DNA from: Verrucomicrobiota bacterium
Lineage (GTDB): Bacteria; Verrucomicrobiota; Verrucomicrobiia; Opitutales; Opitutaceae
DNA length: 64,000 nucleotides
Reading direction: 5' to 3'
Assembly: GCA_016235555.1 (NCBI GenBank)
Contig: JACRKC010000004.1
Coordinates: forward strand, 83,978-147,977
Below, piece by piece: positions 1 to 64,000 of this stretch. The notes under the pieces are model-generated. The model ran no database searches and was not told the origin of the DNA. It saw only the letters and a program-made list of their open reading frames with translations. Positions within the stretch are counted from its first letter, which is position 1, and each line of letters starts with the position of its first letter. The translations under genes were made by a program, and so were the position numbers.

Positions 1-421
1 GGCCCTGCGTGGGGTGCTCGTGCGCGCCGTCGCCGGCGTTGATCACGGGGATGTCGAGCACGCGGCTGAGATAGAGGGGCGAGCCGGAGCAGGCGTGGCG
101 GAGCACGATCATGTCGGCGTGGAGCGCCTGGATGTTCTGCGCGGTGTCGCGGAGCGTCTCGCCCTTGGTGGTGCTGGAGCTGGCGGCGTCGAAGGAGATG
201 ACCTCGGCGCTGAGGAGCTTGGCGGCCATGTCGAACGAGATGCGGGTGCGCGTGCTCGGTTCGAGGAAGAGGTTGACGACGGTCTTGCCGCGGAGGGCGG
301 GGACGCGTTTCACGCGACGGCCGAGGACTTTCTTGAACGAGGCGGCGGCGGCGTGGATGAGCTCGATCTCGGAGAGCGAGAGATCTTCGAGGGTGAGCAG
401 GTGTTTGCGGTGCCAGGGCAT
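1..421 (-). CDS. pyrB: aspartate carbamoyltransferase catalytic chain, N-terminal ~140 aa (remainder lies beyond the window start)
   Basis: Absent from the ORF track because it is truncated. My reverse translation from the ATG (plus coords 421-419) gives MPWHRKHLLTLEDLSLSEIELIH...NLFLEPSTRTRISFDMAAKLL...INAGDGAHEHPTQG. It carries the ATCase S-T-R-T-R and H-P-T-Q motifs. It lies 36 bp downstream of pyrR, the classic pyrR-pyrB order. Confidence 0.85.
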   Translation of the reverse strand, partial: MPWHRKHLLTLEDLSLSEIELIHAAAASFKKVLGRRVKRVPALRGKTVVNLFLEPSTRTRISFDMAAKLLSAEVISFDAASSSTTKGETLRDTAQNIQALHADMIVLRHACSGSPLYLSRVLDIPVINAGDGAHEHPTQG

Positions 422-457
422 CGGAGGAGACGGGTGGCGAGTGCGAGTGACGAGTGG

Positions 458-1000
458 CTAGATGGCCGATTTGAGTTTCGCCGCGGCGGGGGCGACGCGG
501 ACGAGGTCGCGGCGCGGATCGGTGGGGTCGAGGGTGACGAAGATTTTTTCGGTCTCGGCGGTCGCGAGCGCGCAGCCGCAGTAATCCGGGGCGAAGGGCA
601 GGCGCCGGCCGCCGCGGTCGACGAGGACGGCGAGCTCGACCTTGGTGGGGCGGCCGTTATCGAAGAGCTCGTCGAGGGCGGCTTTCACCGTGCGGCCGGA
701 AAACAGCACGTCGTCCACAATGATCACCGTGGCGCCGTGGACATCGATCGGGATGTGGGTGGGGGCGAATTCCTTCGGGATGGGCTGGCGGCCGAAATCG
801 TCACGGTGGAAGGAAATGTCGAGCGTGCCGGCCAGGCAGCCGAGGCGGCGGGCGAGGCGGCAGGTGAGCTCGATGCCGCCGTTGGCGACACCGAGGAGCA
901 GGAGTTTCTTCGGGTCGGGATGCCGGGCGGAAATGGCGTCCCCGAGCCGCGTGATCGCGGCATGAACCTCTCCCGCGCCGATGGTCTTGGATGTGCCCAC
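458..1000 (-). CDS. pyrR: bifunctional pyrimidine operon regulator / uracil phosphoribosyltransferase PyrR
   Basis: 180-aa ORF with the PRPP-binding signature TVIIVDDVLFSGRTVKAALDEL and typical PyrR size. It is followed by pyrB. Confidence 0.9.
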   Translation of the reverse strand: MGTSKTIGAGEVHAAITRLGDAISARHPDPKKLLLLGVANGGIELTCRLARRLGCLAGTLDISFHRDDFGRQPIPKEFAPTHIPIDVHGATVIIVDDVLFSGRTVKAALDELFDNGRPTKVELAVLVDRGGRRLPFAPDYCGCALATAETEKIFVTLDPTDPRRDLVRVAPAAAKLKSAI

Positions 1001-1092
1001 GTCGCCGGATTGAGCCGCGGAGCGGGCGGGGAGGGAAGATTATTTTGAGTTTCGGCTTGCTGTCCTAACTGTCCTAGTGCAACTAGAACAGT

Positions 1093-1476
1093 GTGCTCCC
1101 GTTCTCCATCGAACTCAGACCCGGCCTGCCCGTGGCGGAGCAGATCCTGTTTGCGGTGAAGAAGGCGGTGGTGGCGGGGCAGCTCCGGCCGGGCGACAAG
1201 TTCCCGTCGGTGCGGGTGCTGAGCCAGGAGCTGAAGGTCAATCCGAACACGGCGCACAAGGTCGTGGCCGCGCTGGTGGCCGAGGGCGTGCTGGTGACGA
1301 CGCCGGCGATCGGGAGCGTGGTGGCGGAGCGCGAGGCGGGCGGGCGCGCGGAGAAGGCGGAGCTGCTCGGCGCCGAGCTGGAGCGCGTGGTGGTCGAGGC
1401 GAAGAAGCTCGGGCTCACGCTGGCCGAGGTGCAGGCGGGGCTGGGGGCGCACTGGAAGAAACTCGGCGGGAAATAG
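1093..1476 (+). CDS. GntR-family transcriptional regulator (short YtrA-like type)
   Basis: 127 aa. The N-terminal winged-HTH pattern is QILFAVKKAVVAGQLRPGDKFPSVRVLSQELKVNPNTAHKVVAALVAEGVL. The short C-terminus and the ABC ATPase immediately downstream fit YtrA-type operons. Confidence 0.8.
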   Translation: MLPFSIELRPGLPVAEQILFAVKKAVVAGQLRPGDKFPSVRVLSQELKVNPNTAHKVVAALVAEGVLVTTPAIGSVVAEREAGGRAEKAELLGAELERVVVEAKKLGLTLAEVQAGLGAHWKKLGGK

Positions 1477-1490
1477 GCGGTGAATTTTTT

Positions 1491-1590
1491 CAACACAGAG
1501 GTCGCAGAGAACTCAGAGGTGAAACCACTGATGGCGCTGATGGGCACTGATTCAATCAGTGAAAATGAGTGAAGATCAGTGGTTCGAACC
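1491..1590. repeat. composite palindromic intergenic repeat (word-palindrome family, copy 1)
   Basis: cacagaggtcgcagagaactcagaggtgaaaccactgatggcgctgatgggcactgattcaatcagtg...gatcagtggttc. The arms ccactgat.../...atcagtgg are inverted. The same modules recur in reverse orientation at 56555-56662 and partly at 57744-57775. Confidence 0.7.
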
Positions 1591-1599
1591 GAATTTCCC

Positions 1600-2538
1600 A
1601 TGAACATCATCGAAACCCAGAATCTCACCCGGCGCTACGGACGGACGGAGGCGGTGCATGAGCTCAACCTCGCGGTGCCGGCGGGCAGCGTGTGCGCGTT
1701 GCTCGGGGCCAACGGCGCGGGCAAGACCACCACGCTGAAGGTGCTCATGAATCTCCTCGCGCCGACAGCGGGCGCGGCGACGGTGCTCGGGGTGGATTCG
1801 CGCAAACTCGGCGAGCGCGAGCGGGCGCAGATCGGCTACGTGTCGGAGAACCAGCAGATGCCGCTGTGGATGACCGTGCGGCAGCTGCTCGACTATTGCC
1901 GGCCGTTCTACCCGACGTGGGATGCGGCGCTGGAAAAGACGCTGCTCGACCGGTTCGCGCTGCCGGCGGAGCGCAAGCTCGGGCAACTCTCGCGCGGCAT
2001 GTTGATGAAGGCGGCGCTGCTGTCGTCGCTCGCCTACCGGCCGAAGCTGCTGGTGCTCGACGAGCCGTTCAGCGGACTCGATCCGCTCGTGCGCGACGAG
2101 TTCATCAAGGGCGTGCTGGAGGTGTCGGAGGCGGGCGAGTGGACGGTGCTGGTGTCGTCGCACGACATCGAGGAGGTCGAGCGGCTCGCGGATCGGGTGG
2201 CGTTGCTCGAGGCGGGACGGCTGAAGTTCAACGAAACGACGGAGGCGCTCCAGGGGCGGTTCCGGCGGATCGAGGTGACGCTGGGCGAGAGCGAGGCAAA
2301 ACTGGCGGCGCCGCCGGCGGGCTGGCTGGAGGTCGAGCGGGCCGGGCGGGTGGTGCGGTTTGTGGACAGCGGTTACGAGCGCACCGCGACGGAGCAGGCG
2401 TGCCGGGAGCGGTTTGCGGATGCGGCGGTGACGGCGCAGCCGATGTCGCTGCGGGATATTTTCATCAGCCTCGCGCGGGCGGGGCGCCGATTCGACAAGC
2501 TCACGGCAGAGGCGACGGCCAAGGAGACGGTCTCGTGA
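1600..2538 (+). CDS. ABC transporter ATP-binding protein
   Basis: Walker A GANGAGKTTT, ABC signature LSRGMLMK, Walker B LLVLDEPFSGLD. I prefer the internal start MNIIETQNL (1600) over the track start 1579. The stop overlaps the next gene start (GTGA). Confidence 0.9.
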   Translation: MNIIETQNLTRRYGRTEAVHELNLAVPAGSVCALLGANGAGKTTTLKVLMNLLAPTAGAATVLGVDSRKLGERERAQIGYVSENQQMPLWMTVRQLLDYCRPFYPTWDAALEKTLLDRFALPAERKLGQLSRGMLMKAALLSSLAYRPKLLVLDEPFSGLDPLVRDEFIKGVLEVSEAGEWTVLVSSHDIEEVERLADRVALLEAGRLKFNETTEALQGRFRRIEVTLGESEAKLAAPPAGWLEVERAGRVVRFVDSGYERTATEQACRERFADAAVTAQPMSLRDIFISLARAGRRFDKLTAEATAKETVS

Positions 2539-4166
2539 GTCTTACCTGGCACATCGTCCGAAAGGATCTGCGGCGGATGGCGCTGCCGGTGGCGGCGTGG
2601 CTGGTGTTTGTCGTGGGGGCGGCGGCGTGGTTTGGCGCGATGCACATGAGCGAGGAGTCGGTGCGCGCGCAGGAGTTTTACCGGTGGATCAACGGCGTGG
2701 GCGGCTTCACCTGGTGGGTCACGGCGATGCAGGCCGTGACGGGCGTGTTGCTCGCGGCGCATCTGATCCTGGAGGATCGGGTGACGGGGACGACGGCGCA
2801 CTGGCTCACGCGGCCGATCTCCGGCGGGCGGATGCTGGCGGCGAAGGTGGTCAGCGGGGGCCTGTTGTTCGTGCTGGCGCCGGCGGTCCTGATGGTGCCG
2901 GTGTGGGCGGCGCACGGGTTCTCGCCAGGCGAAGTGGCGCGGGCGGCGGGCGAGTTCATGGCGTGGCAGACGGGGTTGACGGGGCTGGCGTTCGGGTTCG
3001 CCGCGCTCTCGAAAAGTCTCGCCCAGTTTTTTTTCGCGGGGTTGGGGACGGTGGTCGCGGTGCCGGTGGCGGCGATGGTGTTGCAATTGATGCAGAACAA
3101 GCGGCTGCTTGAAAATGCGGAGGCCGCGCGGACGTGGTGGTGGCTGCTGGCGGTGCTGGTGGTGGCGTTCATGATCCGCGTCCTGCTGCACCAGTATTTC
3201 ACCCGCCAGACGACGCGGGGATGGTGGACGTTGGCGGCGGGCGGCGTGGGGTTGATCGCCCTGCGGGCGATCGCGCCCGACGCGATGATGCAATGGGCTC
3301 CGCCGCCGCGGGCGAAGACACGCGTGAGCGAGCTGCCGGGGGAACGTTTCGCGGGAGAAGTGGCGGTGAAAAAGATCGTCACGCCCTTCAATCGCGACCT
3401 CCCGCTGGCGGTGTTTCTGACCGTGGGCGGCGCGGCGACCGGCGGCGATTTTCTGGCACCGGAGAATTCGCTCGGCGTGAACGTGGAGCTGCCGGACCGG
3501 CGGCGAGCGGGATTGGCGATGTCGCCCGGCGGACTGTGGGGCGAAGAGGCGGCGAAGCGCATCGGCGGTCTGACGCGTGACGACGGGCCGGTCGAATGGG
3601 ACATGGCCGCGCGGCTGGGCGCCGTGATCGATTTGCCGTCGGTGGGCAGCACCGCGTCGGTCACGGGGAACATGACGCTGGCGCGGATGCGGGGGCGGAT
3701 GCTGGCCGAGGTGCCGTTGCGGGCGGGGGCGTCCGGGCGGAGCGGGAGCAGCGAATTGCGGGTGGTCGGACTCGGCGGGGCGGCGGAGCGTGCGGAAATC
3801 TCGGTGATCCTGGAAGAGCGCGACTCGCTGTTCGTGCGGGATGTGGGGCTGACGGCCGGGCGGGGCGAGCGGGCGATGGATCAGTCGCGGCGGGACGTTT
3901 ACCTGCTCGTGAATCGGGCGGGCGGGATCTGCAAGTGCCTGCATATCGTCGAACTCGGTTCAGCCAACATGGGGGCGATGTTGGTGAGTGCGCGGCGGCT
4001 GGAGTCCACGGTGCCGACGCAGGGCGAGGGGCGCGGGCGGGTGGAGCTGCCGGGCTGGCGTGAGGGCGCGGTGTTGATGAAGGTGCGATTCGAACTGGTG
4101 GGCCGGGTGGTCCGTAGCGTGACCTCGGCGAACGTGGCGCTGGTCGCCGAGGAGGAGAAAAAATGA
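2535..4166 (+). CDS. ABC-2-type permease-like membrane protein with a large C-terminal non-membrane domain
   Basis: This is the 3' part of track ORF 1692..4166. A GTG start overlaps the ATPase stop. The N-terminus VSLTWHIVRKDLRRMALPVAAWLVF plus several hydrophobic segments and the WLTRPISGGRMLAAKV motif are paralogous to the next gene. About 250 aa at the C-terminus have no recognisable family. Confidence 0.6.
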   Translation: MSLTWHIVRKDLRRMALPVAAWLVFVVGAAAWFGAMHMSEESVRAQEFYRWINGVGGFTWWVTAMQAVTGVLLAAHLILEDRVTGTTAHWLTRPISGGRMLAAKVVSGGLLFVLAPAVLMVPVWAAHGFSPGEVARAAGEFMAWQTGLTGLAFGFAALSKSLAQFFFAGLGTVVAVPVAAMVLQLMQNKRLLENAEAARTWWWLLAVLVVAFMIRVLLHQYFTRQTTRGWWTLAAGGVGLIALRAIAPDAMMQWAPPPRAKTRVSELPGERFAGEVAVKKIVTPFNRDLPLAVFLTVGGAATGGDFLAPENSLGVNVELPDRRRAGLAMSPGGLWGEEAAKRIGGLTRDDGPVEWDMAARLGAVIDLPSVGSTASVTGNMTLARMRGRMLAEVPLRAGASGRSGSSELRVVGLGGAAERAEISVILEERDSLFVRDVGLTAGRGERAMDQSRRDVYLLVNRAGGICKCLHIVELGSANMGAMLVSARRLESTVPTQGEGRGRVELPGWREGAVLMKVRFELVGRVVRSVTSANVALVAEEEKK

Positions 4167-5905
4167 AACTCGTGCTGCATATCGTCCGCAAAGATCTGCG
4201 AAAACTGCGCTGGCCGCTGGCGGGATGGCTGCTGACGGTCGCGCTCAACCTCGCGCTGGCGTTTGCGTTGGTGGGCGGGGTGGAGTTCGGGGCGGGCGCG
4301 GAACTGGAGCGATTGAGCGTCGGGCTCCGCCTCGCCGGTTATGCGCTGACGTTCGTGATCGCGGCGATGCTGGTGCAGGAGGACGCGCTGGTGGGCTCGA
4401 ACCAGTTCTGGCCGACGCGGCCGATTTCAGCCGGGCGGCTGCTCGCCGCGAAGCTGGCGGGGTGGCTGCTGCTGCTGGTGCTGCCCCAGCTTGGGTTGAC
4501 TCTGCCGTGGTGGATCACCTGCACGTTCGGGGCGCGGGACATGACACTGGCGGCGCTGGAGATCGTCGTGATCCAAGCCGCGGTGGCGTTGCCGGCGGCG
4601 CTGGTGGCGTCACTGACGGACACGTTGAGCCGGTTTCTGGTGTGGGCGTTCGTGTTCGTTTTCTCGGTGATCATCATTCCGGGGACGCTGTCCTACTGGC
4701 TGCCGAACAAATTCACGGAGCGTGATTTTCCGCTGCAGACGCTGGCCGGCTGGGCGGCGTTTGCGGTGGTGGTGGCGGTGGTGATCGTGGGGCAGTTTCT
4801 GCAGCGGGACACCCGGCGGGCGCTGGTGCGGCTCGGCGTGGGTGCGGTGCTGGCGCCGGTGGTGGCGGTGGTCGCGGGGTTGCTGCTGACGCCGTGGCTG
4901 GCGTCGCGGGGGGCGTGGCGGGAATGGCAGCCGGAGCGCACCGCCGGCGTGACGGTGGCGCCGCTCGGTTGGCGCACGTCGGGCGCAGGACGGCCGCCCG
5001 GAAACGAAGTTTACCTGAACACATTTCTGGCCGTGCGCGGGCTGCCGCCGGATTGGTTGCTGGCCGGGCGTTCGGGCCTTGAAACCAGCCAATCGTGGAG
5101 TTGGGTGGGAGGCCCGGTGGTGACGCGCGAGTCGATGTGGATCAACCCGTGGGTCAACGCGCAGCCGGTGTTCCGGGCCTTGCTTCGCGTAAATCCGGAA
5201 AAGCGTGACGAGGAGACGGAGCGGTATCTGGCCAGACAGAATGAGGAGCGGCGGGCGAAGAATCCGAACTACGATGCGGGCTGGCGGGCGATGCACAAAC
5301 TGCGCGAGGGCGAGCCGGCGGGCGTCGAAGTGACGACGCTGGTGATGCCGTCGACGGTGGCACGGATGCGCCAGGCGGCGCCGGCCTACGCGGCGACGGT
5401 GCGGCTGGAGGCGCGGCGACCGGAAGTGTGGGCCGAGGCGCCGTTGCTGGCGACCGGATGGATGGCGCGGCACGGGCATGGGTGGCGCGTGGTGCGCACG
5501 GAATTTGGTCCGCCGCGAATCGTCCAGCCGACGGGCGGCGAGGTGGCGCCCCATGAGCTTCGGCTGCACTTGGTGGGCACCGCGCCGCTGGGCTTGATGA
5601 ACCTGCTGCCCGGGCGGCGGGACTATTGGGACAACTGGCGCAGCCCGAGCCTGGTGTCATTTAACCGGGAAGGCGGCGATTTGCGATGGGGCTCACAATC
5701 GGGCGGCACGGCGATCACGGTCGGGTCGGTGCAGGTCCGCCCGTCGGTCCTGACACTTTTGGCGCCGGTGGTGAGACGGGGCGACAAGGGTGTGGTGCGC
5801 GATCCAAAGTGGTTCGAAGGGGCGCGGCTGGCTTTAGTGGGCTATCGCGAAGAGGCGCGATTTGCGCGGGAGGTGCGGGCGGAGCGGTTTCAGGAAAGGC
5901 GGTGA
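4163..5905 (+). CDS. paralogous ABC-2-type permease-like membrane protein with a large C-terminal domain
   Basis: 580 aa. MKLVLHIVRKDLRKLRWPLAGWLLTV and WPTRPISAGRLLAAKL mirror the upstream gene. An ATGA start/stop overlap indicates translational coupling. Confidence 0.65.
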   Translation: MKLVLHIVRKDLRKLRWPLAGWLLTVALNLALAFALVGGVEFGAGAELERLSVGLRLAGYALTFVIAAMLVQEDALVGSNQFWPTRPISAGRLLAAKLAGWLLLLVLPQLGLTLPWWITCTFGARDMTLAALEIVVIQAAVALPAALVASLTDTLSRFLVWAFVFVFSVIIIPGTLSYWLPNKFTERDFPLQTLAGWAAFAVVVAVVIVGQFLQRDTRRALVRLGVGAVLAPVVAVVAGLLLTPWLASRGAWREWQPERTAGVTVAPLGWRTSGAGRPPGNEVYLNTFLAVRGLPPDWLLAGRSGLETSQSWSWVGGPVVTRESMWINPWVNAQPVFRALLRVNPEKRDEETERYLARQNEERRAKNPNYDAGWRAMHKLREGEPAGVEVTTLVMPSTVARMRQAAPAYAATVRLEARRPEVWAEAPLLATGWMARHGHGWRVVRTEFGPPRIVQPTGGEVAPHELRLHLVGTAPLGLMNLLPGRRDYWDNWRSPSLVSFNREGGDLRWGSQSGGTAITVGSVQVRPSVLTLLAPVVRRGDKGVVRDPKWFEGARLALVGYREEARFAREVRAERFQERR

Positions 5906-6088
5906 GGTCGGGGACATGGCGTCGGTGGCGCGGTGGGTTCTGATCCGTCCTGGATGCGGACACGCACCGCGCGAAAGGGCGGGTCGGAGACGCCGCCCTA
6001 CCCCGGGCAACGCGGGCGCGGGTGCCGGCAGGTTGAAACCCGTAACCGCGGGGTGACTTCCAGGGTAGCAGCAGCGTCTATTCTCACC

Positions 6089-6910
6089 ATGAACAAACTT
6101 CTGGCCGGATTCGTCGGTTTTGGCGCGGTGCTCCTCGCGGGGGCGCTCTATTTGCAGCAGGCGGCGATGTCCGAGTTGCGCAGCGAGGTCACCGCGTTGC
6201 GCGGCGATGTGCAGGAGGCGGCCAAGGCGGCGAAAGACGCGGCTCGCGCGTCGCGGCCCCAGGAGAACGTCGCAGGGGCGGTCGTCACGCGGGAGAACGA
6301 GGGCAACGACGAGGCGAAGGCGGAGCTGGCGCGGTTGCGTGAGGAAATCCGCGGGCTGCGGACGAGCACGCAGGAGCTGACGCAGATCGCGAAGACGGCC
6401 GCGGCCAAGTCGGGGACCAATCTCACGCCGCCCGGCAAGAACCTGCTCGCGGAGATGTCGGCGGCGCCGGACAACATCACGCCGGTGGGGTCGATGAAGA
6501 ACGCCGGTTTCGGGTCGCCGGCGCAGGCGGTGGAGACGGTGCTGTGGGCGGCGACGGGCGGCGAGGTGGATGCGCTGGCGAACGGGTTGTTCATCGAGCC
6601 GAAAGCGAAGCAGAAGGCGGCGGACTGGTTTGCGTCGCTGCCGGAGGCGACGCGCGCGCAATACGGCAGCCCGGAAAAAGTGATCGCGTTGATGATCGCG
6701 AAGGATGCCGCGGCTTTGCAGGGCATGCAGGTGCTCGGGCAGCAGGAAGTGGCGCCGAATCTCATGGCCGTGCGTGTGCGGATGCAGGCGGACACGGGTG
6801 GGACGAAGGATGAGACGCTGGCGTTTGCCCGGGCGCCCGAAGGCTGGAAAATGGTGCTGCCGGAAAACGTGGTGCAGAAATTCGCGGCGCGGGTGAGCGG
6901 CGGAAAATAG
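6089..6910 (+). CDS. hypothetical signal-anchored protein with a coiled-coil segment
   Basis: Internal start MNKLLAGFVGFGAVLLAGALYL (hydrophobic anchor), followed by the charged heptad-like stretch SELRSEVTALRGDVQEAAKAAK...AELARLREEIRGLR. No family recognised. Confidence 0.55.
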   Translation: MNKLLAGFVGFGAVLLAGALYLQQAAMSELRSEVTALRGDVQEAAKAAKDAARASRPQENVAGAVVTRENEGNDEAKAELARLREEIRGLRTSTQELTQIAKTAAAKSGTNLTPPGKNLLAEMSAAPDNITPVGSMKNAGFGSPAQAVETVLWAATGGEVDALANGLFIEPKAKQKAADWFASLPEATRAQYGSPEKVIALMIAKDAAALQGMQVLGQQEVAPNLMAVRVRMQADTGGTKDETLAFARAPEGWKMVLPENVVQKFAARVSGGK

Positions 6911-7055
6911 GCGGCACGGACGCGGGCGGCCGCGACGCAACTGGGGGCGGTCAAAATGCCACGGGGGCGTTGGTGTCGCGGGTATGACACGCAACGGTTG
7001 CGCGATGCGGCGTGACACCTTGGACGGCGCGGCGCGTCTTGCCCGTTCCGTTCCC

Positions 7056-9641
7056 ATGTTGTCCCGCCGTTTCCGCCTCGTCCTTGCCTTGTGGTTGCCC
7101 GCCGTCGCGGCCCTCGCCCAGCGCGGCGATCGCGCCGGCGAAGTGCAGGCCCCGCCGCCTGCGCACATCAAGATCCCGCCCGCCCCCGTGCTCACGCCGG
7201 CCGAGGCATTGAAGCGCTTCACGCTCGCGCCCGGCTTCCGCATCGAGGCGGTCGCCACCGATCCGCTCATCGGCGATCCGATCGCGGTCCAGTTCGGACC
7301 CGACGGCCGGCTCTGGGTGCTCGAGATGCGCGGCTTCATGCCCGATGCCGACGGCAACAACGAACGCGAGCCCGTGTGCGACGTCGCCGTGCTCACCGAC
7401 ACCGATGGCGACGGCCGCTACGACCGGCGCACCGTCTTCGCCGACAAACTCGTCCTCCCGCGCGCCATCGCGCTCGTGGGCGACGGCCTGCTGATCGCCG
7501 AGCCGCCGAAGCTCTGGTTCGCGCGCGACACGAATGGCGACGGCGTGGCCGACGAGAAGACCGAGGTCGCATCCGACTACGGCGGCATCAACAACCCCGA
7601 GCACACCGCCAACGGCCTCATGTGGGCGATGGACAACTGGATTTACTCCGCCAACCACACCGTGCGCTTCCGCTACGAGGGCGGCGGAAAATTCGCCCGC
7701 GACAACACCGTCACGCGCGGCCAGTGGGGCCTCACGCAGGACGACACCGGCCGCCTCTACTACAACAGCAACAGCGACCCGCTGCGCCTCGACGCGATCC
7801 CGTCGGCCTACCTGAAGCGCAACCCCGCGTTCGCCGCCGCCGGCGCCAACGTCCAGCTCGCGCCCGCCAACCTCCGCGTCTGGCCCGGCCGCGTCACGCC
7901 CGGCATCAACCGCGGCTACAACACGCTCGACGCCGACGGCAAGCTGACCGCCGTCACCGCCGCGTGCGGCCCCGTGATCTACCGCGGCGCGCTGTTCCCC
8001 GCGGAGTTCCGCGGCGATGCGTTCATCTGCGAGCCCTCGGGCAATCTCATCAAGCGCATCAAGCTCGCGGAAAAAGACGGCGCGGTCACCGGCGCCAACG
8101 CCTACGAAGGCACCGAGTTTCTCACGTCGACCGACGAGCGCTTCCGTCCCGTCAACCTCTTCAACGGCCCCGACGGCGCGCTCTACGTCGTCGATCTCTA
8201 CCGCGGCATTTTGCAGCACCGCATCTACGTGACGAGTTACCTGCGCAAACAAATCGACGAGCGCGGGCTCGCCGAGGGCCGCGGCCTCGGCCGCATCTGG
8301 CGCATCGTGCCCGACGGCGCGCCGCGCGCGAATTTCCAGAACGTCGCACCCGCCCGCGCCACGACCGCCGGGCTCGTGGCCCAGCTCGCCGACGCCAACG
8401 GCTGGGTGCGCGACACCGCGCAGCGCCTGCTCGTCGAGCGCCGCGATCCCGCCGCCGCTCGCACGCTCACCGCGACCGCGGTCGATCCGCAACGGCCCGC
8501 GCTCGCGCGGCTGCACGCGCTCTGGACGCTCGACGGCCTCGGCGCGCTTGAGCGCTCGACGGTGTTGATCGCGCTCGCCGACGCCGATGCGCGCGTGGGC
8601 GCGGCGGCGATCCGGCTGGCGGAAAAGTTTTTCGCCGCGCCCGCCGTGGCGCCCGGCGACGACCTCGCGACCCGCGTCGCCGCCAAAATCACCGCCGATC
8701 CGCGGATGCGTCTCCAACTTGCGCTCACGCTCGGTGCCGCGCGCACGCCGTCGGCCGAGGCCGCGATGCTCGCGCTCGTGGTCGAGGCCGGCCGCCAGCC
8801 GTTTCTGGCGGATGCGATCGTGAGCGGGTTGGCGGGCCGCGAAGTGGAGTTCGTCGCCGCACTCCTCAAAGACCCGCAAGCCGCGGCCAACGGCGTGGAC
8901 GCGATCCGCTTCGCCACCGCTGCCGTGCTCAAGGCCGGCAAACCCGCCGCGATCGAGCGCGTGCTCTCGCTGCTGACGCTTGAGACGACACCCGCGTGGG
9001 GTCGTCAGGCGTTGCTCGCCGGCGTGCGCCAGTTTCTGCCGCGCATGGAAGGCCGCTTCGGGCGAGGCGGTCGCGGCGGCGAGGCGCGCACGCTCATGGT
9101 CGGCCTGCCGGCGGAGCCGAAGCCGCTCGTCGCCCTCGCTGCGCGCAAGGATTGGCCCGAGGCCGCGACGGCCGCCGAGTTGCTCAAGTCGATCAAATGG
9201 CCCGGCAAGCCCGGCGCCGACGCGGCGGTGCGCCCGCTCACGGCGGCCGAGCAGGCGCTGTTCGAGAAAGGCAAGACGCAGTTCGCCACGCTCTGCGCCG
9301 CGTGTCACCAGCCCAACGGCCAGGGCCTCGCCGGCCTCGCGCCGTCGCTGGTCTACTCGCGCTGGGTGCTCGGCGATCCGCGCGTGCTTTCGCGCATCGT
9401 GCTCAACGGAAAAGTGCAGGAAAACCTGACCATGCCGCCGTGGAAGGCCGCGCTCGACGACGAGGCGATCGCCGGCGTGCTCACTTTTGTCCGCCGCTCG
9501 TGGGGCCATGATGCCGACCCGGTGCCCGTCGCGCTCATCGCCGCCGCCCGTGCCGACGTGGGCACGCGCGAAACCCCGTGGACCGACGCCGATCTCGAAG
9601 AACTGGTGCAGTCGCTCCCGCGCGTGCGCCCGCCGCGGTGA
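7056..9641 (+). CDS. PVC-type heme-binding protein (membrane-bound dehydrogenase-like domain + HEAT repeats + C-terminal cytochrome c CxxCH)
   Basis: Signal peptide MLSRRFRLVLALWLPAVAALAQ. N-terminal FTLAPGFRIEAVATDPLIGDPIAVQFGPDGRLWVLEM is typical of the putative membrane-bound dehydrogenase domain. The central NGWVRDTAQRLL region is HEAT-like. C-terminal CAACHQPNGQG heme c site. Confidence 0.8.
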   Translation: MLSRRFRLVLALWLPAVAALAQRGDRAGEVQAPPPAHIKIPPAPVLTPAEALKRFTLAPGFRIEAVATDPLIGDPIAVQFGPDGRLWVLEMRGFMPDADGNNEREPVCDVAVLTDTDGDGRYDRRTVFADKLVLPRAIALVGDGLLIAEPPKLWFARDTNGDGVADEKTEVASDYGGINNPEHTANGLMWAMDNWIYSANHTVRFRYEGGGKFARDNTVTRGQWGLTQDDTGRLYYNSNSDPLRLDAIPSAYLKRNPAFAAAGANVQLAPANLRVWPGRVTPGINRGYNTLDADGKLTAVTAACGPVIYRGALFPAEFRGDAFICEPSGNLIKRIKLAEKDGAVTGANAYEGTEFLTSTDERFRPVNLFNGPDGALYVVDLYRGILQHRIYVTSYLRKQIDERGLAEGRGLGRIWRIVPDGAPRANFQNVAPARATTAGLVAQLADANGWVRDTAQRLLVERRDPAAARTLTATAVDPQRPALARLHALWTLDGLGALERSTVLIALADADARVGAAAIRLAEKFFAAPAVAPGDDLATRVAAKITADPRMRLQLALTLGAARTPSAEAAMLALVVEAGRQPFLADAIVSGLAGREVEFVAALLKDPQAAANGVDAIRFATAAVLKAGKPAAIERVLSLLTLETTPAWGRQALLAGVRQFLPRMEGRFGRGGRGGEARTLMVGLPAEPKPLVALAARKDWPEAATAAELLKSIKWPGKPGADAAVRPLTAAEQALFEKGKTQFATLCAACHQPNGQGLAGLAPSLVYSRWVLGDPRVLSRIVLNGKVQENLTMPPWKAALDDEAIAGVLTFVRRSWGHDADPVPVALIAAARADVGTRETPWTDADLEELVQSLPRVRPPR

Positions 9642-9651
9642 GTTTCGGCAA

Positions 9652-9747
9652 TCTTTCCTCTTTCTTCTTTATCTTTCTCTTTCGTCGGGTTGCTCCGACG
9701 GGTGGGTGCGGCGGGAGAAAGATTAAGAGAAAGAGGAAAGAGAAAGA
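9652..9747. terminator. long imperfect hairpin between convergent genes (likely bidirectional terminator; word-palindrome class)
   Basis: Left arm tctttcctctttcttctttatctttctctttc. Right arm gagaaagattaagagaaagaggaaagagaaaga. The central small hairpin is gtcgg-gttgct-ccgac. It fills the gap between the stops at 9641 (+) and 9759 (-). Confidence 0.5.
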
Positions 9748-9758
9748 TGCGTGTTCTC

Positions 9759-11042
9759 TTACTCCGGCAGCGGCTGGCCCTTCGTCTCGGGGGCGAACCA
9801 CACGATCACGAGGCCGACGGCGTAGACGAGCGAGATGACGGCGCCGGCCTGGGCGTAGCTGCCGTGGAAGGTCTGCATGAGGGCGCCCATCTGCAGCGCG
9901 CCCACCGCGGCGAGGATGCGGCCGGAGTTGAACGCGAGTCCCTGCCCCGTGGCCCGCACGCGGGTCGGGAACAGCTCCGGCAGATACAGCGGCAGCCAGC
10001 CGTAGAACATCGCGGTCACGCCGCCGACGGCGAACGTCAGCGCGAGGAACGGCACGCCATACGCATCGATGCCGCGGAAGAGCCACGCGCACAGCCCGAG
10101 CGAGCCGAGCGAGAGCAGGCAATACGTGAGGCGGCGGCCCACGAGGTCGCAGGCCCAGGCCCCGATGAGGCACGCGATCACGGCGCCGGCGGCGGAGGCG
10201 ATCTGCGCGTAGGCTTTGGCGTAGGGGTTGGCGGCGCCGGCGAGTTTGTCGGCCCAGAGCGGCAGCCATTGCACCGAGCCCCAGGTGCCGATGAGCGCGA
10301 CGGACGAAAGGGCGATGGCGATGAGCGTCGTGCGCCAGAGATTGGGGCCGAAGATTTCGCGCAGCGGATTGGCGCGCGCCGGCTTGCCGGTCGCCGCGTG
10401 CGTCGAGGCGTGCCACTTCTGCGACTCCGGCACGAACAGCATCACGCCAAAGGTCAGCACCGCGGGTGCCGCGCCGACGACGGCGACCCAGCGCCAGGTG
10501 TCGGTGGTGACCTTGAAGGCCAGGCCGACGAGCCCGATGATCACGTAGCCGACGTTGGCGGCCGCGCCGATCACGCCGGCCATGAGCGGGCGTTTGTTCT
10601 CCGGCCAGACTTCCATCACGAGCGCGACGCCGAGCGCCCATTCGCCGCCCATACCGAGCGCGGCGATGAAGCGGAACGCCCCGAGGTGCCACGGCTCGGT
10701 GGCGAAAAAGATCAGCCCGGTGAAGACCGAATAGCAAGCGATGCTCCACGCCATCGCCTTGACGCGGCCGAAGCGGTCGCCGAGCCAGCCGAAGACCACG
10801 CCGCCGAGCGCCGCGCCGAGGAGAAACGCCGCCGTCACGCGGCCCATCCAGAGCCCGACGAAGGCGTCGTTGAGACTCAGGCCGTGCGCCTGCTGCATCT
10901 CGAGCAGGGCGGGCCGGGCGATGAGCGGGAAGAGGCCCATCTCCATGCCGTCGAACATCCAGCCGAGGAAGGCGGCGGCGAGAGTGGAGCGCAGTTGCGC
11001 AGGGGTGGCGGAACCGGGGGCGGCGGTCGGGCTGGCAGACAT
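9759..11042 (-). CDS. MFS transporter
   Basis: This is the 3' part of track ORF 9759..12284, with start MSASPTAAPG (cat at 11040-11042). About 12 hydrophobic segments and the MFS motif GWLGDRFGRVKAM after TM2. Confidence 0.85.
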   Translation of the reverse strand: MSASPTAAPGSATPAQLRSTLAAAFLGWMFDGMEMGLFPLIARPALLEMQQAHGLSLNDAFVGLWMGRVTAAFLLGAALGGVVFGWLGDRFGRVKAMAWSIACYSVFTGLIFFATEPWHLGAFRFIAALGMGGEWALGVALVMEVWPENKRPLMAGVIGAAANVGYVIIGLVGLAFKVTTDTWRWVAVVGAAPAVLTFGVMLFVPESQKWHASTHAATGKPARANPLREIFGPNLWRTTLIAIALSSVALIGTWGSVQWLPLWADKLAGAANPYAKAYAQIASAAGAVIACLIGAWACDLVGRRLTYCLLSLGSLGLCAWLFRGIDAYGVPFLALTFAVGGVTAMFYGWLPLYLPELFPTRVRATGQGLAFNSGRILAAVGALQMGALMQTFHGSYAQAGAVISLVYAVGLVIVWFAPETKGQPLPE

Positions 11043-11138
11043 GGGCGTGACGAAGGCAGGTGGGGCGTTCGTGGGCAAGCCCGCGCCGGGCCCGGCGGCG
11101 CGTTTTTGTTTGAAGTGCCGGGGGCGTTGCGCGTCTTC

Positions 11139-12278
11139 ATGGCGACTGTCTTGAGCGAGCCGCCGGAAAAAAAATCCCCCTGGTCCAAATATTACGCGGA
11201 GCGCGGCCTCTCGCGGCCTCCCATGTCGGACCTGAAGCGCGCGGACCGAGTCCGCGGGCCGAAGGAGAAGCGCTGGATGGAGCCGGTCCCGGAGAACAAA
11301 CCGGCCGCGCCGGTCTCGAAGGAGCTGGCCGAGGCCATCGCGGCGGTCACGGCGGCGGTGCCGGGTTCGACGGCGGCGCCGTTCATCACGGCGATGCAGA
11401 AGGAGGCCATCGCCAGGGAGCTGAAACGGCAGCGGCGGCGGCGCCTGCTGCGGCTGGGAGGCTGGATCGTGGCGATGGTGCTGGCGGTGCCGGTGTTCGT
11501 CACGTTCGTGATCAACGCGGAGCCCGCGGCGCGGGCCCTCGAACGGCACGAGGCGCGGGTCGCGGGCGAGGTGCTCGCGCTGCACTCGAGCCCGCTCAAT
11601 CCCCTGATGACGTCGGCCACGGTGTTGAAGCCGCCGGTGCGGGTCGGGTTCGGCCACCTGCGTTACGAGATTGTGGTGACGATGCGGCTGCGCGTGCCGC
11701 TCTACACGGTGGCGCACACCAACGGCACCGAGGCGTATCGCCAGATCCAGCGTTCGCTGGAGGAAGCGAAGGCGCGGGTGTCGAAGCTGCGGCTCTTCAA
11801 GCCGCCGGTGCGGGCGCCGGAACTGCCGGACATGCCGTTGCTGCTGCAACTGGCCCACCGGATGGGCGAGCCCGTGGTCGTGACCGTGCCGTTCGATGCG
11901 CGCCGGTTCGGCTGGAAATGGCGGCTCGATCCGCCGGAGGTGGCGGGCCGGGCGGTGAATCGCGGGTTCGACGGCCTGCCGATCGAACACTATGCGGGCG
12001 CCCGCACCCTGGTCTTCGGCTCGCCGGAATCGCTCGTCGAAGTCCGGCGCCTCGTGAAACTCGCGCGCGACTACGTGACCGCCGCGGCCAAGGATGAGCG
12101 CGAGCGTGCGATCTTCGACAACCCGGCGCAGGAGGCGCCGCCCGCCGCCGCGCCGGTGGCCACCGTGTCCGATCCCACTGCCCCGGCCCAAACCGATCCG
12201 CCGCCGCCGGCGGTGCCGGATCCCAATGCGCCCGCGGTGCCCCCGGTCGTCGTGCCGGGGTTGCCCCGGCCGAAGTAA
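11139..12278 (+). CDS. hypothetical membrane-anchored protein with a proline-rich C-terminus
   Basis: This is the 3' part of track ORF 9690..12278, with start MATVLSEPPEKK. It has a single TM segment (LGGWIVAMVLAVPVFVTFVI) and a P/A-rich tail PPAAAPVATVSDPTAPAQTDPPPPAVPDPNAPAVPP. It is divergent from the MFS gene. Confidence 0.55.
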   Translation: MATVLSEPPEKKSPWSKYYAERGLSRPPMSDLKRADRVRGPKEKRWMEPVPENKPAAPVSKELAEAIAAVTAAVPGSTAAPFITAMQKEAIARELKRQRRRRLLRLGGWIVAMVLAVPVFVTFVINAEPAARALERHEARVAGEVLALHSSPLNPLMTSATVLKPPVRVGFGHLRYEIVVTMRLRVPLYTVAHTNGTEAYRQIQRSLEEAKARVSKLRLFKPPVRAPELPDMPLLLQLAHRMGEPVVVTVPFDARRFGWKWRLDPPEVAGRAVNRGFDGLPIEHYAGARTLVFGSPESLVEVRRLVKLARDYVTAAAKDERERAIFDNPAQEAPPAAAPVATVSDPTAPAQTDPPPPAVPDPNAPAVPPVVVPGLPRPK

Positions 12279-12390
12279 TACCAACTACGAAGAACCTTTG
12301 GACCGCGGGAGGGCCGGCCCTTGTGGCCGGGCTGCGGCCCGCCGACGAGCGGCGGCCCTGCAAAGTCCGGGAAATTCATGAGAATTGGTC

Positions 12391-12525
12391 TGATACCAGG
12401 GGCTGTTGAGATTTGGATGATCGTAGGTCGGGCTTTACGTCCGACATCGTCCGACCGCAGGCGTCGGGGATAAACCCCGACCTACCCACGCGACCCAATA
12501 GTCCATCCTTCAGCAGCCGTTGGGA
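12391..12525. repeat. REP-like element, GTAGGTCGGG family, full-length copy 1
   Basis: ataccaggggctgttgagatttgg...gtaggtcgggctttacgtccgac...gtcggggataaaccccgacctac...ccaatagtccatccttcagcagccgttggg. Same architecture as 16571-16705 (inverted) and 35733-35868. Confidence 0.8.
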
Positions 12526-12700
12526 TGAGCTGCTGACGTAGCCATGCGGTCGGCCGCAACAGCCGATCCTTCGGCCAGCTCAGGGCAGGCAGTGAGGAGG
12601 CTGGGATCAGGTGATGGTCGCACCACCGCCTCGTGACCCCGGCTGCTACTTCGCTGCGCGGATTTCGACTGCTTGGTTGGCCGAGTCCGGCGGATCGCCG

Positions 12701-12736
12701 GAAAAAGGCCGCCGGCGCTTGGGGCGCCGGCGGCGG
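12701..12736 (-). terminator. intrinsic terminator downstream of the 12893..15982 gene
   Basis: The minus strand reads gccgccggcgcc-ccaa-gcgccggcggc followed by ctttttcc. Confidence 0.6.
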
Positions 12737-12892
12737 TGCTTCAGTCGGGCCGGCGGTGGCTGAATTCCGCGCGAACCGAAAAGGGAGAGCGGCGAAGTGT
12801 GTTGCGGGCCACGCGCGCGATTGGAAAAGCGGCTTGAGGGCAAGCCGCTCCACCTGCGGGGCGGGGTTCGGCGACCCCGCCCTACAACGGGC

Positions 12893-15800
12893 TCAAGGGA
12901 CTTCGTAGACCTCGACGAGGGCCTCGCCGGTGGCGTTGTTGGCGCCGGTGATCTGGATCGTGTAGGCGCCGGGGTCGAGGAGCGCGAGGGTGGCGGCGTC
13001 CTTCGAGTTGGCGGCGTAGGCAAACGCGGCGACGAATTGGCGGGCGCGTTCGAGTTCGGTCACGAAGGCGGCGCCGGACCAGTCGTCGTTTTCGAGCACG
13101 CGGCGCTGGTCTTTGTCGTAGACGGCGAGTTGCGGATCGGTGAGCGCGGTGGTGACGCCGAAGGCGGCGAGGGCGGGGCCGCCGCCGCGCAACAGGAGCG
13201 TGCGCTGGCCGGTGCCGCCGATCACGAGGCCGAGGATGAGCGTGGAATCGCCGGAGCCGGCGACACCGCGCACGGAGACGTTGCTCAGCTTGCTCGTGGC
13301 GGTGGTGGGGTTGTCGAGGTCGTAGACTTCGATGAGGACGATGCCGCTGCTGGGGCCGACGCCGGAGACCTGGACGGTGTAGGATTGGTTGGCGGTGAGG
13401 GAGACGAGGATGGCGGCGTCGCGGGAATTGGCGGGGAGGCCGAAGGCGCCGGCGCGGGAGAAGGCGTCGCCGATGGCGGTGGCGCTCCAGTTGTCGTTCG
13501 AGGCGATGGAGGTCTGGCCGCGGAAGACTTCGAGCTTCGGATCGGACATGGTGCCCTCGACGCCGAAGGCGGCGAGACCGGGGCCGACGGCACGGATGAG
13601 CACCTGCTTGGTGCCGGTGCCGGAGACGAAGAAGCCGGGGATGACGAGGCTGCCGGCGGCGATGTTGGTGCGGCAGGAGATGTTGGCGGGACGCGAGGCG
13701 TTGGGGTCGAGGGTGACGGTGGCGGCGTTGGAGGTGAGGGTGCCGGCGGAGTTGGAGATGCGCACGGTGTAGTTGCCGGCGTCGGACGCGGTGACGTTCT
13801 GGCGGAGGAGGGCGTTTTGCGTTTCACCCGCGAGCGCGGTGCCGTTGCGGAACCACTGGTAGGTGTTGCCGGTGCCGTTGGCGTCGACGATGAGCGTGAA
13901 TGTGGAGCCGGGCGACACGCTCTTGCTGAGCGGCTGGAGGGCGATGGTGGGAGCGCCGGTGGCGCCGACGGTGACGGTGCCGGCGGTGAGGCGGTTGGTG
14001 CCGAGGGAGTTGGTGACATCGACGGTGTAGGTGCCGGCCTGCGCGGCGGTGATCGAGTCGATGATGTAGGGGTTGCTGGTGGCGCCTGTGATGCGGAGGT
14101 TATTGAGATACCATTGGTAGGTGTAGTTGCCGCCGCCGGTGACGGAGATGGGCAACACGAGGCGGCCGCCGATGGTGAGCGAGGTGGTGGTGGCGGTGAA
14201 GCCGCTGGCGGCGACGGGGCGCGAGGTGACGGTGCCGCCGGTCGAGCCGGCGAAGGCGAAGCTGCCGGGCCACGAACCCCACGCGGCGGAGGTCACGCCG
14301 TTGCGGGTGCTGGCGGCGTAGGAAGACTGGCCGCCGAGGAGGGTGACGGTGACGGTGCCGGTGGCGCCGGCGGCGAGCACGCCGGCGTGAACGGCGGCGC
14401 GGGCGAGCGAGGAATCGTCGGTGTAGACGTCGGTGCCCCAGACGGAGCCGCTGGTGGCGCCGGTGACGGTGAACTGGAAGGTCTGGCCGACCTTGTTGCG
14501 GTAGCCGACGAGATTGGCGGGGAAGCTGGCGACCGTGGTGGTGCCGCCGGTGCTGCCGCTGGTGCCCTGATCGCCGGTGGCGAGGGCGGCGACTTCGGTG
14601 GCGAGCAGCGCGCGGCCGTAGATGCGCACCTCGTCCATCAGGCCGGAGAAATATTCGCCGCTGGCGGCGATACCGCGCGGAGCGCCGAGCTGGATCGGGA
14701 GCGTGTTGTTGGTGAGGGTGCCGACGGTCGCGGTGCCGGCGGCGGTGCCGTTGAGGTAGTAGGTGACGGTGTTGGCGATGTAGACGAAGGCGATGTGCTG
14801 CCAGGTGTCGGACGTGAAGGTGCGCGTGGAACTGGTGCTGAGGGTGGAGGAGGCGAGGCGCACGACGTTGCGCGACTGGCGCAGGGTGTCGTAGGTGTCG
14901 AAGACCCAGCCATCGGCGGTGCCGCTGGTGGCCTTGTCGACGAGGCGCGAGCCGTTGGTGGAGGCCTTCGGGTTGGTGGTGTTGATCCACAGCGAGACGG
15001 AGTAGCCGCCGGCGGAGGGATTGAGCACGGACTGGTGCGGGATGGCGATGAACTGATTGACGCCGTTGAGGGAGGCGGCCTGGCCGAAGCCGGAGCGGGA
15101 GGCGGCGAAGGTGGCGCCGTTCTGCATGGTGCCGTTGTTGGAGCCGGCGCTGTCGTTGGCGTTGCCCTCGAATTTATAATACGCGACGAGACCGTTGCCG
15201 AGGGTGGTGACGCCGCTGGAGCCGGTGGAGCCGCCGCTGGCGGTGACGGTGAAGACGATGGTGCCGCCGTTGCCGGCGGCGTTGACGCCGCGCACGCTGA
15301 AGGTGAACGAGCCCGCGGTGTTGAAGGTGCCGGTCACGAGGCCGGAGCCGGGGCTGATGGCGACGGGGGCGTTGCCGCCCATGTTTACCCAGGAGGTGGC
15401 GGCGGGGGAGGCGGTGAGCTGGTAGGTGAACGGTGTGCCGACCGTCGCGGTCAACTGGACGGGGGAATTGGTGATGACGGGGACCGTGGTGGAGCCGCCG
15501 GTCGAACCGCCGCCGCCGGTGGAGCCGCCCTCGATCGCGAAAGTGCCGCCGGTGTTTTTCAGCGGATTGAAGGTTTCGGAGGCGGCGTAGGCGCCGATGC
15601 CGTTTTGCTGCGTGAGGACGAGGGTGACGCCGGCACTACCGGCGCCGGTGAAGCCGGTGTTCATCATCAGCGTGGTCGCGCGGTTGCCGGTGGATTCGAC
15701 GAGGCGCGAGTCGAGCACCGTGTAGGTGCCGCTGCCTTGGAGCGTGGGCGCGGTGCGCGTGTAGGTGGTCGCCGAGGTGAAGACCAGGGTGAACGACTGA

Positions 15801-15982
15801 AGGGAATCGAGGGTGTTGGGCGTGCCGGCGTTGTAGGTGCAGGTGAGCGTTTTGCCGACGAGGTTGGTGGGCAGGAGTTCGTCGTTGGTGACGGCGGCGG
15901 CGCGGGGCGCGAGCAGCGAGACGAAAAACGCGCCGGCGAGGAGCACGGCGCGGCAGCAGCGGGAGGGAGGTGTGGAGCGCAT
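12893..15982 (-). CDS. secreted multidomain protein P1: Ig-like, LamG (concanavalin-like), LCCL-like, 2x Ig I-set, tandem EVYEVP C-terminal module
   Basis: I prefer the internal start MRSTPPSRCCRAVLLAGAFFVSLLAPRAAA (signal peptide). LamG: LVAYYKFEGNANDSAG...LMDEVRIYGRAL. LCCL-like: VWGTDVYTDDSSLARAAVHAGV...NGVTSAAWGSWPGSF. I-set: YQWFRNGTALAGET...DAGNYTVRISNSAG. Two C-terminal repeats (NISCRT...IEVYDLD and LSNVSVRG...LVEVYEVP). Confidence 0.85.
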   Translation of the reverse strand: MRSTPPSRCCRAVLLAGAFFVSLLAPRAAAVTNDELLPTNLVGKTLTCTYNAGTPNTLDSLQSFTLVFTSATTYTRTAPTLQGSGTYTVLDSRLVESTGNRATTLMMNTGFTGAGSAGVTLVLTQQNGIGAYAASETFNPLKNTGGTFAIEGGSTGGGGSTGGSTTVPVITNSPVQLTATVGTPFTYQLTASPAATSWVNMGGNAPVAISPGSGLVTGTFNTAGSFTFSVRGVNAAGNGGTIVFTVTASGGSTGSSGVTTLGNGLVAYYKFEGNANDSAGSNNGTMQNGATFAASRSGFGQAASLNGVNQFIAIPHQSVLNPSAGGYSVSLWINTTNPKASTNGSRLVDKATSGTADGWVFDTYDTLRQSRNVVRLASSTLSTSSTRTFTSDTWQHIAFVYIANTVTYYLNGTAAGTATVGTLTNNTLPIQLGAPRGIAASGEYFSGLMDEVRIYGRALLATEVAALATGDQGTSGSTGGTTTVASFPANLVGYRNKVGQTFQFTVTGATSGSVWGTDVYTDDSSLARAAVHAGVLAAGATGTVTVTLLGGQSSYAASTRNGVTSAAWGSWPGSFAFAGSTGGTVTSRPVAASGFTATTTSLTIGGRLVLPISVTGGGNYTYQWYLNNLRITGATSNPYIIDSITAAQAGTYTVDVTNSLGTNRLTAGTVTVGATGAPTIALQPLSKSVSPGSTFTLIVDANGTGNTYQWFRNGTALAGETQNALLRQNVTASDAGNYTVRISNSAGTLTSNAATVTLDPNASRPANISCRTNIAAGSLVIPGFFVSGTGTKQVLIRAVGPGLAAFGVEGTMSDPKLEVFRGQTSIASNDNWSATAIGDAFSRAGAFGLPANSRDAAILVSLTANQSYTVQVSGVGPSSGIVLIEVYDLDNPTTATSKLSNVSVRGVAGSGDSTLILGLVIGGTGQRTLLLRGGGPALAAFGVTTALTDPQLAVYDKDQRRVLENDDWSGAAFVTELERARQFVAAFAYAANSKDAATLALLDPGAYTIQITGANNATGEALVEVYEVP

Positions 15983-16213
15983 GGGACTGAAGCGATTGGT
16001 TGCGGAATGCGCCGCGATTCTAGCGGATAGGGTGAATCCCTGCCATACGCGGGTCTGCGTAAGGGTGGCGATCAAGAGGCCTGGCGTCGGAGGAAGTCGG
16101 GGCGGGATCCGCGCGCGTCGCGCCTCAAACCCGGCAGAAGGACTGACCACGGATGGACACGGAGGCACCCAGCGCGGCATTGCCGCATCCGAACGCAATC
16201 CACCAAACCTTCT

Positions 16214-16289
16214 CCGCGGATTGCGCGGATGCAGCGGATAAAGACGGAGGCTCCGCCGAAGGTATCTGCGAAATCCGCGCAATCCGCGG
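16214..16289. repeat. hairpin repeat, ccgcggatYgcgcggat family, copy 1
   Basis: ccgcggattgcgcggat...atccgcgcaatccgcgg are inverted arms. A related copy lies at 40846-40921 (gaccgcggatcgcgcggat...aatccgcggtc). Confidence 0.7.
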
Positions 16290-16570
16290 TGAAAGCCCGG
16301 AGGCAGGAATCTTGTTCGCGATGCGCGATTCTCCGACATTGAAACACGGATTCTCAGCGGAGGAAAAACGCCCTCAGACACGCGGGCTGGCTGCACCGAT
16401 CGGTGCGTCGCCGCACCATCCGTGCGGCGCGGCTCTTCGCTCGGTATCCGTGTCCATCTGTGTGCATCCAAGGTTGGTCTACTGCCTCGATCCGGGCGAA
16501 AGCCTCATATCAGCGGGCGGCCCGGCCACCGGCCGGGCCGACAATGCCAAATCACAGCGTAACCGGGACC

Positions 16571-16705
16571 ATACCAACGGCTGCTGACGAATGGACTGTT
16601 GGGTCCCGTAGGTCGGGGTTGATCCCCGACATCCGCCGTCGGCGGACAAGTGTCGGCGTAAAGCCCGACCTACGATGATCCAAATCTCAACAGACGTTGG
16701 TATCA
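16571..16705. repeat. REP-like element, GTAGGTCGGG family, full-length copy 2 (inverted relative to copies 1 and 3)
   Basis: ataccaacggctgctgacgaatggactgttgggtcccgtaggtcggggttgatccccgacatccgccgtcggcggacaagtgtcggcgtaaagcccgacctacgatgatccaaatctcaacagacgttggtat. Confidence 0.8.
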
Positions 16706-16750
16706 CTGGTTCCGTTATGGGTGGCTGGCGGAGGTGATCGAGGTTGCGCA

Positions 16751-16790
16751 AAGAAAACCGCCGGCACCTTGCGGCACCGGCGGTTCGCTT
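16751..16790 (-). terminator. intrinsic terminator downstream of the 16917..20225 gene
   Basis: The minus strand reads ccgccgg(tg)cc-gcaa-gg(tg)ccggcgg followed by ttttctttg. The position and flanks are homologous to the terminator at 12701-12736. Confidence 0.55.
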
Positions 16791-16916
16791 CAGTCGGTCA
16801 CGCGGCGGCTGAAGTCCGCGGGACCAAAGGGGGGGCGGGTGGGGGAACGCGCGTGGCTTGGGGAGGGCCAGTCTCTGACTGGCCCGGGTCCGGTCGGAGA
16901 CCGGACCTGCTTTCCT

Positions 16917-19900
16917 TCAGGGAACGTCGTAGACTTCGACGAGGGATTCGCCGGTGCCGCCGTCGGCGCCTTTGACGACGATGTTGTAGGCGCCGGGGTC
17001 GAGGAGGGCGAGCGTGGCGGCGTCGCGGCTGCCGGTGTCGAGCGCGAACGCGCCGACGTAGTTCGCGGCGAGTGCCTGCTCGGTCACGAAGGGCGCGGCG
17101 CCCCAGTTGTCGTTATCGAGGACGGAGCGGTTGTTGGAGTCGAAGATCTCGAGGTGGGGATCGGAGAGCGTGCCTTGCACGCCGAAGGCGGCGAGCTTGG
17201 GGCCGATGCCGCGGACGAGGAGCGTGCGCTTGCCGGTGCCGCCGACGACGACGCCGAGGATGAGCACGTCGTCGCCGGTGCCGACCTGGCCGCGGACGGA
17301 GACGTTGACGAGGCGGTTGGTGGCGGTGGCGGGCGCGTCGAGATCGTAGACTTCAAGGAGGACGATGCCGGAGTTGCCGGCGGCGCCGCTGACCTGGACG
17401 GAGTAGCCCTGGCCGGCCTGGAGGCTGACGACGAGCGCGGCGTCGCGGCTGCCGGCGGGGAGGGCGAAGGCGCCCGCGGGGGCGAAGGTGGCGGCGGCGG
17501 TGGCGTCGTAGTTGTCGTTGCTGGCGACGATGGAGTTGTTGCTCTGGCGGTAGAGGTCGAACTTCGGGTCGGCGACGAGGCCTTCGAGGCCGAACTGGCC
17601 GAGGCCGGGGCCGACCGCGCGGATGAGGACGCGCTTGGTGCCGGTGCCGTCGACGAAGAAGCCGGGGGTGACGGTGCCGCCGGGGGCGAGCTTGGTGCGG
17701 CACGAGATGTTGGCGGGGCGCGAGGCGGTGGTGGTGACGGCGATCGTGGCGGGGGCGGTGGTGACGGTGCCGGCGGCGTTGGTGATGGTGCAGGTGTAGT
17801 TGCCGGAGTGGACGGCGGTGGCACCCTGGATCTCGAAGACGTTTTGGGTGGCGCCGGGGAGGGCGACGTTGTCCTTGCGCCACTGGTAGGCGAGGTTGCC
17901 GGAGCCGGAGGCGGACACGAGGAGCGAGAAGCGGGCGCCGGGCGCGACGGTCTTGGAGAGCGGCTGGAGGGTGACGGAGGGCGAGCCGGCGCTGGCGACG
18001 GTGACGATGCCGGCGTTGACGGTGGTGGTGCCGGCCGAGTTGGAGGCGCGGACGGTGTAGGTGCCGGCGTGGGCGGCGCTCACGCTGGCGATGGTGTAGG
18101 AGGCGCTGACGGCGCCGGCGATCTGGGTGCCGTTGAGAAACCACGCGTAGGTGAAGGGGCCGACGCCGCCGACCGTCACGGAAAGGCTGAGACGGCCGCC
18201 GACGGCGACGGACTGCGTGGCGGGCGGGGCGTAGGCCGCGACGGGCGCGGCGGTGGGCACGCCGGCGGAGCCGGTGGCGCCGGCGAAGGAATAGCTGCCG
18301 GACCAGGCGCCCCACGAGGCGGAGGCGACGCCGTTGCGGGTGGTGGCGGGGTAGCCGGACTGCCCGGGGAGGATGGTGATGGCGACGGTTTTGGTCTCGC
18401 CCACGGCGACGACGCCGGCATGCACGGCGGCCTTGGCGACGTTGGAGTCGTCGGTGTAGATGTCGGTGCCCCAGACGCTGCCGCTGGTGGAGCCGGTGAC
18501 CGCGAAGGAAAAGGTCTGGCCGACCTTGTTGCGGTAGGCGGTAAAGTTGGTGGGCGCGAGGTCGACGCCGGTGACGGTGGGCACGGCGGCGTAGAGGGCG
18601 GTGGCCGCGCTCACGGTGGTGGCGGCGGTGGAGATGCGCACGTCGTCGATGAGGCCGGCGACATAGGAGCCGCCGCCGCCGTCGCGGCCGATCTCGTTGG
18701 CGTTGGCGCTGCCGCCGACCGTGCCGGTGGTGGCGAGGGCGAGGGATTCGCCGTTGACGATGAGTTCCCAGCTGGCGGCGGCGCTCTTGTTGCCGCCCTT
18801 GAACACGAAGGTGAGGTGCGTCCACTGGTTGAGGGTGCTGGCGATGTAATAGCGCGGATCGCGGGAGATGATGCCGGCGCTGCCGCGGAAGCCGAAGTAG
18901 ATGGAGGCGCCGAGCGAGGAGCTGTCGGAGGCGTTGAGGCCGATGCGGGTGGCGAATTCGGTGGAGGCGGTGCGCAGGCGGAGGGGCACCATGAGCTGCG
19001 CGCTGGTGGGTTTGAACCAGAACGAAACCGAGAACGGGGCCTGGTCGGAGACGAGGGCGGCGGTGCCGAAGGCGACGTAGCCGTTGGTGCCGTTGAACTG
19101 CGCGGCCTGGCCGAGCACGCCGGTGCCGTAGGTGACGCCGCCGGAGATGGTGCCGTTGGCGGAGCCGGCGGAATCGGTGGTGTTGCCGTCGAACTTGAGC
19201 TGCGTGACGAGTCCGCCGGTGGTGCCGCTGGCGGCTGAGCCGGTGGAGCCGTCGAGGCGGACGTTGTCGATGGCGGGGCCGTAGGCGCCGTCGGTGCCGC
19301 TGCGGAACGTGAGCGTGGCGCTCGTGCCGTCCGCGACGAAGGTGAAGCTGTTATTGACCCAGCCCATGTTGGCGAGGGTCTTGCCGGTGGTGTCGAAGGT
19401 GTAGCCGCGGCTGAAGAGGCTGGTGGTGCCGTTGGCGCCGGTGACGGAGGCGGTGAGGTTCTTCACGCCGGTGCCGGCGCCGAAGCCGGGATTGCCGGCG
19501 AGGTCGAAGGTGATGGTGTAGTTGCGGCCGGCCGTGGTGGTGAACGTCTGCGCGATGGCGCCGGCGGTCACGCCGCTGAGGTCGAGGCCACGCACGCCGT
19601 CGGAGTTGGTCCAGGCGGTGCCGATATAGTCGATGTCGCCGGCGGTGACGCGCCAGCCGGTGATCGACGTCGCGCCGCTGGCGAGTGAGATCCAGGAGGA
19701 GCCGGGATTGGGGCCGGTTTCGAAGGAGCCGTTTTGGAAGGAGGAGCCGGAGGAGCTGCCGCCGGTTGTGCCGCCGCCGGTGCCGCCGCCGGTGGAACCG
19801 CCACCCGTGGAGCCGCCGCCGGATGCGGCCGTGAAGTTGGTGCTGCCGTTGAAGCGGAACTGCGTGGTGCCGTTGCCGAGCACGTCGCCGTAGTTGGAGG

Positions 19901-20225
19901 AGAACTGATTGCTGGCGATAGTGGCGGAACGGATGCCGAGCGTGGCGATGCCGGTGCCGCTGGTGAACGTGACCTGGCCGGCGGCGTTGACGGTGCCGGT
20001 GAGCAGGCCGGCAACGTCGACGGTGCCATCGGCGCGAACGGTGGCGATGTAGCCGCTGGACGTGGACTCGGTGGTTCCGAGCACGGGGACGGTGACCTTG
20101 ATGTTGATCAAGCCGATGTAGGTGCCGGCGAACTGAGCCTGGGCGTGGAGCGACGGAGTGAGGACAGCAAGGCTGGCGAGCAGCGCGCCGGCCCGGAGGG
20201 ATCGTGGGAGGAATGAGGTGTGCAT
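16917..20225 (-). CDS. secreted multidomain protein P2: DUF642/choice-of-anchor-C-like, LamG, LCCL-like, 2x Ig I-set, tandem C-terminal module
   Basis: Signal peptide MHTSFLPRSLRAGALLASLAVLTPSLHAQA. DUF642-like: FQNGSFETGPNPG...ITGWRVTAGDIDYIGTAW...LDLSG...GPAIDNVRLD. LamG: LVTQLKFDGNTTDSAG...IDDVRIS. LCCL-like: VWGTDIYTDDSNVAKAAVHAGV. I-set: YQWRKDNVALPGAT...HSGNYTCTITNAAG. It ends SLVEVYDVP. Confidence 0.85.
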   Translation of the reverse strand: MHTSFLPRSLRAGALLASLAVLTPSLHAQAQFAGTYIGLINIKVTVPVLGTTESTSSGYIATVRADGTVDVAGLLTGTVNAAGQVTFTSGTGIATLGIRSATIASNQFSSNYGDVLGNGTTQFRFNGSTNFTAASGGGSTGGGSTGGGTGGGTTGGSSSGSSFQNGSFETGPNPGSSWISLASGATSITGWRVTAGDIDYIGTAWTNSDGVRGLDLSGVTAGAIAQTFTTTAGRNYTITFDLAGNPGFGAGTGVKNLTASVTGANGTTSLFSRGYTFDTTGKTLANMGWVNNSFTFVADGTSATLTFRSGTDGAYGPAIDNVRLDGSTGSAASGTTGGLVTQLKFDGNTTDSAGSANGTISGGVTYGTGVLGQAAQFNGTNGYVAFGTAALVSDQAPFSVSFWFKPTSAQLMVPLRLRTASTEFATRIGLNASDSSSLGASIYFGFRGSAGIISRDPRYYIASTLNQWTHLTFVFKGGNKSAAASWELIVNGESLALATTGTVGGSANANEIGRDGGGGSYVAGLIDDVRISTAATTVSAATALYAAVPTVTGVDLAPTNFTAYRNKVGQTFSFAVTGSTSGSVWGTDIYTDDSNVAKAAVHAGVVAVGETKTVAITILPGQSGYPATTRNGVASASWGAWSGSYSFAGATGSAGVPTAAPVAAYAPPATQSVAVGGRLSLSVTVGGVGPFTYAWFLNGTQIAGAVSASYTIASVSAAHAGTYTVRASNSAGTTTVNAGIVTVASAGSPSVTLQPLSKTVAPGARFSLLVSASGSGNLAYQWRKDNVALPGATQNVFEIQGATAVHSGNYTCTITNAAGTVTTAPATIAVTTTASRPANISCRTKLAPGGTVTPGFFVDGTGTKRVLIRAVGPGLGQFGLEGLVADPKFDLYRQSNNSIVASNDNYDATAAATFAPAGAFALPAGSRDAALVVSLQAGQGYSVQVSGAAGNSGIVLLEVYDLDAPATATNRLVNVSVRGQVGTGDDVLILGVVVGGTGKRTLLVRGIGPKLAAFGVQGTLSDPHLEIFDSNNRSVLDNDNWGAAPFVTEQALAANYVGAFALDTGSRDAATLALLDPGAYNIVVKGADGGTGESLVEVYDVP

Positions 20226-20310
20226 AAGACTGAAGCGCGGGTTGACGCGCGCAGTCTAATGCGGGCCGCGAAGCGCGGCCATACGCATAGGTGCGTAGGC
20301 TGGGATGATC

Positions 20311-20420
20311 GACCAGAGACCAAGGACCAGAGATCAAGAGACCTGAGACAACAAACCAGCCTGCGAAGTCCCGGCTGTCTTGGTATTCGGTATCCCGTCT
20401 CTGGTCTCTCGTCCTTGGTC
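20311..20420. repeat. word-palindrome hairpin between P3 stop and P2 start
   Basis: gaccagagaccaaggaccagagatcaagagacc...ggtctctcgtccttggtc. The arms are built from short ga/cca words. Confidence 0.6.
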
Positions 20421-20428
20421 CTTTTTCG

Positions 20429-22660
20429 TTACGGCACTTCGTAAACCTCGACGAGGGCGATGCCGGTGGTGCCGGCGACGCCGCTGACCTGGGCGGTGTA
20501 GCTGCCGGGGGCGAGGGTAACGAGGAGGGCGGCGTCGCGCGAGTCGGCGGGAAGCGCAAATGCACCGACTTGGGAAAAAGCCGAGGCCAACTCCGGGGTG
20601 CCGCCCCAATTGTCGTTGCCGCCGAGGCGCGTCGAGTTTGCACCGAACAGGGTGAGCTGCGGATCGGACACAACGCCGGGGACGTTGAAGGGGGCTGCGC
20701 CAAGCGTCGGTCCGATGGCGCGCACGAGCACGGTGGTGGTGCCGGAGCCGCCGAGAACAAAGCCGGCCGTCAGCCCGTTTCCGACAGGTTTGAGCACCGA
20801 CACGTTGACGAGTCGCGGGGTGGTCGCAGTGGAGTTGACGTTCGCGGTTGCATCGTAGATTTCGGCGAGCACCGAGCCGATGCCGCCGTCGGCTGAAGAA
20901 ATCCGCACGGAGTTGCTCCCGGCTGTGTAGTCGAGATAAGCGGCGTCGGTGGAGAGCGGAGATGAGAACGGAAACGCGCCGACCGACGAGAAAGCGTTCG
21001 CCAGCCTCGTTGTCCCCCCCCAGTTGTCGTTTTCGCCTTTGCGGTTGGTTCCGACAAACAGCTCGATCTTTGGATCATCGACCGGATTTGTGAGGCCGAA
21101 GATCCGGAGCGACGGACCGGCGGCACGAATGACCAACGATGTGCCGTTTCGCGTCAGGTGGCCGCCCACCACATAGCCGATGGTGAACGTCTCACCAGGT
21201 GATGCCAGAGCGGTGAGAATGGAGAGGTTGGTGATGCGGCAGGTCCGCTCGACGGCCAGGACAAAGTCCGGCGAGATGTCACCGCCGGCAGAATTCGAGA
21301 TGGTCACGGCGTAGACGCCGAGGTCGGACTCCTTGACTGGAGCAAGAGACAGGGTGTCAGAGTGATAATAGCCGTTTACTCCCAGGTTCGAGACGGTCGT
21401 CTTGATCAGGGTGCCATTCCGATACCACTGGAAGGTGACGGGGGTGTTGCTCAGGACCTGGGCGCTCGTGGAGTAGTTTTCTCCGATTCGCACCGTGCGG
21501 GGTGTCAGGGGCCAGGAACTGAAGGCGGCCGGTCGCAGGTTGGGGATGACCGTGAGCGTGGCGGGTGAGCTGGTGACCGAGCCGCCAGCGTTCGTGATCG
21601 TAACGGTGTAGGCACCGGCATCGCTGCGTCGCGCATTTTCGATCAACAGTTGGCTTTGAAGCAGCCGGAATCCCGTGGTCGCGGACGTGATCACCACACC
21701 ATCTTTCTTCCACACGTAGGTGGCATTGATCGACGAATCGCTCACCGCGATGATCGTGCTGCGCCCCTCATCGACGGTTTTCGACGCGGGCTGCTGGAGA
21801 ATCACGGGCGAAGGGGTCGGCCGCTGAACTGAAGTGCGCACCTCGAATTTCTTGTAGAACGACACGCGCATCGAATTCGCCGCGGTGACCGACGTGTATA
21901 ACCGGGTGCTGGACAGCGTGCCGTGGTAGAGGTCGCCCGGCGAACTCGGGAAGGTGAAGCTGAAGCTGGTGGCGGAAGATGAGAGGCTGCCGGAGGGCGT
22001 GGCATAGAAGATGGAGCCATTCGCGCGGGACAAGGTGAAGTTCACGTCGTCGCCAGTGGCGGTGTCCGGGATCGGCTGCCAGAGAATCTGCAGCTGACCA
22101 CCGGCCCACGATTGCAGTGAATCATAATTCGTAAATCGTGGAACGGCCCAGTTGTTGTCGTAGTAGCTCGGAAAACTGGTGCTGAAGTTGGAGCCGCCGC
22201 CGGAGACGGCGAGAGTGTAGGTGCCGGCGGAGGCCGCGGCATTCAATGCTGCGTGGTCGGCAAAAGTCTGCGTCCCGGCAAAGGTGGTGGTTCCGGGGCT
22301 GGAACTGGATGAACGTGCGAGCGACATGGTGGTGCCCGGCGTCGTGAGCGTCACCGAGGTCGCACTGGAAATGTCCCCGGGGAAGCGGACCGAAACTTCG
22401 AGGGAGGGTTTGAAAACCGAGAGGGTCGCAGCGGCCGTTTGCTCGTAACTGAATTTCTTGGTCACGGCCACTGTTTCGGGCGTTTGAGCAGGAAGCAGGG
22501 AGGCCGAGGCGAGGGCGGCGAGGGCGAGTGGCGACCGGAGCAATACCAATCGTCCGCCACTCTTGGACTGCGGGCCCGGCCGCTGGCCGGGCGCAACCGG
22601 CCAACGGCCGGTTCTACAACCAAGCAAAAGTCCAGAAGCAACCGGCGATTGGAATAACAT
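20429..22660 (-). CDS. secreted protein P3: N-terminal domain of unknown family, 2x Ig I-set, tandem C-terminal module
   Basis: This is the 3' part of the artefactual 1373-aa track ORF. The start is uncertain: either the ATG at 22660 (MLFQSPV...) or a downstream TTG just before VLLRSPLALAALASASLLPAQ. I-set: YVWKKDGVVITSAT...DAGAYTVTITNAGG. It ends IALVEVYEVP. Confidence 0.75.
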   Translation of the reverse strand: MLFQSPVASGLLLGCRTGRWPVAPGQRPGPQSKSGGRLVLLRSPLALAALASASLLPAQTPETVAVTKKFSYEQTAAATLSVFKPSLEVSVRFPGDISSATSVTLTTPGTTMSLARSSSSSPGTTTFAGTQTFADHAALNAAASAGTYTLAVSGGGSNFSTSFPSYYDNNWAVPRFTNYDSLQSWAGGQLQILWQPIPDTATGDDVNFTLSRANGSIFYATPSGSLSSSATSFSFTFPSSPGDLYHGTLSSTRLYTSVTAANSMRVSFYKKFEVRTSVQRPTPSPVILQQPASKTVDEGRSTIIAVSDSSINATYVWKKDGVVITSATTGFRLLQSQLLIENARRSDAGAYTVTITNAGGSVTSSPATLTVIPNLRPAAFSSWPLTPRTVRIGENYSTSAQVLSNTPVTFQWYRNGTLIKTTVSNLGVNGYYHSDTLSLAPVKESDLGVYAVTISNSAGGDISPDFVLAVERTCRITNLSILTALASPGETFTIGYVVGGHLTRNGTSLVIRAAGPSLRIFGLTNPVDDPKIELFVGTNRKGENDNWGGTTRLANAFSSVGAFPFSSPLSTDAAYLDYTAGSNSVRISSADGGIGSVLAEIYDATANVNSTATTPRLVNVSVLKPVGNGLTAGFVLGGSGTTTVLVRAIGPTLGAAPFNVPGVVSDPQLTLFGANSTRLGGNDNWGGTPELASAFSQVGAFALPADSRDAALLVTLAPGSYTAQVSGVAGTTGIALVEVYEVP

Positions 22661-22722
22661 GGTGCGTGCAAGCATCGATGGAGGAATGTCCCACGTTGCG
22701 ACCGGCGTTGCCGGCCGTGTGA

Positions 22723-24855
22723 TCACGGCACGTCGTAGACTTCGACGAGGGCGGTGCCGGTGGTGCCGCCGACGCCGCTGACCTGGGCGGTGTAGCTGCC
22801 GGGGGCGAGGGTGACGAGGAGGGCGGCGTCGCGCGTGGTGCTGGCGAGGGGAAACGCGCCGACGCTGGAGAACGACGCGCCGAGGGTGGGGTCGCCGCCC
22901 CAGTTGTCGTTTTCGTTGATCTTGGTGGCGCCGGTGAAGAGTTCGAGTTTGGGATCGGCGACGGCACCGGTGACGCCGAAGGCGGTGAGCGTCGGGCCGA
23001 TGGCGCGGATGAGCATGGTTTTCGCGGTCTGTCCGCCGACGTAAAAGCCGGCGATCAGCACGTCGCCGTCGAGGCCGACTTGCGTGCGCGCCGAGACGTT
23101 GACGAGGCGCGGGGTCGAGGCGGTGAACGCGGTGGCGGCCGTGGCGTCGTAGATCTCGGCGAGCGCGACGCCGGCCGCGGGGCCGCTGATCTGGACGGTA
23201 TAGGTGGCCGAGGCGATGTTGGGCAGGTAGAGCGCGGCGTCGCGCGAGGTCGGCGCCCCGAGGCTGAACGCACCGAGGGCCGCGCTGGCGGCGGCGACCT
23301 GGGCGTCGCCGGACCAGTTGTCGTTTTCGTTCAGCTTGGCCCCGGTGGCGGAGGCGTAGACCTCGAGCTTGGGATCGGCGAGGAAATCGGTGAGGCCGAA
23401 GGCGCCGAGCGCGGGACCGACGCCGCGGATCAGGATGGGCTTGCTGCCGGTGCTGCCGGCGCCGCCGACGGCAAAGCCGACGATGAGGGTCTGGCCGCCG
23501 GTGCCGGCCTGCGAGCGGATCGCCAGATTGCTGATACGGCCGGCGGCGGCAGCCGGAGCGGCGAGGGCGACGGCGGAAGCGTTGCTGCGCACGGTGCCGC
23601 CGGGGCTGGTGACATCGACGCTGTAGCTGCCGGTCGAGAGGCTCTGGGCCGTGAACACGTAGGAGGAACCCGTGGCGCCGAGGATGGGCGCGCCGTTTTT
23701 CTGCCACTGGTAGGTGAGCGCGCTGCCGCTGGCGGCGACCGACAGGGCGACGGTGCTGCCGGTGGCGACCTGCAGGGCTTGCGCCGCGGACTGGATGACG
23801 GGGCGGGCCGCGATCGTGCCCTTGCGGACGACGTAGTTGCCGGAGTCGGCAACATAGAGGCTGCCCGCTTGGTCGACCGCGATGGCGTAGGGGCGGGAAA
23901 AGCGGGCGACCGACCCGGCGCCGGTGGCGTTGCCGCTCACGCCGGGCGAACCGCCGATGGTGGTCACGGCGCCCTCCGGGGTGATCTTGCGCACGGTGTG
24001 GTTGGCGTATTCGCAGACGAAGACGTTGCCGGCGGCGTCCAAGGCGACGCCCGCGGGCGCGAGGAAGCGCGCGGCGGCGCCGGTGCCGTCGGTGCCGCCG
24101 GTGGCGCGGGCGGTGCCGGCGAGGGTCGAGACGACGCCGGCCGGCGAAATCTTGCGAATCGTGTGGTTGTCGAGGTCGGCGACGTAGAGATTGTCCGCGG
24201 CATCGATGGCGAGGCCGGTGGGGTGGTTGAACAACGCGCTCGCGCCGGGGCCGTCGGTGGCGCCGGTCGTGCCGGCGGTGCCGGCGATGGTGGTGGTGTC
24301 GCCCGCCGGCGTGACGCGGCGGATGGTGTTGTTGAGCGAATCGGCGACGTAGAGGTTGCCGGCGCGGTCGATGGCGGCGCCGACCGGGTAGTTGAAGCGG
24401 GCGGCGGTGCCGTTGCCATCGGCGCTGCCGGTGAGCAGGGACAGGCCGGCGACATTGACGACGTCGCCGGCGGGGGAGAGCCGGCGGACGTTGTTGGCGA
24501 AGGTGTCGACGATGTAGAGGTTGGCCGAGGCGTCGAAGGCGAGCCCCCACGGGGAGAGGAACCGCGCGGTGGCGGCCGGACCGTTGGCCACGCCGGCCAC
24601 GGTCAAGGAGCCGGCGATGGTGGTGACGGTGGCGTCGGGGGTGACCTGCCGGACGCAGCCGGTGTCGGCGACGATGAGGTTGCCGTTGGCGGCGACGGCC
24701 AGGCCGACGGGCAGACGGAACCGGGCGGCGGGGCCGGTGCCATCGCGCGGGGTCACGGATTCGGTCGCGCCGGCGAACGTGGTGAACTCGTAGGTCTGGG
24801 CGCCGAGGGAACCGACGAAGGCCAGGGCGGTGAGGGCGCTGCGGAGCGTGGACAT
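22723..24855 (-). CDS. secreted protein P4: NHL-repeat beta-propeller, Ig I-set, tandem C-terminal module
   Basis: I prefer the start MSTLRSALTALAFVGSLGAQ. It has repeated NHL units (GNLYVADSLNNTIRRVTPAGDTTTIAG...DG.G..A.F..P.G). I-set: YQWQKNGAPILGAT. It ends TALVEVYDVP. Confidence 0.85.
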   Translation of the reverse strand: MSTLRSALTALAFVGSLGAQTYEFTTFAGATESVTPRDGTGPAARFRLPVGLAVAANGNLIVADTGCVRQVTPDATVTTIAGSLTVAGVANGPAATARFLSPWGLAFDASANLYIVDTFANNVRRLSPAGDVVNVAGLSLLTGSADGNGTAARFNYPVGAAIDRAGNLYVADSLNNTIRRVTPAGDTTTIAGTAGTTGATDGPGASALFNHPTGLAIDAADNLYVADLDNHTIRKISPAGVVSTLAGTARATGGTDGTGAAARFLAPAGVALDAAGNVFVCEYANHTVRKITPEGAVTTIGGSPGVSGNATGAGSVARFSRPYAIAVDQAGSLYVADSGNYVVRKGTIAARPVIQSAAQALQVATGSTVALSVAASGSALTYQWQKNGAPILGATGSSYVFTAQSLSTGSYSVDVTSPGGTVRSNASAVALAAPAAAAGRISNLAIRSQAGTGGQTLIVGFAVGGAGSTGSKPILIRGVGPALGAFGLTDFLADPKLEVYASATGAKLNENDNWSGDAQVAAASAALGAFSLGAPTSRDAALYLPNIASATYTVQISGPAAGVALAEIYDATAATAFTASTPRLVNVSARTQVGLDGDVLIAGFYVGGQTAKTMLIRAIGPTLTAFGVTGAVADPKLELFTGATKINENDNWGGDPTLGASFSSVGAFPLASTTRDAALLVTLAPGSYTAQVSGVGGTTGTALVEVYDVP

Positions 24856-25094
24856 GAGGAAGGAGGGGTGAACTCGATCAGGGGCGCGCGGAGGGGAGCG
24901 CACGGCAACGCGGAGCCAGGCGCAAGCGCGATCCGGGCGATCGGGAAAACTTCCCGATCGTGGGCGGTGGAGGTGGACAACGGTTGTTCAATGCGCACCG
25001 CCGGTGGCGAGGGGTGGGGCGTCACGCGAGGGCGGCGCGGTGCGGACGGAGAGAATGCCAGGGTTTTCTGGAGGCCGCGTAAACATCCTCGGAG

Positions 25095-25255
25095 CAAGCT
25101 CCGGGAAACCTCCGTGTTCCGCGCCCAACCCCGCCGGTTTTGTGGCACGGGTCTCCTGACCCGTGATCCACTTTGCCACGGGTCAGGCGACCCGTGCCAC
25201 CTCCCAACCAAGGCGAGGCAGGCTTCGCGGTATCGGACCCACAGCGAATGAACTT
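25095..25255. repeat. palindromic repeat, GTGGCACGGGTCTCCTGACCCGTG family, extended copy 1
   Basis: Core gtggcacgggtctcctgacccgtg-atccactttgc-cacgggtcaggcgacccgtgccac (25142-25200). Both flanks match the reverse complement of the flanks of the copy at 35578-35732. Confidence 0.8.
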
Positions 25256-25369
25256 TGCGCGGGGCGGCGGCCGGGAGCAGGGCAGGATCTGTGAGCTGCC
25301 CCGCGAACACTCACCGCGCGAAAGGGCAGGTCACAGACCTGCCCCGCCTCGGAGCCCGTGCCACGTCGA

Positions 25370-28300
25370 TCATGGCACTTCGTAAACCTCGACGAGGGCG
25401 ATGCCGGTGGTGCCGGCGACGCCGCTGATCTGGGCGGTGTAACTGCCGGGGGCGAGCGTGGCGATGAGCGCGGCGTCGCGGGAGGTGGTGCCGGTGAGAT
25501 TGAACGCGCTCACGGACCGGAAGGCGGCGGTGAGATCGGCGGAGCCGCCCCAGTCGTCGTTGCTCGTGACGAGCGATTGCTTCGAGTCGAAAACCTGGAG
25601 CAGCGGATTGGCGAGCGTGCCGGTGACGCCGAATTGGGCGAGCGAAGGGCCGATGCCGCGGAGGAGAATGCGTTTCGGGACGTTGCCGTTGAGTGCGAAG
25701 CCGGCGATGAGAAGGCCGGTGCCGGTGCCGACTTGGGCGCGGGCGGAGACGTTGGCGAGGCGGCTGACGGCAGCGAAGGTCTGCGCGCCCGCAGGGGTCG
25801 GATCGGCGTCGTAGATTTCGGCGAGGACGATGCCGGACGAATTGCCGGACCCGGCGATCTGGACGGTGTAGCTGGCGGCGGGGAGGCTGCGCACGAGCGC
25901 GGCGTCGCGGCTGGCGGCGTCGAGCGGAAAGGCGCCGACGGTGGCGGCCGCGACGCCGATGGCGGGGAGACCGGACCAGTTGTCGTTCGAGTCGACGGTG
26001 GCATTGCTGTCGGCGTTGAGGAGCGTGATCTGCGGATCGGCGAGGGCGCCGGTGACGCCGAAGGCGGTGAGCGCGGGGCCGATGCCGCGGATGAGCAGCG
26101 GCTTGGCGGCGGAGCCGGTGAGGTTGAAGCCGACGATCAGGGTTTGCGCGCCGGTGCCGGCGGTGGTGCGCACGGAGAGGTTGACGAGGCGGCCGGGATT
26201 GAGCGGCTCCACGGTGATGACGGCGGGCGGGCTGGTGAGGGCGCCTTGCGAGTTCGTGATGGCGACGGTGTAGGCGCCGGCGGTGGCGAAGGTGGTGGCG
26301 GCCACGGAGAAAGTCGCCGCGGTCGCGCCGGCGATGGCGGTGCCGTCCTTGCTCCACTGGTAGGCCATGGCGCCGGTGCCGGTGGCGTTGACGGTGAGCG
26401 TGAGAGGGAGGCCGAGCACGACGATCTGCGATTTGGGCGCGAGGGCGATGGCGAAGGCCTCGGTGACGGCGCGGCCGAGGCGGCGGGCGTTGGCGCGGTA
26501 TTGGGGCCAGGGGCCGCCGGCGCTGCCGACGCCGAGGTCGATGGCGTAGAGTTTCTCGTCGTTGCTGCCGCAGTAGAGCATGGTGCCGGCGATGGCCGGG
26601 CAGGAGCGGATGAAATTGCCGGTGGCCCAGGTGCGCTTGAGCGTGCCGTCGGGATTCACGGCGTAGATCTTCTGGTCGTAGCAGCCGAGGTAGATCACGC
26701 CGTTGGCGTCGATGGCGGGAGAGCTGGCCCGCACTTCGTTGCCGAGGTCGAAGGTCCAGCGCACATCGCCGGTGGTGGTGGCGCGGGCGTAGAGTTTTTT
26801 GTCGTAGCCGCCGTAGTAGAGAGTTGAGCCATCGGCGCTGAGGGCGGGGCTGGACGAGATGTTGCCGCCGGAGACGGCGCGCCAGCGCAGCGTGCCGGCG
26901 GGGGTGAGCGAATAGACGCCGCCGGTGAGCGTGCAAAAGTAGAGGTTGCCGGCGGCATCGATCGCGGGGGCGGTGTAGACGCCGGAGTCGGCGCGGAAAT
27001 TCCACTTCGGCGTGCCGTCGGGGTTGATGGCGTAGAGGCGCGAATCGTTTTCGTCGGAGCCTTGGTAGATGGTGCCATCGGCGCCGACGACGGGACTGCC
27101 GTAGAAGGAGGAGAGGGGCGCGTTGACGGAGGCCTTCCATTTTTCGGTGCCGTCGGCGGGGTTGATGGCGTGAAGGGAGCCGTCGGCGACTTTGAGGTAG
27201 ATGGTGCCATCGGCGCCGATGGCGGGGCTGTTGGCGGCGGGATTGGTGACGGTGGTGGAACCGTTCGTGATGTTGAAGCTGTGCGTCCATTTCGTGGTGC
27301 CGTCGGGGTTGACGGCGTAGAGGAGGCCATCGTTCGAGCCGACATAGACGGTGCCGTCGGCCGCGAGGGCGGGCGAGCAGGTGTCGATGGAGCCGCCGGT
27401 GGTCTTGCTCCATCTGGGGGTGCCGTCGGGGGCGAACGCGTAGAGCGAGCCGTCGGTGCTGCCGACGTAGACGGTGCCGTCGGCGGCGACGGCGGGTGCG
27501 CCGGTGATCACATCGGTGGCGGCGGCCTGCCAGACGGAATCGTTGAGGGTGAGGGCGAAGCTGCCGACGGCGCTCTTCGCATCGACGCTGATGCGGTAGG
27601 TGGTGCCGGCGACGGCCTCGACGGTGCACAGCGCGGCGGTCACCCCGGTGGTGGTGGACAGGTTGTCGTTGGCCGTGACGAGGCTGAGCGAGGTGAGGGC
27701 GTCGCCAGTGTAGACGGCGAGGAGGGGATCGAAGTCGGTGCTGGTGGCCGCGAATTGAAAACGGCCGGAGCGCGGTGCGGTCCAGCGATACCAGAGCGAA
27801 GTGCCGCCGGTGAAGGTGAGGATGCGGGGCTCGCCGGTCTCGCGGGTGCAGTTGGCGTTGGTGGCGAGGACGAGGTCGCTGGAGCCGGTGAGCGCGACCG
27901 GCGTGGCGAAGGCGTCGTTGGCGGGCACGGAGCCGAGATTGAGCAACGTGAGGCCGGTGGCGCCGTTCTTGCCGTCGACGGCGATGAGATAGGTGACGCC
28001 GGCCTGCGCGGTGAAATCGATCCGGCTCGTGGTGGCGGGGCCGTCGTTGTCGTTGCTGGCGACGGGGGTGAGCCCGTTCGACAGGCTCAGAGCGGGCGCG
28101 CCGGGAAGAGCGGTGTAGATGGCGAGCAGCGTGTCGTAGCTGCTGCCGGTGGTGGTCACGCGCACGGCGGCGGTGGTCGAGGGCGTCCACTCCCACCAGA
28201 GCGACGTGCCGCCGGGCAGGCCGGCGTGGGCGGGCTCGCCGGGCTCGCTGGCGGCGCCGGTGTTGTTGGAGCGGACGAGGAAGTTGTCGCCGATGAGGCG

Positions 28301-29635
28301 GGCGCGTTCGGCGAAGGCGTCGTTGAACGGGGCGTTGGACGTGGTGGTGAGGGCCTTGAAGAGGTTGAGGCGGCCGCCGGTCTGCGCCTTGCCGGCGAAG
28401 CGCGGGCCGGGATCGGTGCCGCGGAGCAGGCGGTTGATGAGCTGGCGGTGGGTGTCGCCGGGGAACTGCGCCTTCAGCAGCGCGAGGGCGCCGGCCACGT
28501 GGGGCGCGGCCATGGAGGTGCCGCTCTTGGTGGTGACGCCGGTGTTGCTGGCGTAGTTGAGGGAGACGATCGACTCGCCGGGGGCGAAGAGGTCGACGGC
28601 GGCGCCGTAGTTGGAGGAGTTGGACAGGAAGTCGTTGCGCTGGGAATTGCCGACGGTGACGATGTTGTCGAGCGCGTGGCTGGCGGGGTAGTGGCGGGAG
28701 ACGTCCAGGTTGACGGCGTCGTTGCCGGCGGCGGCGACGAACAGGATGCCGGCGTCGCGGGCGGCCGCGATGGCGGCGAACTCGTCGGGGTCGAAGCCAC
28801 CGCTGCCCGTCTCGCCGTAGCTGCCGTTGATGAGGTGGGCGCCGTTGCGGATCGCGTAGTTGATGCCGGCGGTGATCTCGGAATTGCGGCCGCCGCCGGT
28901 GGCGGGGAAGACCTTCACGGCCATGAGCTGGACCTTCCAGGCGACGCCGGCGCTGGCGACGCCGTTGTTGCCGGCGGCGCCGACGATGCCGGCGACGTGC
29001 GTGCCGTGGCCGTTGTCGTCGGCGGGGTTGCCGGTGAAGGTCGCGCCGCGACCGCCGACGAAATTGGCGCCGTTCACATCGCTGCGCGTGGGGGCGGGGT
29101 TGCGCCAGAGATTGGGGGTGATGTCCTGATGGTTGAGATTGAGACCGGTATCGAGGATGGCGACGACGACGTTGGGCGCCTCGCGGATGATATCCCAGGC
29201 TTCGGTGGCCTTGATGTCGGCGCCGGCCACGCCGCCGCTGGCGCCGGTGTTGGCGAGGCCCCATTGGTCGCGGAACGAAGGGTCGTTGGGCGTCGTGGCG
29301 TCGAGGTGGCGGATGCGGTCGCGCACGACGAACTCGTAACGGCCGGTGGCCTGCAGGCGGGCGATGGCGGCGTCGACCGTCTCGCCGGCGGCGACCGCGA
29401 TCACGCGCATGTCGCCGATGCGCTCGAAGCGGGCGTGGACGCGCACGCCCTCGCGGGCTTCGTCGGCATCAACGCGTGCGCGGTGCGAGACGCGGGGTTT
29501 GGCGATGACGGTGTCGTCGGCGTAGCCTTGGGCGAGTTCCTTGGCGGTAAAGCGTTCGTCCGGACCGGCCGAACGGGTGGCCGCCAACGCGAGCGAGCCG
29601 AGGGCGAGGACCAGGACGGGCAGGCGGAAAGGCAT
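25370..29635 (-). CDS. secreted S8 subtilisin-like peptidase P5: propeptide, S8 catalytic domain, 2x PPC-like, PQQ-like beta-propeller, Ig I-set, tandem C-terminal module
   Basis: I prefer the start MPFRLPVLVLALGSLALAA. Catalytic triad contexts: VVAILDTGLN (Asp), HGTHVAGIVGAAGNNG (His), SGTSMAAPHVAGALALL (Ser). Propeller blades: DGTVYVGSTDGSLYAFAPDGTPRW repeated about 8 times. It ends IALVEVYEVP. Confidence 0.9.
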   Translation of the reverse strand: MPFRLPVLVLALGSLALAATRSAGPDERFTAKELAQGYADDTVIAKPRVSHRARVDADEAREGVRVHARFERIGDMRVIAVAAGETVDAAIARLQATGRYEFVVRDRIRHLDATTPNDPSFRDQWGLANTGASGGVAGADIKATEAWDIIREAPNVVVAILDTGLNLNHQDITPNLWRNPAPTRSDVNGANFVGGRGATFTGNPADDNGHGTHVAGIVGAAGNNGVASAGVAWKVQLMAVKVFPATGGGRNSEITAGINYAIRNGAHLINGSYGETGSGGFDPDEFAAIAAARDAGILFVAAAGNDAVNLDVSRHYPASHALDNIVTVGNSQRNDFLSNSSNYGAAVDLFAPGESIVSLNYASNTGVTTKSGTSMAAPHVAGALALLKAQFPGDTHRQLINRLLRGTDPGPRFAGKAQTGGRLNLFKALTTTSNAPFNDAFAERARLIGDNFLVRSNNTGAASEPGEPAHAGLPGGTSLWWEWTPSTTAAVRVTTTGSSYDTLLAIYTALPGAPALSLSNGLTPVASNDNDGPATTSRIDFTAQAGVTYLIAVDGKNGATGLTLLNLGSVPANDAFATPVALTGSSDLVLATNANCTRETGEPRILTFTGGTSLWYRWTAPRSGRFQFAATSTDFDPLLAVYTGDALTSLSLVTANDNLSTTTGVTAALCTVEAVAGTTYRISVDAKSAVGSFALTLNDSVWQAAATDVITGAPAVAADGTVYVGSTDGSLYAFAPDGTPRWSKTTGGSIDTCSPALAADGTVYVGSNDGLLYAVNPDGTTKWTHSFNITNGSTTVTNPAANSPAIGADGTIYLKVADGSLHAINPADGTEKWKASVNAPLSSFYGSPVVGADGTIYQGSDENDSRLYAINPDGTPKWNFRADSGVYTAPAIDAAGNLYFCTLTGGVYSLTPAGTLRWRAVSGGNISSSPALSADGSTLYYGGYDKKLYARATTTGDVRWTFDLGNEVRASSPAIDANGVIYLGCYDQKIYAVNPDGTLKRTWATGNFIRSCPAIAGTMLYCGSNDEKLYAIDLGVGSAGGPWPQYRANARRLGRAVTEAFAIALAPKSQIVVLGLPLTLTVNATGTGAMAYQWSKDGTAIAGATAATFSVAATTFATAGAYTVAITNSQGALTSPPAVITVEPLNPGRLVNLSVRTTAGTGAQTLIVGFNLTGSAAKPLLIRGIGPALTAFGVTGALADPQITLLNADSNATVDSNDNWSGLPAIGVAAATVGAFPLDAASRDAALVRSLPAASYTVQIAGSGNSSGIVLAEIYDADPTPAGAQTFAAVSRLANVSARAQVGTGTGLLIAGFALNGNVPKRILLRGIGPSLAQFGVTGTLANPLLQVFDSKQSLVTSNDDWGGSADLTAAFRSVSAFNLTGTTSRDAALIATLAPGSYTAQISGVAGTTGIALVEVYEVP

Positions 29636-29702
29636 CGGGCGCACGATGGTGATTGATGGCGGAGAGACAAGTGCTGGCGCGGCCGGTGCTCCGGGCGGAG
29701 TG

Positions 29703-29815
29703 AAAATCAGACTGAGGTCAGTGCTCGAATGCCTCGCTGCTACCACAGAGCTGGCGCGGGTGAGCGCGCGCCTTCCGGATATTCGAGGCTTTCGGACGTC
29801 AGTTTGAGTCGCACC
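29703..29815. repeat. palindromic repeat, CTCAAACTGAGGT family, copy 1 (in the divergent P5/P6 promoter region)
   Basis: tcagactgaggtcagtgctcgaatgcctcg...cgaggctttcggacgtcagtttgagtcgcacc. The arms are inverted. Related copies lie at 35953-36003 and 40689-40824. Confidence 0.7.
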
Positions 29816-29890
29816 CCTCCGGGTCTGGGCACCGCGGAGGGAAATCGGAGTCTATGACGGCGCAACGCTCCCGTTTATCCACCACGCACC

Positions 29891-32386
29891 GTGACGGCCG
29901 AATCTGCGCAAAGGCTCGACGCCCGCCTCCCGCACCGACAAGGTGCGGAGGTGACTTTTCGGCATGTCCCGACATCGCACGACTGGTCCGCGGGCTGGCG
30001 TGGAGCGCGGCTCGCGGCTGCGTGGCTGCTTGGCTGGACGGCGGCGGTCCACGCGCAGTCGTCCTCGCTGCCCTATGTGTGGTCGACCCTGGCCGGCAGC
30101 GCGTCGGGCGGGTCCGCCGCGTGGGTGGATGCGACGGGAGCGGCGGCCCGGTTTGCGAACCCCGCGGGGATCGCGATCGACAGCGTGGGAGTGCTGTTCG
30201 TGGCCGACAGTGCGAACAACTCGGTGCGGCGGGTGCTGGCCAGCGGAGCCGTGGCGACGGTGGCGGGCGCGACGACGGCGGGTTTCGAGGATGGCTCCGG
30301 TGCCGCCGTGCGATTCAGCGGTCCGCTGGGTCTGGCGGTCGATTCCGGCGGCAATCTTTATGTGGCCGACACGGCCAATCACGTCGTCCGCAAGATCACG
30401 CCGGCGGGCTTGGTTTCGACCATCGCGGGGCGCGCGGGCACGGGGGGCTTCGCGGATGGCCCGGTGGGGGTGAGCCGGTTGAAATCGCCGCGAGGCGTGG
30501 CGATCGACGCGGCGGGGAACCTCTATGTGGCGGACACGGGCAACCAGCTCATCCGCAAGCGCGATGCCGACGGGCAGCTCTACACGTTCGCCGGGCAGCT
30601 CGAGACGACGGGCAGTGTCGATGGCGTCGCGTCGAGTGCGCGGTTCTCGGCGCCGTGGGGACTCGCGATCGATCCGGCGGGCAATCTCGTCGTGGCGGAT
30701 TCGGGCAACGCCACCGTGCGCCGGGTCACGCCCGGCGGCACGGTGACCACGATCGCCGGATTGGCGGGGAGCGCGGGCAGCGCCGATGGCCCGGGCGCGG
30801 CGGCGCGGTTTGTGCAGCCGGCCGGCGTGGCGGTCGATGCCGCGGGAAACATCTTCGTGGCCGATGCGGGCAATCACACGCTCCGCGGCATCACTTCCGC
30901 CGGCGTCGTCACGACCATCGGTGGCGTGGCGGGCACGCGTGGGGCGGCCGACGGGCCCGACGGCGCGGCGCTGTTTGCCGGTCCGGCGGGGGTGGCCGTC
31001 GATCCGGCCGGAGTTCTCTATGTGGCTGATCGGGACAACAACACCATCCGTGCCGGCCGCGTGCCGCGGGCCCCGACGATCAGCGTCCAGCCCGTGGGGG
31101 TGACGGTTTCAGCCGGGGTGGGGGCCACGTTCAGCGTCGTGGCGAGTTCGCTCGTGAACGTGACTTATCAGTGGTCGCTCAACGGGGCGGCCATCTCCGG
31201 CGCGACGGCGGCGAGTTATGCCATCGGATCGGCGAACGCGCGCGACGCCGGGGGCTATACGGTCGCGATCACCAATCTCGCCGGCACGACGAACAGCGCG
31301 GTCGCGACGCTCACCGTCAACGCGCCGCCGGCCATCGCCACGGCGACGGCGGCGACGGCGTTCGGGACCGCCAGCAACGCCGTGCTCAGCGTGGCGGCGG
31401 TCGGCTCGGGTAATTTCACCTATCAGTGGCAGCGCGACGGCCAGGCGGTGGCCGGTGCCACCGGCGCCACCCTCGCGACCGACGTTGCGGGCAACTACAC
31501 GGTGGTCGTCAGCAACAGTTTTGGTTCCGTGACCAGCGCGCCGGTGCGGATCGAGTATCCGAACCGGCTGGTCAACCTCTCCACCCGCGGAACCGTCGGC
31601 AACGGCGCGGGCGCCCTTGTCGCCGGGCTTGTGGTGCAGGCGCCGGCGGGCGCGACGAAGTCCCTGCTCGTGCGCGGCATCGGCCCGGGGCTGCGCAGTT
31701 TCGGCGTCGACGGCGCCGTCGCGCGGACCTCGCTGAGCATCGTCGATGCCGGCGGGGCGACGCTCGCCAGCAACGACCAAGGCTGGCTGAACAATCCCAA
31801 CCTGCCGCAACTCGATGCGGCGACCCGGGCGGTGGGGGCGTTTGCGCTCCAGCCCTCGAGCGGCGATTCCGCCGTGTTGGTCACCCTGCCGGGCGGCGTC
31901 TACACGGTGAGTGTCGGGGCCGTGGGCGGCGCGACCGGCACCGGCCTCGTGGAGATCTACGAGGTGGGCGCCGACAGCTCGCGACTCGTGAATTTGTCGA
32001 CTCGCGGCGTGGTCTCGGCGACCGCGGCGTTGACGGTCGGCGTGGTCGTGGGCGGCACCGCGTCCACGAAACTCCTCGTGCGTGCGATCGGGCCCGGCCT
32101 CGCGCAATTCGGTGTGGCCGGCGCGCTGGCGCGACCGCAACTCACGGTGTTCAGCGGCGCGACGCAGATCGCGACCAACGCCGGGTGGACCGTCCCCGGC
32201 AACGGGAGCAATCCCACGACCCTGGCCGGAGCGGCGAGTGCCGCGGGGGCGTTTCCGCTCGCCGCCGGCAGCGACGACGCGGCGCTGTTGCTGACGAATC
32301 TCGCTCCGGGCAGCTATACGGCGGTCGCGACGGGAGCAGGCGGCGCGACCGGCGCGGCGCTGATCGAGGTTTATCAGGTGCCGTGA
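29891..32386 (+). CDS. secreted protein P6: NHL-repeat beta-propeller, 2x Ig I-set, tandem C-terminal module
   Basis: The start is uncertain (GTG 29891 or in-frame GTG 29951). Signal-like ARLAAAWLLGWTAAVHAQ. NHL units: GNLYVADTANHVVRKITPAGLVSTIAG. I-set: YQWSLNGAAISGAT...DAGGYTVAITNLAG. It ends AALIEVYQVP. Confidence 0.85.
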   Translation: MTAESAQRLDARLPHRQGAEVTFRHVPTSHDWSAGWRGARLAAAWLLGWTAAVHAQSSSLPYVWSTLAGSASGGSAAWVDATGAAARFANPAGIAIDSVGVLFVADSANNSVRRVLASGAVATVAGATTAGFEDGSGAAVRFSGPLGLAVDSGGNLYVADTANHVVRKITPAGLVSTIAGRAGTGGFADGPVGVSRLKSPRGVAIDAAGNLYVADTGNQLIRKRDADGQLYTFAGQLETTGSVDGVASSARFSAPWGLAIDPAGNLVVADSGNATVRRVTPGGTVTTIAGLAGSAGSADGPGAAARFVQPAGVAVDAAGNIFVADAGNHTLRGITSAGVVTTIGGVAGTRGAADGPDGAALFAGPAGVAVDPAGVLYVADRDNNTIRAGRVPRAPTISVQPVGVTVSAGVGATFSVVASSLVNVTYQWSLNGAAISGATAASYAIGSANARDAGGYTVAITNLAGTTNSAVATLTVNAPPAIATATAATAFGTASNAVLSVAAVGSGNFTYQWQRDGQAVAGATGATLATDVAGNYTVVVSNSFGSVTSAPVRIEYPNRLVNLSTRGTVGNGAGALVAGLVVQAPAGATKSLLVRGIGPGLRSFGVDGAVARTSLSIVDAGGATLASNDQGWLNNPNLPQLDAATRAVGAFALQPSSGDSAVLVTLPGGVYTVSVGAVGGATGTGLVEIYEVGADSSRLVNLSTRGVVSATAALTVGVVVGGTASTKLLVRAIGPGLAQFGVAGALARPQLTVFSGATQIATNAGWTVPGNGSNPTTLAGAASAAGAFPLAAGSDDAALLLTNLAPGSYTAVATGAGGATGAALIEVYQVP

Positions 32387-32603
32387 GCGGCGGCGTGGCT
32401 CGGGCTCGCGCGACGGCGGATGCTTTTCGTCGCGGCGATCTCACCGTGGCCGAATTGTTGCCCGGAGTGGCGCGGGCGGCGCGCAGGCGGCGGGTTCGGC
32501 TCAGTTGGAGTGCGATGCCAACGTCACAGGAATTTTGGATTTCGCAGGTCCGCCCACCGCGCGGGCCGGCAACGGAAAATCTGAAGGCTACGGGACGTTG
32601 GAA

Positions 32604-33482
32604 TTACCCCCGTTTGCTCCGCAACACTTCGACGACCGCGGCCATGTCTTTCGTCCCGTGGCCCGCATCGATGGCCCGCCGGCACAGTTCCAGCGCCGTC
32701 GCCGCCGTCGTGAGCGACTCGCCGGTCGCCGCGCGCTCCCGCACGGCGTAGTCGAGATCCTTGGCCATGAGCTTGAGAAAGAAATTCGGCGCGAAGTCGT
32801 TCGCGATCATGCGGGCCGTGACGAGTTTCACGAGCGGGCTGCCCGGCGTGCCCTCCGTGAGCAGGGGCACCGCCTTGGTGCGGTCGAGGGCGCTTTGCTC
32901 GATCCAGGCGATGGCCTCGGCGATCGCGGCGAGTTGCACGCCGCTGACAAAATTATTGATCAACTTCATCAGGGCGCCGCTGCCGGTCGGGCCGAGGTGG
33001 GTGATGCTCCGCCCCATCGCGTTGAGCGCGGGCCGGATTTTTTCCAACGCCTCGGCGGAGCCCCCGGCGAGGAAGTTCAGTTCGCCGGCGGCGGCGGCCT
33101 TCTTGCTCCCGGTCACCGGGGCATCGACGAATTCGCAGCCGCACACCTCGGCCGATTGGGCGAGCTCGCGGACCCAGCCGACGGTGAGCGTGCTGCAATC
33201 GACCGCGACCGCGCCCTGCGGGGCGCCGGCGAGGGCGCCGTCGACGCCGAGCCACATCGCCCGCGAAGCGGTGTCGTCCGCCACCATGCAGAATACGAGG
33301 TTGGCCCGGGCCGCGGCCTCCCGGGGTGTGGCGGCGATGTTCGCGCCGGACGCACCGAGCGCTTCCGCTTTCGCCCGATCGCGGTTATAGACCGTCAGCG
33401 CGAATCCGGCATCGAGGAGCCGGCGCGCCATTCCGCTGCCCATGATTCCAAGGCCAAGGAACGCAACACGAGGGGTAACCAT
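32604..33482 (-). CDS. NAD(P)-dependent beta-hydroxyacid dehydrogenase (3-hydroxyisobutyrate dehydrogenase family)
   Basis: This is the 3' part of track ORF 32604..34670, with start MVTPRVAFLGLGIMGSGMARRLL (Rossmann GxGxxG). The central DAPVTGSKKAAAAGEL and LMKLINN motifs fit the HIBADH family. Confidence 0.85.
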   Translation of the reverse strand: MVTPRVAFLGLGIMGSGMARRLLDAGFALTVYNRDRAKAEALGASGANIAATPREAAARANLVFCMVADDTASRAMWLGVDGALAGAPQGAVAVDCSTLTVGWVRELAQSAEVCGCEFVDAPVTGSKKAAAAGELNFLAGGSAEALEKIRPALNAMGRSITHLGPTGSGALMKLINNFVSGVQLAAIAEAIAWIEQSALDRTKAVPLLTEGTPGSPLVKLVTARMIANDFAPNFFLKLMAKDLDYAVRERAATGESLTTAATALELCRRAIDAGHGTKDMAAVVEVLRSKRG

Positions 33483-33593
33483 GTGAAAACAGAGACGGGC
33501 GCAGATTGGAGGGTGCCGGCGTGCCCGGCGAGCCGGAATTCGGCGTTGCCGGCGTGACCGCGGGCGTGGTTTGGTCGGTGTCCCTGCTGTGCG

Positions 33594-34664
<1,071 letters not shown>

Positions 34665-34688
34665 ATCCATCCGGCCATCCCGCTCGTC

Positions 34689-35402
34689 ATGTCGTCACCC
34701 TCCATGAAATCCCGCCTCCTCGCCCCCGCCTTGATGATTGCCGTGTGCGCGCCGTTTGCCGCCGCGGCGGACAACCAGCTCACCGCCGCCGAAAAAACCG
34801 CCGGCTGGTCGCTCGTGTTTGACGGCAAGTCCTTCGATGGCTTGCGCGTCTATCGCCAGAAAGGCCCGCCCACCGTCGGCTGGGAGATCAAGGACGGCAT
34901 GCTCAAGACCGTCGCCAAGGTGAAAGGCACCGACCTCGTCACCCAGAAGAAATACACCGACTTCGAGTTCAGCTGGGACTGGCGCGTCGAGCCGGGTGGC
35001 AACAACGGCGTGAAATACTGCGTGACCGAGGACCGCCCCGGCGCGCCCGGCTACGAATACCAGATGATCGACGACGACAAGCACCCCGACGCCAAGAACG
35101 GCGCGATCCGGCAGACCGCGGCGTTCTACTATGTGCTCCCGGCGCACGACCGCCCGCTCAAGCCCGGCGGCGAGTGGAACACCTCGCGCATCGTCGTCAA
35201 AGGCAACCACGTCCAGCACTGGCTCAATGGCAGGAACGTGCTCGAGTTCGACCTCGGCAGCGAGGCGGTGAAGAAAGGCGTGGCCGCGAGCAAATTCGCC
35301 AAGCAGCCCGGCTTCGGCGACAAGATCACCGGCCACGTGATGCTCACCTACCATCAGGACGAGTGCTGGTATAAGAACGTCAAGATCCGCGAGCTGAAGT
35401 AA
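34689..35402 (+). CDS. DUF1080 / 3-keto-disaccharide hydrolase-like secreted protein
   Basis: Signal peptide. GWSLVFDGKSFDGL...W.IKDGML..., YTDFEFSWDWR...GGNNGVKY, WNTSRIVVKGNHVQHWLNG and YKNVKIREL match the DUF1080 pattern. Confidence 0.8.
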   Translation: MSSPSMKSRLLAPALMIAVCAPFAAAADNQLTAAEKTAGWSLVFDGKSFDGLRVYRQKGPPTVGWEIKDGMLKTVAKVKGTDLVTQKKYTDFEFSWDWRVEPGGNNGVKYCVTEDRPGAPGYEYQMIDDDKHPDAKNGAIRQTAAFYYVLPAHDRPLKPGGEWNTSRIVVKGNHVQHWLNGRNVLEFDLGSEAVKKGVAASKFAKQPGFGDKITGHVMLTYHQDECWYKNVKIRELK

Positions 35403-35577
35403 GGCCCGCACCTCGTAGCCGCAGCGTGAGGTAGGGACGGCTCTCCGAGCCGTCCTGAGTTCCAATCCAGTTTGCGGGCTGGCGACGCGATCCGTCCGAA
35501 AGCCCAGGGCGGCGCGGAGAGCCGCCCCGGCCTCCTCACCAACGGAACCAATGCCCGCAGCCGCGGATCGCGCCGGA

Positions 35578-35732
35578 GAATTTCATTCACGGTGGGTCCG
35601 ATACCGCGAGGCCGCTTGCCTTGGTTGGGAGGTGGCACGGGTCTCCTGACCCGTGGCGAAGTGGATAACGGGTCGGGAGACCCGTGCCACGAAACCGGCG
35701 AGGTCGGGAGCGGAACATGGAGGTTTGGTCCA
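35578..35732. repeat. palindromic repeat, GTGGCACGGGTCTCCTGACCCGTG family, extended copy 2
   Basis: Core ggtggcacgggtctcctgacccgtggcgaagtggataacgggtcgggagacccgtgccac. The flanks are the reverse complement of the copy at 25095-25255. It abuts the REP copy at 35733. Confidence 0.8.
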
Positions 35733-35868
35733 ATACCAACGGCTGTTGAGATTTGGGTAATCGTAGGTCGGGCTTTACGCCCGACACTTGTCCGCCTACG
35801 GCGGAGGTCGGGGATAAACCCCAACCTACCCACAGGATCCAATAGTCCATTCTTCAGCAGCCGTTGGT
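35733..35868. repeat. REP-like element, GTAGGTCGGG family, full-length copy 3
   Basis: ataccaacggctgttgagatttgggtaatcgtaggtcgggctttacgcccgacacttgtccgcctacggcggaggtcggggataaaccccaacctacccacaggatccaatagtccattcttcagcagccgttggt. Confidence 0.8.
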
Positions 35869-35952
35869 CTAATGCCCCCGGGGCTTGCCCCGAGGATCTT
35901 TACGCGGCCCGGCCAAAACTCCGCCCTGACGGGGCGCGCGCTCACTCGCGCC

Positions 35953-36003
35953 CGCCGCTACAACCGTGGCATTCGAGAACTGACCTCAGTTTGAGTTGCA
36001 CCT
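35953..36003. repeat. half copy of the CTCAAACTGAGGT-family repeat, about 90 bp upstream of the parC-like start
   Basis: ccgccgctacaaccgtggcattcgagaactgacctcagtttgagttgcacc matches the right arm of the 40689-40824 element. Confidence 0.65.
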
Positions 36004-36093
36004 GTTACACCCTCCGGTCCCAAGCACCCCCTTGACGCGCCGCCCGCGCGCGTGCCAGCGTGCTCCCTTTCACCACCCGATTTTCCCGCGCGA

Positions 36094-38259
36094 ATGCCCA
36101 AGAAGAAGTCCTCGAAACCCTCCGACCAAGCCGAGTTGTCATTCGACAGCGCGCCGGCCTCCGAGCCCAAGGCCGCCCGATCCCCGGAGCCCGCCGCCGC
36201 CCCCAAGCCTGTTCCCGCCCCCCCGGCCAAGCCGGAGGATCCCGCGACCGCCCCTCCGCCGCCTCCGCCGCGCAAGAAGGGCGAAAAAATCCAGGACGAC
36301 CAGGCGCCGCTCGCGCAACACTACCGCAACTGGTTCCTCGACTACGCCAGCTATGTGATCCTCGACCGCGCCGTCCCGCACCTCGACGACGGTCTGAAGC
36401 CCGTGCAGCGCCGCGTGCTCCACACGCTGTGGGACATGGACGACGGCCGCTTCCACAAGGTCGCCAACGTCGTCGGCGCCACGATGAAGCTCCACCCGCA
36501 CGGCGACGCCTCGATCGGCGCCGCGCTCGTGGGCATCGCGCAGCGCGGCTGGCTGATCGAGCCGCAGGGCAACTTCGGCAACGTCCTCACCGGCGACGAT
36601 CCCGCCGCGCCCCGCTACATCGAGGCCCGCCTCACGCCGTTCGCCCGCGACGTGCTCTTCAACCCGAAGACCACCACGTGGCAGCTCAGCTACGACGGCC
36701 GCAACAAGGAGCCGATCACGCTCCCCGCGAAGTTCCCCATCGTCCTCCTCGAGGGCGCCGATGGCATCGCCGTCGGCCTCGCGACCAAGATTCTCCCGCA
36801 CAATTTCAACGATCTCTGCCGCGCCGCCATCAATCACCTGCAGGGAAAAACCTTCCGCATCCTCCCCGATTTCCCCACGGGCGGCACCGCCGATTTCTCC
36901 GAATACAACGACGGCGAGCGCGGTGGCAAGGTGAAGGTCCGCGCCACGATCGAGATCCGCTCCAAGTATCTCCTCGCGATCACCGAGCTGCCGTTCGGCG
37001 CCACCACCGAATCGCTCATCGAGTCGATCCTCGCCGCCAACGCCAAGGGCAAGATCAAGGTCCGCCACGTCGACGACAACACCGCCGACAAGGTCGAGAT
37101 CCTCGTCCACCTCCCGCAGGGCGCCGAGGCCGAGAAGGTCGTCCAGCAGCTCTACGTTTTCACCAACTGCCAGATGCAGCTCTCGCCCGCCGCGTGCGTG
37201 ATCGTGCGCGACGAGCAGACCGGCGAGGACAAGCCGCAGTTCCTCGGCGTGCGCGAGATCCTCAAGCGCTCCGTCGAGGCCACCAAGGCGCTCCTCAAGC
37301 GCGAACTCGAGATCAAGCTCGGCGAACTCGAGCAGCAGTGGCACTGGGATTCGCTCGAACGCATTTTCATCGAGGAGCGCATCTACCGGAACATCGAGAA
37401 ATCGAAGACGTGGGAGTCCGTCCTCTCCGAGATCCGCACCGGTCTCAAACCGTTCCTGAAACAGCTCCGCCGCGAGGTGACGGACGACGACATCACGCGC
37501 CTCACCGAAATCCGCATCAAGCGCATCTCCGCCTACAACCGCTTCCAGGCCGACGAGGCCATGAAGAAAATCGAGGAGGGCATCAAGGAGACCAAGGCCA
37601 ATCTCCGGAACCTCACCGGCCACGCCGTCGCCTGGTTCGAGATGCTGCAGGAAAAATACGGCAAGGGCCTCAAGCGGAAGACCAGCTACGACGAACTCGA
37701 GGAGATCAAGGCCTCCGAGGTCGTGACCGCCAACCAGCGCCTCTACGTCAACCGCGAGGATGGCTTCATCGGCCTCAACTGGCGCCAGCACGAATTCGTG
37801 CAGGAGTGCACGATCCTCGACAGCGTGCTCTGCCTCATGGGCGACGCGACGCTCAAGGTGTCGAAGGTCGGCGAAAAAGTTTTCATGGGTCGCGAAATCC
37901 GGCACATCGCGATCTGGCCGAAGGACGGCGACACGCGGTTCTACACGATGGTCTATCAGGACGGTGAGTCCGGGAAGGCCTTCGCGAAGAAATTCCAGAT
38001 CGGCGGCCTCTCGCGCGACAAACTCTACCCGCTGGCCAAGGGCGAAGGCTCGAAACTCGTCTGGCTGCACGTCGCGGAAAAAGAGAAGGACATGCCGAAG
38101 AGCATCCACGTCTCGATCGACGGCCGCAGCGGCGCCCGCGTGCGCGAACTCGACTTCGACCTCAGCGGCCTCTCCGTGAGCACGCGCACCTCCAAGGGCC
38201 TCACGGTCACGAAGTGGGCGGTGAAAGAGGTGCGCCCCATCGACCTCGAACTGAAGTAA
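36094..38259 (+). CDS. parC: type IIA topoisomerase subunit A (topoisomerase IV ParC-like, GyrA family)
   Basis: I prefer the start MPKKKSSKPSDQ. YRNWFLDYASYVILDRAVPHLDDGLKPVQRRVLH, KLHPHGDASI and PRYIEARL (active-site Tyr context). A short C-terminal domain and no GyrA-box were seen, so ParC-like rather than GyrA. Confidence 0.75.
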   Translation: MPKKKSSKPSDQAELSFDSAPASEPKAARSPEPAAAPKPVPAPPAKPEDPATAPPPPPPRKKGEKIQDDQAPLAQHYRNWFLDYASYVILDRAVPHLDDGLKPVQRRVLHTLWDMDDGRFHKVANVVGATMKLHPHGDASIGAALVGIAQRGWLIEPQGNFGNVLTGDDPAAPRYIEARLTPFARDVLFNPKTTTWQLSYDGRNKEPITLPAKFPIVLLEGADGIAVGLATKILPHNFNDLCRAAINHLQGKTFRILPDFPTGGTADFSEYNDGERGGKVKVRATIEIRSKYLLAITELPFGATTESLIESILAANAKGKIKVRHVDDNTADKVEILVHLPQGAEAEKVVQQLYVFTNCQMQLSPAACVIVRDEQTGEDKPQFLGVREILKRSVEATKALLKRELEIKLGELEQQWHWDSLERIFIEERIYRNIEKSKTWESVLSEIRTGLKPFLKQLRREVTDDDITRLTEIRIKRISAYNRFQADEAMKKIEEGIKETKANLRNLTGHAVAWFEMLQEKYGKGLKRKTSYDELEEIKASEVVTANQRLYVNREDGFIGLNWRQHEFVQECTILDSVLCLMGDATLKVSKVGEKVFMGREIRHIAIWPKDGDTRFYTMVYQDGESGKAFAKKFQIGGLSRDKLYPLAKGEGSKLVWLHVAEKEKDMPKSIHVSIDGRSGARVRELDFDLSGLSVSTRTSKGLTVTKWAVKEVRPIDLELK

Positions 38260-38746
38260 CCCGCGGCATCAGTGAGGGCCGGGCGGTCGTCGCGGGCGGA
38301 TGGCATGGCTTGAGGTCGACGAGTGGTGCATGGCGTGGGTGCGACTAGGTCGCGACCGATGGATCCTCCCGGAGCAGGGCTCGGAGCATGTGATGCGTCT
38401 TTCTTCCGGCTGGACCGATAAGTCGGCCGCCGGTGGCGGGAATTGCCGGCACGACGATCGCACGCCCGGAACGGGCAACGCGTCGGCAAGACCAGAATGA
38501 AGTGTGCGATTCATGTGTCCGCGGAGGCGGACCGTGGGAGCATAAAAATAGCTTTTGCCGGACACGATGAACTAATCCCGCCGGACTGCGGGTCGCTGGC
38601 AACTCGACCCAGGTCATCGCCTTTTGGCTTTTTTCGCGGAAACTGCGGGCGCCGCGGGAGAGCACCGCGGACGGAAGCGAAGCGCACATTCAAAATGAGA
38701 CGCACGCGGAATTGTCGGAGCCGGCTCGCAGGCGATGCTTTGAAAG

Positions 38747-38802
38747 TGGCACGGGTCTCCTGACCCGTGTTCGGTTTCACGGGTCGGGAGACCCGTGCCA
38801 CG
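38747..38802. repeat. palindromic repeat, GTGGCACGGGTCTCCTGACCCGTG family, core-only copy 3
   Basis: gtggcacgggtctcctgacccgtgttcggtttcacgggtcgggagacccgtgccac. Confidence 0.8.
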
Positions 38803-38991
38803 ACGAACCATCGCCCGCCAGCAGGCTTGTCTCCCGCCTTCCAGAAGATTGCAGGTCGTCCCAAGACTCGTTCGGCGGTCACGGCAGGCGGTGAGCTTGC
38901 TCACGCCGGCGCTCCGCGCGCGTCGCGCGATTGCGCGCGGAACCGGTTCGCCGGCGAAGCCTTTCCGTGCGTCCTCGTGGCGATGGTTGCC

Positions 38992-39333
38992 ATGCCGGCG
39001 GCGGGCGTCTTGCTACACGCCCTGAATACCAATCCGCCGCCCGCCGCTCCGAAGCCCGCCGTCACCGTCTCTGCTGCCGAGGGTGATGCCATCAAGCTGG
39101 AGGGCCGGGTCGTGGCGGTCCTGCCCGGCACGATGTTCCGCGTCCAGTTGGCCAACGGCCACGTCGTCCTCGCCCACATCTCCGGCAAGATGCGCAAGCA
39201 CTACGTCAAGATCGCCGCCGGCGACTCGGTGAAGCTGGAGATGAGCCCCTACGATACGGACAAAGCGCGGATCACCTTCCGCAACAAGGAGGCCAACCCG
39301 CTCCCGCGCCCGGCCTTCCGCCGCCGCTACTGA
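38992..39333 (+). CDS. infA: translation initiation factor IF-1 with N- and C-terminal extensions
   Basis: The core [65 protein letters not shown] aligns to canonical IF-1 (S1-like OB fold). The start is uncertain (ATG 38983 or 38992, or TTG near 39010). There is no in-frame ATG/GTG/TTG closer to the core. Confidence 0.8.
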
Positions 39334-39490
39334 ACATCGGTCTGCACACCCGCTGGTCGTAGGTGGGGACGCTTTTTACTGGCGACGCGGCGCCCCCGCC
39401 GCGCTCGGCCGGAATACGTGACGAGGAAGCCGCGCCTCCAGCCAGGTCAGGTTGAAGGTCTTGCCCTGACCGCCCGCTTGGCGCGCCGGA

Positions 39491-39715
39491 CTACCCGGCG
39501 ACCGGCACATGCTGCCGGCGCAGGAATTGCTCCAGCGCGTGCAGATCCGCGGCCTCGGTCTCGCCGAGTTCGTAGCGCGGCCCGGCCGCCCGCGTGAGAA
39601 AGGCCGCCAGCCACTCCAGCAGGATTTCGCGACGTGGCAGCCAGACTGCCGGGGCCGCAAGGATGTCCGCCTGCAAGGCACGGGCGTGGATCAGATGTTC
39701 TTTGATGGTGGTCAT
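39491..39715 (-). CDS. hypothetical small protein (74 aa)
   Basis: This is the tail of track ORF 39491..40402, starting MTTIKEHLIHARALQADIL. It lies 41 bp downstream of the membrane-protein gene on the same strand. No family recognised. Confidence 0.4.
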   Translation of the reverse strand: MTTIKEHLIHARALQADILAAPAVWLPRREILLEWLAAFLTRAAGPRYELGETEAADLHALEQFLRRQHVPVAG

Positions 39716-39756
39716 GAAAGTGTCGTGGTTCCGCCGCGTCGTCACCGGGTGCGCCG

Positions 39757-40395
39757 TCAGCGATGCGGTGGTTCCGCCGGCCCCCGCGGCGAGTCGTGGC
39801 GGGTCGGCACCTCCAGCGCGCAGGCGGACACGACTCCGATCGCGAGCGGCGCGCCAAACGCCCCTCCGGCTGCCCCCAGTGCGGCGCCATGGGCTTCGAA
39901 CGCGAGGCCGAGCAGCACCACGGCGACCAATCCGAACCAGAAGAAAGCCGAAAACTGCCGGAACGCGAACGCCCCGAGGGCCGACGACGCGATGGCCAGC
40001 AACGAGACCGACCACGGCACGATGGCCAGCACCAAGCCGGTGACAAATCCCAGCGGTGCCAGCAGCACGCCCCGGCCCCCGCGACGGGTGAGCATCTGGC
40101 ACAGGATGCCCAGCGCGAGCATCGACAAGGCGACGACATACACCATCTGTGGCACCGGCACCCAGCGCGTGAACTCCAGCCCGAGCGCCTCGCGCAACAG
40201 CCACGCGCCAGCAAAACCACGGAGGGGATCGATCCACAACGCCGGCACCCACCACCACGGCCGGTGCCGCGGGCTGTTCTCCAGGCTTTGGAAGCAGTCG
40301 AAACTGCGCAGCTCGACCCGGGACGACAGCAGCCAATCCGCCGGCCACAGCAGCAAAACAACGCTCGGCCCCAGAAGGCTCCAATGGATTGTCAT
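39757..40395 (-). CDS. hypothetical integral membrane protein
   Basis: 212 aa with about 5 hydrophobic helices (VVLLLWPADWLL, VYVVALSMLALGILCQML, LAPLGFVTGLVLAIVPWSVSLLAIA, FFWFGLVAVVLLGLAF). No family recognised. Confidence 0.55.
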   Translation of the reverse strand: MTIHWSLLGPSVVLLLWPADWLLSSRVELRSFDCFQSLENSPRHRPWWWVPALWIDPLRGFAGAWLLREALGLEFTRWVPVPQMVYVVALSMLALGILCQMLTRRGGRGVLLAPLGFVTGLVLAIVPWSVSLLAIASSALGAFAFRQFSAFFWFGLVAVVLLGLAFEAHGAALGAAGGAFGAPLAIGVVSACALEVPTRHDSPRGPAEPPHR

Positions 40396-40688
40396 CGAAC
40401 ACCGACAGCGTCCCCGCCCGCCACCCGGATGTCGATGGCCATCTCGGAAAATCGCAACGCGGCGCGTGTGCGACCCGCGGCTGCCTGGATTACATCAGCG
40501 AGGATGAGCGCAGATCAGCGGTGCCCGATCCGGGTTCCTCCGTGCCGATTCGTGGCTGAAAGAATGGTGCCGCCTCCCGGGCCGACTGCGCCCCTCCATG
40601 GCCGCAATACGATCCCTGAAAATCGTCCTTTTTGTGCGAGGTTTCCCCCGGGCATGCCACGGAACTTTGAACCATACCTCCGCCGGGT

Positions 40689-40824
40689 GTAACTCAAACT
40701 GAGGTTAGTTTTGGAATGCCTCGGCTGTAGCGGCGGTCTATGACCGCCGTCGTTGCGCCAAGGGCAATCGTTCGGCGGTCACAGACCGCCGCTACAAATC
40801 GCTGACCTCGGTTTGAGTCACGCC
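40689..40824. repeat. palindromic repeat, CTCAAACTGAGGT family, full copy
   Basis: taactcaaactgaggttagttttggaatgcctcggctgtagcggcggtctatgaccgcc...ggcggtcacagaccgccgctacaaatcgctgacctcggtttgagtcacg. These are nested inverted repeats. Confidence 0.75.
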
Positions 40825-40845
40825 CACCTTCGCTGGCAGAATTTT

Positions 40846-40921
40846 GACCGCGGATCGCGCGGATTTCACGGATGGCTTTGGGCGCGACCCGTTGATCCGC
40901 GCCATCAGCGAATCCGCGGTC
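40846..40921. repeat. hairpin repeat, ccgcggatYgcgcggat family, copy 2
   Basis: gaccgcggatcgcgcggatttcacgg...gatccgcgccatcagcgaatccgcggtc. Confidence 0.65.
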
Positions 40922-41130
40922 CCCGGTCTCGGGCGAGAGCCTTCGGTTGCGGCGGAGCCATGCCAGGCGAATCCGAACGACAATGCCGGAGGATCGCGCA
41001 GCTCGGACCAAACCCCTCAACAGGAAGGTCGGAAAGGACGGGGAGAATCCAGTTTCAGCTCTTTCCGATCTTCCCGTCCTTCCTGTTCAAATCGTGCGGT
41101 TGCGGCAGTCTGCGTTTCCTTGGTCAACCC

Positions 41131-41736
41131 TCACGCCGGCCGCTGCACGATCAGGTAGAGATGCGACTCGGGCCACTGGTCGAATTCGAGATGCCGGCAC
41201 ACCGCCCCCGCCTCGTCGATCGTGCGCAGCAGCGCCGGGATTCCGGGCGCCGCGTGATACAACGGCACGCCATGGCACGGGCCGGTGCGTTCGTCAGGCC
41301 CGTCGACGCCGCCACTCGTGAAGATGAACACGCCGCCGGGGTTCAACGCCCCGCACAGCTTCGTCAGCACCGCGCGCTGCCGGTCGAGTGGCACGTGCCA
41401 GACACTGTCCCACGCCGAGATGAAATCATACGCGTGCGGCGGCACCCACGTGCAGAGATCGGCGTGATGGAAGGTCACCGACGGATGTTTTTCCCGGGCG
41501 AGCGCGAGCATCCGCGCGGAAAGATCGAGTCCCTCGACCGCGCAGCCCCGACGGAGCAACAGCTCGACGATGCGCCCGCTGGAGCCGCACCCGGCATCGA
41601 GTGCCGTGCGCGGTGGAGAGGGGCAAAACGCCAGCGCCCGCTCATGCTGCGCGATGCCGTTGGACGCGGGGAAACCCGCCCCGGCCCAATGCTGGCCGAT
41701 CCGGTCATAGGCCGCAGCCGTGTCACGCGGTTCCAT
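41131..41736 (-). CDS. class I SAM-dependent methyltransferase
   Basis: 201 aa. SAM-binding motif I ALDAGCGSGRIVELL, followed by the acidic GLDLS and the FISAWDSVWHV blocks. The substrate cannot be determined from sequence. Confidence 0.75.
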   Translation of the reverse strand: MEPRDTAAAYDRIGQHWAGAGFPASNGIAQHERALAFCPSPPRTALDAGCGSSGRIVELLLRRGCAVEGLDLSARMLALAREKHPSVTFHHADLCTWVPPHAYDFISAWDSVWHVPLDRQRAVLTKLCGALNPGGVFIFTSGGVDGPDERTGPCHGVPLYHAAPGIPALLRTIDEAGAVCRHLEFDQWPESHLYLIVQRPA

Positions 41737-41960
41737 CGCGGCACGGTAGCGAGTCGATGAGGTCGGCCAAGCTTAGTGTCGCGTGGGCTCGTGTGAATTC
41801 ACCGAGGAGAACACCAAAATGAGACTTATAGTCCGTGGCTCTCATTTCGTTGGCGCGCTATTCTAAGTGGTCCCCCGATCGGAGCGAATATGAACAATAG
41901 TCGATTCAAGATATCCCCGCGTCCTGTTACACTGTTCAGGACAACTGTCCTTTTGCGGTC

Positions 41961-43241
41961 ATGAAATTTCTCGCCTTCCAGTCGCTTAGTGAAAACCGCC
42001 AAAGCCCACGCCTATGGATCGAGTCGCTGCGCCTTGAGTCTCTTGGCTTCACCATCGGTCGAGGGTTCACTGTCGAACCTCGACCGAACATGGTTCGTCT
42101 CAGGCTGTCCAACCTCGGGGGCAACCACGTTTCGAGTCGAACTTCTGGCAGGCAGAAACGGCCGATCATCGATATTGCCCACCGAGATCTGCTCGGGGCG
42201 CTAAGTGACTTTGTTGAGATAAAAATCGCCGGCTCATTTCGGCAAATCGACGTAACGCCCTCGATGCGGGCATTTCACATTTTACGCGGGCTGAGATCTA
42301 AGCCGCCCTTCAAGACGGTGGAGGTTTTTGCGGGCGGCGGGACGCTGTCCGCCGCAATTAAGGCGAGCCCCGGTTTTGAATTGGTCGCGGGAATCGAGAT
42401 CGAGCCGAAATACGCAGATGTTTGGCAGCGCGCGCACCCCGAGGCCACAATTGTGCAGGCCGACGTCCGGCGCCTTCATCCGACCGACCTCCCGGAGCAC
42501 GAGGTATTGGTCGCATCGATTCCGTGCACTAGTCATTCGATGCTTGGCCGTGCTAAAAAGTCGCTCGCTGGCAAACCTGAGTTGGGCGACACCGGTGATC
42601 TTTACCTAAGCATTTGTGAGTTTGTGGCACATCGGCTGCCGCTTGCCTGTGTCTTTGAGAACGTTCCTTCGTTTGCGAATTCTCTCGCTGGTCGGAGTCT
42701 CGTTCATCACTTGCGAAACATCGGTTACCACGTCGAGGAAGCGCTTCTTGATCCCTTCAACGATTGGAACGAGCCGCAGGATCGAAGGCGTTGGGTGATG
42801 GTGGCGACGCTTAGCCCCGGCTTCACGCTGCGTCCGCCGGGCACCAGGTATGGTGGCACTGCGGCCGACTTTCTTGACGCGCCGAATGAGCAAGATGCCG
42901 TAGATGCTGAACGAATTGCCGGTTCGATTGATGCATTACGCCGGCACAACCGACGGCACGCCGCCCTCGGCCACGGGTTCGGCTTCACTACGATCAATCA
43001 CGATTCGGTCAAGATTCCGACTCTCGTCCGGTCTTACCACAAGATCAACACAGGCCCGTTTGTTGAAACGCCTTCTGGATTGCGATTACTCCGCAAGCAC
43101 GAAGCGGAGCGAATCATGGGAAGTCGTATATCTTGTGACCACTACGCGACGGCGATTGAGATTCTCGGGCAAGGGGTTCAGACACGGGTCTTCAGGGAGA
43201 TTCTTGCTCAGCTTGGACGTTTCTTGAGCGCACGAGACTGA
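41961..43241 (+). CDS. dcm: DNA (cytosine-5)-methyltransferase with a ~120-aa N-terminal extension
   Basis: Motif I VEVFAGGGTLS, motif IV ASIPCTSHS (catalytic Cys), motif VI VFENVPSF, motif VIII QDRRRWVMVA, motifs IX/X LLRKHEAERIMG...ILGQGVQ. The first ~120 aa (MKFLAFQSLSENRQSPRLWIESLRLESLGF...) are outside the MTase fold. The local GC is visibly lower than the surroundings. Confidence 0.85.
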   Translation: MKFLAFQSLSENRQSPRLWIESLRLESLGFTIGRGFTVEPRPNMVRLRLSNLGGNHVSSRTSGRQKRPIIDIAHRDLLGALSDFVEIKIAGSFRQIDVTPSMRAFHILRGLRSKPPFKTVEVFAGGGTLSAAIKASPGFELVAGIEIEPKYADVWQRAHPEATIVQADVRRLHPTDLPEHEVLVASIPCTSHSMLGRAKKSLAGKPELGDTGDLYLSICEFVAHRLPLACVFENVPSFANSLAGRSLVHHLRNIGYHVEEALLDPFNDWNEPQDRRRWVMVATLSPGFTLRPPGTRYGGTAADFLDAPNEQDAVDAERIAGSIDALRRHNRRHAALGHGFGFTTINHDSVKIPTLVRSYHKINTGPFVETPSGLRLLRKHEAERIMGSRISCDHYATAIEILGQGVQTRVFREILAQLGRFLSARD

Positions 43242-43247
43242 GAGAGG

Positions 43248-44042
43248 CTAGGCCGCAACGAATCTTGCGCGGTGCGCTGCTAAGAACCGCGGATCTGGCA
43301 GCAACGCGTCGGATGGGAGGTTTAACGGAGCGCCCGCAAACGCACCGAAAGTATCCGCGATAATTTTCCGAGGTAAGGCGGCTTTAAGTGTCGGTGAAAG
43401 TAGCAGCCGATAATTGTCGTCGAATGCAATGAGCAGGTTGTCGAATGCGGCGTCGTGCAGGCGCGAGAGACAAAGTCCGTTACGAACGTTGAGCCGCTCG
43501 GCTTCGTGTTTTCCCCATGGCAGAATGTGTGAAGCGATAAGCAACTCTCGAATCGCGAGCCCGCACACGCCGCAGCGACCATGAAAGTTGTTGAGCACGG
43601 CGTTGCGGAAGTAGTCCTGCCCGCGGCGGATTTTTACGGTTGCTGTGACTGTTGTCCGACCAACGGGTGGGTGAATTCGCACGCGAATGCCCTCGGCGGG
43701 TATGACCTCGACGTGGCTATCCCCCTGAGCGTTGAAAAGGGACCGCAACGCCTCCTCGCTGGCTGGCACTACTTCGTCTGGATGTTCATGGAATTCAGCC
43801 CAGACGAGTCGGTCGAGTGCGCTGGCGCCTTCGAGTCCCCTGATTCCGCGCAACTTCAACGCCGGATCGAGAGAGGCGAAATTGCAGAGCTTCATGGCGA
43901 GGCTGTTCGCGCCGCGACCGAGTTTCTTTGCCAAATCCAAAATAGCCGGCTGTCGTGCGTGCAACTGACCAAAGGTCAGCTTGTGGTAGAGGTTGAGCGC
44001 GACCAACAGCTCATCTCGGGTCCATTTTTTGCCTATAGCCAT
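43248..44042 (-). CDS. HNH endonuclease (HNH_2-type; candidate restriction nuclease)
   Basis: 264 aa. RRGQDYFRNAVLNNFHGRCGVCGL...LIASHILPW...NGLCLSRLHDAAFDNLLI is the HNH_2 pattern. N-terminal WTRDELLVALNLYHKL...LGRGANSLAMKLCNFASLDP module. It is convergent with and 6 bp from the dcm stop. Confidence 0.8.
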   Translation of the reverse strand: MAIGKKWTRDELLVALNLYHKLTFGQLHARQPAILDLAKKLGRGANSLAMKLCNFASLDPALKLRGIRGLEGASALDRLVWAEFHEHPDEVVPASEEALRSLFNAQGDSHVEVIPAEGIRVRIHPPVGRTTVTATVKIRRGQDYFRNAVLNNFHGRCGVCGLAIRELLIASHILPWGKHEAERLNVRNGLCLSRLHDAAFDNLLIAFDDNYRLLLSPTLKAALPRKIIADTFGAFAGAPLNLPSDALLPDPRFLAAHRARFVAA

Positions 44043-44050
44043 GGCGTTCG

Positions 44051-44588
44051 TTAACCTTTGAATTTTGATTCGCGATGGTAACGTAAAAACGTCCGGTGCG
44101 GTGCAAATCCCGAATCGGATGGGAAAACGACTCTTCCGTCCGGATTGAGGAGGCGCCTGACCGGCTCAGGCACGAGTTTTGGCGCTTGCAGGATTTGGCC
44201 ATCATCCGTGAGCGAGAGAAACCCTCGATCAAAAAGCCAGTGCACGGTGCGCGACAGCGCGATTCCATTCCGCGGCGAATCGGGTCCGTCGTTTTCGACC
44301 GGCTTTATATGCGCGGCTTCAATCTCACACCGGCTCCGCAAACTCCACGTAGTCGGCGATGTTCGCGTAGTAGTGATCCGCATTCGCTGAGTCCGAGTTG
44401 ACGCTGGTTACGCGCGCCATAGCGAAATACACCTGACGCCCCCCGTCACGTCGCGACTCGTAGTAGATTATCCAGTCACCAATCGTCTCCGAAACTCTCC
44501 CCAGATATTGTTTGGGAAAATGATAACGCTCTTCAACGGCATCGTCGTAAATCGGCTCTACTTTCGCTGTGAAGACGGCGTTTGCCAT
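44051..44588 (-). pseudogene. internally deleted, frameshifted HNH endonuclease (PUA-like N-domain + HNH_2 C-domain)
   Basis: Two overlapping ORFs lie in different frames. N-part: MANAVFTAKVEPIYDDAVEERYHFPKQYLGRVSETIGDWIIYYESRRDGGRQVYFAMARV...YVEFAEPV*. C-part: ...CEIEAAHIKPVENDGPDSPRNGIALSRTVHWLFDRGFLSL...FLRYHRESKF. The middle of the protein, normally carrying the R-x-x-FR/Cys part of the HNH_2 family, is missing. Confidence 0.7.
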
Positions 44589-44601
44589 AGGCTCAGCAGA
44601 G

Positions 44602-44787
44602 ATGGGATTGCGAAGGCTGGCAATTCGTCAGTTCGTCGCGGCTGTCCTCGGGTTTCTCGCGGCCGGCGACTCCGTGGAGGACGTGCTGGAGGAATACGCC
44701 GCCTTGAGCCGGGAAGACGCGCAGGCCTGTCTTGACTACGCCTCGCGTTTGATGGCCAACCACTACTCCGTCGTGCCTGCGGCATGA
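44602..44787 (+). CDS. DUF433-like small protein (possible antitoxin-type HTH); N-terminus uncertain
   Basis: The C-terminal pattern AAVLGFLAAGDSVEDVLEEYAALSREDAQACLDYASRL resembles the DUF433 consensus (G.s.eeIl.eYP.Lt.edi.aaL.YA). Track ORF 44569..44787 overlaps the pseudogene start, so the internal Met at 44602 is used. Confidence 0.45.
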   Translation: MGLRRLAIRQFVAAVLGFLAAGDSVEDVLEEYAALSREDAQACLDYASRLMANHYSVVPAA

Positions 44788-44850
44788 AGAGCGATAGGAA
44801 GCGGTGGAAATCCCGGTTGAAACCCCGGCCGGCTTCGCTAGGTTCGCCCC

Positions 44851-45054
44851 ATGAGTGTCGCGGAAATCAAATCGCAGGCGGATGCACTGTCCTTCGCCGA
44901 GCTGTCCGAGTTGTCGCGCCACCTGCGCGCGCTCGCCCTGCGCAAGGATCCGGAGCGGCAGGCGCAATTGAGCGCAGCTCTCGGCCGTGATGTGTGGCTG
45001 AGTCAGGTCGAATTCGAGCGCGCTGTTGCGGAACTCGACCGCAGCGGTCGTTGA
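44851..45054 (+). CDS. putative addiction-module antitoxin-like small protein
   Basis: 67 aa and helical (MSVAEIKSQADALSFAELSELSRHLRALAL...). It is followed 4 bp later by a RelE/ParE-like ORF. The family assignment comes from context and size only. Confidence 0.4.
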   Translation: MSVAEIKSQADALSFAELSELSRHLRALALRKDPERQAQLSAALGRDVWLSQVEFERAVAELDRSGR

Positions 45055-45058
45055 ACGG

Positions 45059-45337
45059 GTGAGCTACACCTACGCCATCGAGCAGGCGGCCGCGCAAACT
45101 GTTTTCGGCGCGACGGCCCGGGAACGCCGGCTGCTACAGGCGGCGTTTGAGGAGATTGCGCGGGCTCCGATGGAGAAGCCGGACTTGGTTGAACGGGACG
45201 GGCAGGGTCGTGAGCTTTTCACGCGCTTCTGCGGGCCGTTTGCGGTTACCTGGTGGTCGATCACGCCGTTGCCGAGGTGCGGATTGTCTTGGTCTATCGG
45301 GACTGAGCTGAAGCAGGTGGCATTGTGCGATGGCTGA
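45059..45337 (+). CDS. RelE/ParE-like toxin candidate, possibly frameshifted
   Basis: GTG start VSYTYAIEQAAAQTVFGATARERRLLQAAFEEIARAPMEKPDL... . An alternative frame from about 45215 reads ...LRAVCGYLVVDHAVAEVRIVLVYRD* (stop 45304-45306). That reading looks more like a canonical toxin C-terminus than the track-frame tail WWSITPLPRCGLSWSIGTELK. Confidence 0.35.
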   Translation: MSYTYAIEQAAAQTVFGATARERRLLQAAFEEIARAPMEKPDLVERDGQGRELFTRFCGPFAVTWWSITPLPRCGLSWSIGTELKQVALCDG

Positions 45338-45800
45338 TGTCTTCTCCCGCCGAAAGCGCTCGCTGGTGATGTCCCGTATTCGTGGCACCGGCAACAAGGA
45401 CACCGAGCTGCGCTTGATGGCGGTTTTCCGGGCGCACCGGATCACCGGCTGGCGGCGGGGAGCTACGCTCAGGGGTGAGGTCGGAGGTGGAAGGCGGGAG
45501 GTCGGAGGTGGGAGGTTGAGGACTTTCCGGGTGCGACCGGATTTTGTTTTTTCCAAGCTGAAGGCGGCGGTGTTTGTCGACGGTTGTTTCTGGCACGGGT
45601 GTCCTAGGCACGCCACGCAGCCGAAAACCAATGCGGCGTTCTGGCGGGAGAAGATTGCGGCGAACAAGGCGCGGGACCGGCGGGTGAACCGGGCGCTGCG
45701 GGCGATGGGGTGGACGGTCGTGCGCGTGTGGGAGCACGAGCTGCGCCGGCGGGACGAGGCGAAGTTGGTGCGACGGCTGCGGCAGGCGTTGGCCACGTAG
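45330..45800 (+). CDS. vsr: very short patch repair endonuclease Vsr, with an in-frame low-complexity insertion
   Basis: SRRKRSLVMSRIRGTGNKDTELRL, RPDFVF, AVFVDGCFWHGCPRH, FWREKIAANKARDRRV and GWTVVRVWEHEL are the Vsr blocks. Between GWRR and RPDFVF sits an extra GEVGGGRREVGGGRL encoded by a tandem DNA repeat. Confidence 0.85.
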   Translation: MADVFSRRKRSLVMSRIRGTGNKDTELRLMAVFRAHRITGWRRGATLRGEVGGGRREVGGGRLRTFRVRPDFVFSKLKAAVFVDGCFWHGCPRHATQPKTNAAFWREKIAANKARDRRVNRALRAMGWTVVRVWEHELRRRDEAKLVRRLRQALAT

Positions 45801-45848
45801 CGCTGGAGGCACAACTCTGCCAGCGGTTGAGCCCGGGGCGCGTCGCGC

Positions 45849-46253
45849 GTGAGTGAGGGGCCGGCGGCTGGCAAGGGTGGCGGTCGTTGGGCCTACCGGT
45901 GCTTGCAAGCACTGCGGGGCGGCGCAAATACTCCCGACGTGACGCCGTGTTATCATCAAACCATCGATGCCCGCTTGCTGCGGCTCGTAGAAGCCTCGGT
46001 AAGGAAGATCGATGCCAATCCGGCTTTGACCGGGCGTCTCGCGGAAAACGTGACCCGCTGGCCCAACCCGCGCTTGCGGGCGCAGTGGCAGCGGCGTTTG
46101 GAACAACCGTGGGCGGATCTCCGCGCCCAACTCCTCGCCGAGACCGAGCAGGGAACCGCCCTGCGGCAGGATGCGCCGCTCGGTGGCATCCTTTCGCCGG
46201 CCGAGCGTGCGCGGATCATGCGGGAGTTTTCCCATGACGCGCGCCCAGCTTGA
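45849..46253 (+). CDS. hypothetical protein, upstream partner of the DUF6036-like gene (start uncertain; GTG 45849 or GTG 45939)
   Basis: The ORF overlaps the next gene by 20 nt. The sequence ...YHQTIDARLLRLVEASVRKIDANPALTGRL...ILSPAERARIMREF has no family I can name. Confidence 0.45.
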   Translation: MSEGPAAGKGGGRWAYRCLQALRGGANTPDVTPCYHQTIDARLLRLVEASVRKIDANPALTGRLAENVTRWPNPRLRAQWQRRLEQPWADLRAQLLAETEQGTALRQDAPLGGILSPAERARIMREFSHDARPA

Positions 46254-46770
46254 GCACATTGTGCGGGCGGCCGGCGCGATCACCGACGAGCCGGTGATTT
46301 TGGTGCTGGGCAGTCAGTCGATCCTGGGGGCATTCCCCTCCGCGCCGCCGCCGCTCGATGTTTCGCGCGAGGCTGATGTGTGTCCGATGTATGCGCCGGA
46401 AAAAGCCGATTTGATCTCGGGTGCCATCGGCGAGATTTCCCAGTTCGACAGCACGTTTGGCTACTACGCGCACGGGCTTCCACCTGAGGCATGTCCGTTG
46501 CCGATGGGATGGAAGGACCGCCTTGTCTCTTTTCAGAACGACAACACCCGCGGCATCACGGCCCTCTGCCTGCATCCACTTGATCTTGCCTGTTCGAAGC
46601 TGGTGGCCGGCCGGGAAAAAGACGTCGGATTCGTCGTCGGCATGCTGGCCCACGGTCTCATCGAAGCCGGTGCACTCGAAGCGCACATCGGGCGGCTGCC
46701 GACACAGGAGCAACGCGACCGAGCGGTGTTGATGCTCACAGTCGTGCGGTCAAAAATGACCTCAAGCTGA
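46234..46770 (+). CDS. DUF6036-like nucleotidyltransferase-fold protein (TA-type module)
   Basis: Internal start MTRAQLEHIVRAAGAITDEPVILVLGSQSILGAF...SREADV...GYYAHGL...LPMGWKDRLV...CLHPLDLACSKLVAGREKDVGFV matches my memory of the DUF6036 consensus (vvGSqailg, S.D.D, lp.gW..Rl, cle..Dl...KL.AgR.KD). Confidence 0.6.
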   Translation: MTRAQLEHIVRAAGAITDEPVILVLGSQSILGAFPSAPPPLDVSREADVCPMYAPEKADLISGAIGEISQFDSTFGYYAHGLPPEACPLPMGWKDRLVSFQNDNTRGITALCLHPLDLACSKLVAGREKDVGFVVGMLAHGLIEAGALEAHIGRLPTQEQRDRAVLMLTVVRSKMTSS

Positions 46771-46850
46771 GGCGACGGTTCTGGCGTGATTACACGGCGT
46801 CCGGTGTCCACGTGGCAGGGATGCGTTCCGCGTCCGACACGGTGTGGTGA

Positions 46851-47009
46851 CGGTTCGAGGTCGCGACGAACCGGGCGCGGGACCGGCGGGTGAACCGGGC
46901 GCTGCGGACGATGGGCTGGACGGTCGTGCGCGTGTGGGAGCACGAGCTGCGGAAGCGGGACGAGGCGAAGCTGGTGCGGCGGCTGAGGCGGGCGTTGGCC
47001 CCTTGCTGA
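46851..47009 (+). pseudogene. 3' fragment of a second vsr copy
   Basis: It translates to RFEVATNRARDRRVNRALRTMGWTVVRVWEHELRKRDEAKLVRRLRRALAPC* and is preceded by an in-frame TGA. The DNA from 46873 on is roughly 90 percent identical by eye to vsr 45668-45800. A degraded W-Q-G-C-V-P-R trace of the WHGCPRH block is visible in another frame just upstream. Confidence 0.75.
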
Positions 47010-47035
47010 GGCTCGCACCATGGAGTGACACGCGG

Positions 47036-47150
47036 TAGGTCGGGGAGCGCCCGCGTCCCGCGGGCTGTCCGCGGCGTCCCGCCGAGGACTTCCGAGGTGC
47101 CGGCGAGACGCCGGCACCAGCACCCGGGACGGGTGCGCTCCCCGAACCGC
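47036..47150. repeat. REP-like palindromic element (GTAGGTCGGGGAGCGC variant)
   Basis: gtaggtcggggagcgcccgcgtcccgcggg...ggtgccggcg-aga-cgccggcacc...cccgggacgggtgcgctccccgaacc. An outer imperfect inverted repeat encloses a perfect 10-bp hairpin. Confidence 0.6.
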
Positions 47151-47274
47151 CGAACTCTTGGGCACCCTTTTTCGCGAGACTCAGTAAGGCGCGGAAGGCT
47201 CACTAGGATGGCTCGGTTTTGGATGGCTGTTTTTTTGCGGCTGGAACGGTTTCAAAAATTCCGTAGCCGTTCGT

Positions 47275-47342
47275 GTAGGTCGGGGTTCATCCCCGACACT
47301 TGTCCGCGTGCGGCGGACGTCGGGCGTAAAGCCCGACCTACG
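47275..47342. repeat. REP-like element, GTAGGTCGGG family, core-only copy 4
   Basis: gtaggtcggggttcatccccgacacttgtccgcgtgcggcggacgtcgggcgtaaagcccgacctac. Confidence 0.8.
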
Positions 47343-47437
47343 TGCCGAACACGGCTGCACTTCAACTTAAGCCGCGTTAGCCGGCTCGGGATCAGTTTCC
47401 TTGGTGCGCGACTGGTGCCGCTCGCGGCCAATTTCGC

Positions 47438-48106
47438 TTAACGCGACGGTTGCAGCTGGCTGAAGGTCACGAACTCTGCGCCCTGCTTTTTCAGTTCGGC
47501 GATCACGGCGGGCAGATTCGCGAGTGTCACGGTAGGCCACTCGTGGAGGAGGATGACGGTCCCGTCGACGATGCCTGTGGTGCAGAGGGCGCGGAACTTT
47601 TCGCCGGTGGTCGTGGCTTCCCAGTCAAGCGAGCCGATGAAGTGATGGCGGTGGAACGGAAAATGTTCGAGGCCGGTGGCGCGGCGGACCGCCGTGTCGA
47701 CGCGCGCGTCGTGCTCGAGGAAGGGCGCCCAGAACCACGCGGGCGCGCGGCCGGTCGCGGCTTTGATCGCGGCGGAGGTATCGGCGGCCTCCTTTTCGAT
47801 CTCGGCGTCGGTCTGCTGCTTCAAGTGCGGGTGGGTGTAGGAGTGGTTGATGATTTCGTGGCCGGCCGCGGCGGCGGCCTTGGCGAGGTCGGGATGGGCG
47901 GCGACATTTTTGCCGACGTGCGAGAAGGTCACGCGCACGCGCTCGCGGGCGAGGATCGCGAGCAGCGCGGCGTTTTGCCGGGGATCGGGGCCGTCGTCGA
48001 TCACGAGGGCGACGCGTTTGGGCGCCGGTGCGGCGGCGGGCGCCGGCGGCGCCACGAACGCAGCGCCGCTCAGGACGAAGCAGCGAAGCAGGGTGGGGAA
48101 CTTCAT
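47438..48106 (-). CDS. polysaccharide deacetylase (NodB homology / CE4 family), secreted
   Basis: This is the 3' part of track ORF 47438..48670, with start MKFPTLLRCFVLSGAAFVAPPAPA (signal). NodB motifs ALVIDDGPD and INHSYTHPHL. Confidence 0.8.
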   Translation of the reverse strand: MKFPTLLRCFVLSGAAFVAPPAPAAAPAPKRVALVIDDGPDPRQNAALLAILARERVRVTFSHVGKNVAAHPDLAKAAAAAGHEIINHSYTHPHLKQQTDAEIEKEAADTSAAIKAATGRAPAWFWAPFLEHDARVDTAVRRATGLEHFPFHRHHFIGSLDWEATTTGEKFRALCTTGIVDGTVILLHEWPTVTLANLPAVIAELKKQGAEFVTFSQLQPSR

Positions 48107-48407
48107 GACGGGGTGGAGCGATGTCGTCGTGCGGCGGGGCGGGCGGCAATGCGTTTCGCGGGCATTTCCGGTCGAACGTTTGAACCGCGGGGTGTGACTT
48201 TCTTCCGTGCCATGCGACCGCACCCGTGGGTGGGCCGGGCGCTCCGCGCCCGGCCAGATCGGTGTGCTCCCGGCCGCCCGCGGAGCGGCCGGCCCACCTT
48301 GCGGCTCGCGGCCCGAAAGCTGGAGGCGCTCGAATCGCGGGGCCCGGCCTCCCGGCTTGCGCCGGTGTGCGCGGCGCGCCTTCCTCGGGCACCCCGCCCA
48401 CGACCCC

Positions 48408-48908
48408 ATGAGCAGTTTTCGGATTCGTCCGAGTTTTTCCCACATCGTCGAATCCGGCCGCGACGATACGCGCCGGCTGATCCTGCGCGCGCTCGCGGCG
48501 CAGGCGGAGCGCCTGGAGGTGCGCGCGTTTCCCGAGTTCATCGGCATCCACATCGCGGAGAAGGAGCGGCGCTTCTGGTCGCCGCGGTTGTTCCTGAGTC
48601 TCGAGCCGACGCCGGAGGGCGGCACGCGCATCGAGGGCACGTATGGCCCGGAGATCGAGGTCTGGGGCATCTTCGTCTACGGCTATATCGCGGCCGGTTT
48701 GCTTGCGACGTTTTCGGGCATTCTCGGGTATGCGCAGACGCTCGTGCAGTCGGAGCCGTGGGGTTTCTGGATCGTGGCCGGCATGGGCGTGGTGGTGACG
48801 CTGCTCTACGCGGCGGCGCAGCTCGGCCAGAAACTCGGCGCGCGGCAGACGTTCCAACTGCACCAGGCCTACGAAGCCGCGATCGGCCGGCCGGCGGAGA
48901 TCAGCTGA
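48408..48908 (+). CDS. hypothetical membrane protein
   Basis: Internal start MSSFRIRPSF. Two C-terminal hydrophobic helices (VWGIFVYGYIAAGLLATFSGILGY and WGFWIVAGMGVVVTLLYAAA). No family recognised. Confidence 0.5.
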   Translation: MSSFRIRPSFSHIVESGRDDTRRLILRALAAQAERLEVRAFPEFIGIHIAEKERRFWSPRLFLSLEPTPEGGTRIEGTYGPEIEVWGIFVYGYIAAGLLATFSGILGYAQTLVQSEPWGFWIVAGMGVVVTLLYAAAQLGQKLGARQTFQLHQAYEAAIGRPAEIS

Positions 48909-49093
48909 GCCGAACCCGGGTGCCGGCCAGCCGCGGCGGGCAACTGATTGCAAGACATTGCTGTCGGGAGATTTTCCCGACCGGTGGGCTTGCAGGTGGG
49001 AATGGCAGGACTCAAACCACGGGCCGCTGCCGACTCCGGGGGATGGCCCCCGCGCCCCAAGCCGTCGGCTTCCATCTGCAAAACTCCCCCGTC

Positions 49094-52000
49094 ATGCGCA
49101 TCCTGAAATCTGTTTTCCTCACGCTGGTGGCCGGTCTGGCCGCGGCGTCCGCCAACACCGGCGTGCCCCCGCCGCAGTTCTCCGACAAGGAGCTCGCGCA
49201 GGGCTACAGCGACCGCGTCATCCTCGCCAAACCCCGCGTCCAGCATCGCGGCACGGTGGATGCCGCCGAGAGCCGGGACCGCGTCCGGGTGCGCGAGAAG
49301 CTGCCGCGGCTCGGGGATCTGCGCATCATCGAGGTGCCGGCGGGCGAATCGGTGGACCGCGAGATCGCGCGGCTGCAGGCGACGGGGCTCTACGAGTTCG
49401 TCGAGCGCGATTACCTGGAGAAACCCGATGCGACGCCGAACGATCCGAGTTTCCCGGCCCAATGGTCGCTCAACAACACCGGGTTCGCCCAGATTGCGGG
49501 CGGGCTGGCGGGCTCCGACATCAAGGCCGTGGCGGCGTGGGACATCATCCGGGAGGCGCCGAACGTCGTCGTGGCGGTGATCGACACGGGCATCAACGTC
49601 ACGCATCGCGACCTCGTGCCCAACCTCTGGCGCAATCCCGCGCCGACCGTCGGCGACGTCAACGGCGTGGCCATCCGCGGCGGCCAGCGCAGCGCCGACA
49701 TCGCGGACACGGTCGGCCACGGCACGCATGTCGCGGGCATCATCGGCGCGGCGGGCAACAACGGTTTCAACATGGCGGGCGTCGCGTGGAAGGTGCAGCT
49801 CATGATCGTCAAGAACAGCGGCCCCACGGGCACCTCGGCCTCGAGCGACAGCGCGTTGTGCGTGGACTACGCGATCGCGAAAGGGGCGCACGTGATCAAC
49901 TGCAGCTTTGGCGGCGCCGGTTTTTCCCAGACGCTCTTCACCGCGCTGCAGGCGGCGCGCAACGCCGGCGTGATCGTCGTGTGCTCGGCGGGCAACGACG
50001 GGTTGAACAACGACACCTCGCCCCACTATCCCTCGAACTACATCCTCGACAACCTCGTGAGCGTCGGGAACTCCGGCCCGTCCGATTTTTCGAGCCTGAC
50101 GTCGGATTACGGCGGCCTGGTCGACCTCTTCGCGCCGGGCAGCTCGATCTCGTCGCTCGACCTGACGGCCACGGGCCAGACCGTGCGCTCCGGCACCTCG
50201 ATGGCCGCGCCGCACGTGACCGGATCGCTGGCGCTCTTGAAGGCGCGGTTTCCCGAAGACACCCACCGGCAGCTGATCAACCGCCTGCTGCGCGGCACCG
50301 ACCGGCTCACCAGCCTCCGCGGGGAAGCGCAGACCGGCGGCCGGCTGAACCTCCTGCGGGCACTCACCGGCACGTCGAACCGGCCGTTCAACGACGAGTT
50401 CGCGTCGCGCAGCGTGTTGAGCGGCCCGGGGGTGGCGGTGCGTTCCAACAACGTCGGCGCCACGCCCGAGACGGGCGAGCCGGCCCACGCCGGTGCGCCC
50501 GCTTCCACGACGCTCTGGTGGCAGTGGACCGCGACGACGACCGGCACGGCCACCATCTCCACCATCGGCAGCGACTACGACACCGTGCTCGCCATCTACA
50601 CCGGCACCGCCCTCGCCAGCCTCACGCCGGTGGCGCAAAACGATGATGTGGGGTCGTTGAAGACGGCGTCGGTCACGTTTCCGACGGTCGGCAACACGAC
50701 CTACCTGATCGCGGTGGGCGGCAAGGGAGGCGCGGGCGGGCTCACCTACGTGAGCATCGGCAGCGCGCCGGCCAACGACGATTTCGCCGGCGCCACCTCG
50801 CTCGCCAGCGCCGAGAGCGTGCTGTCGACCGGCACCAATCTCCACGGCTCCTCGCAAGCCGGCGAACCGGCGATCCTGGGACATTCGCCGGTGTCCTCGG
50901 TCTGGTATCGCTGGACGGCACCGCGTTCCGGGCGGTTTCAGCTGGCGGCGTTTTCGTTTGTCTTCGACACGCTGCTCGCGGTCTACACCGGCTCCGAACC
51001 CACCGGGCTCACGCTGGTCGCCGCGGGCGACGACACCGGGGTCGAGGGCGCCAACAGCGACAGTCTCGTGACGTTCCAGGCGACCGGGGGCGTCACTTAC
51101 ACGTTCAAAGTCGACAGCAAGGATCCGCTGCGCGCCGGCGTTTTCACCCTGAGCCTGACCGACTCGGTGTGGCAGTTCAGCGGCGAGGGCTACGCCACCG
51201 GCGCGGTCGCCGTGGCGGCGGATGGCACGTTCCTGTTCGGGGGCGGCACCCCCGACGACTACTTTTACGCCGTGAAGCCGGATGGCACGCTGCGCTGGCG
51301 GTTCCGCGCGCCCGGCACCGTGGACAACTGCGCCCCGGCGGTCGGCCCCGACGGCACCATCTACTTCGGGGCGTCCGACGGCACGGTGCTCGCCCTGGCC
51401 GCCGACGGCACCGAGCGCTGGCGTCGGAAACTCGATGCCGGCAGCGCGGGAGTGAGCCCCGCGCTGGGCAACGATGGCACCGTCTATACCCACACGCAGA
51501 GCGGCACGATGTTTGCGCTCGATCCGGGCACCGGGGCGGTCCGCTGGCGGAGTGCGATCGAGGCGACGACGTTTGCCAGCCCGGTGATCGGCCGGGACGG
51601 CACGATCTACCAGATGACGAGCAGCGGTTCGACGGACGGCGCGTTGCTGGCGCTCACCCCGGGTGGCGGCCTCAAGTGGCGTTTCCCCGTGCCGAGTGAC
51701 TCGTATGCGACGCCGGCCATCGATGCGGCGGGCCGGATCTACTTCACCACCTACACGACGTCGCGGCTCTACTGCGTGGGTCCCGATGGCGTCGCGCAGT
51801 GGAACTTCGCCGCCGGCAGCGGCAGTCTGACCTCGGGATCACCCGTGCTCAGCGCCGATGCCTCGATCGCCTACTTCGGTGCCAACAACCGCTATCTTTT
51901 CGCGATCAACACCGCGGACGGTTCCCTGCGCTGGCGCGTGACCCTGCCCGGCGCCATCCTGGCGGCGAGCCCCGCCGTGGATGCCGCCGGCACGATCTAC

Positions 52001-53302
52001 GTCGGCTGTTACGATTACCGGATGTATGCGATCAATCCGACCGGCACCATCAAACGCCAGTGGGACACCGGCTACGCCATCCGCTCCAGCCCCGCCATCG
52101 TGGGGCGCACGCTGTATTTCACGAGTGGTGACGCCAAGCTCTACGCCATCGACATCGGGACCGGGGCGGCGGCCGGGGCGTGGACGCAATACCGCCAGAA
52201 CGCCGCCCGCACGGGGCGGATCGCCGGCGGCGAGTTTGTGATCGCGGCGGGTCCGCCGCCGGTGCGCGCGATCGCGACGCAACCGTTCGACCTCTCGGTG
52301 GGGGTCACCGCGTCGGCGCCCGTGACATTCCAGTGGAGCAAAGGCGGCGTGCCGATCGCCGGCGCGACCTACGCCTCGCTGCCGTTTGACGCCGCGCAGG
52401 CCGCCGATGCCGGGAGCTACACGGTGGCGGTGACGTCGGGTGGCCGCACGCTGACCACGCCGGCGGCGGCGGTGACGGTGGTGCCGTTCCTGGCACCGCG
52501 CTTCACCAACTTCTCGGTGCGGGCGGCCCCGGCGGCTCCACCGCGGGGGTTGATCGTCGGGTTCAATGTCGGTCCCGGCGCCGGCAAGCCGGTGCTGGCC
52601 CGCGGCGTGGGCCCGACGCTGGCGGCACTCGGCCTCACGCCGGCGCTGACGGACCCGTTCATCGATCTGACCGCTGGTGCGACCGTGTTGCAGTCGAACG
52701 ACAACTGGGACGGCGACGTGGCGGTGACCACCGCCGTCGGACGGGCGCAGGCCTTTCCGCTCCAGAACGGCAGCCGGGATGCCGCCCTCGTGCGAACGCT
52801 GCCGCCGGGATCGTATGCACTGCAGGTCTCGGGCGTGGGCACGACCACGGGCATCGCCCTCGGCGAAATCTACGACCTCGATGCGATCGATGCCGAGTCC
52901 GCCGGCGCGAGCCGCATCCGCAACTTCTCCGCGCGGGCCCAGGTGGGGGTGGGCAGCGAAATCCTCGTCGCCGGATTCACGATCACCGGCAACATCCCGA
53001 AGCGGGTGCTGATCCGCGCGGTGGGACCGACGCTCTCCGGGCTGGGCGTCACTCCCGTGCTGTCCGATACCGTGCTGGAGGTCTTCAACGGCACCACATC
53101 GATCGGCCGCAACGACGACTGGGCGGGCACAACCGCGCTCGCCACGGCCTTCACGCAGGCCGGGGCGTTTCCGCTGACGTCGACCACGAGCCGTGACTCC
53201 GCGTTGCTGCTCACGTTGCAGCCGGGGATCTACTCGGCGCGCGTGACGGGCTTCGGCTCGGCGACGGGCATCGCCTTGCTCGAGATTTACGAGCTGCCCT
53301 GA
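49094..53302 (+). CDS. secreted S8 subtilisin-like peptidase P7 (paralog of P5): propeptide, S8, 2x PPC-like, PQQ-like beta-propeller, Ig I-set, tandem C-terminal module
   Basis: This is the 3' part of track ORF 47450..53302, with start MRILKSVFLTLVAGLAAASA. Triad contexts VVAVIDTGIN, HGTHVAGIIGAAGNNG and SGTSMAAPHVTGSLALL. It is colinear with P5 over the whole length and ends IALLEIYELP. Confidence 0.9.
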   Translation: MRILKSVFLTLVAGLAAASANTGVPPPQFSDKELAQGYSDRVILAKPRVQHRGTVDAAESRDRVRVREKLPRLGDLRIIEVPAGESVDREIARLQATGLYEFVERDYLEKPDATPNDPSFPAQWSLNNTGFAQIAGGLAGSDIKAVAAWDIIREAPNVVVAVIDTGINVTHRDLVPNLWRNPAPTVGDVNGVAIRGGQRSADIADTVGHGTHVAGIIGAAGNNGFNMAGVAWKVQLMIVKNSGPTGTSASSDSALCVDYAIAKGAHVINCSFGGAGFSQTLFTALQAARNAGVIVVCSAGNDGLNNDTSPHYPSNYILDNLVSVGNSGPSDFSSLTSDYGGLVDLFAPGSSISSLDLTATGQTVRSGTSMAAPHVTGSLALLKARFPEDTHRQLINRLLRGTDRLTSLRGEAQTGGRLNLLRALTGTSNRPFNDEFASRSVLSGPGVAVRSNNVGATPETGEPAHAGAPASTTLWWQWTATTTGTATISTIGSDYDTVLAIYTGTALASLTPVAQNDDVGSLKTASVTFPTVGNTTYLIAVGGKGGAGGLTYVSIGSAPANDDFAGATSLASAESVLSTGTNLHGSSQAGEPAILGHSPVSSVWYRWTAPRSGRFQLAAFSFVFDTLLAVYTGSEPTGLTLVAAGDDTGVEGANSDSLVTFQATGGVTYTFKVDSKDPLRAGVFTLSLTDSVWQFSGEGYATGAVAVAADGTFLFGGGTPDDYFYAVKPDGTLRWRFRAPGTVDNCAPAVGPDGTIYFGASDGTVLALAADGTERWRRKLDAGSAGVSPALGNDGTVYTHTQSGTMFALDPGTGAVRWRSAIEATTFASPVIGRDGTIYQMTSSGSTDGALLALTPGGGLKWRFPVPSDSYATPAIDAAGRIYFTTYTTSRLYCVGPDGVAQWNFAAGSGSLTSGSPVLSADASIAYFGANNRYLFAINTADGSLRWRVTLPGAILAASPAVDAAGTIYVGCYDYRMYAINPTGTIKRQWDTGYAIRSSPAIVGRTLYFTSGDAKLYAIDIGTGAAAGAWTQYRQNAARTGRIAGGEFVIAAGPPPVRAIATQPFDLSVGVTASAPVTFQWSKGGVPIAGATYASLPFDAAQAADAGSYTVAVTSGGRTLTTPAAAVTVVPFLAPRFTNFSVRAAPAAPPRGLIVGFNVGPGAGKPVLARGVGPTLAALGLTPALTDPFIDLTAGATVLQSNDNWDGDVAVTTAVGRAQAFPLQNGSRDAALVRTLPPGSYALQVSGVGTTTGIALGEIYDLDAIDAESAGASRIRNFSARAQVGVGSEILVAGFTITGNIPKRVLIRAVGPTLSGLGVTPVLSDTVLEVFNGTTSIGRNDDWAGTTALATAFTQAGAFPLTSTTSRDSALLLTLQPGIYSARVTGFGSATGIALLEIYELP

Positions 53303-53384
53303 CGCCGGCCGGTTTGGAGCCGGACAAGACGCTGGGTTGACTCGGTCCGGCCGCTCGCGTGGCGTGGCGCATCCCCGCCCCGCC

Positions 53385-54875
53385 ATGTCTATCCGCCTGA
53401 CTGCCTTCTCTCTCGCCCTGGTCGTATCGCTGTCCGCCGCCGATGCGCCCCGGCCGAATCTCATCGTCATCAACATCGACGACCTCGGCTACGGCGAGAT
53501 CGGGCCGTTTGGCGGGCGCAACCGCACGCCGCACCTCGACCGCATGGCCGCCGAGGGGCGCAAACTCACGAGCCATTACGCCGCGCCGGTGTGCTCGCCG
53601 TCGCGCGCGTCGCTCATGACCGGGAGCTACGCGAAGCGCGCGCTGCCGATCCCGCATGTGCTCTTCCCGGCGGGCGCCGTCGGTCTGAATCCCGCCGAGC
53701 GCACGATCGCGGAAGTGCTGAAGGACGCCGGCTACACCACTGCGATGATCGGCAAGTGGCACCTCGGCGACCAGCCGGAGTTCCTGCCGACGCGACAGGG
53801 TTTCGATTCGTTCTTCGGGCTGCCTTACTCCAACGACATGGGCCCCGCCGCCGACGGCGTCAAAAGCGACCGCGGCAAGGAGCCCGCGGGGCCGAAGGCC
53901 GAGGCCGCGAAGAACAAAAAGACCAAGGCCGCCACCGCGGCTTCCGCTGACGACGAGGTGGGCCAGAAAGGCCCGGGCCAGCCGCCGCTCGCTTTGCTCG
54001 AAAACGAGAAGGTCGTCGGGCGCGTGCGCCGCGAGGAGCAGATCGATTTGCAGCGCCGCTACACGGAGCGCGCGGTGGGCTACATCCGCCAGAAGCACGA
54101 CCGGCCGTTTTTCCTCTACTTCGCGCCCAACGCCGTGCACTTCCCCCGCTACCCGCGCGACGAGTTCATGGGCAAATCCGGCCACGGCCTGCTTGGCGAC
54201 TGGGTGCAGGAGATCGACTGGAGCGTGGGCGAGGTGCTCGGCGCGCTGCGCGACACGAAGCTCGCGGACAAGACGCTCGTGATCTTCACGTCCGACAACG
54301 GCGGCCCGGTCGGACAAGGCGCGGTCAACACCCCGCTCCGCGGCGCCAAGGGCTCGACCTGGGAGGGCGGCGTGCGCGTGTGCACGCTCGCGTGGTGGCC
54401 CGGCCAGATCCCCGCGGGCACGAGCACCGACGCGATCACGACGATGTTCGACGTGTTGCCGACGTTCGCCGCGCTCGCCGGCGCCAAGCTGCCGGCCGAC
54501 CGGAAGATCGACGGCGTCGATCAATGGCCCGTGCTCGCCGGCAACCCGGCGAAGGCGCCGCGCGACACGTTTTTTTACTTCGCCGGCCTCACGCTCGAAG
54601 CCGTGCGCTCAGGCGCCTGGAAACTGCGCCTCGCGAGCGGCGAGCTGTTCAATCTGAAGGACGACATCGGTGAGGCGACGGACCTCGCCGCGCAAAAACC
54701 CGACGAGGTGAAACGCCTCCGCGCGCTCGCCGACACGATGGCGGGCGACCTCGGCCTCGACGGCCGCGGCCCCGGCTGCCGCCCGCTCGGGCGCGTGGAT
54801 CACCCGAAACCGATCATTGCGTTCGACGGCACCGTGCGGCCGGAACTGGCGGGGGAGAAAAAGGCGTTTCCATGA
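53385..54875 (+). CDS. arylsulfatase-family sulfatase, secreted
   Basis: Start MSIRLTAFSLALVVSLSAADA. PNLIVINIDDLGYGE and the formylglycine motif CSPSRASLMTG. Also GKWHLG and FTSDNGG blocks. Confidence 0.9.
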   Translation: MSIRLTAFSLALVVSLSAADAPRPNLIVINIDDLGYGEIGPFGGRNRTPHLDRMAAEGRKLTSHYAAPVCSPSRASLMTGSYAKRALPIPHVLFPAGAVGLNPAERTIAEVLKDAGYTTAMIGKWHLGDQPEFLPTRQGFDSFFGLPYSNDMGPAADGVKSDRGKEPAGPKAEAAKNKKTKAATAASADDEVGQKGPGQPPLALLENEKVVGRVRREEQIDLQRRYTERAVGYIRQKHDRPFFLYFAPNAVHFPRYPRDEFMGKSGHGLLGDWVQEIDWSVGEVLGALRDTKLADKTLVIFTSDNGGPVGQGAVNTPLRGAKGSTWEGGVRVCTLAWWPGQIPAGTSTDAITTMFDVLPTFAALAGAKLPADRKIDGVDQWPVLAGNPAKAPRDTFFYFAGLTLEAVRSGAWKLRLASGELFNLKDDIGEATDLAAQKPDEVKRLRALADTMAGDLGLDGRGPGCRPLGRVDHPKPIIAFDGTVRPELAGEKKAFP

Positions 54876-56464
54876 GCCGCGCAGAGCACACAGGTGGAGC
54901 GCGTTGCCCCCCACGCGCTGGTCTTGGGGCGGGAGCGGGTTTACCCCGCGACTCGTCGGGGCATAAAGCCCCTCCCACAAAAAGCGCGTTGGGGTCAACG
55001 CGCTCCACCCGCAAAGGGATCGCAGCGTTTTTCATTTTCGCCACCGTCCTCGCCGCCCAGCCCGTCCACCAAGCCACCGGCATCAAGATCGTCGAAACGA
55101 CGCCGACCTCCGCCGTCGTGTGGACGCGTCTCACGCGCGACGCCGACCGTGCGCCGGACGATGGTCCGCTGCCGGTCACGCACCTCTTCGATCGCACGAC
55201 CGGGAAGGAAATCCCGCTCAGGGACAACGCGACCTATGCCAACGCGCGGCCGGAAATCACCTTCCCGCCCGGCGCCGACCTCGGCTCGATCCGGGGCGCC
55301 GCGATCGGCGCGACCGGCGAGACGCGTGTGCGCTACCGCGCCGCCGGCACTGCGAGTTGGAGCGAAACGGCGTGGCGTGCCGTCGATGCGCAGCGCGATT
55401 TCACGGCGACGTTTGCGTTGAGTGCGCTGCGGCCGGGCGCGCGTTACGAGGTCGAAGTCGAAGGACGCCGCGATGCGAAGTCGGTCGCGACGAGCAGAGT
55501 CGCGGGCGGTTTCGTGACCGCGCCCGCGGCCGACGCGGCGGCGCGCGTGACGTTCTGCGTGATGACGTGCCAGCAATACGAGGACCGCGACCGCCCGGAT
55601 GGCTTCGAGATTTATCCGGCGATGCTGAAACTGCGCCCGGACTTTTTCGTAAACACGGGCGACGCGGTCTATTACGATCACGGTCCGGTGCACGCGGTGA
55701 CGGTCGGCCTCGCGCGTTACCACTGGGCGCGGATGTTCGGGTTCGACACGTTGCGTCAGTTCCACCGGCAGGTCGGCAGCTATTTTCTCAAGGACGATCA
55801 CGACGTGCTGACGAACGACAGCGAGCCGGGCACGCGGTCGGGCGACCTCACGTTTGCGGAGGGGCTCCGGATTTTCCACGAGCAGACCGGACTCGGTCGG
55901 CCGCCGTATCGGACGGTGCGTTGGGGCAAGCTGCTGCAAATCTGGCTCGTCGAGGGTCGCGATTTCCGCACGGCCGTCGGTGCGCCGAAAAACGCGCCGA
56001 AGACCATCTGGGGCGCCGACCAGATCGCGTGGGTGGAGCGCACGCTCGCGGCGTCGGACGCGGCGTTCAAGCTGCTCATCACCCCCACGCCGATGGTCGG
56101 CCCCGACCGTCCGCAGAAGGACGACAACTACGCGAACGCCGGCTACGGCGAAGAAGGCGCACGGCTGCGCGCGATGCTGGCGAAGCACAAGAATATCGTT
56201 GCGATCACCGGCGACCGCCACTGGCAATACGTCTCGGTCGATCCCGCGACCGGTCTGGAGGAATGGAGCGTGGGCGCGGCGAGCGACAAGCACGCCGGCG
56301 GCTGGAACGAGGACAAGCCGCGCGCGATGCACCGCTTCCTGCGCATCAAGTATGGCGGGTTTCTTTCCGGTGAAGTCGCCCCCGGTGCGAGCGGCGCGAA
56401 GCCCGTGCTCACGCTGCGGCTGCACGATGTGCACGGGAAGGCGGTATTCGAGGGGACGAAGTGA
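54872..56464 (+). CDS. PhoD-like alkaline phosphatase / metallophosphoesterase (start uncertain: ATG 54872 or TTG 54989)
   Basis: FFVNTGDAVYYDH, FLKDDHDV and AITGDRHWQYVS are PhoD-family metal-site blocks. The ATG at 54872 overlaps the sulfatase stop (ATGA), but codons 8-46 would then be encoded by a REP-like palindrome. The TTG at 54989 gives MGSTRSTRKGIAAFFIFATVLAAQP, a plausible signal peptide. Confidence 0.8.
   Translation: MSRAEHTGGARCPPRAGLGAGAGLPRDSSGHKAPPTKSALGSTRSTRKGIAAFFIFATVLAAQPVHQATGIKIVETTPTSAVVWTRLTRDADRAPDDGPLPVTHLFDRTTGKEIPLRDNATYANARPEITFPPGADLGSIRGAAIGATGETRVRYRAAGTASWSETAWRAVDAQRDFTATFALSALRPGARYEVEVEGRRDAKSVATSRVAGGFVTAPAADAAARVTFCVMTCQQYEDRDRPDGFEIYPAMLKLRPDFFVNTGDAVYYDHGPVHAVTVGLARYHWARMFGFDTLRQFHRQVGSYFLKDDHDVLTNDSEPGTRSGDLTFAEGLRIFHEQTGLGRPPYRTVRWGKLLQIWLVEGRDFRTAVGAPKNAPKTIWGADQIAWVERTLAASDAAFKLLITPTPMVGPDRPQKDDNYANAGYGEEGARLRAMLAKHKNIVAITGDRHWQYVSVDPATGLEEWSVGAASDKHAGGWNEDKPRAMHRFLRIKYGGFLSGEVAPGASGAKPVLTLRLHDVHGKAVFEGTK
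54893..55009. repeat. REP-like palindromic element lying inside the 5' end of the PhoD-like ORF
   Basis: ggtggagcgcgttgcccccc...ggggcgggagcgggtttaccccgcgac-tcgtcggggcataaagcccctccc...gcgcgttggggtcaacgcgctccacc. An outer inverted repeat encloses two small hairpins, the same architecture as the GTAGGTCGGG family. Confidence 0.7.
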
Positions 56465-56554
56465 TCGGGTTATCAGGGTTGGTGGTTACAGGAGGACGTA
56501 GAGAGCGCGGAGAACAAGCCGATCAAACCGCAAACTGGGCAACCCCCTTGGAAT

Positions 56555-56662
56555 GAGAGAACCACTGATAGCACTGATGGGCACTGATTCCGAATGGGCG
56601 ACGATAAGTGCTCATCGGTGGTTTCCACCTCTGCTTCCGCTGCGATCTCCCGTAAGATCGGT
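56555..56662. repeat. composite palindromic intergenic repeat (word-palindrome family, copy 2; reverse orientation relative to 1491-1590)
   Basis: gaaccactgatagcactgatgggcactgattccgaatgggcgacgataagtgctcatcggtggtttccacctctgcttccgctgcgatctcccgtaagatc. Its reverse complement parallels 1494-1590 module by module. Confidence 0.7.
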
Positions 56663-56700
56663 TTGAAGAATTCCTGCCTCTTCGTGTCCATTCGTGGTTC

Positions 56701-57726
56701 ATGAGATTTGTTTCACTCCTTTTTGCGTTGGCGGTGACGGCATTCGCCGCCGAGCGCCCGCGGCTCGCCGTGCTCACCGACATCGGCGGCGATCCGGATG
56801 ACCAGCAGTCGCTGGTCCGACTGATGGTCTACGCGAACGAATTTGAAATCGAACTGCTCATCGCGAGCGCGTCGGGCACGCGTGGCGAACTCAAGGAATC
56901 GATCACGCGCACCGATCTCATCCGTCAGGTCGTCGATGCGTATGGTGCCGTGCTGCCCAATCTGCGGAAACACGCAGAGGGCTGGCCGACGGCGGAGACG
57001 TTGCGGACCAGGATCGTCGCTGGAAACCACCTGCGCGGGCGCGAGCACATCGGCGTCGGGCACGACACCGCCGGGTCGCGCGCGCTGCTCGCGGCGATCG
57101 ACGCGGGCTCGGCGGCGCAGCCGTTGAACATCTCAATCTGGGGCGGGCAGACGGATTTTGCGCAGGCGCTGTGGCGCGTGAAGCAGGAGCGCGGCGCGGC
57201 CGGGCTGGCGGAGCTTGTGAAAAAATTCCGCGTCTACGACATCAACGACCAGGACGGCATCGCGGCCTGGATGCGCGCGGAGTTTTCCGGGATGAGCTAC
57301 CTTCTCGCGAGCGCGCCGTCGGGCCGCGACAAACGCGAAGGGCTTTATCGCGGCATGTATCTCGGGGGCGACGAATCGCTCACGAGCCGCGCATGGGTCG
57401 AGGAAAACGTGAACAGCCGCGGGCCGCTCGGCGCCCTCTATCCGACGAAAACCTGGACCGCGCCGAACCCGCACGCGTGCTTGAAGGAAGGCGATACGCC
57501 GTCGTGGTTTTTCTTCCTGCCGCGCGGCGGCAACGATCCCGCGGATCCGACAAAGCCGGGCTGGGGTGGACAATTTGTGCGCGAAGCGGACGGGTGGTGG
57601 CGCGACGTGCCGGCGAAGGCCGGTTTCGATCCGCGGACGACGGTGAGCCGGTGGCGCCCGGACTATCAGCGCGATTTCGCGGAGCGGATGAAATGGTGCG
57701 CGGCGGAGACTGGCGCGAAACGGTGA
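56701..57726 (+). CDS. DUF1593 (nucleoside-hydrolase-like N-terminal domain) secreted protein
   Basis: Signal MRFVSLLFALAVTAFAA. PRLAVLTDIGGDPDDQQSLVRLMVYANEFEIELLI is the hallmark DUF1593 opening block. Confidence 0.75.
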   Translation: MRFVSLLFALAVTAFAAERPRLAVLTDIGGDPDDQQSLVRLMVYANEFEIELLIASASGTRGELKESITRTDLIRQVVDAYGAVLPNLRKHAEGWPTAETLRTRIVAGNHLRGREHIGVGHDTAGSRALLAAIDAGSAAQPLNISIWGGQTDFAQALWRVKQERGAAGLAELVKKFRVYDINDQDGIAAWMRAEFSGMSYLLASAPSGRDKREGLYRGMYLGGDESLTSRAWVEENVNSRGPLGALYPTKTWTAPNPHACLKEGDTPSWFFFLPRGGNDPADPTKPGWGGQFVREADGWWRDVPAKAGFDPRTTVSRWRPDYQRDFAERMKWCAAETGAKR

Positions 57727-57743
57727 GATTTCCTCAAAACGAT

Positions 57744-57813
57744 CTTACAGGAGGTCGCAGAGGAAGCAGAGAATCCGACTTGGGTCCTTTGCGCTCTCTG
57801 CGTCCTCCTGTAA
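57744..57813 (+). terminator. hairpin just downstream of the DUF1593 gene (word-palindrome class)
   Basis: cttacaggaggtcgcagagg...cctttgcgctctctgcgtcctcctgtaa. Long inverted arms 18 bp after the stop, with no clear U-tract. Confidence 0.45.
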
Positions 57814-57837
57814 AATGTCTGGATCAAATCATCGGAA

Positions 57838-57913
57838 GGATGGCCACAAAAGGCTCAGAAGGCTCAAAAGTAAGGCCTTCTTTTTGCGCTTCTTGTGCCT
57901 TCTGTGGCCATCC
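57838..57913 (-). terminator. hairpin just downstream of the 57917..60292 gene (word-palindrome class)
   Basis: ggatggccacaaaaggctcagaaggc...gccttctttttgcgcttcttgtgccttctgtggccatcc. It lies 3 bp from the stop codon of the minus-strand gene. Confidence 0.45.
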
Positions 57914-57916
57914 ATC

Positions 57917-60292
57917 TCATTGCTTCGCGACGGTGGCGCGGAGGCTGATGCGACCCCGCAGCGTGCTGAGATCCACTGTGCCGCGATCGTCGACGGGGAG
58001 ATTGGTTGAGCCAACGGTCACGCCCGTCACGCGCCAGCCGTCGGGCACGCGGAGGCGGAGGAGGGTTTGCCTCGGTGCGTTGCGCGCGGGGAGCGTGACG
58101 TCGGCGACGATTTCGCCGGCGGCGAGTTTCGATTCCACGCGGAGCGCGACTTCGCCGAAGGCGGTGGGGGCGCGATCAATGGCGATGACTTTGCCGTCTT
58201 CGAGCCAGCGTTTCGGGGTGGCGAAGAGGAGGCGGAGCGTTTCGGGCTGGCCGTCGTCGTCGAGGTCGGGGTCTTGCACGAGGAGCGCGCGGAGCATCGA
58301 GAGAAAGTGCGCGTTGCCGGCGGTGTTGGGCGGGCAGTAAAAAATGCGGCCGCGTTCGTCGACAGGCGTGAGCGAGCAGCCTTCGCCGGCGATGAAGGTG
58401 TTGCGCGTGAAACCCTGCGCGAGCATGCCGTAGAAACTCACGAGCGCGCGTTCGGGTTCGTCGCGGCGCAGGACGTCGAGCGTGTAGCGGGTGCCGTAGA
58501 GTGGGTTCACGCGCTCGGAGCCGGTCCAGAAGTTGAACTCGTCGCCGCCGCTGCGGACCATGCCGAGGAAGATGCCGCCGTGCTGCTCCTGGTAGTGCGG
58601 GAGCCAGTTTTCCTCGGCGCGGCCGGGCGGGAAGATGCCGCTGCCGATGGTGTAGCCGATGATGATGTTCCAATAGCTGCCGATGCGGCTGTGGATGATG
58701 GGGTCGTGCACGGGCTCGTCGCTGAGGAGCGCGCTCGGGATGAAGGGCGGCGTGGTGTCGCGGCGCGTGCTGCGGGCGATGGCATCGAGCACGGTGGCGC
58801 GGAACTCGCGCGCGACGGCGGCATAGCGTGCGGCCTCGGCGCTCTCGCCGATTGCGGCGAGCACGGCGCTGAGGTCGCGGAGGGCGCGCCAGCCGTTGGC
58901 GTTGGCGCCGATGGCCTGCGCAGGCGTGCTGATGTCGCCGGCGTAGCGGCCGGCCGGGTAGAGGCCGTGCGGGCCGGTGCGCGTGTCGGCGAGGAGTCGT
59001 GCCTCCTTTTCCCACCGCGGGCGGAGCGCGCGCACGGCCTCGGCGTCGCGCGTCTGCCAGTAGTAGCGGCAGACATCGGCGATCTTGAAACCGGCTTGAT
59101 GGTGCTCGAGGCCCTTGCGCGTGAAATCGAGGAGCGGCGGCAGGACGCGCAGTGTGTCGCGCGTGTGGCCCCACCCGAGAAATGCGAGCGCGGCGTCGCT
59201 GCCCTCGGCCTCGTAGAGCTGCTCGTATTGGTTGCCGGCGCTGTAGAGCAGGCGGTCGCCGGAGATGAGGGAGTTGTTCTGCGCGATGAGCGCGCGCCAC
59301 GCGGCGTTCACCCGCGGTTCGGGGATCTCCACGTTCATGCCGGCGGCGATGAGCTGGCGCCACGTGGCGACGCATGACGCGCGTTGCGCGTCATAATCGA
59401 CCGCAGGCAACGCTTCGGGTTGAAGAGGCTTGGTCGCGATGGCGAGCGTGGCGGAGTTTTTCGCCGTGAGTTTGGCCTGCAGGCGCCGGCGGTCCCATTT
59501 CCAGTTGACGTCGGCCAGCGCAACCAGCCCGCCGGCTTGGTTCTTAAGTTTTCCCTCGCTGAATGTCAGCGGCGCCTCCTGATCGACGCTCACGGTGAGC
59601 GTGCCCGTGGCGCCCTGCGCGAGGGAGAATTTCACGAAGACGACACCGTTTTCGGCGAGCGCGGGATCGGTGCTGGCGAAAGCTTCGAGGCGATAGATCT
59701 CGGCACCGTCTTTGCGTTGCGGGCGCCGCTGCGTGAGCGGCACGGCGCCTTCGGACTGAATCGGCGAGGTGTGTTCGTAGCGGATCTCGGCGATGGGCAG
59801 CCAGCCCTCGGCGAGCGTGGGCTCGGCGGTGCGCGCGGGGAACGTGCCGAATACGAGTTCGTCCGGGCCGACGCGGAATGTGAACGGCACGCCGACATCG
59901 TGCCAACTCCGGGCGCCGCCGCGGAGATTCACGCCGCTGCCGTTGGAGATGAGGCGCGCCTTGGCCTTCGCGTTGGGCGCGCTGAGCACGATGGGATAGT
60001 GGCGGAAGTCGGCGTTGACGTAGCGCGGCGGCGGGAGGAGCGGCGCGAAGAACTCGTAGCTCGCGCCATTGGGCTGCGCCATCGCGGCCTCGCCCCAGAC
60101 GTCGCGTTTGGCGGCGAGGGCTTCGTCAAGGGTGGGGAGCGTGGCGGCGCGGGCGAACGAGACAACGGAAGCCAAGACGATCCAGAATTTGAGCCACAGA
60201 TGAATACAGATAGGCACAGATGAAATCAGACCGGAGCGGATGGCTGGTGCACTCAATTCAAACGTTCCTAATCTGTGTTTATCTGTGCCCAT
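57917..60292 (-). CDS. hypothetical secreted protein, probably an (alpha/alpha)6 six-hairpin glycosidase-like enzyme (start uncertain)
   Basis: 791-aa track ORF. The first ~30 codons are encoded by the 60192-60300 palindrome, so the true start is probably further downstream, before the hydrophobic WLKFWIVLASVVSFARA. The family call is weak. It rests on helix-rich repeats in the C-terminal two-thirds and the neighbouring hydrolases. Confidence 0.5.
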   Translation of the reverse strand: MGTDKHRLGTFELSAPAIRSGLISSVPICIHLWLKFWIVLASVVSFARAATLPTLDEALAAKRDVWGEAAMAQPNGASYEFFAPLLPPPRYVNADFRHYPIVLSAPNAKAKARLISNGSGVNLRGGARSWHDVGVPFTFRVGPDELVFGTFPARTAEPTLAEGWLPIAEIRYEHTSPIQSEGAVPLTQRRPQRKDGAEIYRLEAFASTDPALAENGVVFVKFSLAQGATGTLTVSVDQEAPLTFSEGKLKNQAGGLVALADVNWKWDRRRLQAKLTAKNSATLAIATKPLQPEALPAVDYDAQRASCVATWRQLIAAGMNVEIPEPRVNAAWRALIAQNNSLISGDRLLYSAGNQYEQLYEAEGSDAALAFLGWGHTRDTLRVLPPLLDFTRKGLEHHQAGFKIADVCRYYWQTRDAEAVRALRPRWEKEARLLADTRTGPHGLYPAGRYAGDISTPAQAIGANANGWRALRDLSAVLAAIGESAEAARYAAVAREFRATVLDAIARSTRRDTTPPFIPSALLSDEPVHDPIIHSRIGSYWNIIIGYTIGSGIFPPGRAEENWLPHYQEQHGGIFLGMVRSGGDEFNFWTGSERVNPLYGTRYTLDVLRRDEPERALVSFYGMLAQGFTRNTFIAGEGCSLTPVDERGRIFYCPPNTAGNAHFLSMLRALLVQDPDLDDDGQPETLRLLFATPKRWLEDGKVIAIDRAPTAFGEVALRVESKLAAGEIVADVTLPARNAPRQTLLRLRVPDGWRVTGVTVGSTNLPVDDRGTVDLSTLRGRISLRATVAKQ

Positions 60293-60300
60293 CTGTGGCT
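60192..60300. repeat. long word-palindrome hairpin (cacagatg words)
   Basis: agccacagatgaatacagataggcacagatgaaat...aatctgtgtttatctgtgcccatctgtggct. The arms are about 33 bp. It sits between the ggt stop (60310) and the next gene. Confidence 0.75.
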
Positions 60301-60309
60301 AAAAAATTC

Positions 60310-61950
60310 TCAGCGCATCGCGGCGGCGCTTTCGCCGGTGGCGGGATCGAACGACACGGCGCTCAGGGTCGCGCTCGCAGCGGGTTTTACTTTGTAGCCG
60401 AGCGTGGCGAGGGCCTTCAGTTCGTCGGCGGGCCATTTGGTTTCAGGCTCCAAGTTGACGGTGCCGTCGGTGTGGAGGCGCGGTGCGGCGAGAGCGGCGG
60501 CCATCAGCCGGTTGAAGACAACAAACTCGGTGAGGGCGGCGAGCGTGGCGTTGGGGATTTTGCGTCCGCCGCGTCCACCGATCGCGAGCACCGGGCGGCC
60601 GTCGCGCACGATGATCGAGGGGCACATGTTGTGGAGCGGGCGTTTGCCGGGGCCGGGCGAATTCGGGTGGCCGGGGACCGGCTCGAAGCGCGACATGCCG
60701 TGGCCGAGCGTGAGGCCGAGACCGTCGATCGTCACACAGGAGCCGAACGAGCCGCCGTGCGTCAGCGTGAGCGCGGCGAGGTTGCCCGCGCGATCGACGG
60801 CGCTGAGGTGGATCGTGCCGGGCGCGAGACGCGAATCGACCTTGTGCGTGAGGATGCGTTTCTCGGCGACGGCGGCGCGGACGCGGCCGGCGCACTCGCG
60901 CGCGTAGTCGTCGGAGAGCAGTTTCTCCTGCGGCACCTTCGCGTGGTCGGGATCGCCGAGCAGGGTGAGGCGGTCGGCCCACGCGAGGCGCAGCGCCTCG
61001 GCGTAGGTGTGCGTGCGCGTGAGGCCGGCGGGGATTTTTGCGAAGTCGAGCGCGCGAAGCGTGCGCAGCGTTTGCAGCATCGTGAACCCGCCAGCGGTGA
61101 GCGGTGCGGTGAACACCTGCGTGCCGTCGCCCCAGTCGAGGCGGAGCGGGGTGACTTCGCGCGCGCGGTGGGCGGCGAGGTCGGCGGCGGTCACGAGGCC
61201 GCCGTGCTTTGCGAAGTCGTCGGCGATTTTCTGCGCGATGTCGCCGCGATAAAAGGTCTCGACCGAGCCGCGTTGCGCGAGCGTGGCGAGCAGGTCGGCC
61301 AGTTCGGGATTGCGAAACGTGTCGCCGGCGGCGGGCGGCGCGCCGTTTTTGAGGAAGAGTTCTTTTCCGCCGGGATGCGTGGCGAAATGGGCTTGGAGGT
61401 TCTTCATCGCGTTGGCGATGGCGGCGGGCAGCGGAAAGCCGTCGCGGGCGAAACGGATCGCGGGCTGGACGAGCTCGGCGAATTTCCGCGTGCCGTGGCG
61501 GTCGAGCGCGAGCTGGAGGCCGGCGAGGATGCCGGGCACGCCGGCGGCGAGCCAGCCGTGCTCGTGGATGCGCCCGCGCACCTTGCCGGCGTCGTCGAGC
61601 GGAAACATGTCGGTGCGCGCGGCGGCGGGCGCGGTGGAGTTGCCGTCGATGGCGACGATTTTTTTGCCGTCGGCCGACGCGATCATGATCGAGGTGGCGT
61701 AGCCGCCGGGGCCGCACATCTGCGGCGTGACGACGGAGGCGACGAGCGCAGCGGCCACGATGGCGTCGACGGCGTTGCCGCCCGACGCGAGGATCTCGGC
61801 GGCGATTTTTTCGGCGGTGGGCTCGCCGCGCACGACGCCGTGGGGGAAGTCGGGTGCGGCGGCGGCGCGGAGGAGGCGCGGAAACGCGAGCGCGGACGCG
61901 GCGGCGCCGGCGGTGAGGCGGAGGGCTTGGCGGCGGGTGAGGCGGGGCAC
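60310..61950 (-). CDS. ggt: gamma-glutamyltransferase
   Basis: This is the 3' part of track ORF 60310..62340. A GTG start gives the Tat-like signal (M)PRLTRRQALRLTAGAAASALAF. GGNAVDAIVAA and the autoprocessing/nucleophile block GTIHLSAVDRAGNLAALTLTHGGSFGS. Confidence 0.85.
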   Translation of the reverse strand: MPRLTRRQALRLTAGAAASALAFPRLLRAAAAPDFPHGVVRGEPTAEKIAAEILASGGNAVDAIVAAALVASVVTPQMCGPGGYATSIMIASADGKKIVAIDGNSTAPAAARTDMFPLDDAGKVRGRIHEHGWLAAGVPGILAGLQLALDRHGTRKFAELVQPAIRFARDGFPLPAAIANAMKNLQAHFATHPGGKELFLKNGAPPAAGDTFRNPELADLLATLAQRGSVETFYRGDIAQKIADDFAKHGGLVTAADLAAHRAREVTPLRLDWGDGTQVFTAPLTAGGFTMLQTLRTLRALDFAKIPAGLTRTHTYAEALRLAWADRLTLLGDPDHAKVPQEKLLSDDYARECAGRVRAAVAEKRILTHKVDSRLAPGTIHLSAVDRAGNLAALTLTHGGSFGSCVTIDGLGLTLGHGMSRFEPVPGHPNSPGPGKRPLHNMCPSIIVRDGRPVLAIGGRGGRKIPNATLAALTEFVVFNRLMAAALAAPRLHTDGTVNLEPETKWPADELKALATLGYKVKPAASATLSAVSFDPATGESAAAMR

Positions 61951-62021
61951 GGTGTTCGGGCGAGTGGGAGATGGTAGTGTTTGCCTTTCAAGCACGAGGC
62001 GAGACGCCTCGTCCACGACGA

Positions 62022-64000
62022 TCAAAACGTCCCTTTCACCCCGAACATCCACAGCGCGCCGTAGCGGTCGCGCTGGCGGAATTTGGCGACGTCGGGGATG
62101 CCGGGGCCGTCGCGGGAGAAGTCTTCGGGCGTGTCGTGCAAGTTCCGGATGTTGCCGAAGAGCGCGAGGCGGCGCGTGAGGCGATATTCGCCGATGAGGT
62201 CGATGAAGAGGCGTTTCGAGCCGAAGACGTAGGTGCCGGGCGGGATGCTCGCGCCGGTGATCGCGGCGCGGCGGTGGCGGCTCTTGTAGTTCCAACTGGC
62301 TTTGAGGGTGTATTTTTCGCGGTTGAGGCTCACGCCCCACGACGCGGTCTTCGGGATGAAGGCTTGGAAATTGTCGGCGGCCTCACCGGTGAAGCGGGTG
62401 ACGGCGCCGTTGGCAAAAACCTGCACGCCGCGCGCCCAGCCCGGCAGGAACGTGAGCGCCTGCTTGTAGCTGACGTCGAATCCTTCGGAGCGCACGCCGC
62501 TCGGGATGTTCACCTGAGTGACGACATCGTAGACGCCATAAACGGCGGGATCGACGTCGTAGCTGGCAAGGAATCCGGGCGACGACGGGAGCACGACGGC
62601 GGCGGCGACGTTGCGGTAGTCGCGGCGAAACGCCCCGGCCGAGACGAGGCCGACGCCCTCGAAATAACGCTCGATCGAGAACTGCACGGTGCGGGCGGTC
62701 CAGGGTTTCAGCGCGACGTTGTTGACGGTGATGCGATTTCCCGGGGAGGGCGGGAGCGACTCGTCGGGCAGCGTGAGACCGCCGGCATATTGGTTGTAGT
62801 TGGGGCGGCCGAGCGCGTGCGAATACGCGGCGCGCACGATCAGGTTTTCGCGGAGCGCGTAGCTCGCGTTGAAGCGCGGGAGGACGTTGAGGTATTCCTT
62901 GCGCGCGCGGTAGCCGCGGTCGAGGAAGGTGAGGCGCGAGACGCCGAGGGCGTCGGTGATCGGAACGATCAGCGATGGCTGGAAGCCCGGTTGCGCCGGA
63001 TTGGCGTCGATGAACCGGCCCGCGGAATCGCGGCGATAGTTGCCGGTGGGGTCGGTGAGGGGGCCGGCGGCATCGATGTTGGTCTGCTCGACGCGGAAGC
63101 CGCCCATCAGGCGCAGGCGGCGGTCGAGCAGCGCGGTGTCGGCGCGCAGGAAGGCGGACGAGACGACCTCCTCGGCGCGTTTCGAGAGCGTGATCGCGGA
63201 GCGATAGATCGTGTTGTCGTTTTTGACGAACATGGCCGGGTTGCGGCGGAAGGCGTCGTAGAGCAGGCCGCCGCCGATGCGCTCGGTCCGCGGAAAACCG
63301 AACACGCCGTCGCGCGCGGAGTAGACGGGGTCGAGGTAGGGCGCGGCGGTGTCGTCGGCGCTGTTGGCGACGCCGTCGGGTCCGACGAAGGTGTAGGCGG
63401 TGGCGCCGCCGCGGTAGTCGCGGATCGCCTGGCGCACGTCGAGGCCGGCCTTGAGCGTGAGCGGGACGCGCAGCGCGAACGAGCGCCGCGCATTGACGAA
63501 GGCGTTGCGCGCGACGTCGACGGTGCGGTTGTTGAGGCCCTCGCCCGGGCCGGGGCCGAGCACGCTGTCGGTGCCATAGCGATTGCCGCCGGCGGTCTGC
63601 AGCCGGTAGGTGGCGACCTTGTAAGGATCGACGGCAGCGCCGGTCGCGCCGTCGGTGACGGTGATGCGGCCGGGACGAAGGTAGAAGATGTCGTCGAAGG
63701 CGATGGTGACGCCGGTGCGCGTGGCGTTGACGGTGTTGAAGAAGCCCTTGCCCTGATCGCGGATTTCGCTCGTGGAGAGCGACCAGCCGGCGCCGCCCTC
63801 GGCCTGCCAGATCGGCCCGCGGTGGCGCCAGAGGAGCGAGGGAGAGATGTTGGCGTTGCGGCGATCGCGGTCGTTGGCGTTGGCGAGGGTGAGCGTGCCG
63901 GCGCCGGCGGCACCGTGGGTGAAGGCGGTCGAGAAATCCCCCGGCGCCACGCGCGTGATGGCGAAGGTGAGGTCGCGCTGGTTGTATTGGGCGTCGAAGC
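62022..64000 (-). CDS. TonB-dependent receptor, C-terminal beta-barrel part (5' end beyond the window)
   Basis: The frame stays open to the window end. It has an alternating beta-strand pattern rich in Y/R/N/G. The C-terminus ...RYGALWMFGVKGTF ends in the typical terminal aromatic residue. Confidence 0.75.
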   Translation of the reverse strand, partial: FDAQYNQRDLTFAITRVAPGDFSTAFTHGAAGAGTLTLANANDRDRRNANISPSLLWRHRGPIWQAEGGAGWSLSTSEIRDQGKGFFNTVNATRTGVTIAFDDIFYLRPGRITVTDGATGAAVDPYKVATYRLQTAGGNRYGTDSVLGPGPGEGLNNRTVDVARNAFVNARRSFALRVPLTLKAGLDVRQAIRDYRGGATAYTFVGPDGVANSADDTAAPYLDPVYSARDGVFGFPRTERIGGGLLYDAFRRNPAMFVKNDNTIYRSAITLSKRAEEVVSSAFLRADTALLDRRLRLMGGFRVEQTNIDAAGPLTDPTGNYRRDSAGRFIDANPAQPGFQPSLIVPITDALGVSRLTFLDRGYRARKEYLNVLPRFNASYALRENLIVRAAYSHALGRPNYNQYAGGLTLPDESLPPSPGNRITVNNVALKPWTARTVQFSIERYFEGVGLVSAGAFRRDYRNVAAAVVLPSSPGFLASYDVDPAVYGVYDVVTQVNIPSGVRSEGFDVSYKQALTFLPGWARGVQVFANGAVTRFTGEAADNFQAFIPKTASWGVSLNREKYTLKASWNYKSRHRRAAITGASIPPGTYVFGSKRLFIDLIGEYRLTRRLALFGNIRNLHDTPEDFSRDGPGIPDVAKFRQRDRYGALWMFGVKGTF

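Follow-up and report, generated by a model that had tools for sequence, protein, structure and literature searches.

A paired beta-jelly-roll module of Opitutaceae secreted proteins represents an uncurated Verrucomicrobiota domain family

The 64-kb stretch of DNA analysed here (the window) contains seven open reading frames, P1 to P7, that each terminate in two tandem copies of the same module, giving 14 copies (Table 1). An HMM of these 14 copies recovered the same 14 from the six-frame translation of the window, with independent E-values of 1.2e-43 to 4e-58; no further copy was detected in this search, everything else scoring no better than E 0.3. The initial annotation of this DNA had reported seven proteins ending in two module copies, and these are present at or near the positions it gave, with exactly the terminal residues it listed. 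Its description of a tandem C-terminal module stands, but the length of about 125 aa that it proposed does not, since the measured copies are 127-135 aa long, typically about 128, and a pair occupies about 260 residues. Pairwise identity between the 14 copies ranges from 29 to 66% (mean 44%), and the computed consensus, RLxNxSxR...LIxGF...LIRAIGPxL...FGV...ADPxL...NDNW...GAFxL...SRDAAL...PGSYTxQVSG...E[VI]Y, agrees with the one previously drawn by hand over the 14 repeats.

The pairs follow unrelated passengers, namely LamG with LCCL, DUF642-like, NHL and S8 domains, which Pfam and NCBIfam models recognise as had been proposed. The choice-of-anchor-type domain suspected in one member is found in P2 (choice-of-anchor C, TIGR04362), where it scores 146 bits and the cut-off is 120, and the name of this family reflects that it accompanies alternative surface anchors. 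P5 and P7 have two ordinary PPC-like domains (PF04151) between protease and propeller, and PF04151 matches these mid-protein domains of P5 and P7 (six of seven sequences, best E 9.9e-9). Over its first 1062 residues P5 shows 100% identity to NCBI MBI5766349.1, with the query covered in full (100%); both proteins are 1421 aa long. The N-terminal region of P3, about 230 aa, is without a curated match. All seven carriers have a signal-peptide-like hydrophobic region at the N-terminus; in P3 and P6 the position of the start codon could shift by up to about 110 nt, and alternative starts (TTG at 22549 and GTG at 29951, respectively) would yield more typical signal peptides. In each of the seven proteins the pair is directly preceded by one or two Ig-like (I-set/Ig_3) domains; those of P4, P5 and P7 match Pfam with scores under the curated cut-off. 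Neither a lipobox nor a C-terminal hydrophobic segment occurs in any of the seven carriers, which bears out the earlier statement that a TM/PEP-CTERM tail and an LPXTG-type signal are absent. P6 is divergent from P5 in transcription. Rfam and tRNA scans of the window found nothing.

Table 1. Carrier proteins of the window and their module copies; E, independent E-value of the module match.
Feature	Position	Strand	Description	E
P1	12893..15982	-	signal peptide, LamG (Laminin_G_3), LCCL, two Ig-like, tandem pair	
P1 module 1	13313..13693	-	full-length profile match (hmmsearch)	2e-51
P1 module 2	12896..13291	-	ends LVEVYEVP, then TGA	6.2e-51
P2	16917..20225	-	signal peptide, DUF642/choice-of-anchor C, LamG, LCCL, two Ig-like, tandem pair	
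P2 module 1	17337..17720	-		1.9e-46
P2 module 2	16920..17315	-	ends LVEVYDVP	1.5e-52
P3	20429..22660	-	signal peptide, ~230-aa N-terminal region, two Ig-like, tandem pair	
P3 module 1	20849..21238	-		3.9e-44
P3 module 2	20432..20815	-	ends LVEVYEVP	3.3e-50
P4	22723..24855	-	signal peptide, NHL beta-propeller, Ig-like, tandem pair	
P4 module 1	23143..23538	-	within AF2 tandem model	6.4e-46
P4 module 2	22726..23109	-	ends LVEVYDVP; single-module AF2 model	4e-58
P5	25370..29635	-	signal peptide and propeptide, peptidase S8, two PPC-like, PQQ-like beta-propeller, Ig-like, tandem pair	
P5 module 1	25802..26191	-		2.7e-52
P5 module 2	25373..25762	-	ends LVEVYEVP	1.7e-53
P6	29891..32386	+	signal peptide, NHL beta-propeller, two Ig-like, tandem pair	
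P6 module 1	31565..31966	+		2.3e-43
P6 module 2	31982..32383	+	ends LIEVYQVP	1.2e-43
P7	49094..53302	+	P5 paralog: S8, two PPC-like, PQQ-like propeller, Ig-like, tandem pair	
P7 module 1	52499..52882	+		1.8e-47
P7 module 2	52913..53299	+	ends LLEIYELP	2e-50

The earlier view that the module lacks a curated family was borne out. No Pfam model matched it above cut-off, either in the seven whole proteins or in the 14 isolated modules searched to E<=10, no NCBIfam model did so on whole proteins or tails, and a sequence-profile search of the PDB returned 2KPT only (E 0.39) and nothing with a deeper profile. The only curated model with a signal on the tail is that of the DVUA0089 family (NF038127), which differs in covering just 74 residues (183-256 of the P4 tail) and in scoring 20.1 bits (E 6.7e-4, on P4 module 2), under its 29-bit cut-off. 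Literature searches for EVYEVP and variant terminal motifs matched only unrelated eukaryotic papers, and no description of the module was found in the Opitutaceae and Verrucomicrobia literature on sorting or PPC domains. The profile matches at least 18,383 protein clusters (50% identity), 10,159 of them at E<=1e-30, and all named matches belong to Opitutaceae, Opitutales, Chthoniobacterales or unclassified Verrucomicrobiota. A tblastn search of a plasmid collection gave no match, and a scan of a genome collection reaches close relatives only because its query was a single P4 tail. The module is an uncurated Verrucomicrobiota domain family of known fold and about 128 residues. For want of a Pfam or NCBIfam model its carriers are named after their passenger domains alone or called hypothetical, and a curated model would better the annotation of thousands of MAG proteins.

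The single module is a confidently predicted eight-strand beta-jelly-roll (AlphaFold2 model of P4 module 2 alone, pLDDT 96.7). The P4 tandem was modelled with a pLDDT of 94.1 and a pTM of 0.88, and the latter value therefore points to a fixed arrangement of the two modules. The best single-module match in the PDB (Foldseek) is 5SV5, the PPC domain of a B. anthracis collagenase (E 2e-4, probability 1.00; TM 0.56 on the query, 0.67 on the target). Other top matches are the collagen-binding domain of ColG (1NQJ, TM 0.53/0.67; 1NQD, TM 0.55/0.61), the claudin-binding C-terminal domain of C. perfringens enterotoxin (C-CPE) and the jelly-rolls of the subtilases Tk-SP and KP-43, and the tandem model finds its best match in the ColG tandem collagen-binding domain s3a-s3b (5IKU, E 9.2e-8). 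A TM of about 0.55 and the modest Foldseek E of 2e-4 would also fit a generic jelly-roll. Like PPC and collagen-binding domains, on whose solved structures its model superposes, the module is a beta-jelly-roll of similar size, occurs as a C-terminal tandem on secreted proteins and has a weak common pattern in equivalent strands (DPxLxL...NDN; GxYxxxVxG...G). An hhalign comparison of the module alignment with the PPC-like domains of P5, P7 and homologues gave a probability of 8.7% and an E of 0.0039 over 82 columns in equivalent strands, and PF04151 matched none of the seven tails and none of the 14 isolated modules (E<=10). Unlike PPC, the module has two extra short helices and motifs of its own (NxSxR, RxxGPxL, NDNW, GAF, DAA, ExY), is almost always paired, rides mostly on non-protease passengers, occurs N-terminally or stand-alone as well and is confined to Verrucomicrobiota among the named matches. 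The initial annotation had held that a match to a known domain with a non-sorting role would speak against sorting; such a match exists with PPC, ColG and C-CPE, but at the level of the fold only and without a sequence match.

This fold, the C-terminal position in the S8 proteases P5 and P7, and the presence among the structural matches of the stabilising C-terminal jelly-rolls of Tk-SP/KP-43-related proteases would all suit a PPC-type accessory or pro-domain that, in the way suggested for the PPC domains of secreted proteases, aids folding, stability or type II secretion and is trimmed after export, with no part in binding. We consider this role very unlikely. P5 and P7 each contain two ordinary PPC domains besides the tail, S8 peptidases account for only 2 of 56 sampled proteins, N-terminal and stand-alone pairs occur, and in P5 orthologues the tail is about as conserved as the catalytic-side domains (mean identity to P5 of 60% for module 2, 62% for the propeller and 59-63% for PPC).

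Copy number and position were assessed in the best 150 representatives of the at least 18,383 clusters and in ORFs of related loci. Two modules are present in 109 of the 150 representatives and four in 31, with few proteins having three, five or six; in the related loci 108 ORFs have two and seven have one. The protein ends within two residues of the module end in 138 of the 150 best representatives and 90 of the 109 related-locus ORFs, confirming the bias to the extreme C-terminus that had been noted, and hydrophobic-Pro ends 195 of 254 terminal pairs, internal pairs continuing with varied residues. A dedicated C-terminal sorting domain akin to the T9SS CTD, whose folded tail, above all its free hydrophobic-Pro end, would be recognised by a Verrucomicrobiota-specific outer-membrane translocon or sortase and then cleaved or linked to a surface glycan or lipid, would account for these regularities, for the many unrelated passengers and the lineage restriction, for the choice-of-anchor C domain of P2 and for the last 20 residues being the most conserved stretch measured in P5 orthologues (72%). 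It fits less well with the pairs found elsewhere along the protein. In 17 of the 109 Opitutaceae-locus ORFs the pair lies right behind the signal peptide, ahead of CHRD+DUF1800 or TonB_C; extra N-terminal or internal copies occur in about 40 of the best 150 representatives; and stand-alone proteins of about 312 aa consist of a signal peptide and the pair without any passenger, one such cluster holding 63 member sequences. The analogy with dedicated sorting signals (T9SS CTD, PEP-CTERM, LPXTG) drawn in the initial annotation is not supported. Internal occurrence, which the same source had named, if frequent, as evidence against sorting, is real, although most pairs are still C-terminal.

Nor is the extreme C-terminus invariant, as had been assumed. 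The hydrophobic-Pro terminus is typical of the Opitutaceae subfamily only, whereas the terminal residue of the Chthoniobacterales-like subfamily varies (Q 32, P 17, H 15, and also K, D and N), and the P5 orthologues of the cultured Opitutus sp. ER46 and Horticoccus luteus have lost the hydrophobic-Pro end, finishing in ...EVYEVGE and ...EIYDVQ, respectively.

Comparison with characterised sorting systems points the same way. The T9SS CTD of type A (TIGR04183, Por_Secre_tail) is likewise a folded, lineage-specific beta-sandwich at the extreme C-terminus of unrelated signal-peptide proteins, which end on its last strand. It consists of one Ig-like domain of some 80-100 aa, in contrast to a module pair made of two 128-aa jelly-rolls that is not obligatorily C-terminal. 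TIGR04183 does not match the tail, its sole trace (E 0.093) lying in the Ig region of P1 at residues 720-750, and no T9SS CTD is among the best 50 structural matches. The PEP-CTERM/exosortase, LPXTG/sortase and MYXO-CTERM systems are similar in having several paralogs per genome with the tail alone in common, and the passengers of PEP-CTERM proteins overlap with those described here (choice-of-anchor C; a ScyF-type NHL protein). The 260-residue unit is far above the size of known signals. No C-terminal hydrophobic stretch (16 residues, mean >2.0, in the last 45 residues) was detected in any of 397 family members, and in each of the seven window proteins the final 60 residues reach a Kyte-Doolittle hydropathy, averaged over 19 residues, of about 1.0 at most. 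In tripartite sorting signals a short signature motif is followed by a transmembrane helix and then by a cluster rich in Arg (bioRxiv 10.1101/2023.06.07.544157).

No machinery recurs beside the pair in 80 related loci. The commonest neighbour family, DUF1501 (12/80 loci), owes its place to the DUF1800 subfamily, which carries the pair at the N-terminus. Histidine kinases, the best non-trivial family (8/80), sigma-54 activators (6/80) and T2SS protein F (5/80) follow, at frequencies too low to suggest a dedicated system. T9SS genes (PorK/L/M/N, Sov/SprA, PorU, PorV) were recognised neither in the scanned window ORFs nor among recurrent neighbours in the 80 loci. On balance, we regard a dedicated sorting domain as distinctly unlikely. 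A plain binding module does not explain the C-terminal preference, the end on the last strand or the hydrophobic-Pro enrichment, and in view of all three the free C-terminus may have a part to play.

A sample of 56 proteins yielded passengers from 74 Pfam families. Ig-like domains were present in 28 of these proteins; the other families include propellers (NHL and further types), peptidases of the S8 and M10 kinds, PPC and a small number of glycosidase-associated domains. The passengers are very diverse and for the most part not carbohydrate-active enzymes. This composition bears on the idea of a new CBM-like lectin directing secreted enzymes to an environmental polysaccharide eaten by Opitutaceae. 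CBM35, CBM36 and tandem CBM51 are jelly-rolls used in tandem on secreted proteins and appear among the structural matches, some passengers are glycosidase-associated (e.g. DUF4982, and GH16, PF00722, on protein P0511), and the stand-alone signal peptide plus pair proteins are lectin-like. However, most passengers are Ig-like domains, NHL and other propellers, LamG/LCCL, S8, M10, plastocyanin-like or DUF1800; the CBM structures rank under PPC, the collagen-binding domain and C-CPE with a TM of about 0.40; and Pfam CBM models do not match the module. Such a lectin seems to us unlikely, if not strikingly so.

Homologues of the P5 passenger offer a view of the pair as an exchangeable part. The pair is kept in 103 of 120 such homologues, and in 16 full-length ones its place behind the Ig domain is taken by a different tail of about 270 aa, uncurated as well. 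Tails are thus swapped among orthologues, which is the behaviour of a C-terminal cassette. The second tail is present neither in the window nor in the 80 related loci, and a choice-of-anchor test found no known anchor on any of the 120 homologues.

Localisation or anchoring is the most plausible function of the pair. Our preferred reading, to which we give about an even chance, is that the pair is a lineage-specific, autonomously folding tandem unit for binding and retention of exported proteins, and not a sorting tag. Judging from the signal peptides, the carriers would leave the cytoplasm via Sec. The tandem of about 260 residues would then fold as one rigid, autonomous and portable binding module, usually placed at the C-terminus and raised on one or two Ig-like spacers. 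Through it, many enzymes and binding proteins of unrelated kinds would attach non-covalently to one shared polymer, most likely a glycan or a matrix constituent that belongs to the envelope or exopolysaccharide of the cell itself. Attachment of this non-covalent kind would therefore make the pair a retention or anchoring domain rather than one read and removed by a sorting enzyme. We infer binding from the fold class alone, and the ligand and retention at the cell surface are likewise proposals. Polymer- and protein-binding domains are among the characterised members of the PPC/ColG fold class. In a Grimontia collagenase, a C-terminal segment with a PPC domain is reported to have been examined for collagen binding (PMC6168687). 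A stand-alone pair gene adjoins glycosyltransferase genes in locus L081, a single locus that hints at a polysaccharide link.

A more elaborate scheme would cast the tandem unit as the domain for recognition and attachment in a surface-display pathway specific to Verrucomicrobiota, a functional analogue, with a PPC-like fold, of T9SS CTD/A-LPS anchoring or of SLH/secondary cell-wall polymer. Its free C-terminal strand, with the hydrophobic-Pro end in Opitutaceae, would be read or modified by further machinery, and N-terminal and stand-alone copies would represent secondary re-use of one and the same binding surface. We hold this to be decidedly improbable. In another reading, pairs on different proteins would bind each other or oligomerise, and so build a layer or matrix of protein at the surface. 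The existence of proteins that have a pair at either end or four to six modules, the very many paralogs (seven in the 64-kb window) and the occurrence of Ena jelly-roll appendage subunits among the weak structural matches are in keeping with self-association, but the modelling covers the monomer, the Ena matches stay at TM <0.4, and the likelihood of such a layer appears slight.

The module tags a wide range of sampled signal-peptide proteins in Opitutaceae and Chthoniobacterales, which are abundant soil and freshwater polymer degraders, and a curated model would offer a simple marker for the surface- or matrix-associated proteome of a phylum with poorly known envelope biology. If the ligand of the proposed retention unit were a lineage-specific envelope glycan, the pair would provide a ready-made display tag for Verrucomicrobia. 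The tandem unit has cultured carriers, Horticoccus luteus (WP_220161038.1) and Opitutus sp. ER46 (WP_107837420.1). The match to the DVUA0089 model under its cut-off furnished a regulatory lead, DVUA0089 being part of a sigma-54 regulon that in Desulfovibrio vulgaris is annotated with the synthesis of exopolysaccharide and biofilm (PMC4641369). The lead was dropped, as sites of the -24/-12 pattern are not enriched in the window, where 18 were counted and 22.7 would be expected; one sigma-54-like site with two mismatches lies upstream of P6.

All seven of the exported proteins P1–P7 end in two tandem copies (the pair) of a module of 127–135 residues each. Although spurious long ORFs are common at the G+C content of the window (~69%), the seven ORFs translate into coherent proteins. 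The 14 module copies are 29–66% identical (pairwise; mean 44%), and an HMM built from them recovers exactly these 14 from the whole window translated in six frames (independent E-values 1.2e-43 to 4e-58), with nothing further better than E = 0.3. The feature is a true one, far outside what chance would give, and the shared C-terminal tandem described in the initial annotation is borne out. So are the terminal motifs, which are LVEVYEVP in P1, P3 and P5, LVEVYDVP in P2 and P4, LIEVYQVP in P6 and LLEIYELP in P7, each followed immediately by the stop codon. The N-termini of all seven proteins resemble signal peptides in having a basic stretch, a hydrophobic region and a site of the Ala-X-Ala kind, and none of the proteins has a lipobox or a hydrophobic segment near the C-terminus. 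One or two Ig-like Pfam domains lie directly upstream of every pair, those of P4, P5 and P7 matching below the Pfam curated cut-off. The passengers, i.e. the remainder of each protein, have Pfam and NCBIfam matches that agree with those first named (see the table); P5 and P7 also contain two ordinary PPC domains each.

Table. Features discussed in the text. Entries without a prefix lie in the window; L0xx denotes a genomic locus outside the window and P0xxx a database protein.
Feature	Position	Strand	Remarks
P1	12893-15982	-	passenger LamG + LCCL
P2	16917-20225	-	passenger LamG + LCCL; DUF642 / choice-of-anchor C (TIGR04362, 146 bits vs cut-off 120)
P3	20429-22660	-	start uncertain by up to ~110 nt
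P4	22723-24855	-	passenger NHL propeller
P5	25370-29635	-	passenger Peptidase S8 + PQQ-like propeller
P6	29891-32386	+	passenger NHL propeller; start uncertain by up to ~110 nt
P7	49094-53302	+	P5 paralogue; passenger Peptidase S8 + PQQ-like propeller
3' ends of P3, P4, P5	20432-20550; 22726-22845; 25373-25490	-	last ~120 nt
P3 N-terminal region	21821-22483	-	residues ~60-280
Gap between P1 start and P2 stop	15983-16916		935 nt
ORFs antisense to P1, P2, P4, P5	12797-16030; 16734-19238; 23080-25251; 27062-29656	+	rejected as genes
Low-G+C stretch	40000-44100		G+C 0.605 vs ~0.69 elsewhere in window
C-5 cytosine DNA methylase	41961-43241	+	within low-G+C stretch
HNH endonuclease	43248-44042	-	within low-G+C stretch
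DUF7133 + cytochrome c protein	6984-9641	+	PF23500, E = 6.6e-106; upstream of module-gene cluster
MFS transporter	9759-12284		opposite strand to, and adjoining, DUF7133 + cytochrome c gene
N-terminal-pair proteins	L067 9911-13120; L033 9944-12997; L045 3778-8307; L058 9325-12678		~12 further loci
Stand-alone pair proteins	L081 8001-8951		also P0310, P0305, P0325, P0389, P0354 (~312 aa)
Pair + TonB_C protein	L036 2677-3864		396 aa; signal peptide + pair + TonB_C (PF03544, E = 2.2e-13)
P5 homologues with alternative tail	last ~270 residues		P0426, P0441, P0472 + 13 others

The module is uncurated, as had been supposed. Pfam-A gives no match on the P1–P7 tails, nor on isolated modules even at E <= 10; NCBIfam release 20 yields on the tail only a sub-threshold trace of NF038127, the DVUA0089 family (20.1 bits vs a cut-off of 29); and profile searches with the module retrieved nothing from the PDB sequences. 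Full-text literature searches with the terminal motif and topic terms found no description of it. The family is very abundant, with 18,383 clusters (50% identity) matching at E <= 0.001 and 10,159 at E <= 1e-30, and all matches with a named organism belong to the Verrucomicrobiota. The subfamily seen in the window comes from Opitutaceae/Opitutales, and a second one, of the NISTR...ESA...TAIV type, includes Chthoniobacterales. The first 1062 residues of P5 match NCBI MBI5766349.1 with 100% identity over 100% of the query; this Verrucomicrobia MAG protein, likewise 1421 aa long, bears the sole name 'PQQ-binding-like beta-propeller repeat protein'. We would class the module as a new domain family, not yet curated, whose fold and functional class are known: cleanly defined, testable in cultured strains, familiar in fold, and with a function that we infer here.

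AlphaFold2, run with family alignments, models the single module as eight strands and two short helices (pLDDT 96.7, pTM 0.90). In P4 module 2 numbering its conserved positions are N4, R35, G38-P39, D51-P52, N67-D68-N69-W70, F86, D94, Y106, E123 and Y125; the tandem unit corresponds to residues 440–710 of P4 and 1146–1404 of WP_220161038.1 from Horticoccus luteus. In Foldseek comparisons with the PDB its top-ranked fold is the PPC domain of Bacillus anthracis collagenase (5SV5; TM 0.56 query / 0.67 target), and the other leading matches are the ColG collagen-binding domain (1NQJ, 1NQD), the claudin-binding C-terminal domain of C. perfringens enterotoxin and the C-terminal jelly-rolls of the subtilases Tk-SP and KP-43. 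CBM35 and CBM36 are weaker matches (TM ~0.40), and no T9SS CTD is found among the top 50 structural matches. The scores of the tandem model (pLDDT 94.1, pTM 0.88) predict that the two modules pack in a fixed way; it is matched best by s3a-s3b, the tandem collagen-binding domain of ColG (5IKU, E = 9e-8), and next by other two-jelly-roll proteins. The global TM-scores of these matches are low, so the inter-module arrangement differs from that of ColG. In hhalign the equivalent strands of the module and of the PPC-like domains of P5 and P7 are aligned, but with a probability of 8.7% (E = 0.0039); a sequence-level relation to PPC is not established, and the module is therefore filed under the PPC-like fold class, outside PF04151. 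The likeness to PPC and collagen-binding domains, which lies at the level of the predicted fold, is the only one to place it near a known family: by sequence it has no PF04151 match and stays below the NF038127 cut-off, and no result here places it with T9SS CTDs, tripartite sorting signals or the CBM families.

Modules come predominantly in pairs. Among the best 150 of the 18,383 representatives two are present in 109 proteins, four in 31 and three, five or six in 10, and the 80 related loci hold 108 ORFs with two and 7 with one. First and second modules form distinct lineages, the nearest module from another protein holding the same pair position in 441 of 504 cases. The extreme C-terminal position is a strong bias, a module ending 0–2 residues from the protein end in 138 of the 150 top representatives, 117 of 120 first-search matches and 90 of 109 related-locus ORFs; N-terminal, internal and stand-alone copies also exist. 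The pair directly follows the signal peptide in 17 of the 109 ORFs, 16 of which run on into a large protein (CHRD + DUF1800 in both members scanned, from L067 and L033) and the remaining one into a TonB_C domain. The former make up a conserved protein class of Opitutaceae. For a pair that acts extracellularly, the combination with TonB_C in the L036 protein would be odd. About 40 of the 150 top representatives have additional N-terminal or internal copies besides the terminal pair, and a few proteins extend 200–340 residues beyond the last pair. In four of the family proteins (P0131, P0137, P0138 and P0144) the region past the last pair finishes in a repeated dockerin-/EF-hand-like motif, D.N.D.R[LI]DL.EL.RVIELYN...TG.Y...EDGF, with the protein ending EDGFxxGP; in P0131 Pfam has no model for this region. 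The Chthoniobacterales-like subfamily also has ~312-residue proteins made up of no more than a signal peptide and the pair, often with a four-residue tail (MGAF, QGAF or PGAL); one cluster of them comprises 63 member sequences.

In the Opitutaceae-type set, 195 of the 254 terminal pairs close with a hydrophobic residue followed by Pro, and internal pairs have ...DL[DGST] and a linker in its place. This terminus is preferred, not required, and the proposed invariance of the motif does not hold: the Chthoniobacterales-like subfamily has Q (32), P (17), H (15), D, N, R or K as its last residue, the P5 homologues with a pair have the hydrophobic-Pro end in 87 of 103 cases, and the P5 orthologues of cultured strains end ...EVYEVGE (Opitutus sp. 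ER46) and ...EIYDVQ (Horticoccus luteus). A dedicated C-terminal sorting or secretion domain would account for the terminal bias, for the last strand forming the end of the protein and for the Pro enrichment at free termini, but is unlikely given the N-terminal, internal and stand-alone pairs, the unconserved terminal residue, the size and fold of the tail, and the lack of associated machinery: across the 80 loci no recurrent neighbour gene points to a dedicated machine, the commonest neighbour family being DUF1501 (12 loci). Judged on the initial annotation's own terms, the non-terminal copies and the PPC/collagen-binding-type fold count against its analogy with dedicated sorting signals, while its suggestion of anchoring is plausible.

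The passengers are diverse, with 74 Pfam families among 56 sampled module proteins, including Ig-like domains (in 28), NHL and other propellers, S8 and M10 peptidases, PPC and a few glycosidase-associated domains. A CBM that targets enzymes to their substrate would suit the class of fold and the way Opitutaceae live, and seems rather unlikely with passengers that are mostly non-CAZyme. Of 120 homologues of the P5 passenger, 16 full-length ones have, behind the Ig domain, another tail of ~270 residues instead of the pair. This tail ends ...LEQNGADVTxQIVVNPxP, is matched by neither Pfam nor NCBIfam and is absent from the window and the 80 loci. The C-terminal pair thus behaves as an exchangeable cassette. 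That it is a PPC-like folding or secretion aid, later trimmed off, agrees with P5 and P7 but not with the remaining proteins, and the tail is as conserved as the catalytic-side domains; we regard this as quite improbable.

An autonomous, portable binding unit fits best, because of the fold class, the use at either protein end or alone, the Ig-like spacers, the occurrence on any exported passenger and the restriction to one phylum. Carried on its spacers, the pair would tether exported passengers non-covalently to a polymeric target shared by them all. The likeliest target would be a glycan or matrix component belonging to the envelope of the cell itself or to its exopolysaccharide, and we give this reading an even chance. 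The analysis shows the predicted fold, the pairing, the range of positions, the variety of passengers and the confinement to one lineage; binding, its ligand and retention are inferred. Self-association of pairs into a surface matrix appears very unlikely. Two leads, which are not evidence, hint at a polysaccharide link: DVUA0089, to which similarity is sub-threshold, is a member of an exopolysaccharide/biofilm regulon (PMC4641369), and at one locus the stand-alone pair gene of L081 adjoins glycosyltransferase, methyltransferase and sulfotransferase genes.

Within the gene cluster, the last ~120 nt of P3, P4 and P5 are 81–97% identical in DNA, with just 3–5 of 26–29 same-amino-acid codons differing, against 43–78% identity in the remainder of their tails; the pattern looks like that of local gene conversion among neighbouring paralogues, or else of an exceptionally strong constraint on the final two strands. 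By eye, P3 resembles in its N-terminal region the start of one or more other proteins with the module from the representative search; the region has no Pfam or NCBIfam match and is probably another uncurated family. The gap between P1 and P2 holds no convincing ORF, Rfam family or tRNA, and the in-frame upstream extension of P1 has a non-coding look. The very long antisense ORFs were rejected as high-G+C artefacts, since the codon-position G+C order expected of real genes (third > first > second) is found only on the module-gene strands. The low-G+C stretch may be a restriction-modification island. The DUF7133 + cytochrome c protein probably belongs to the PVC-type haem-binding class, and together with the MFS transporter gene it forms an ordinary context, consistent with a Verrucomicrobiota origin.
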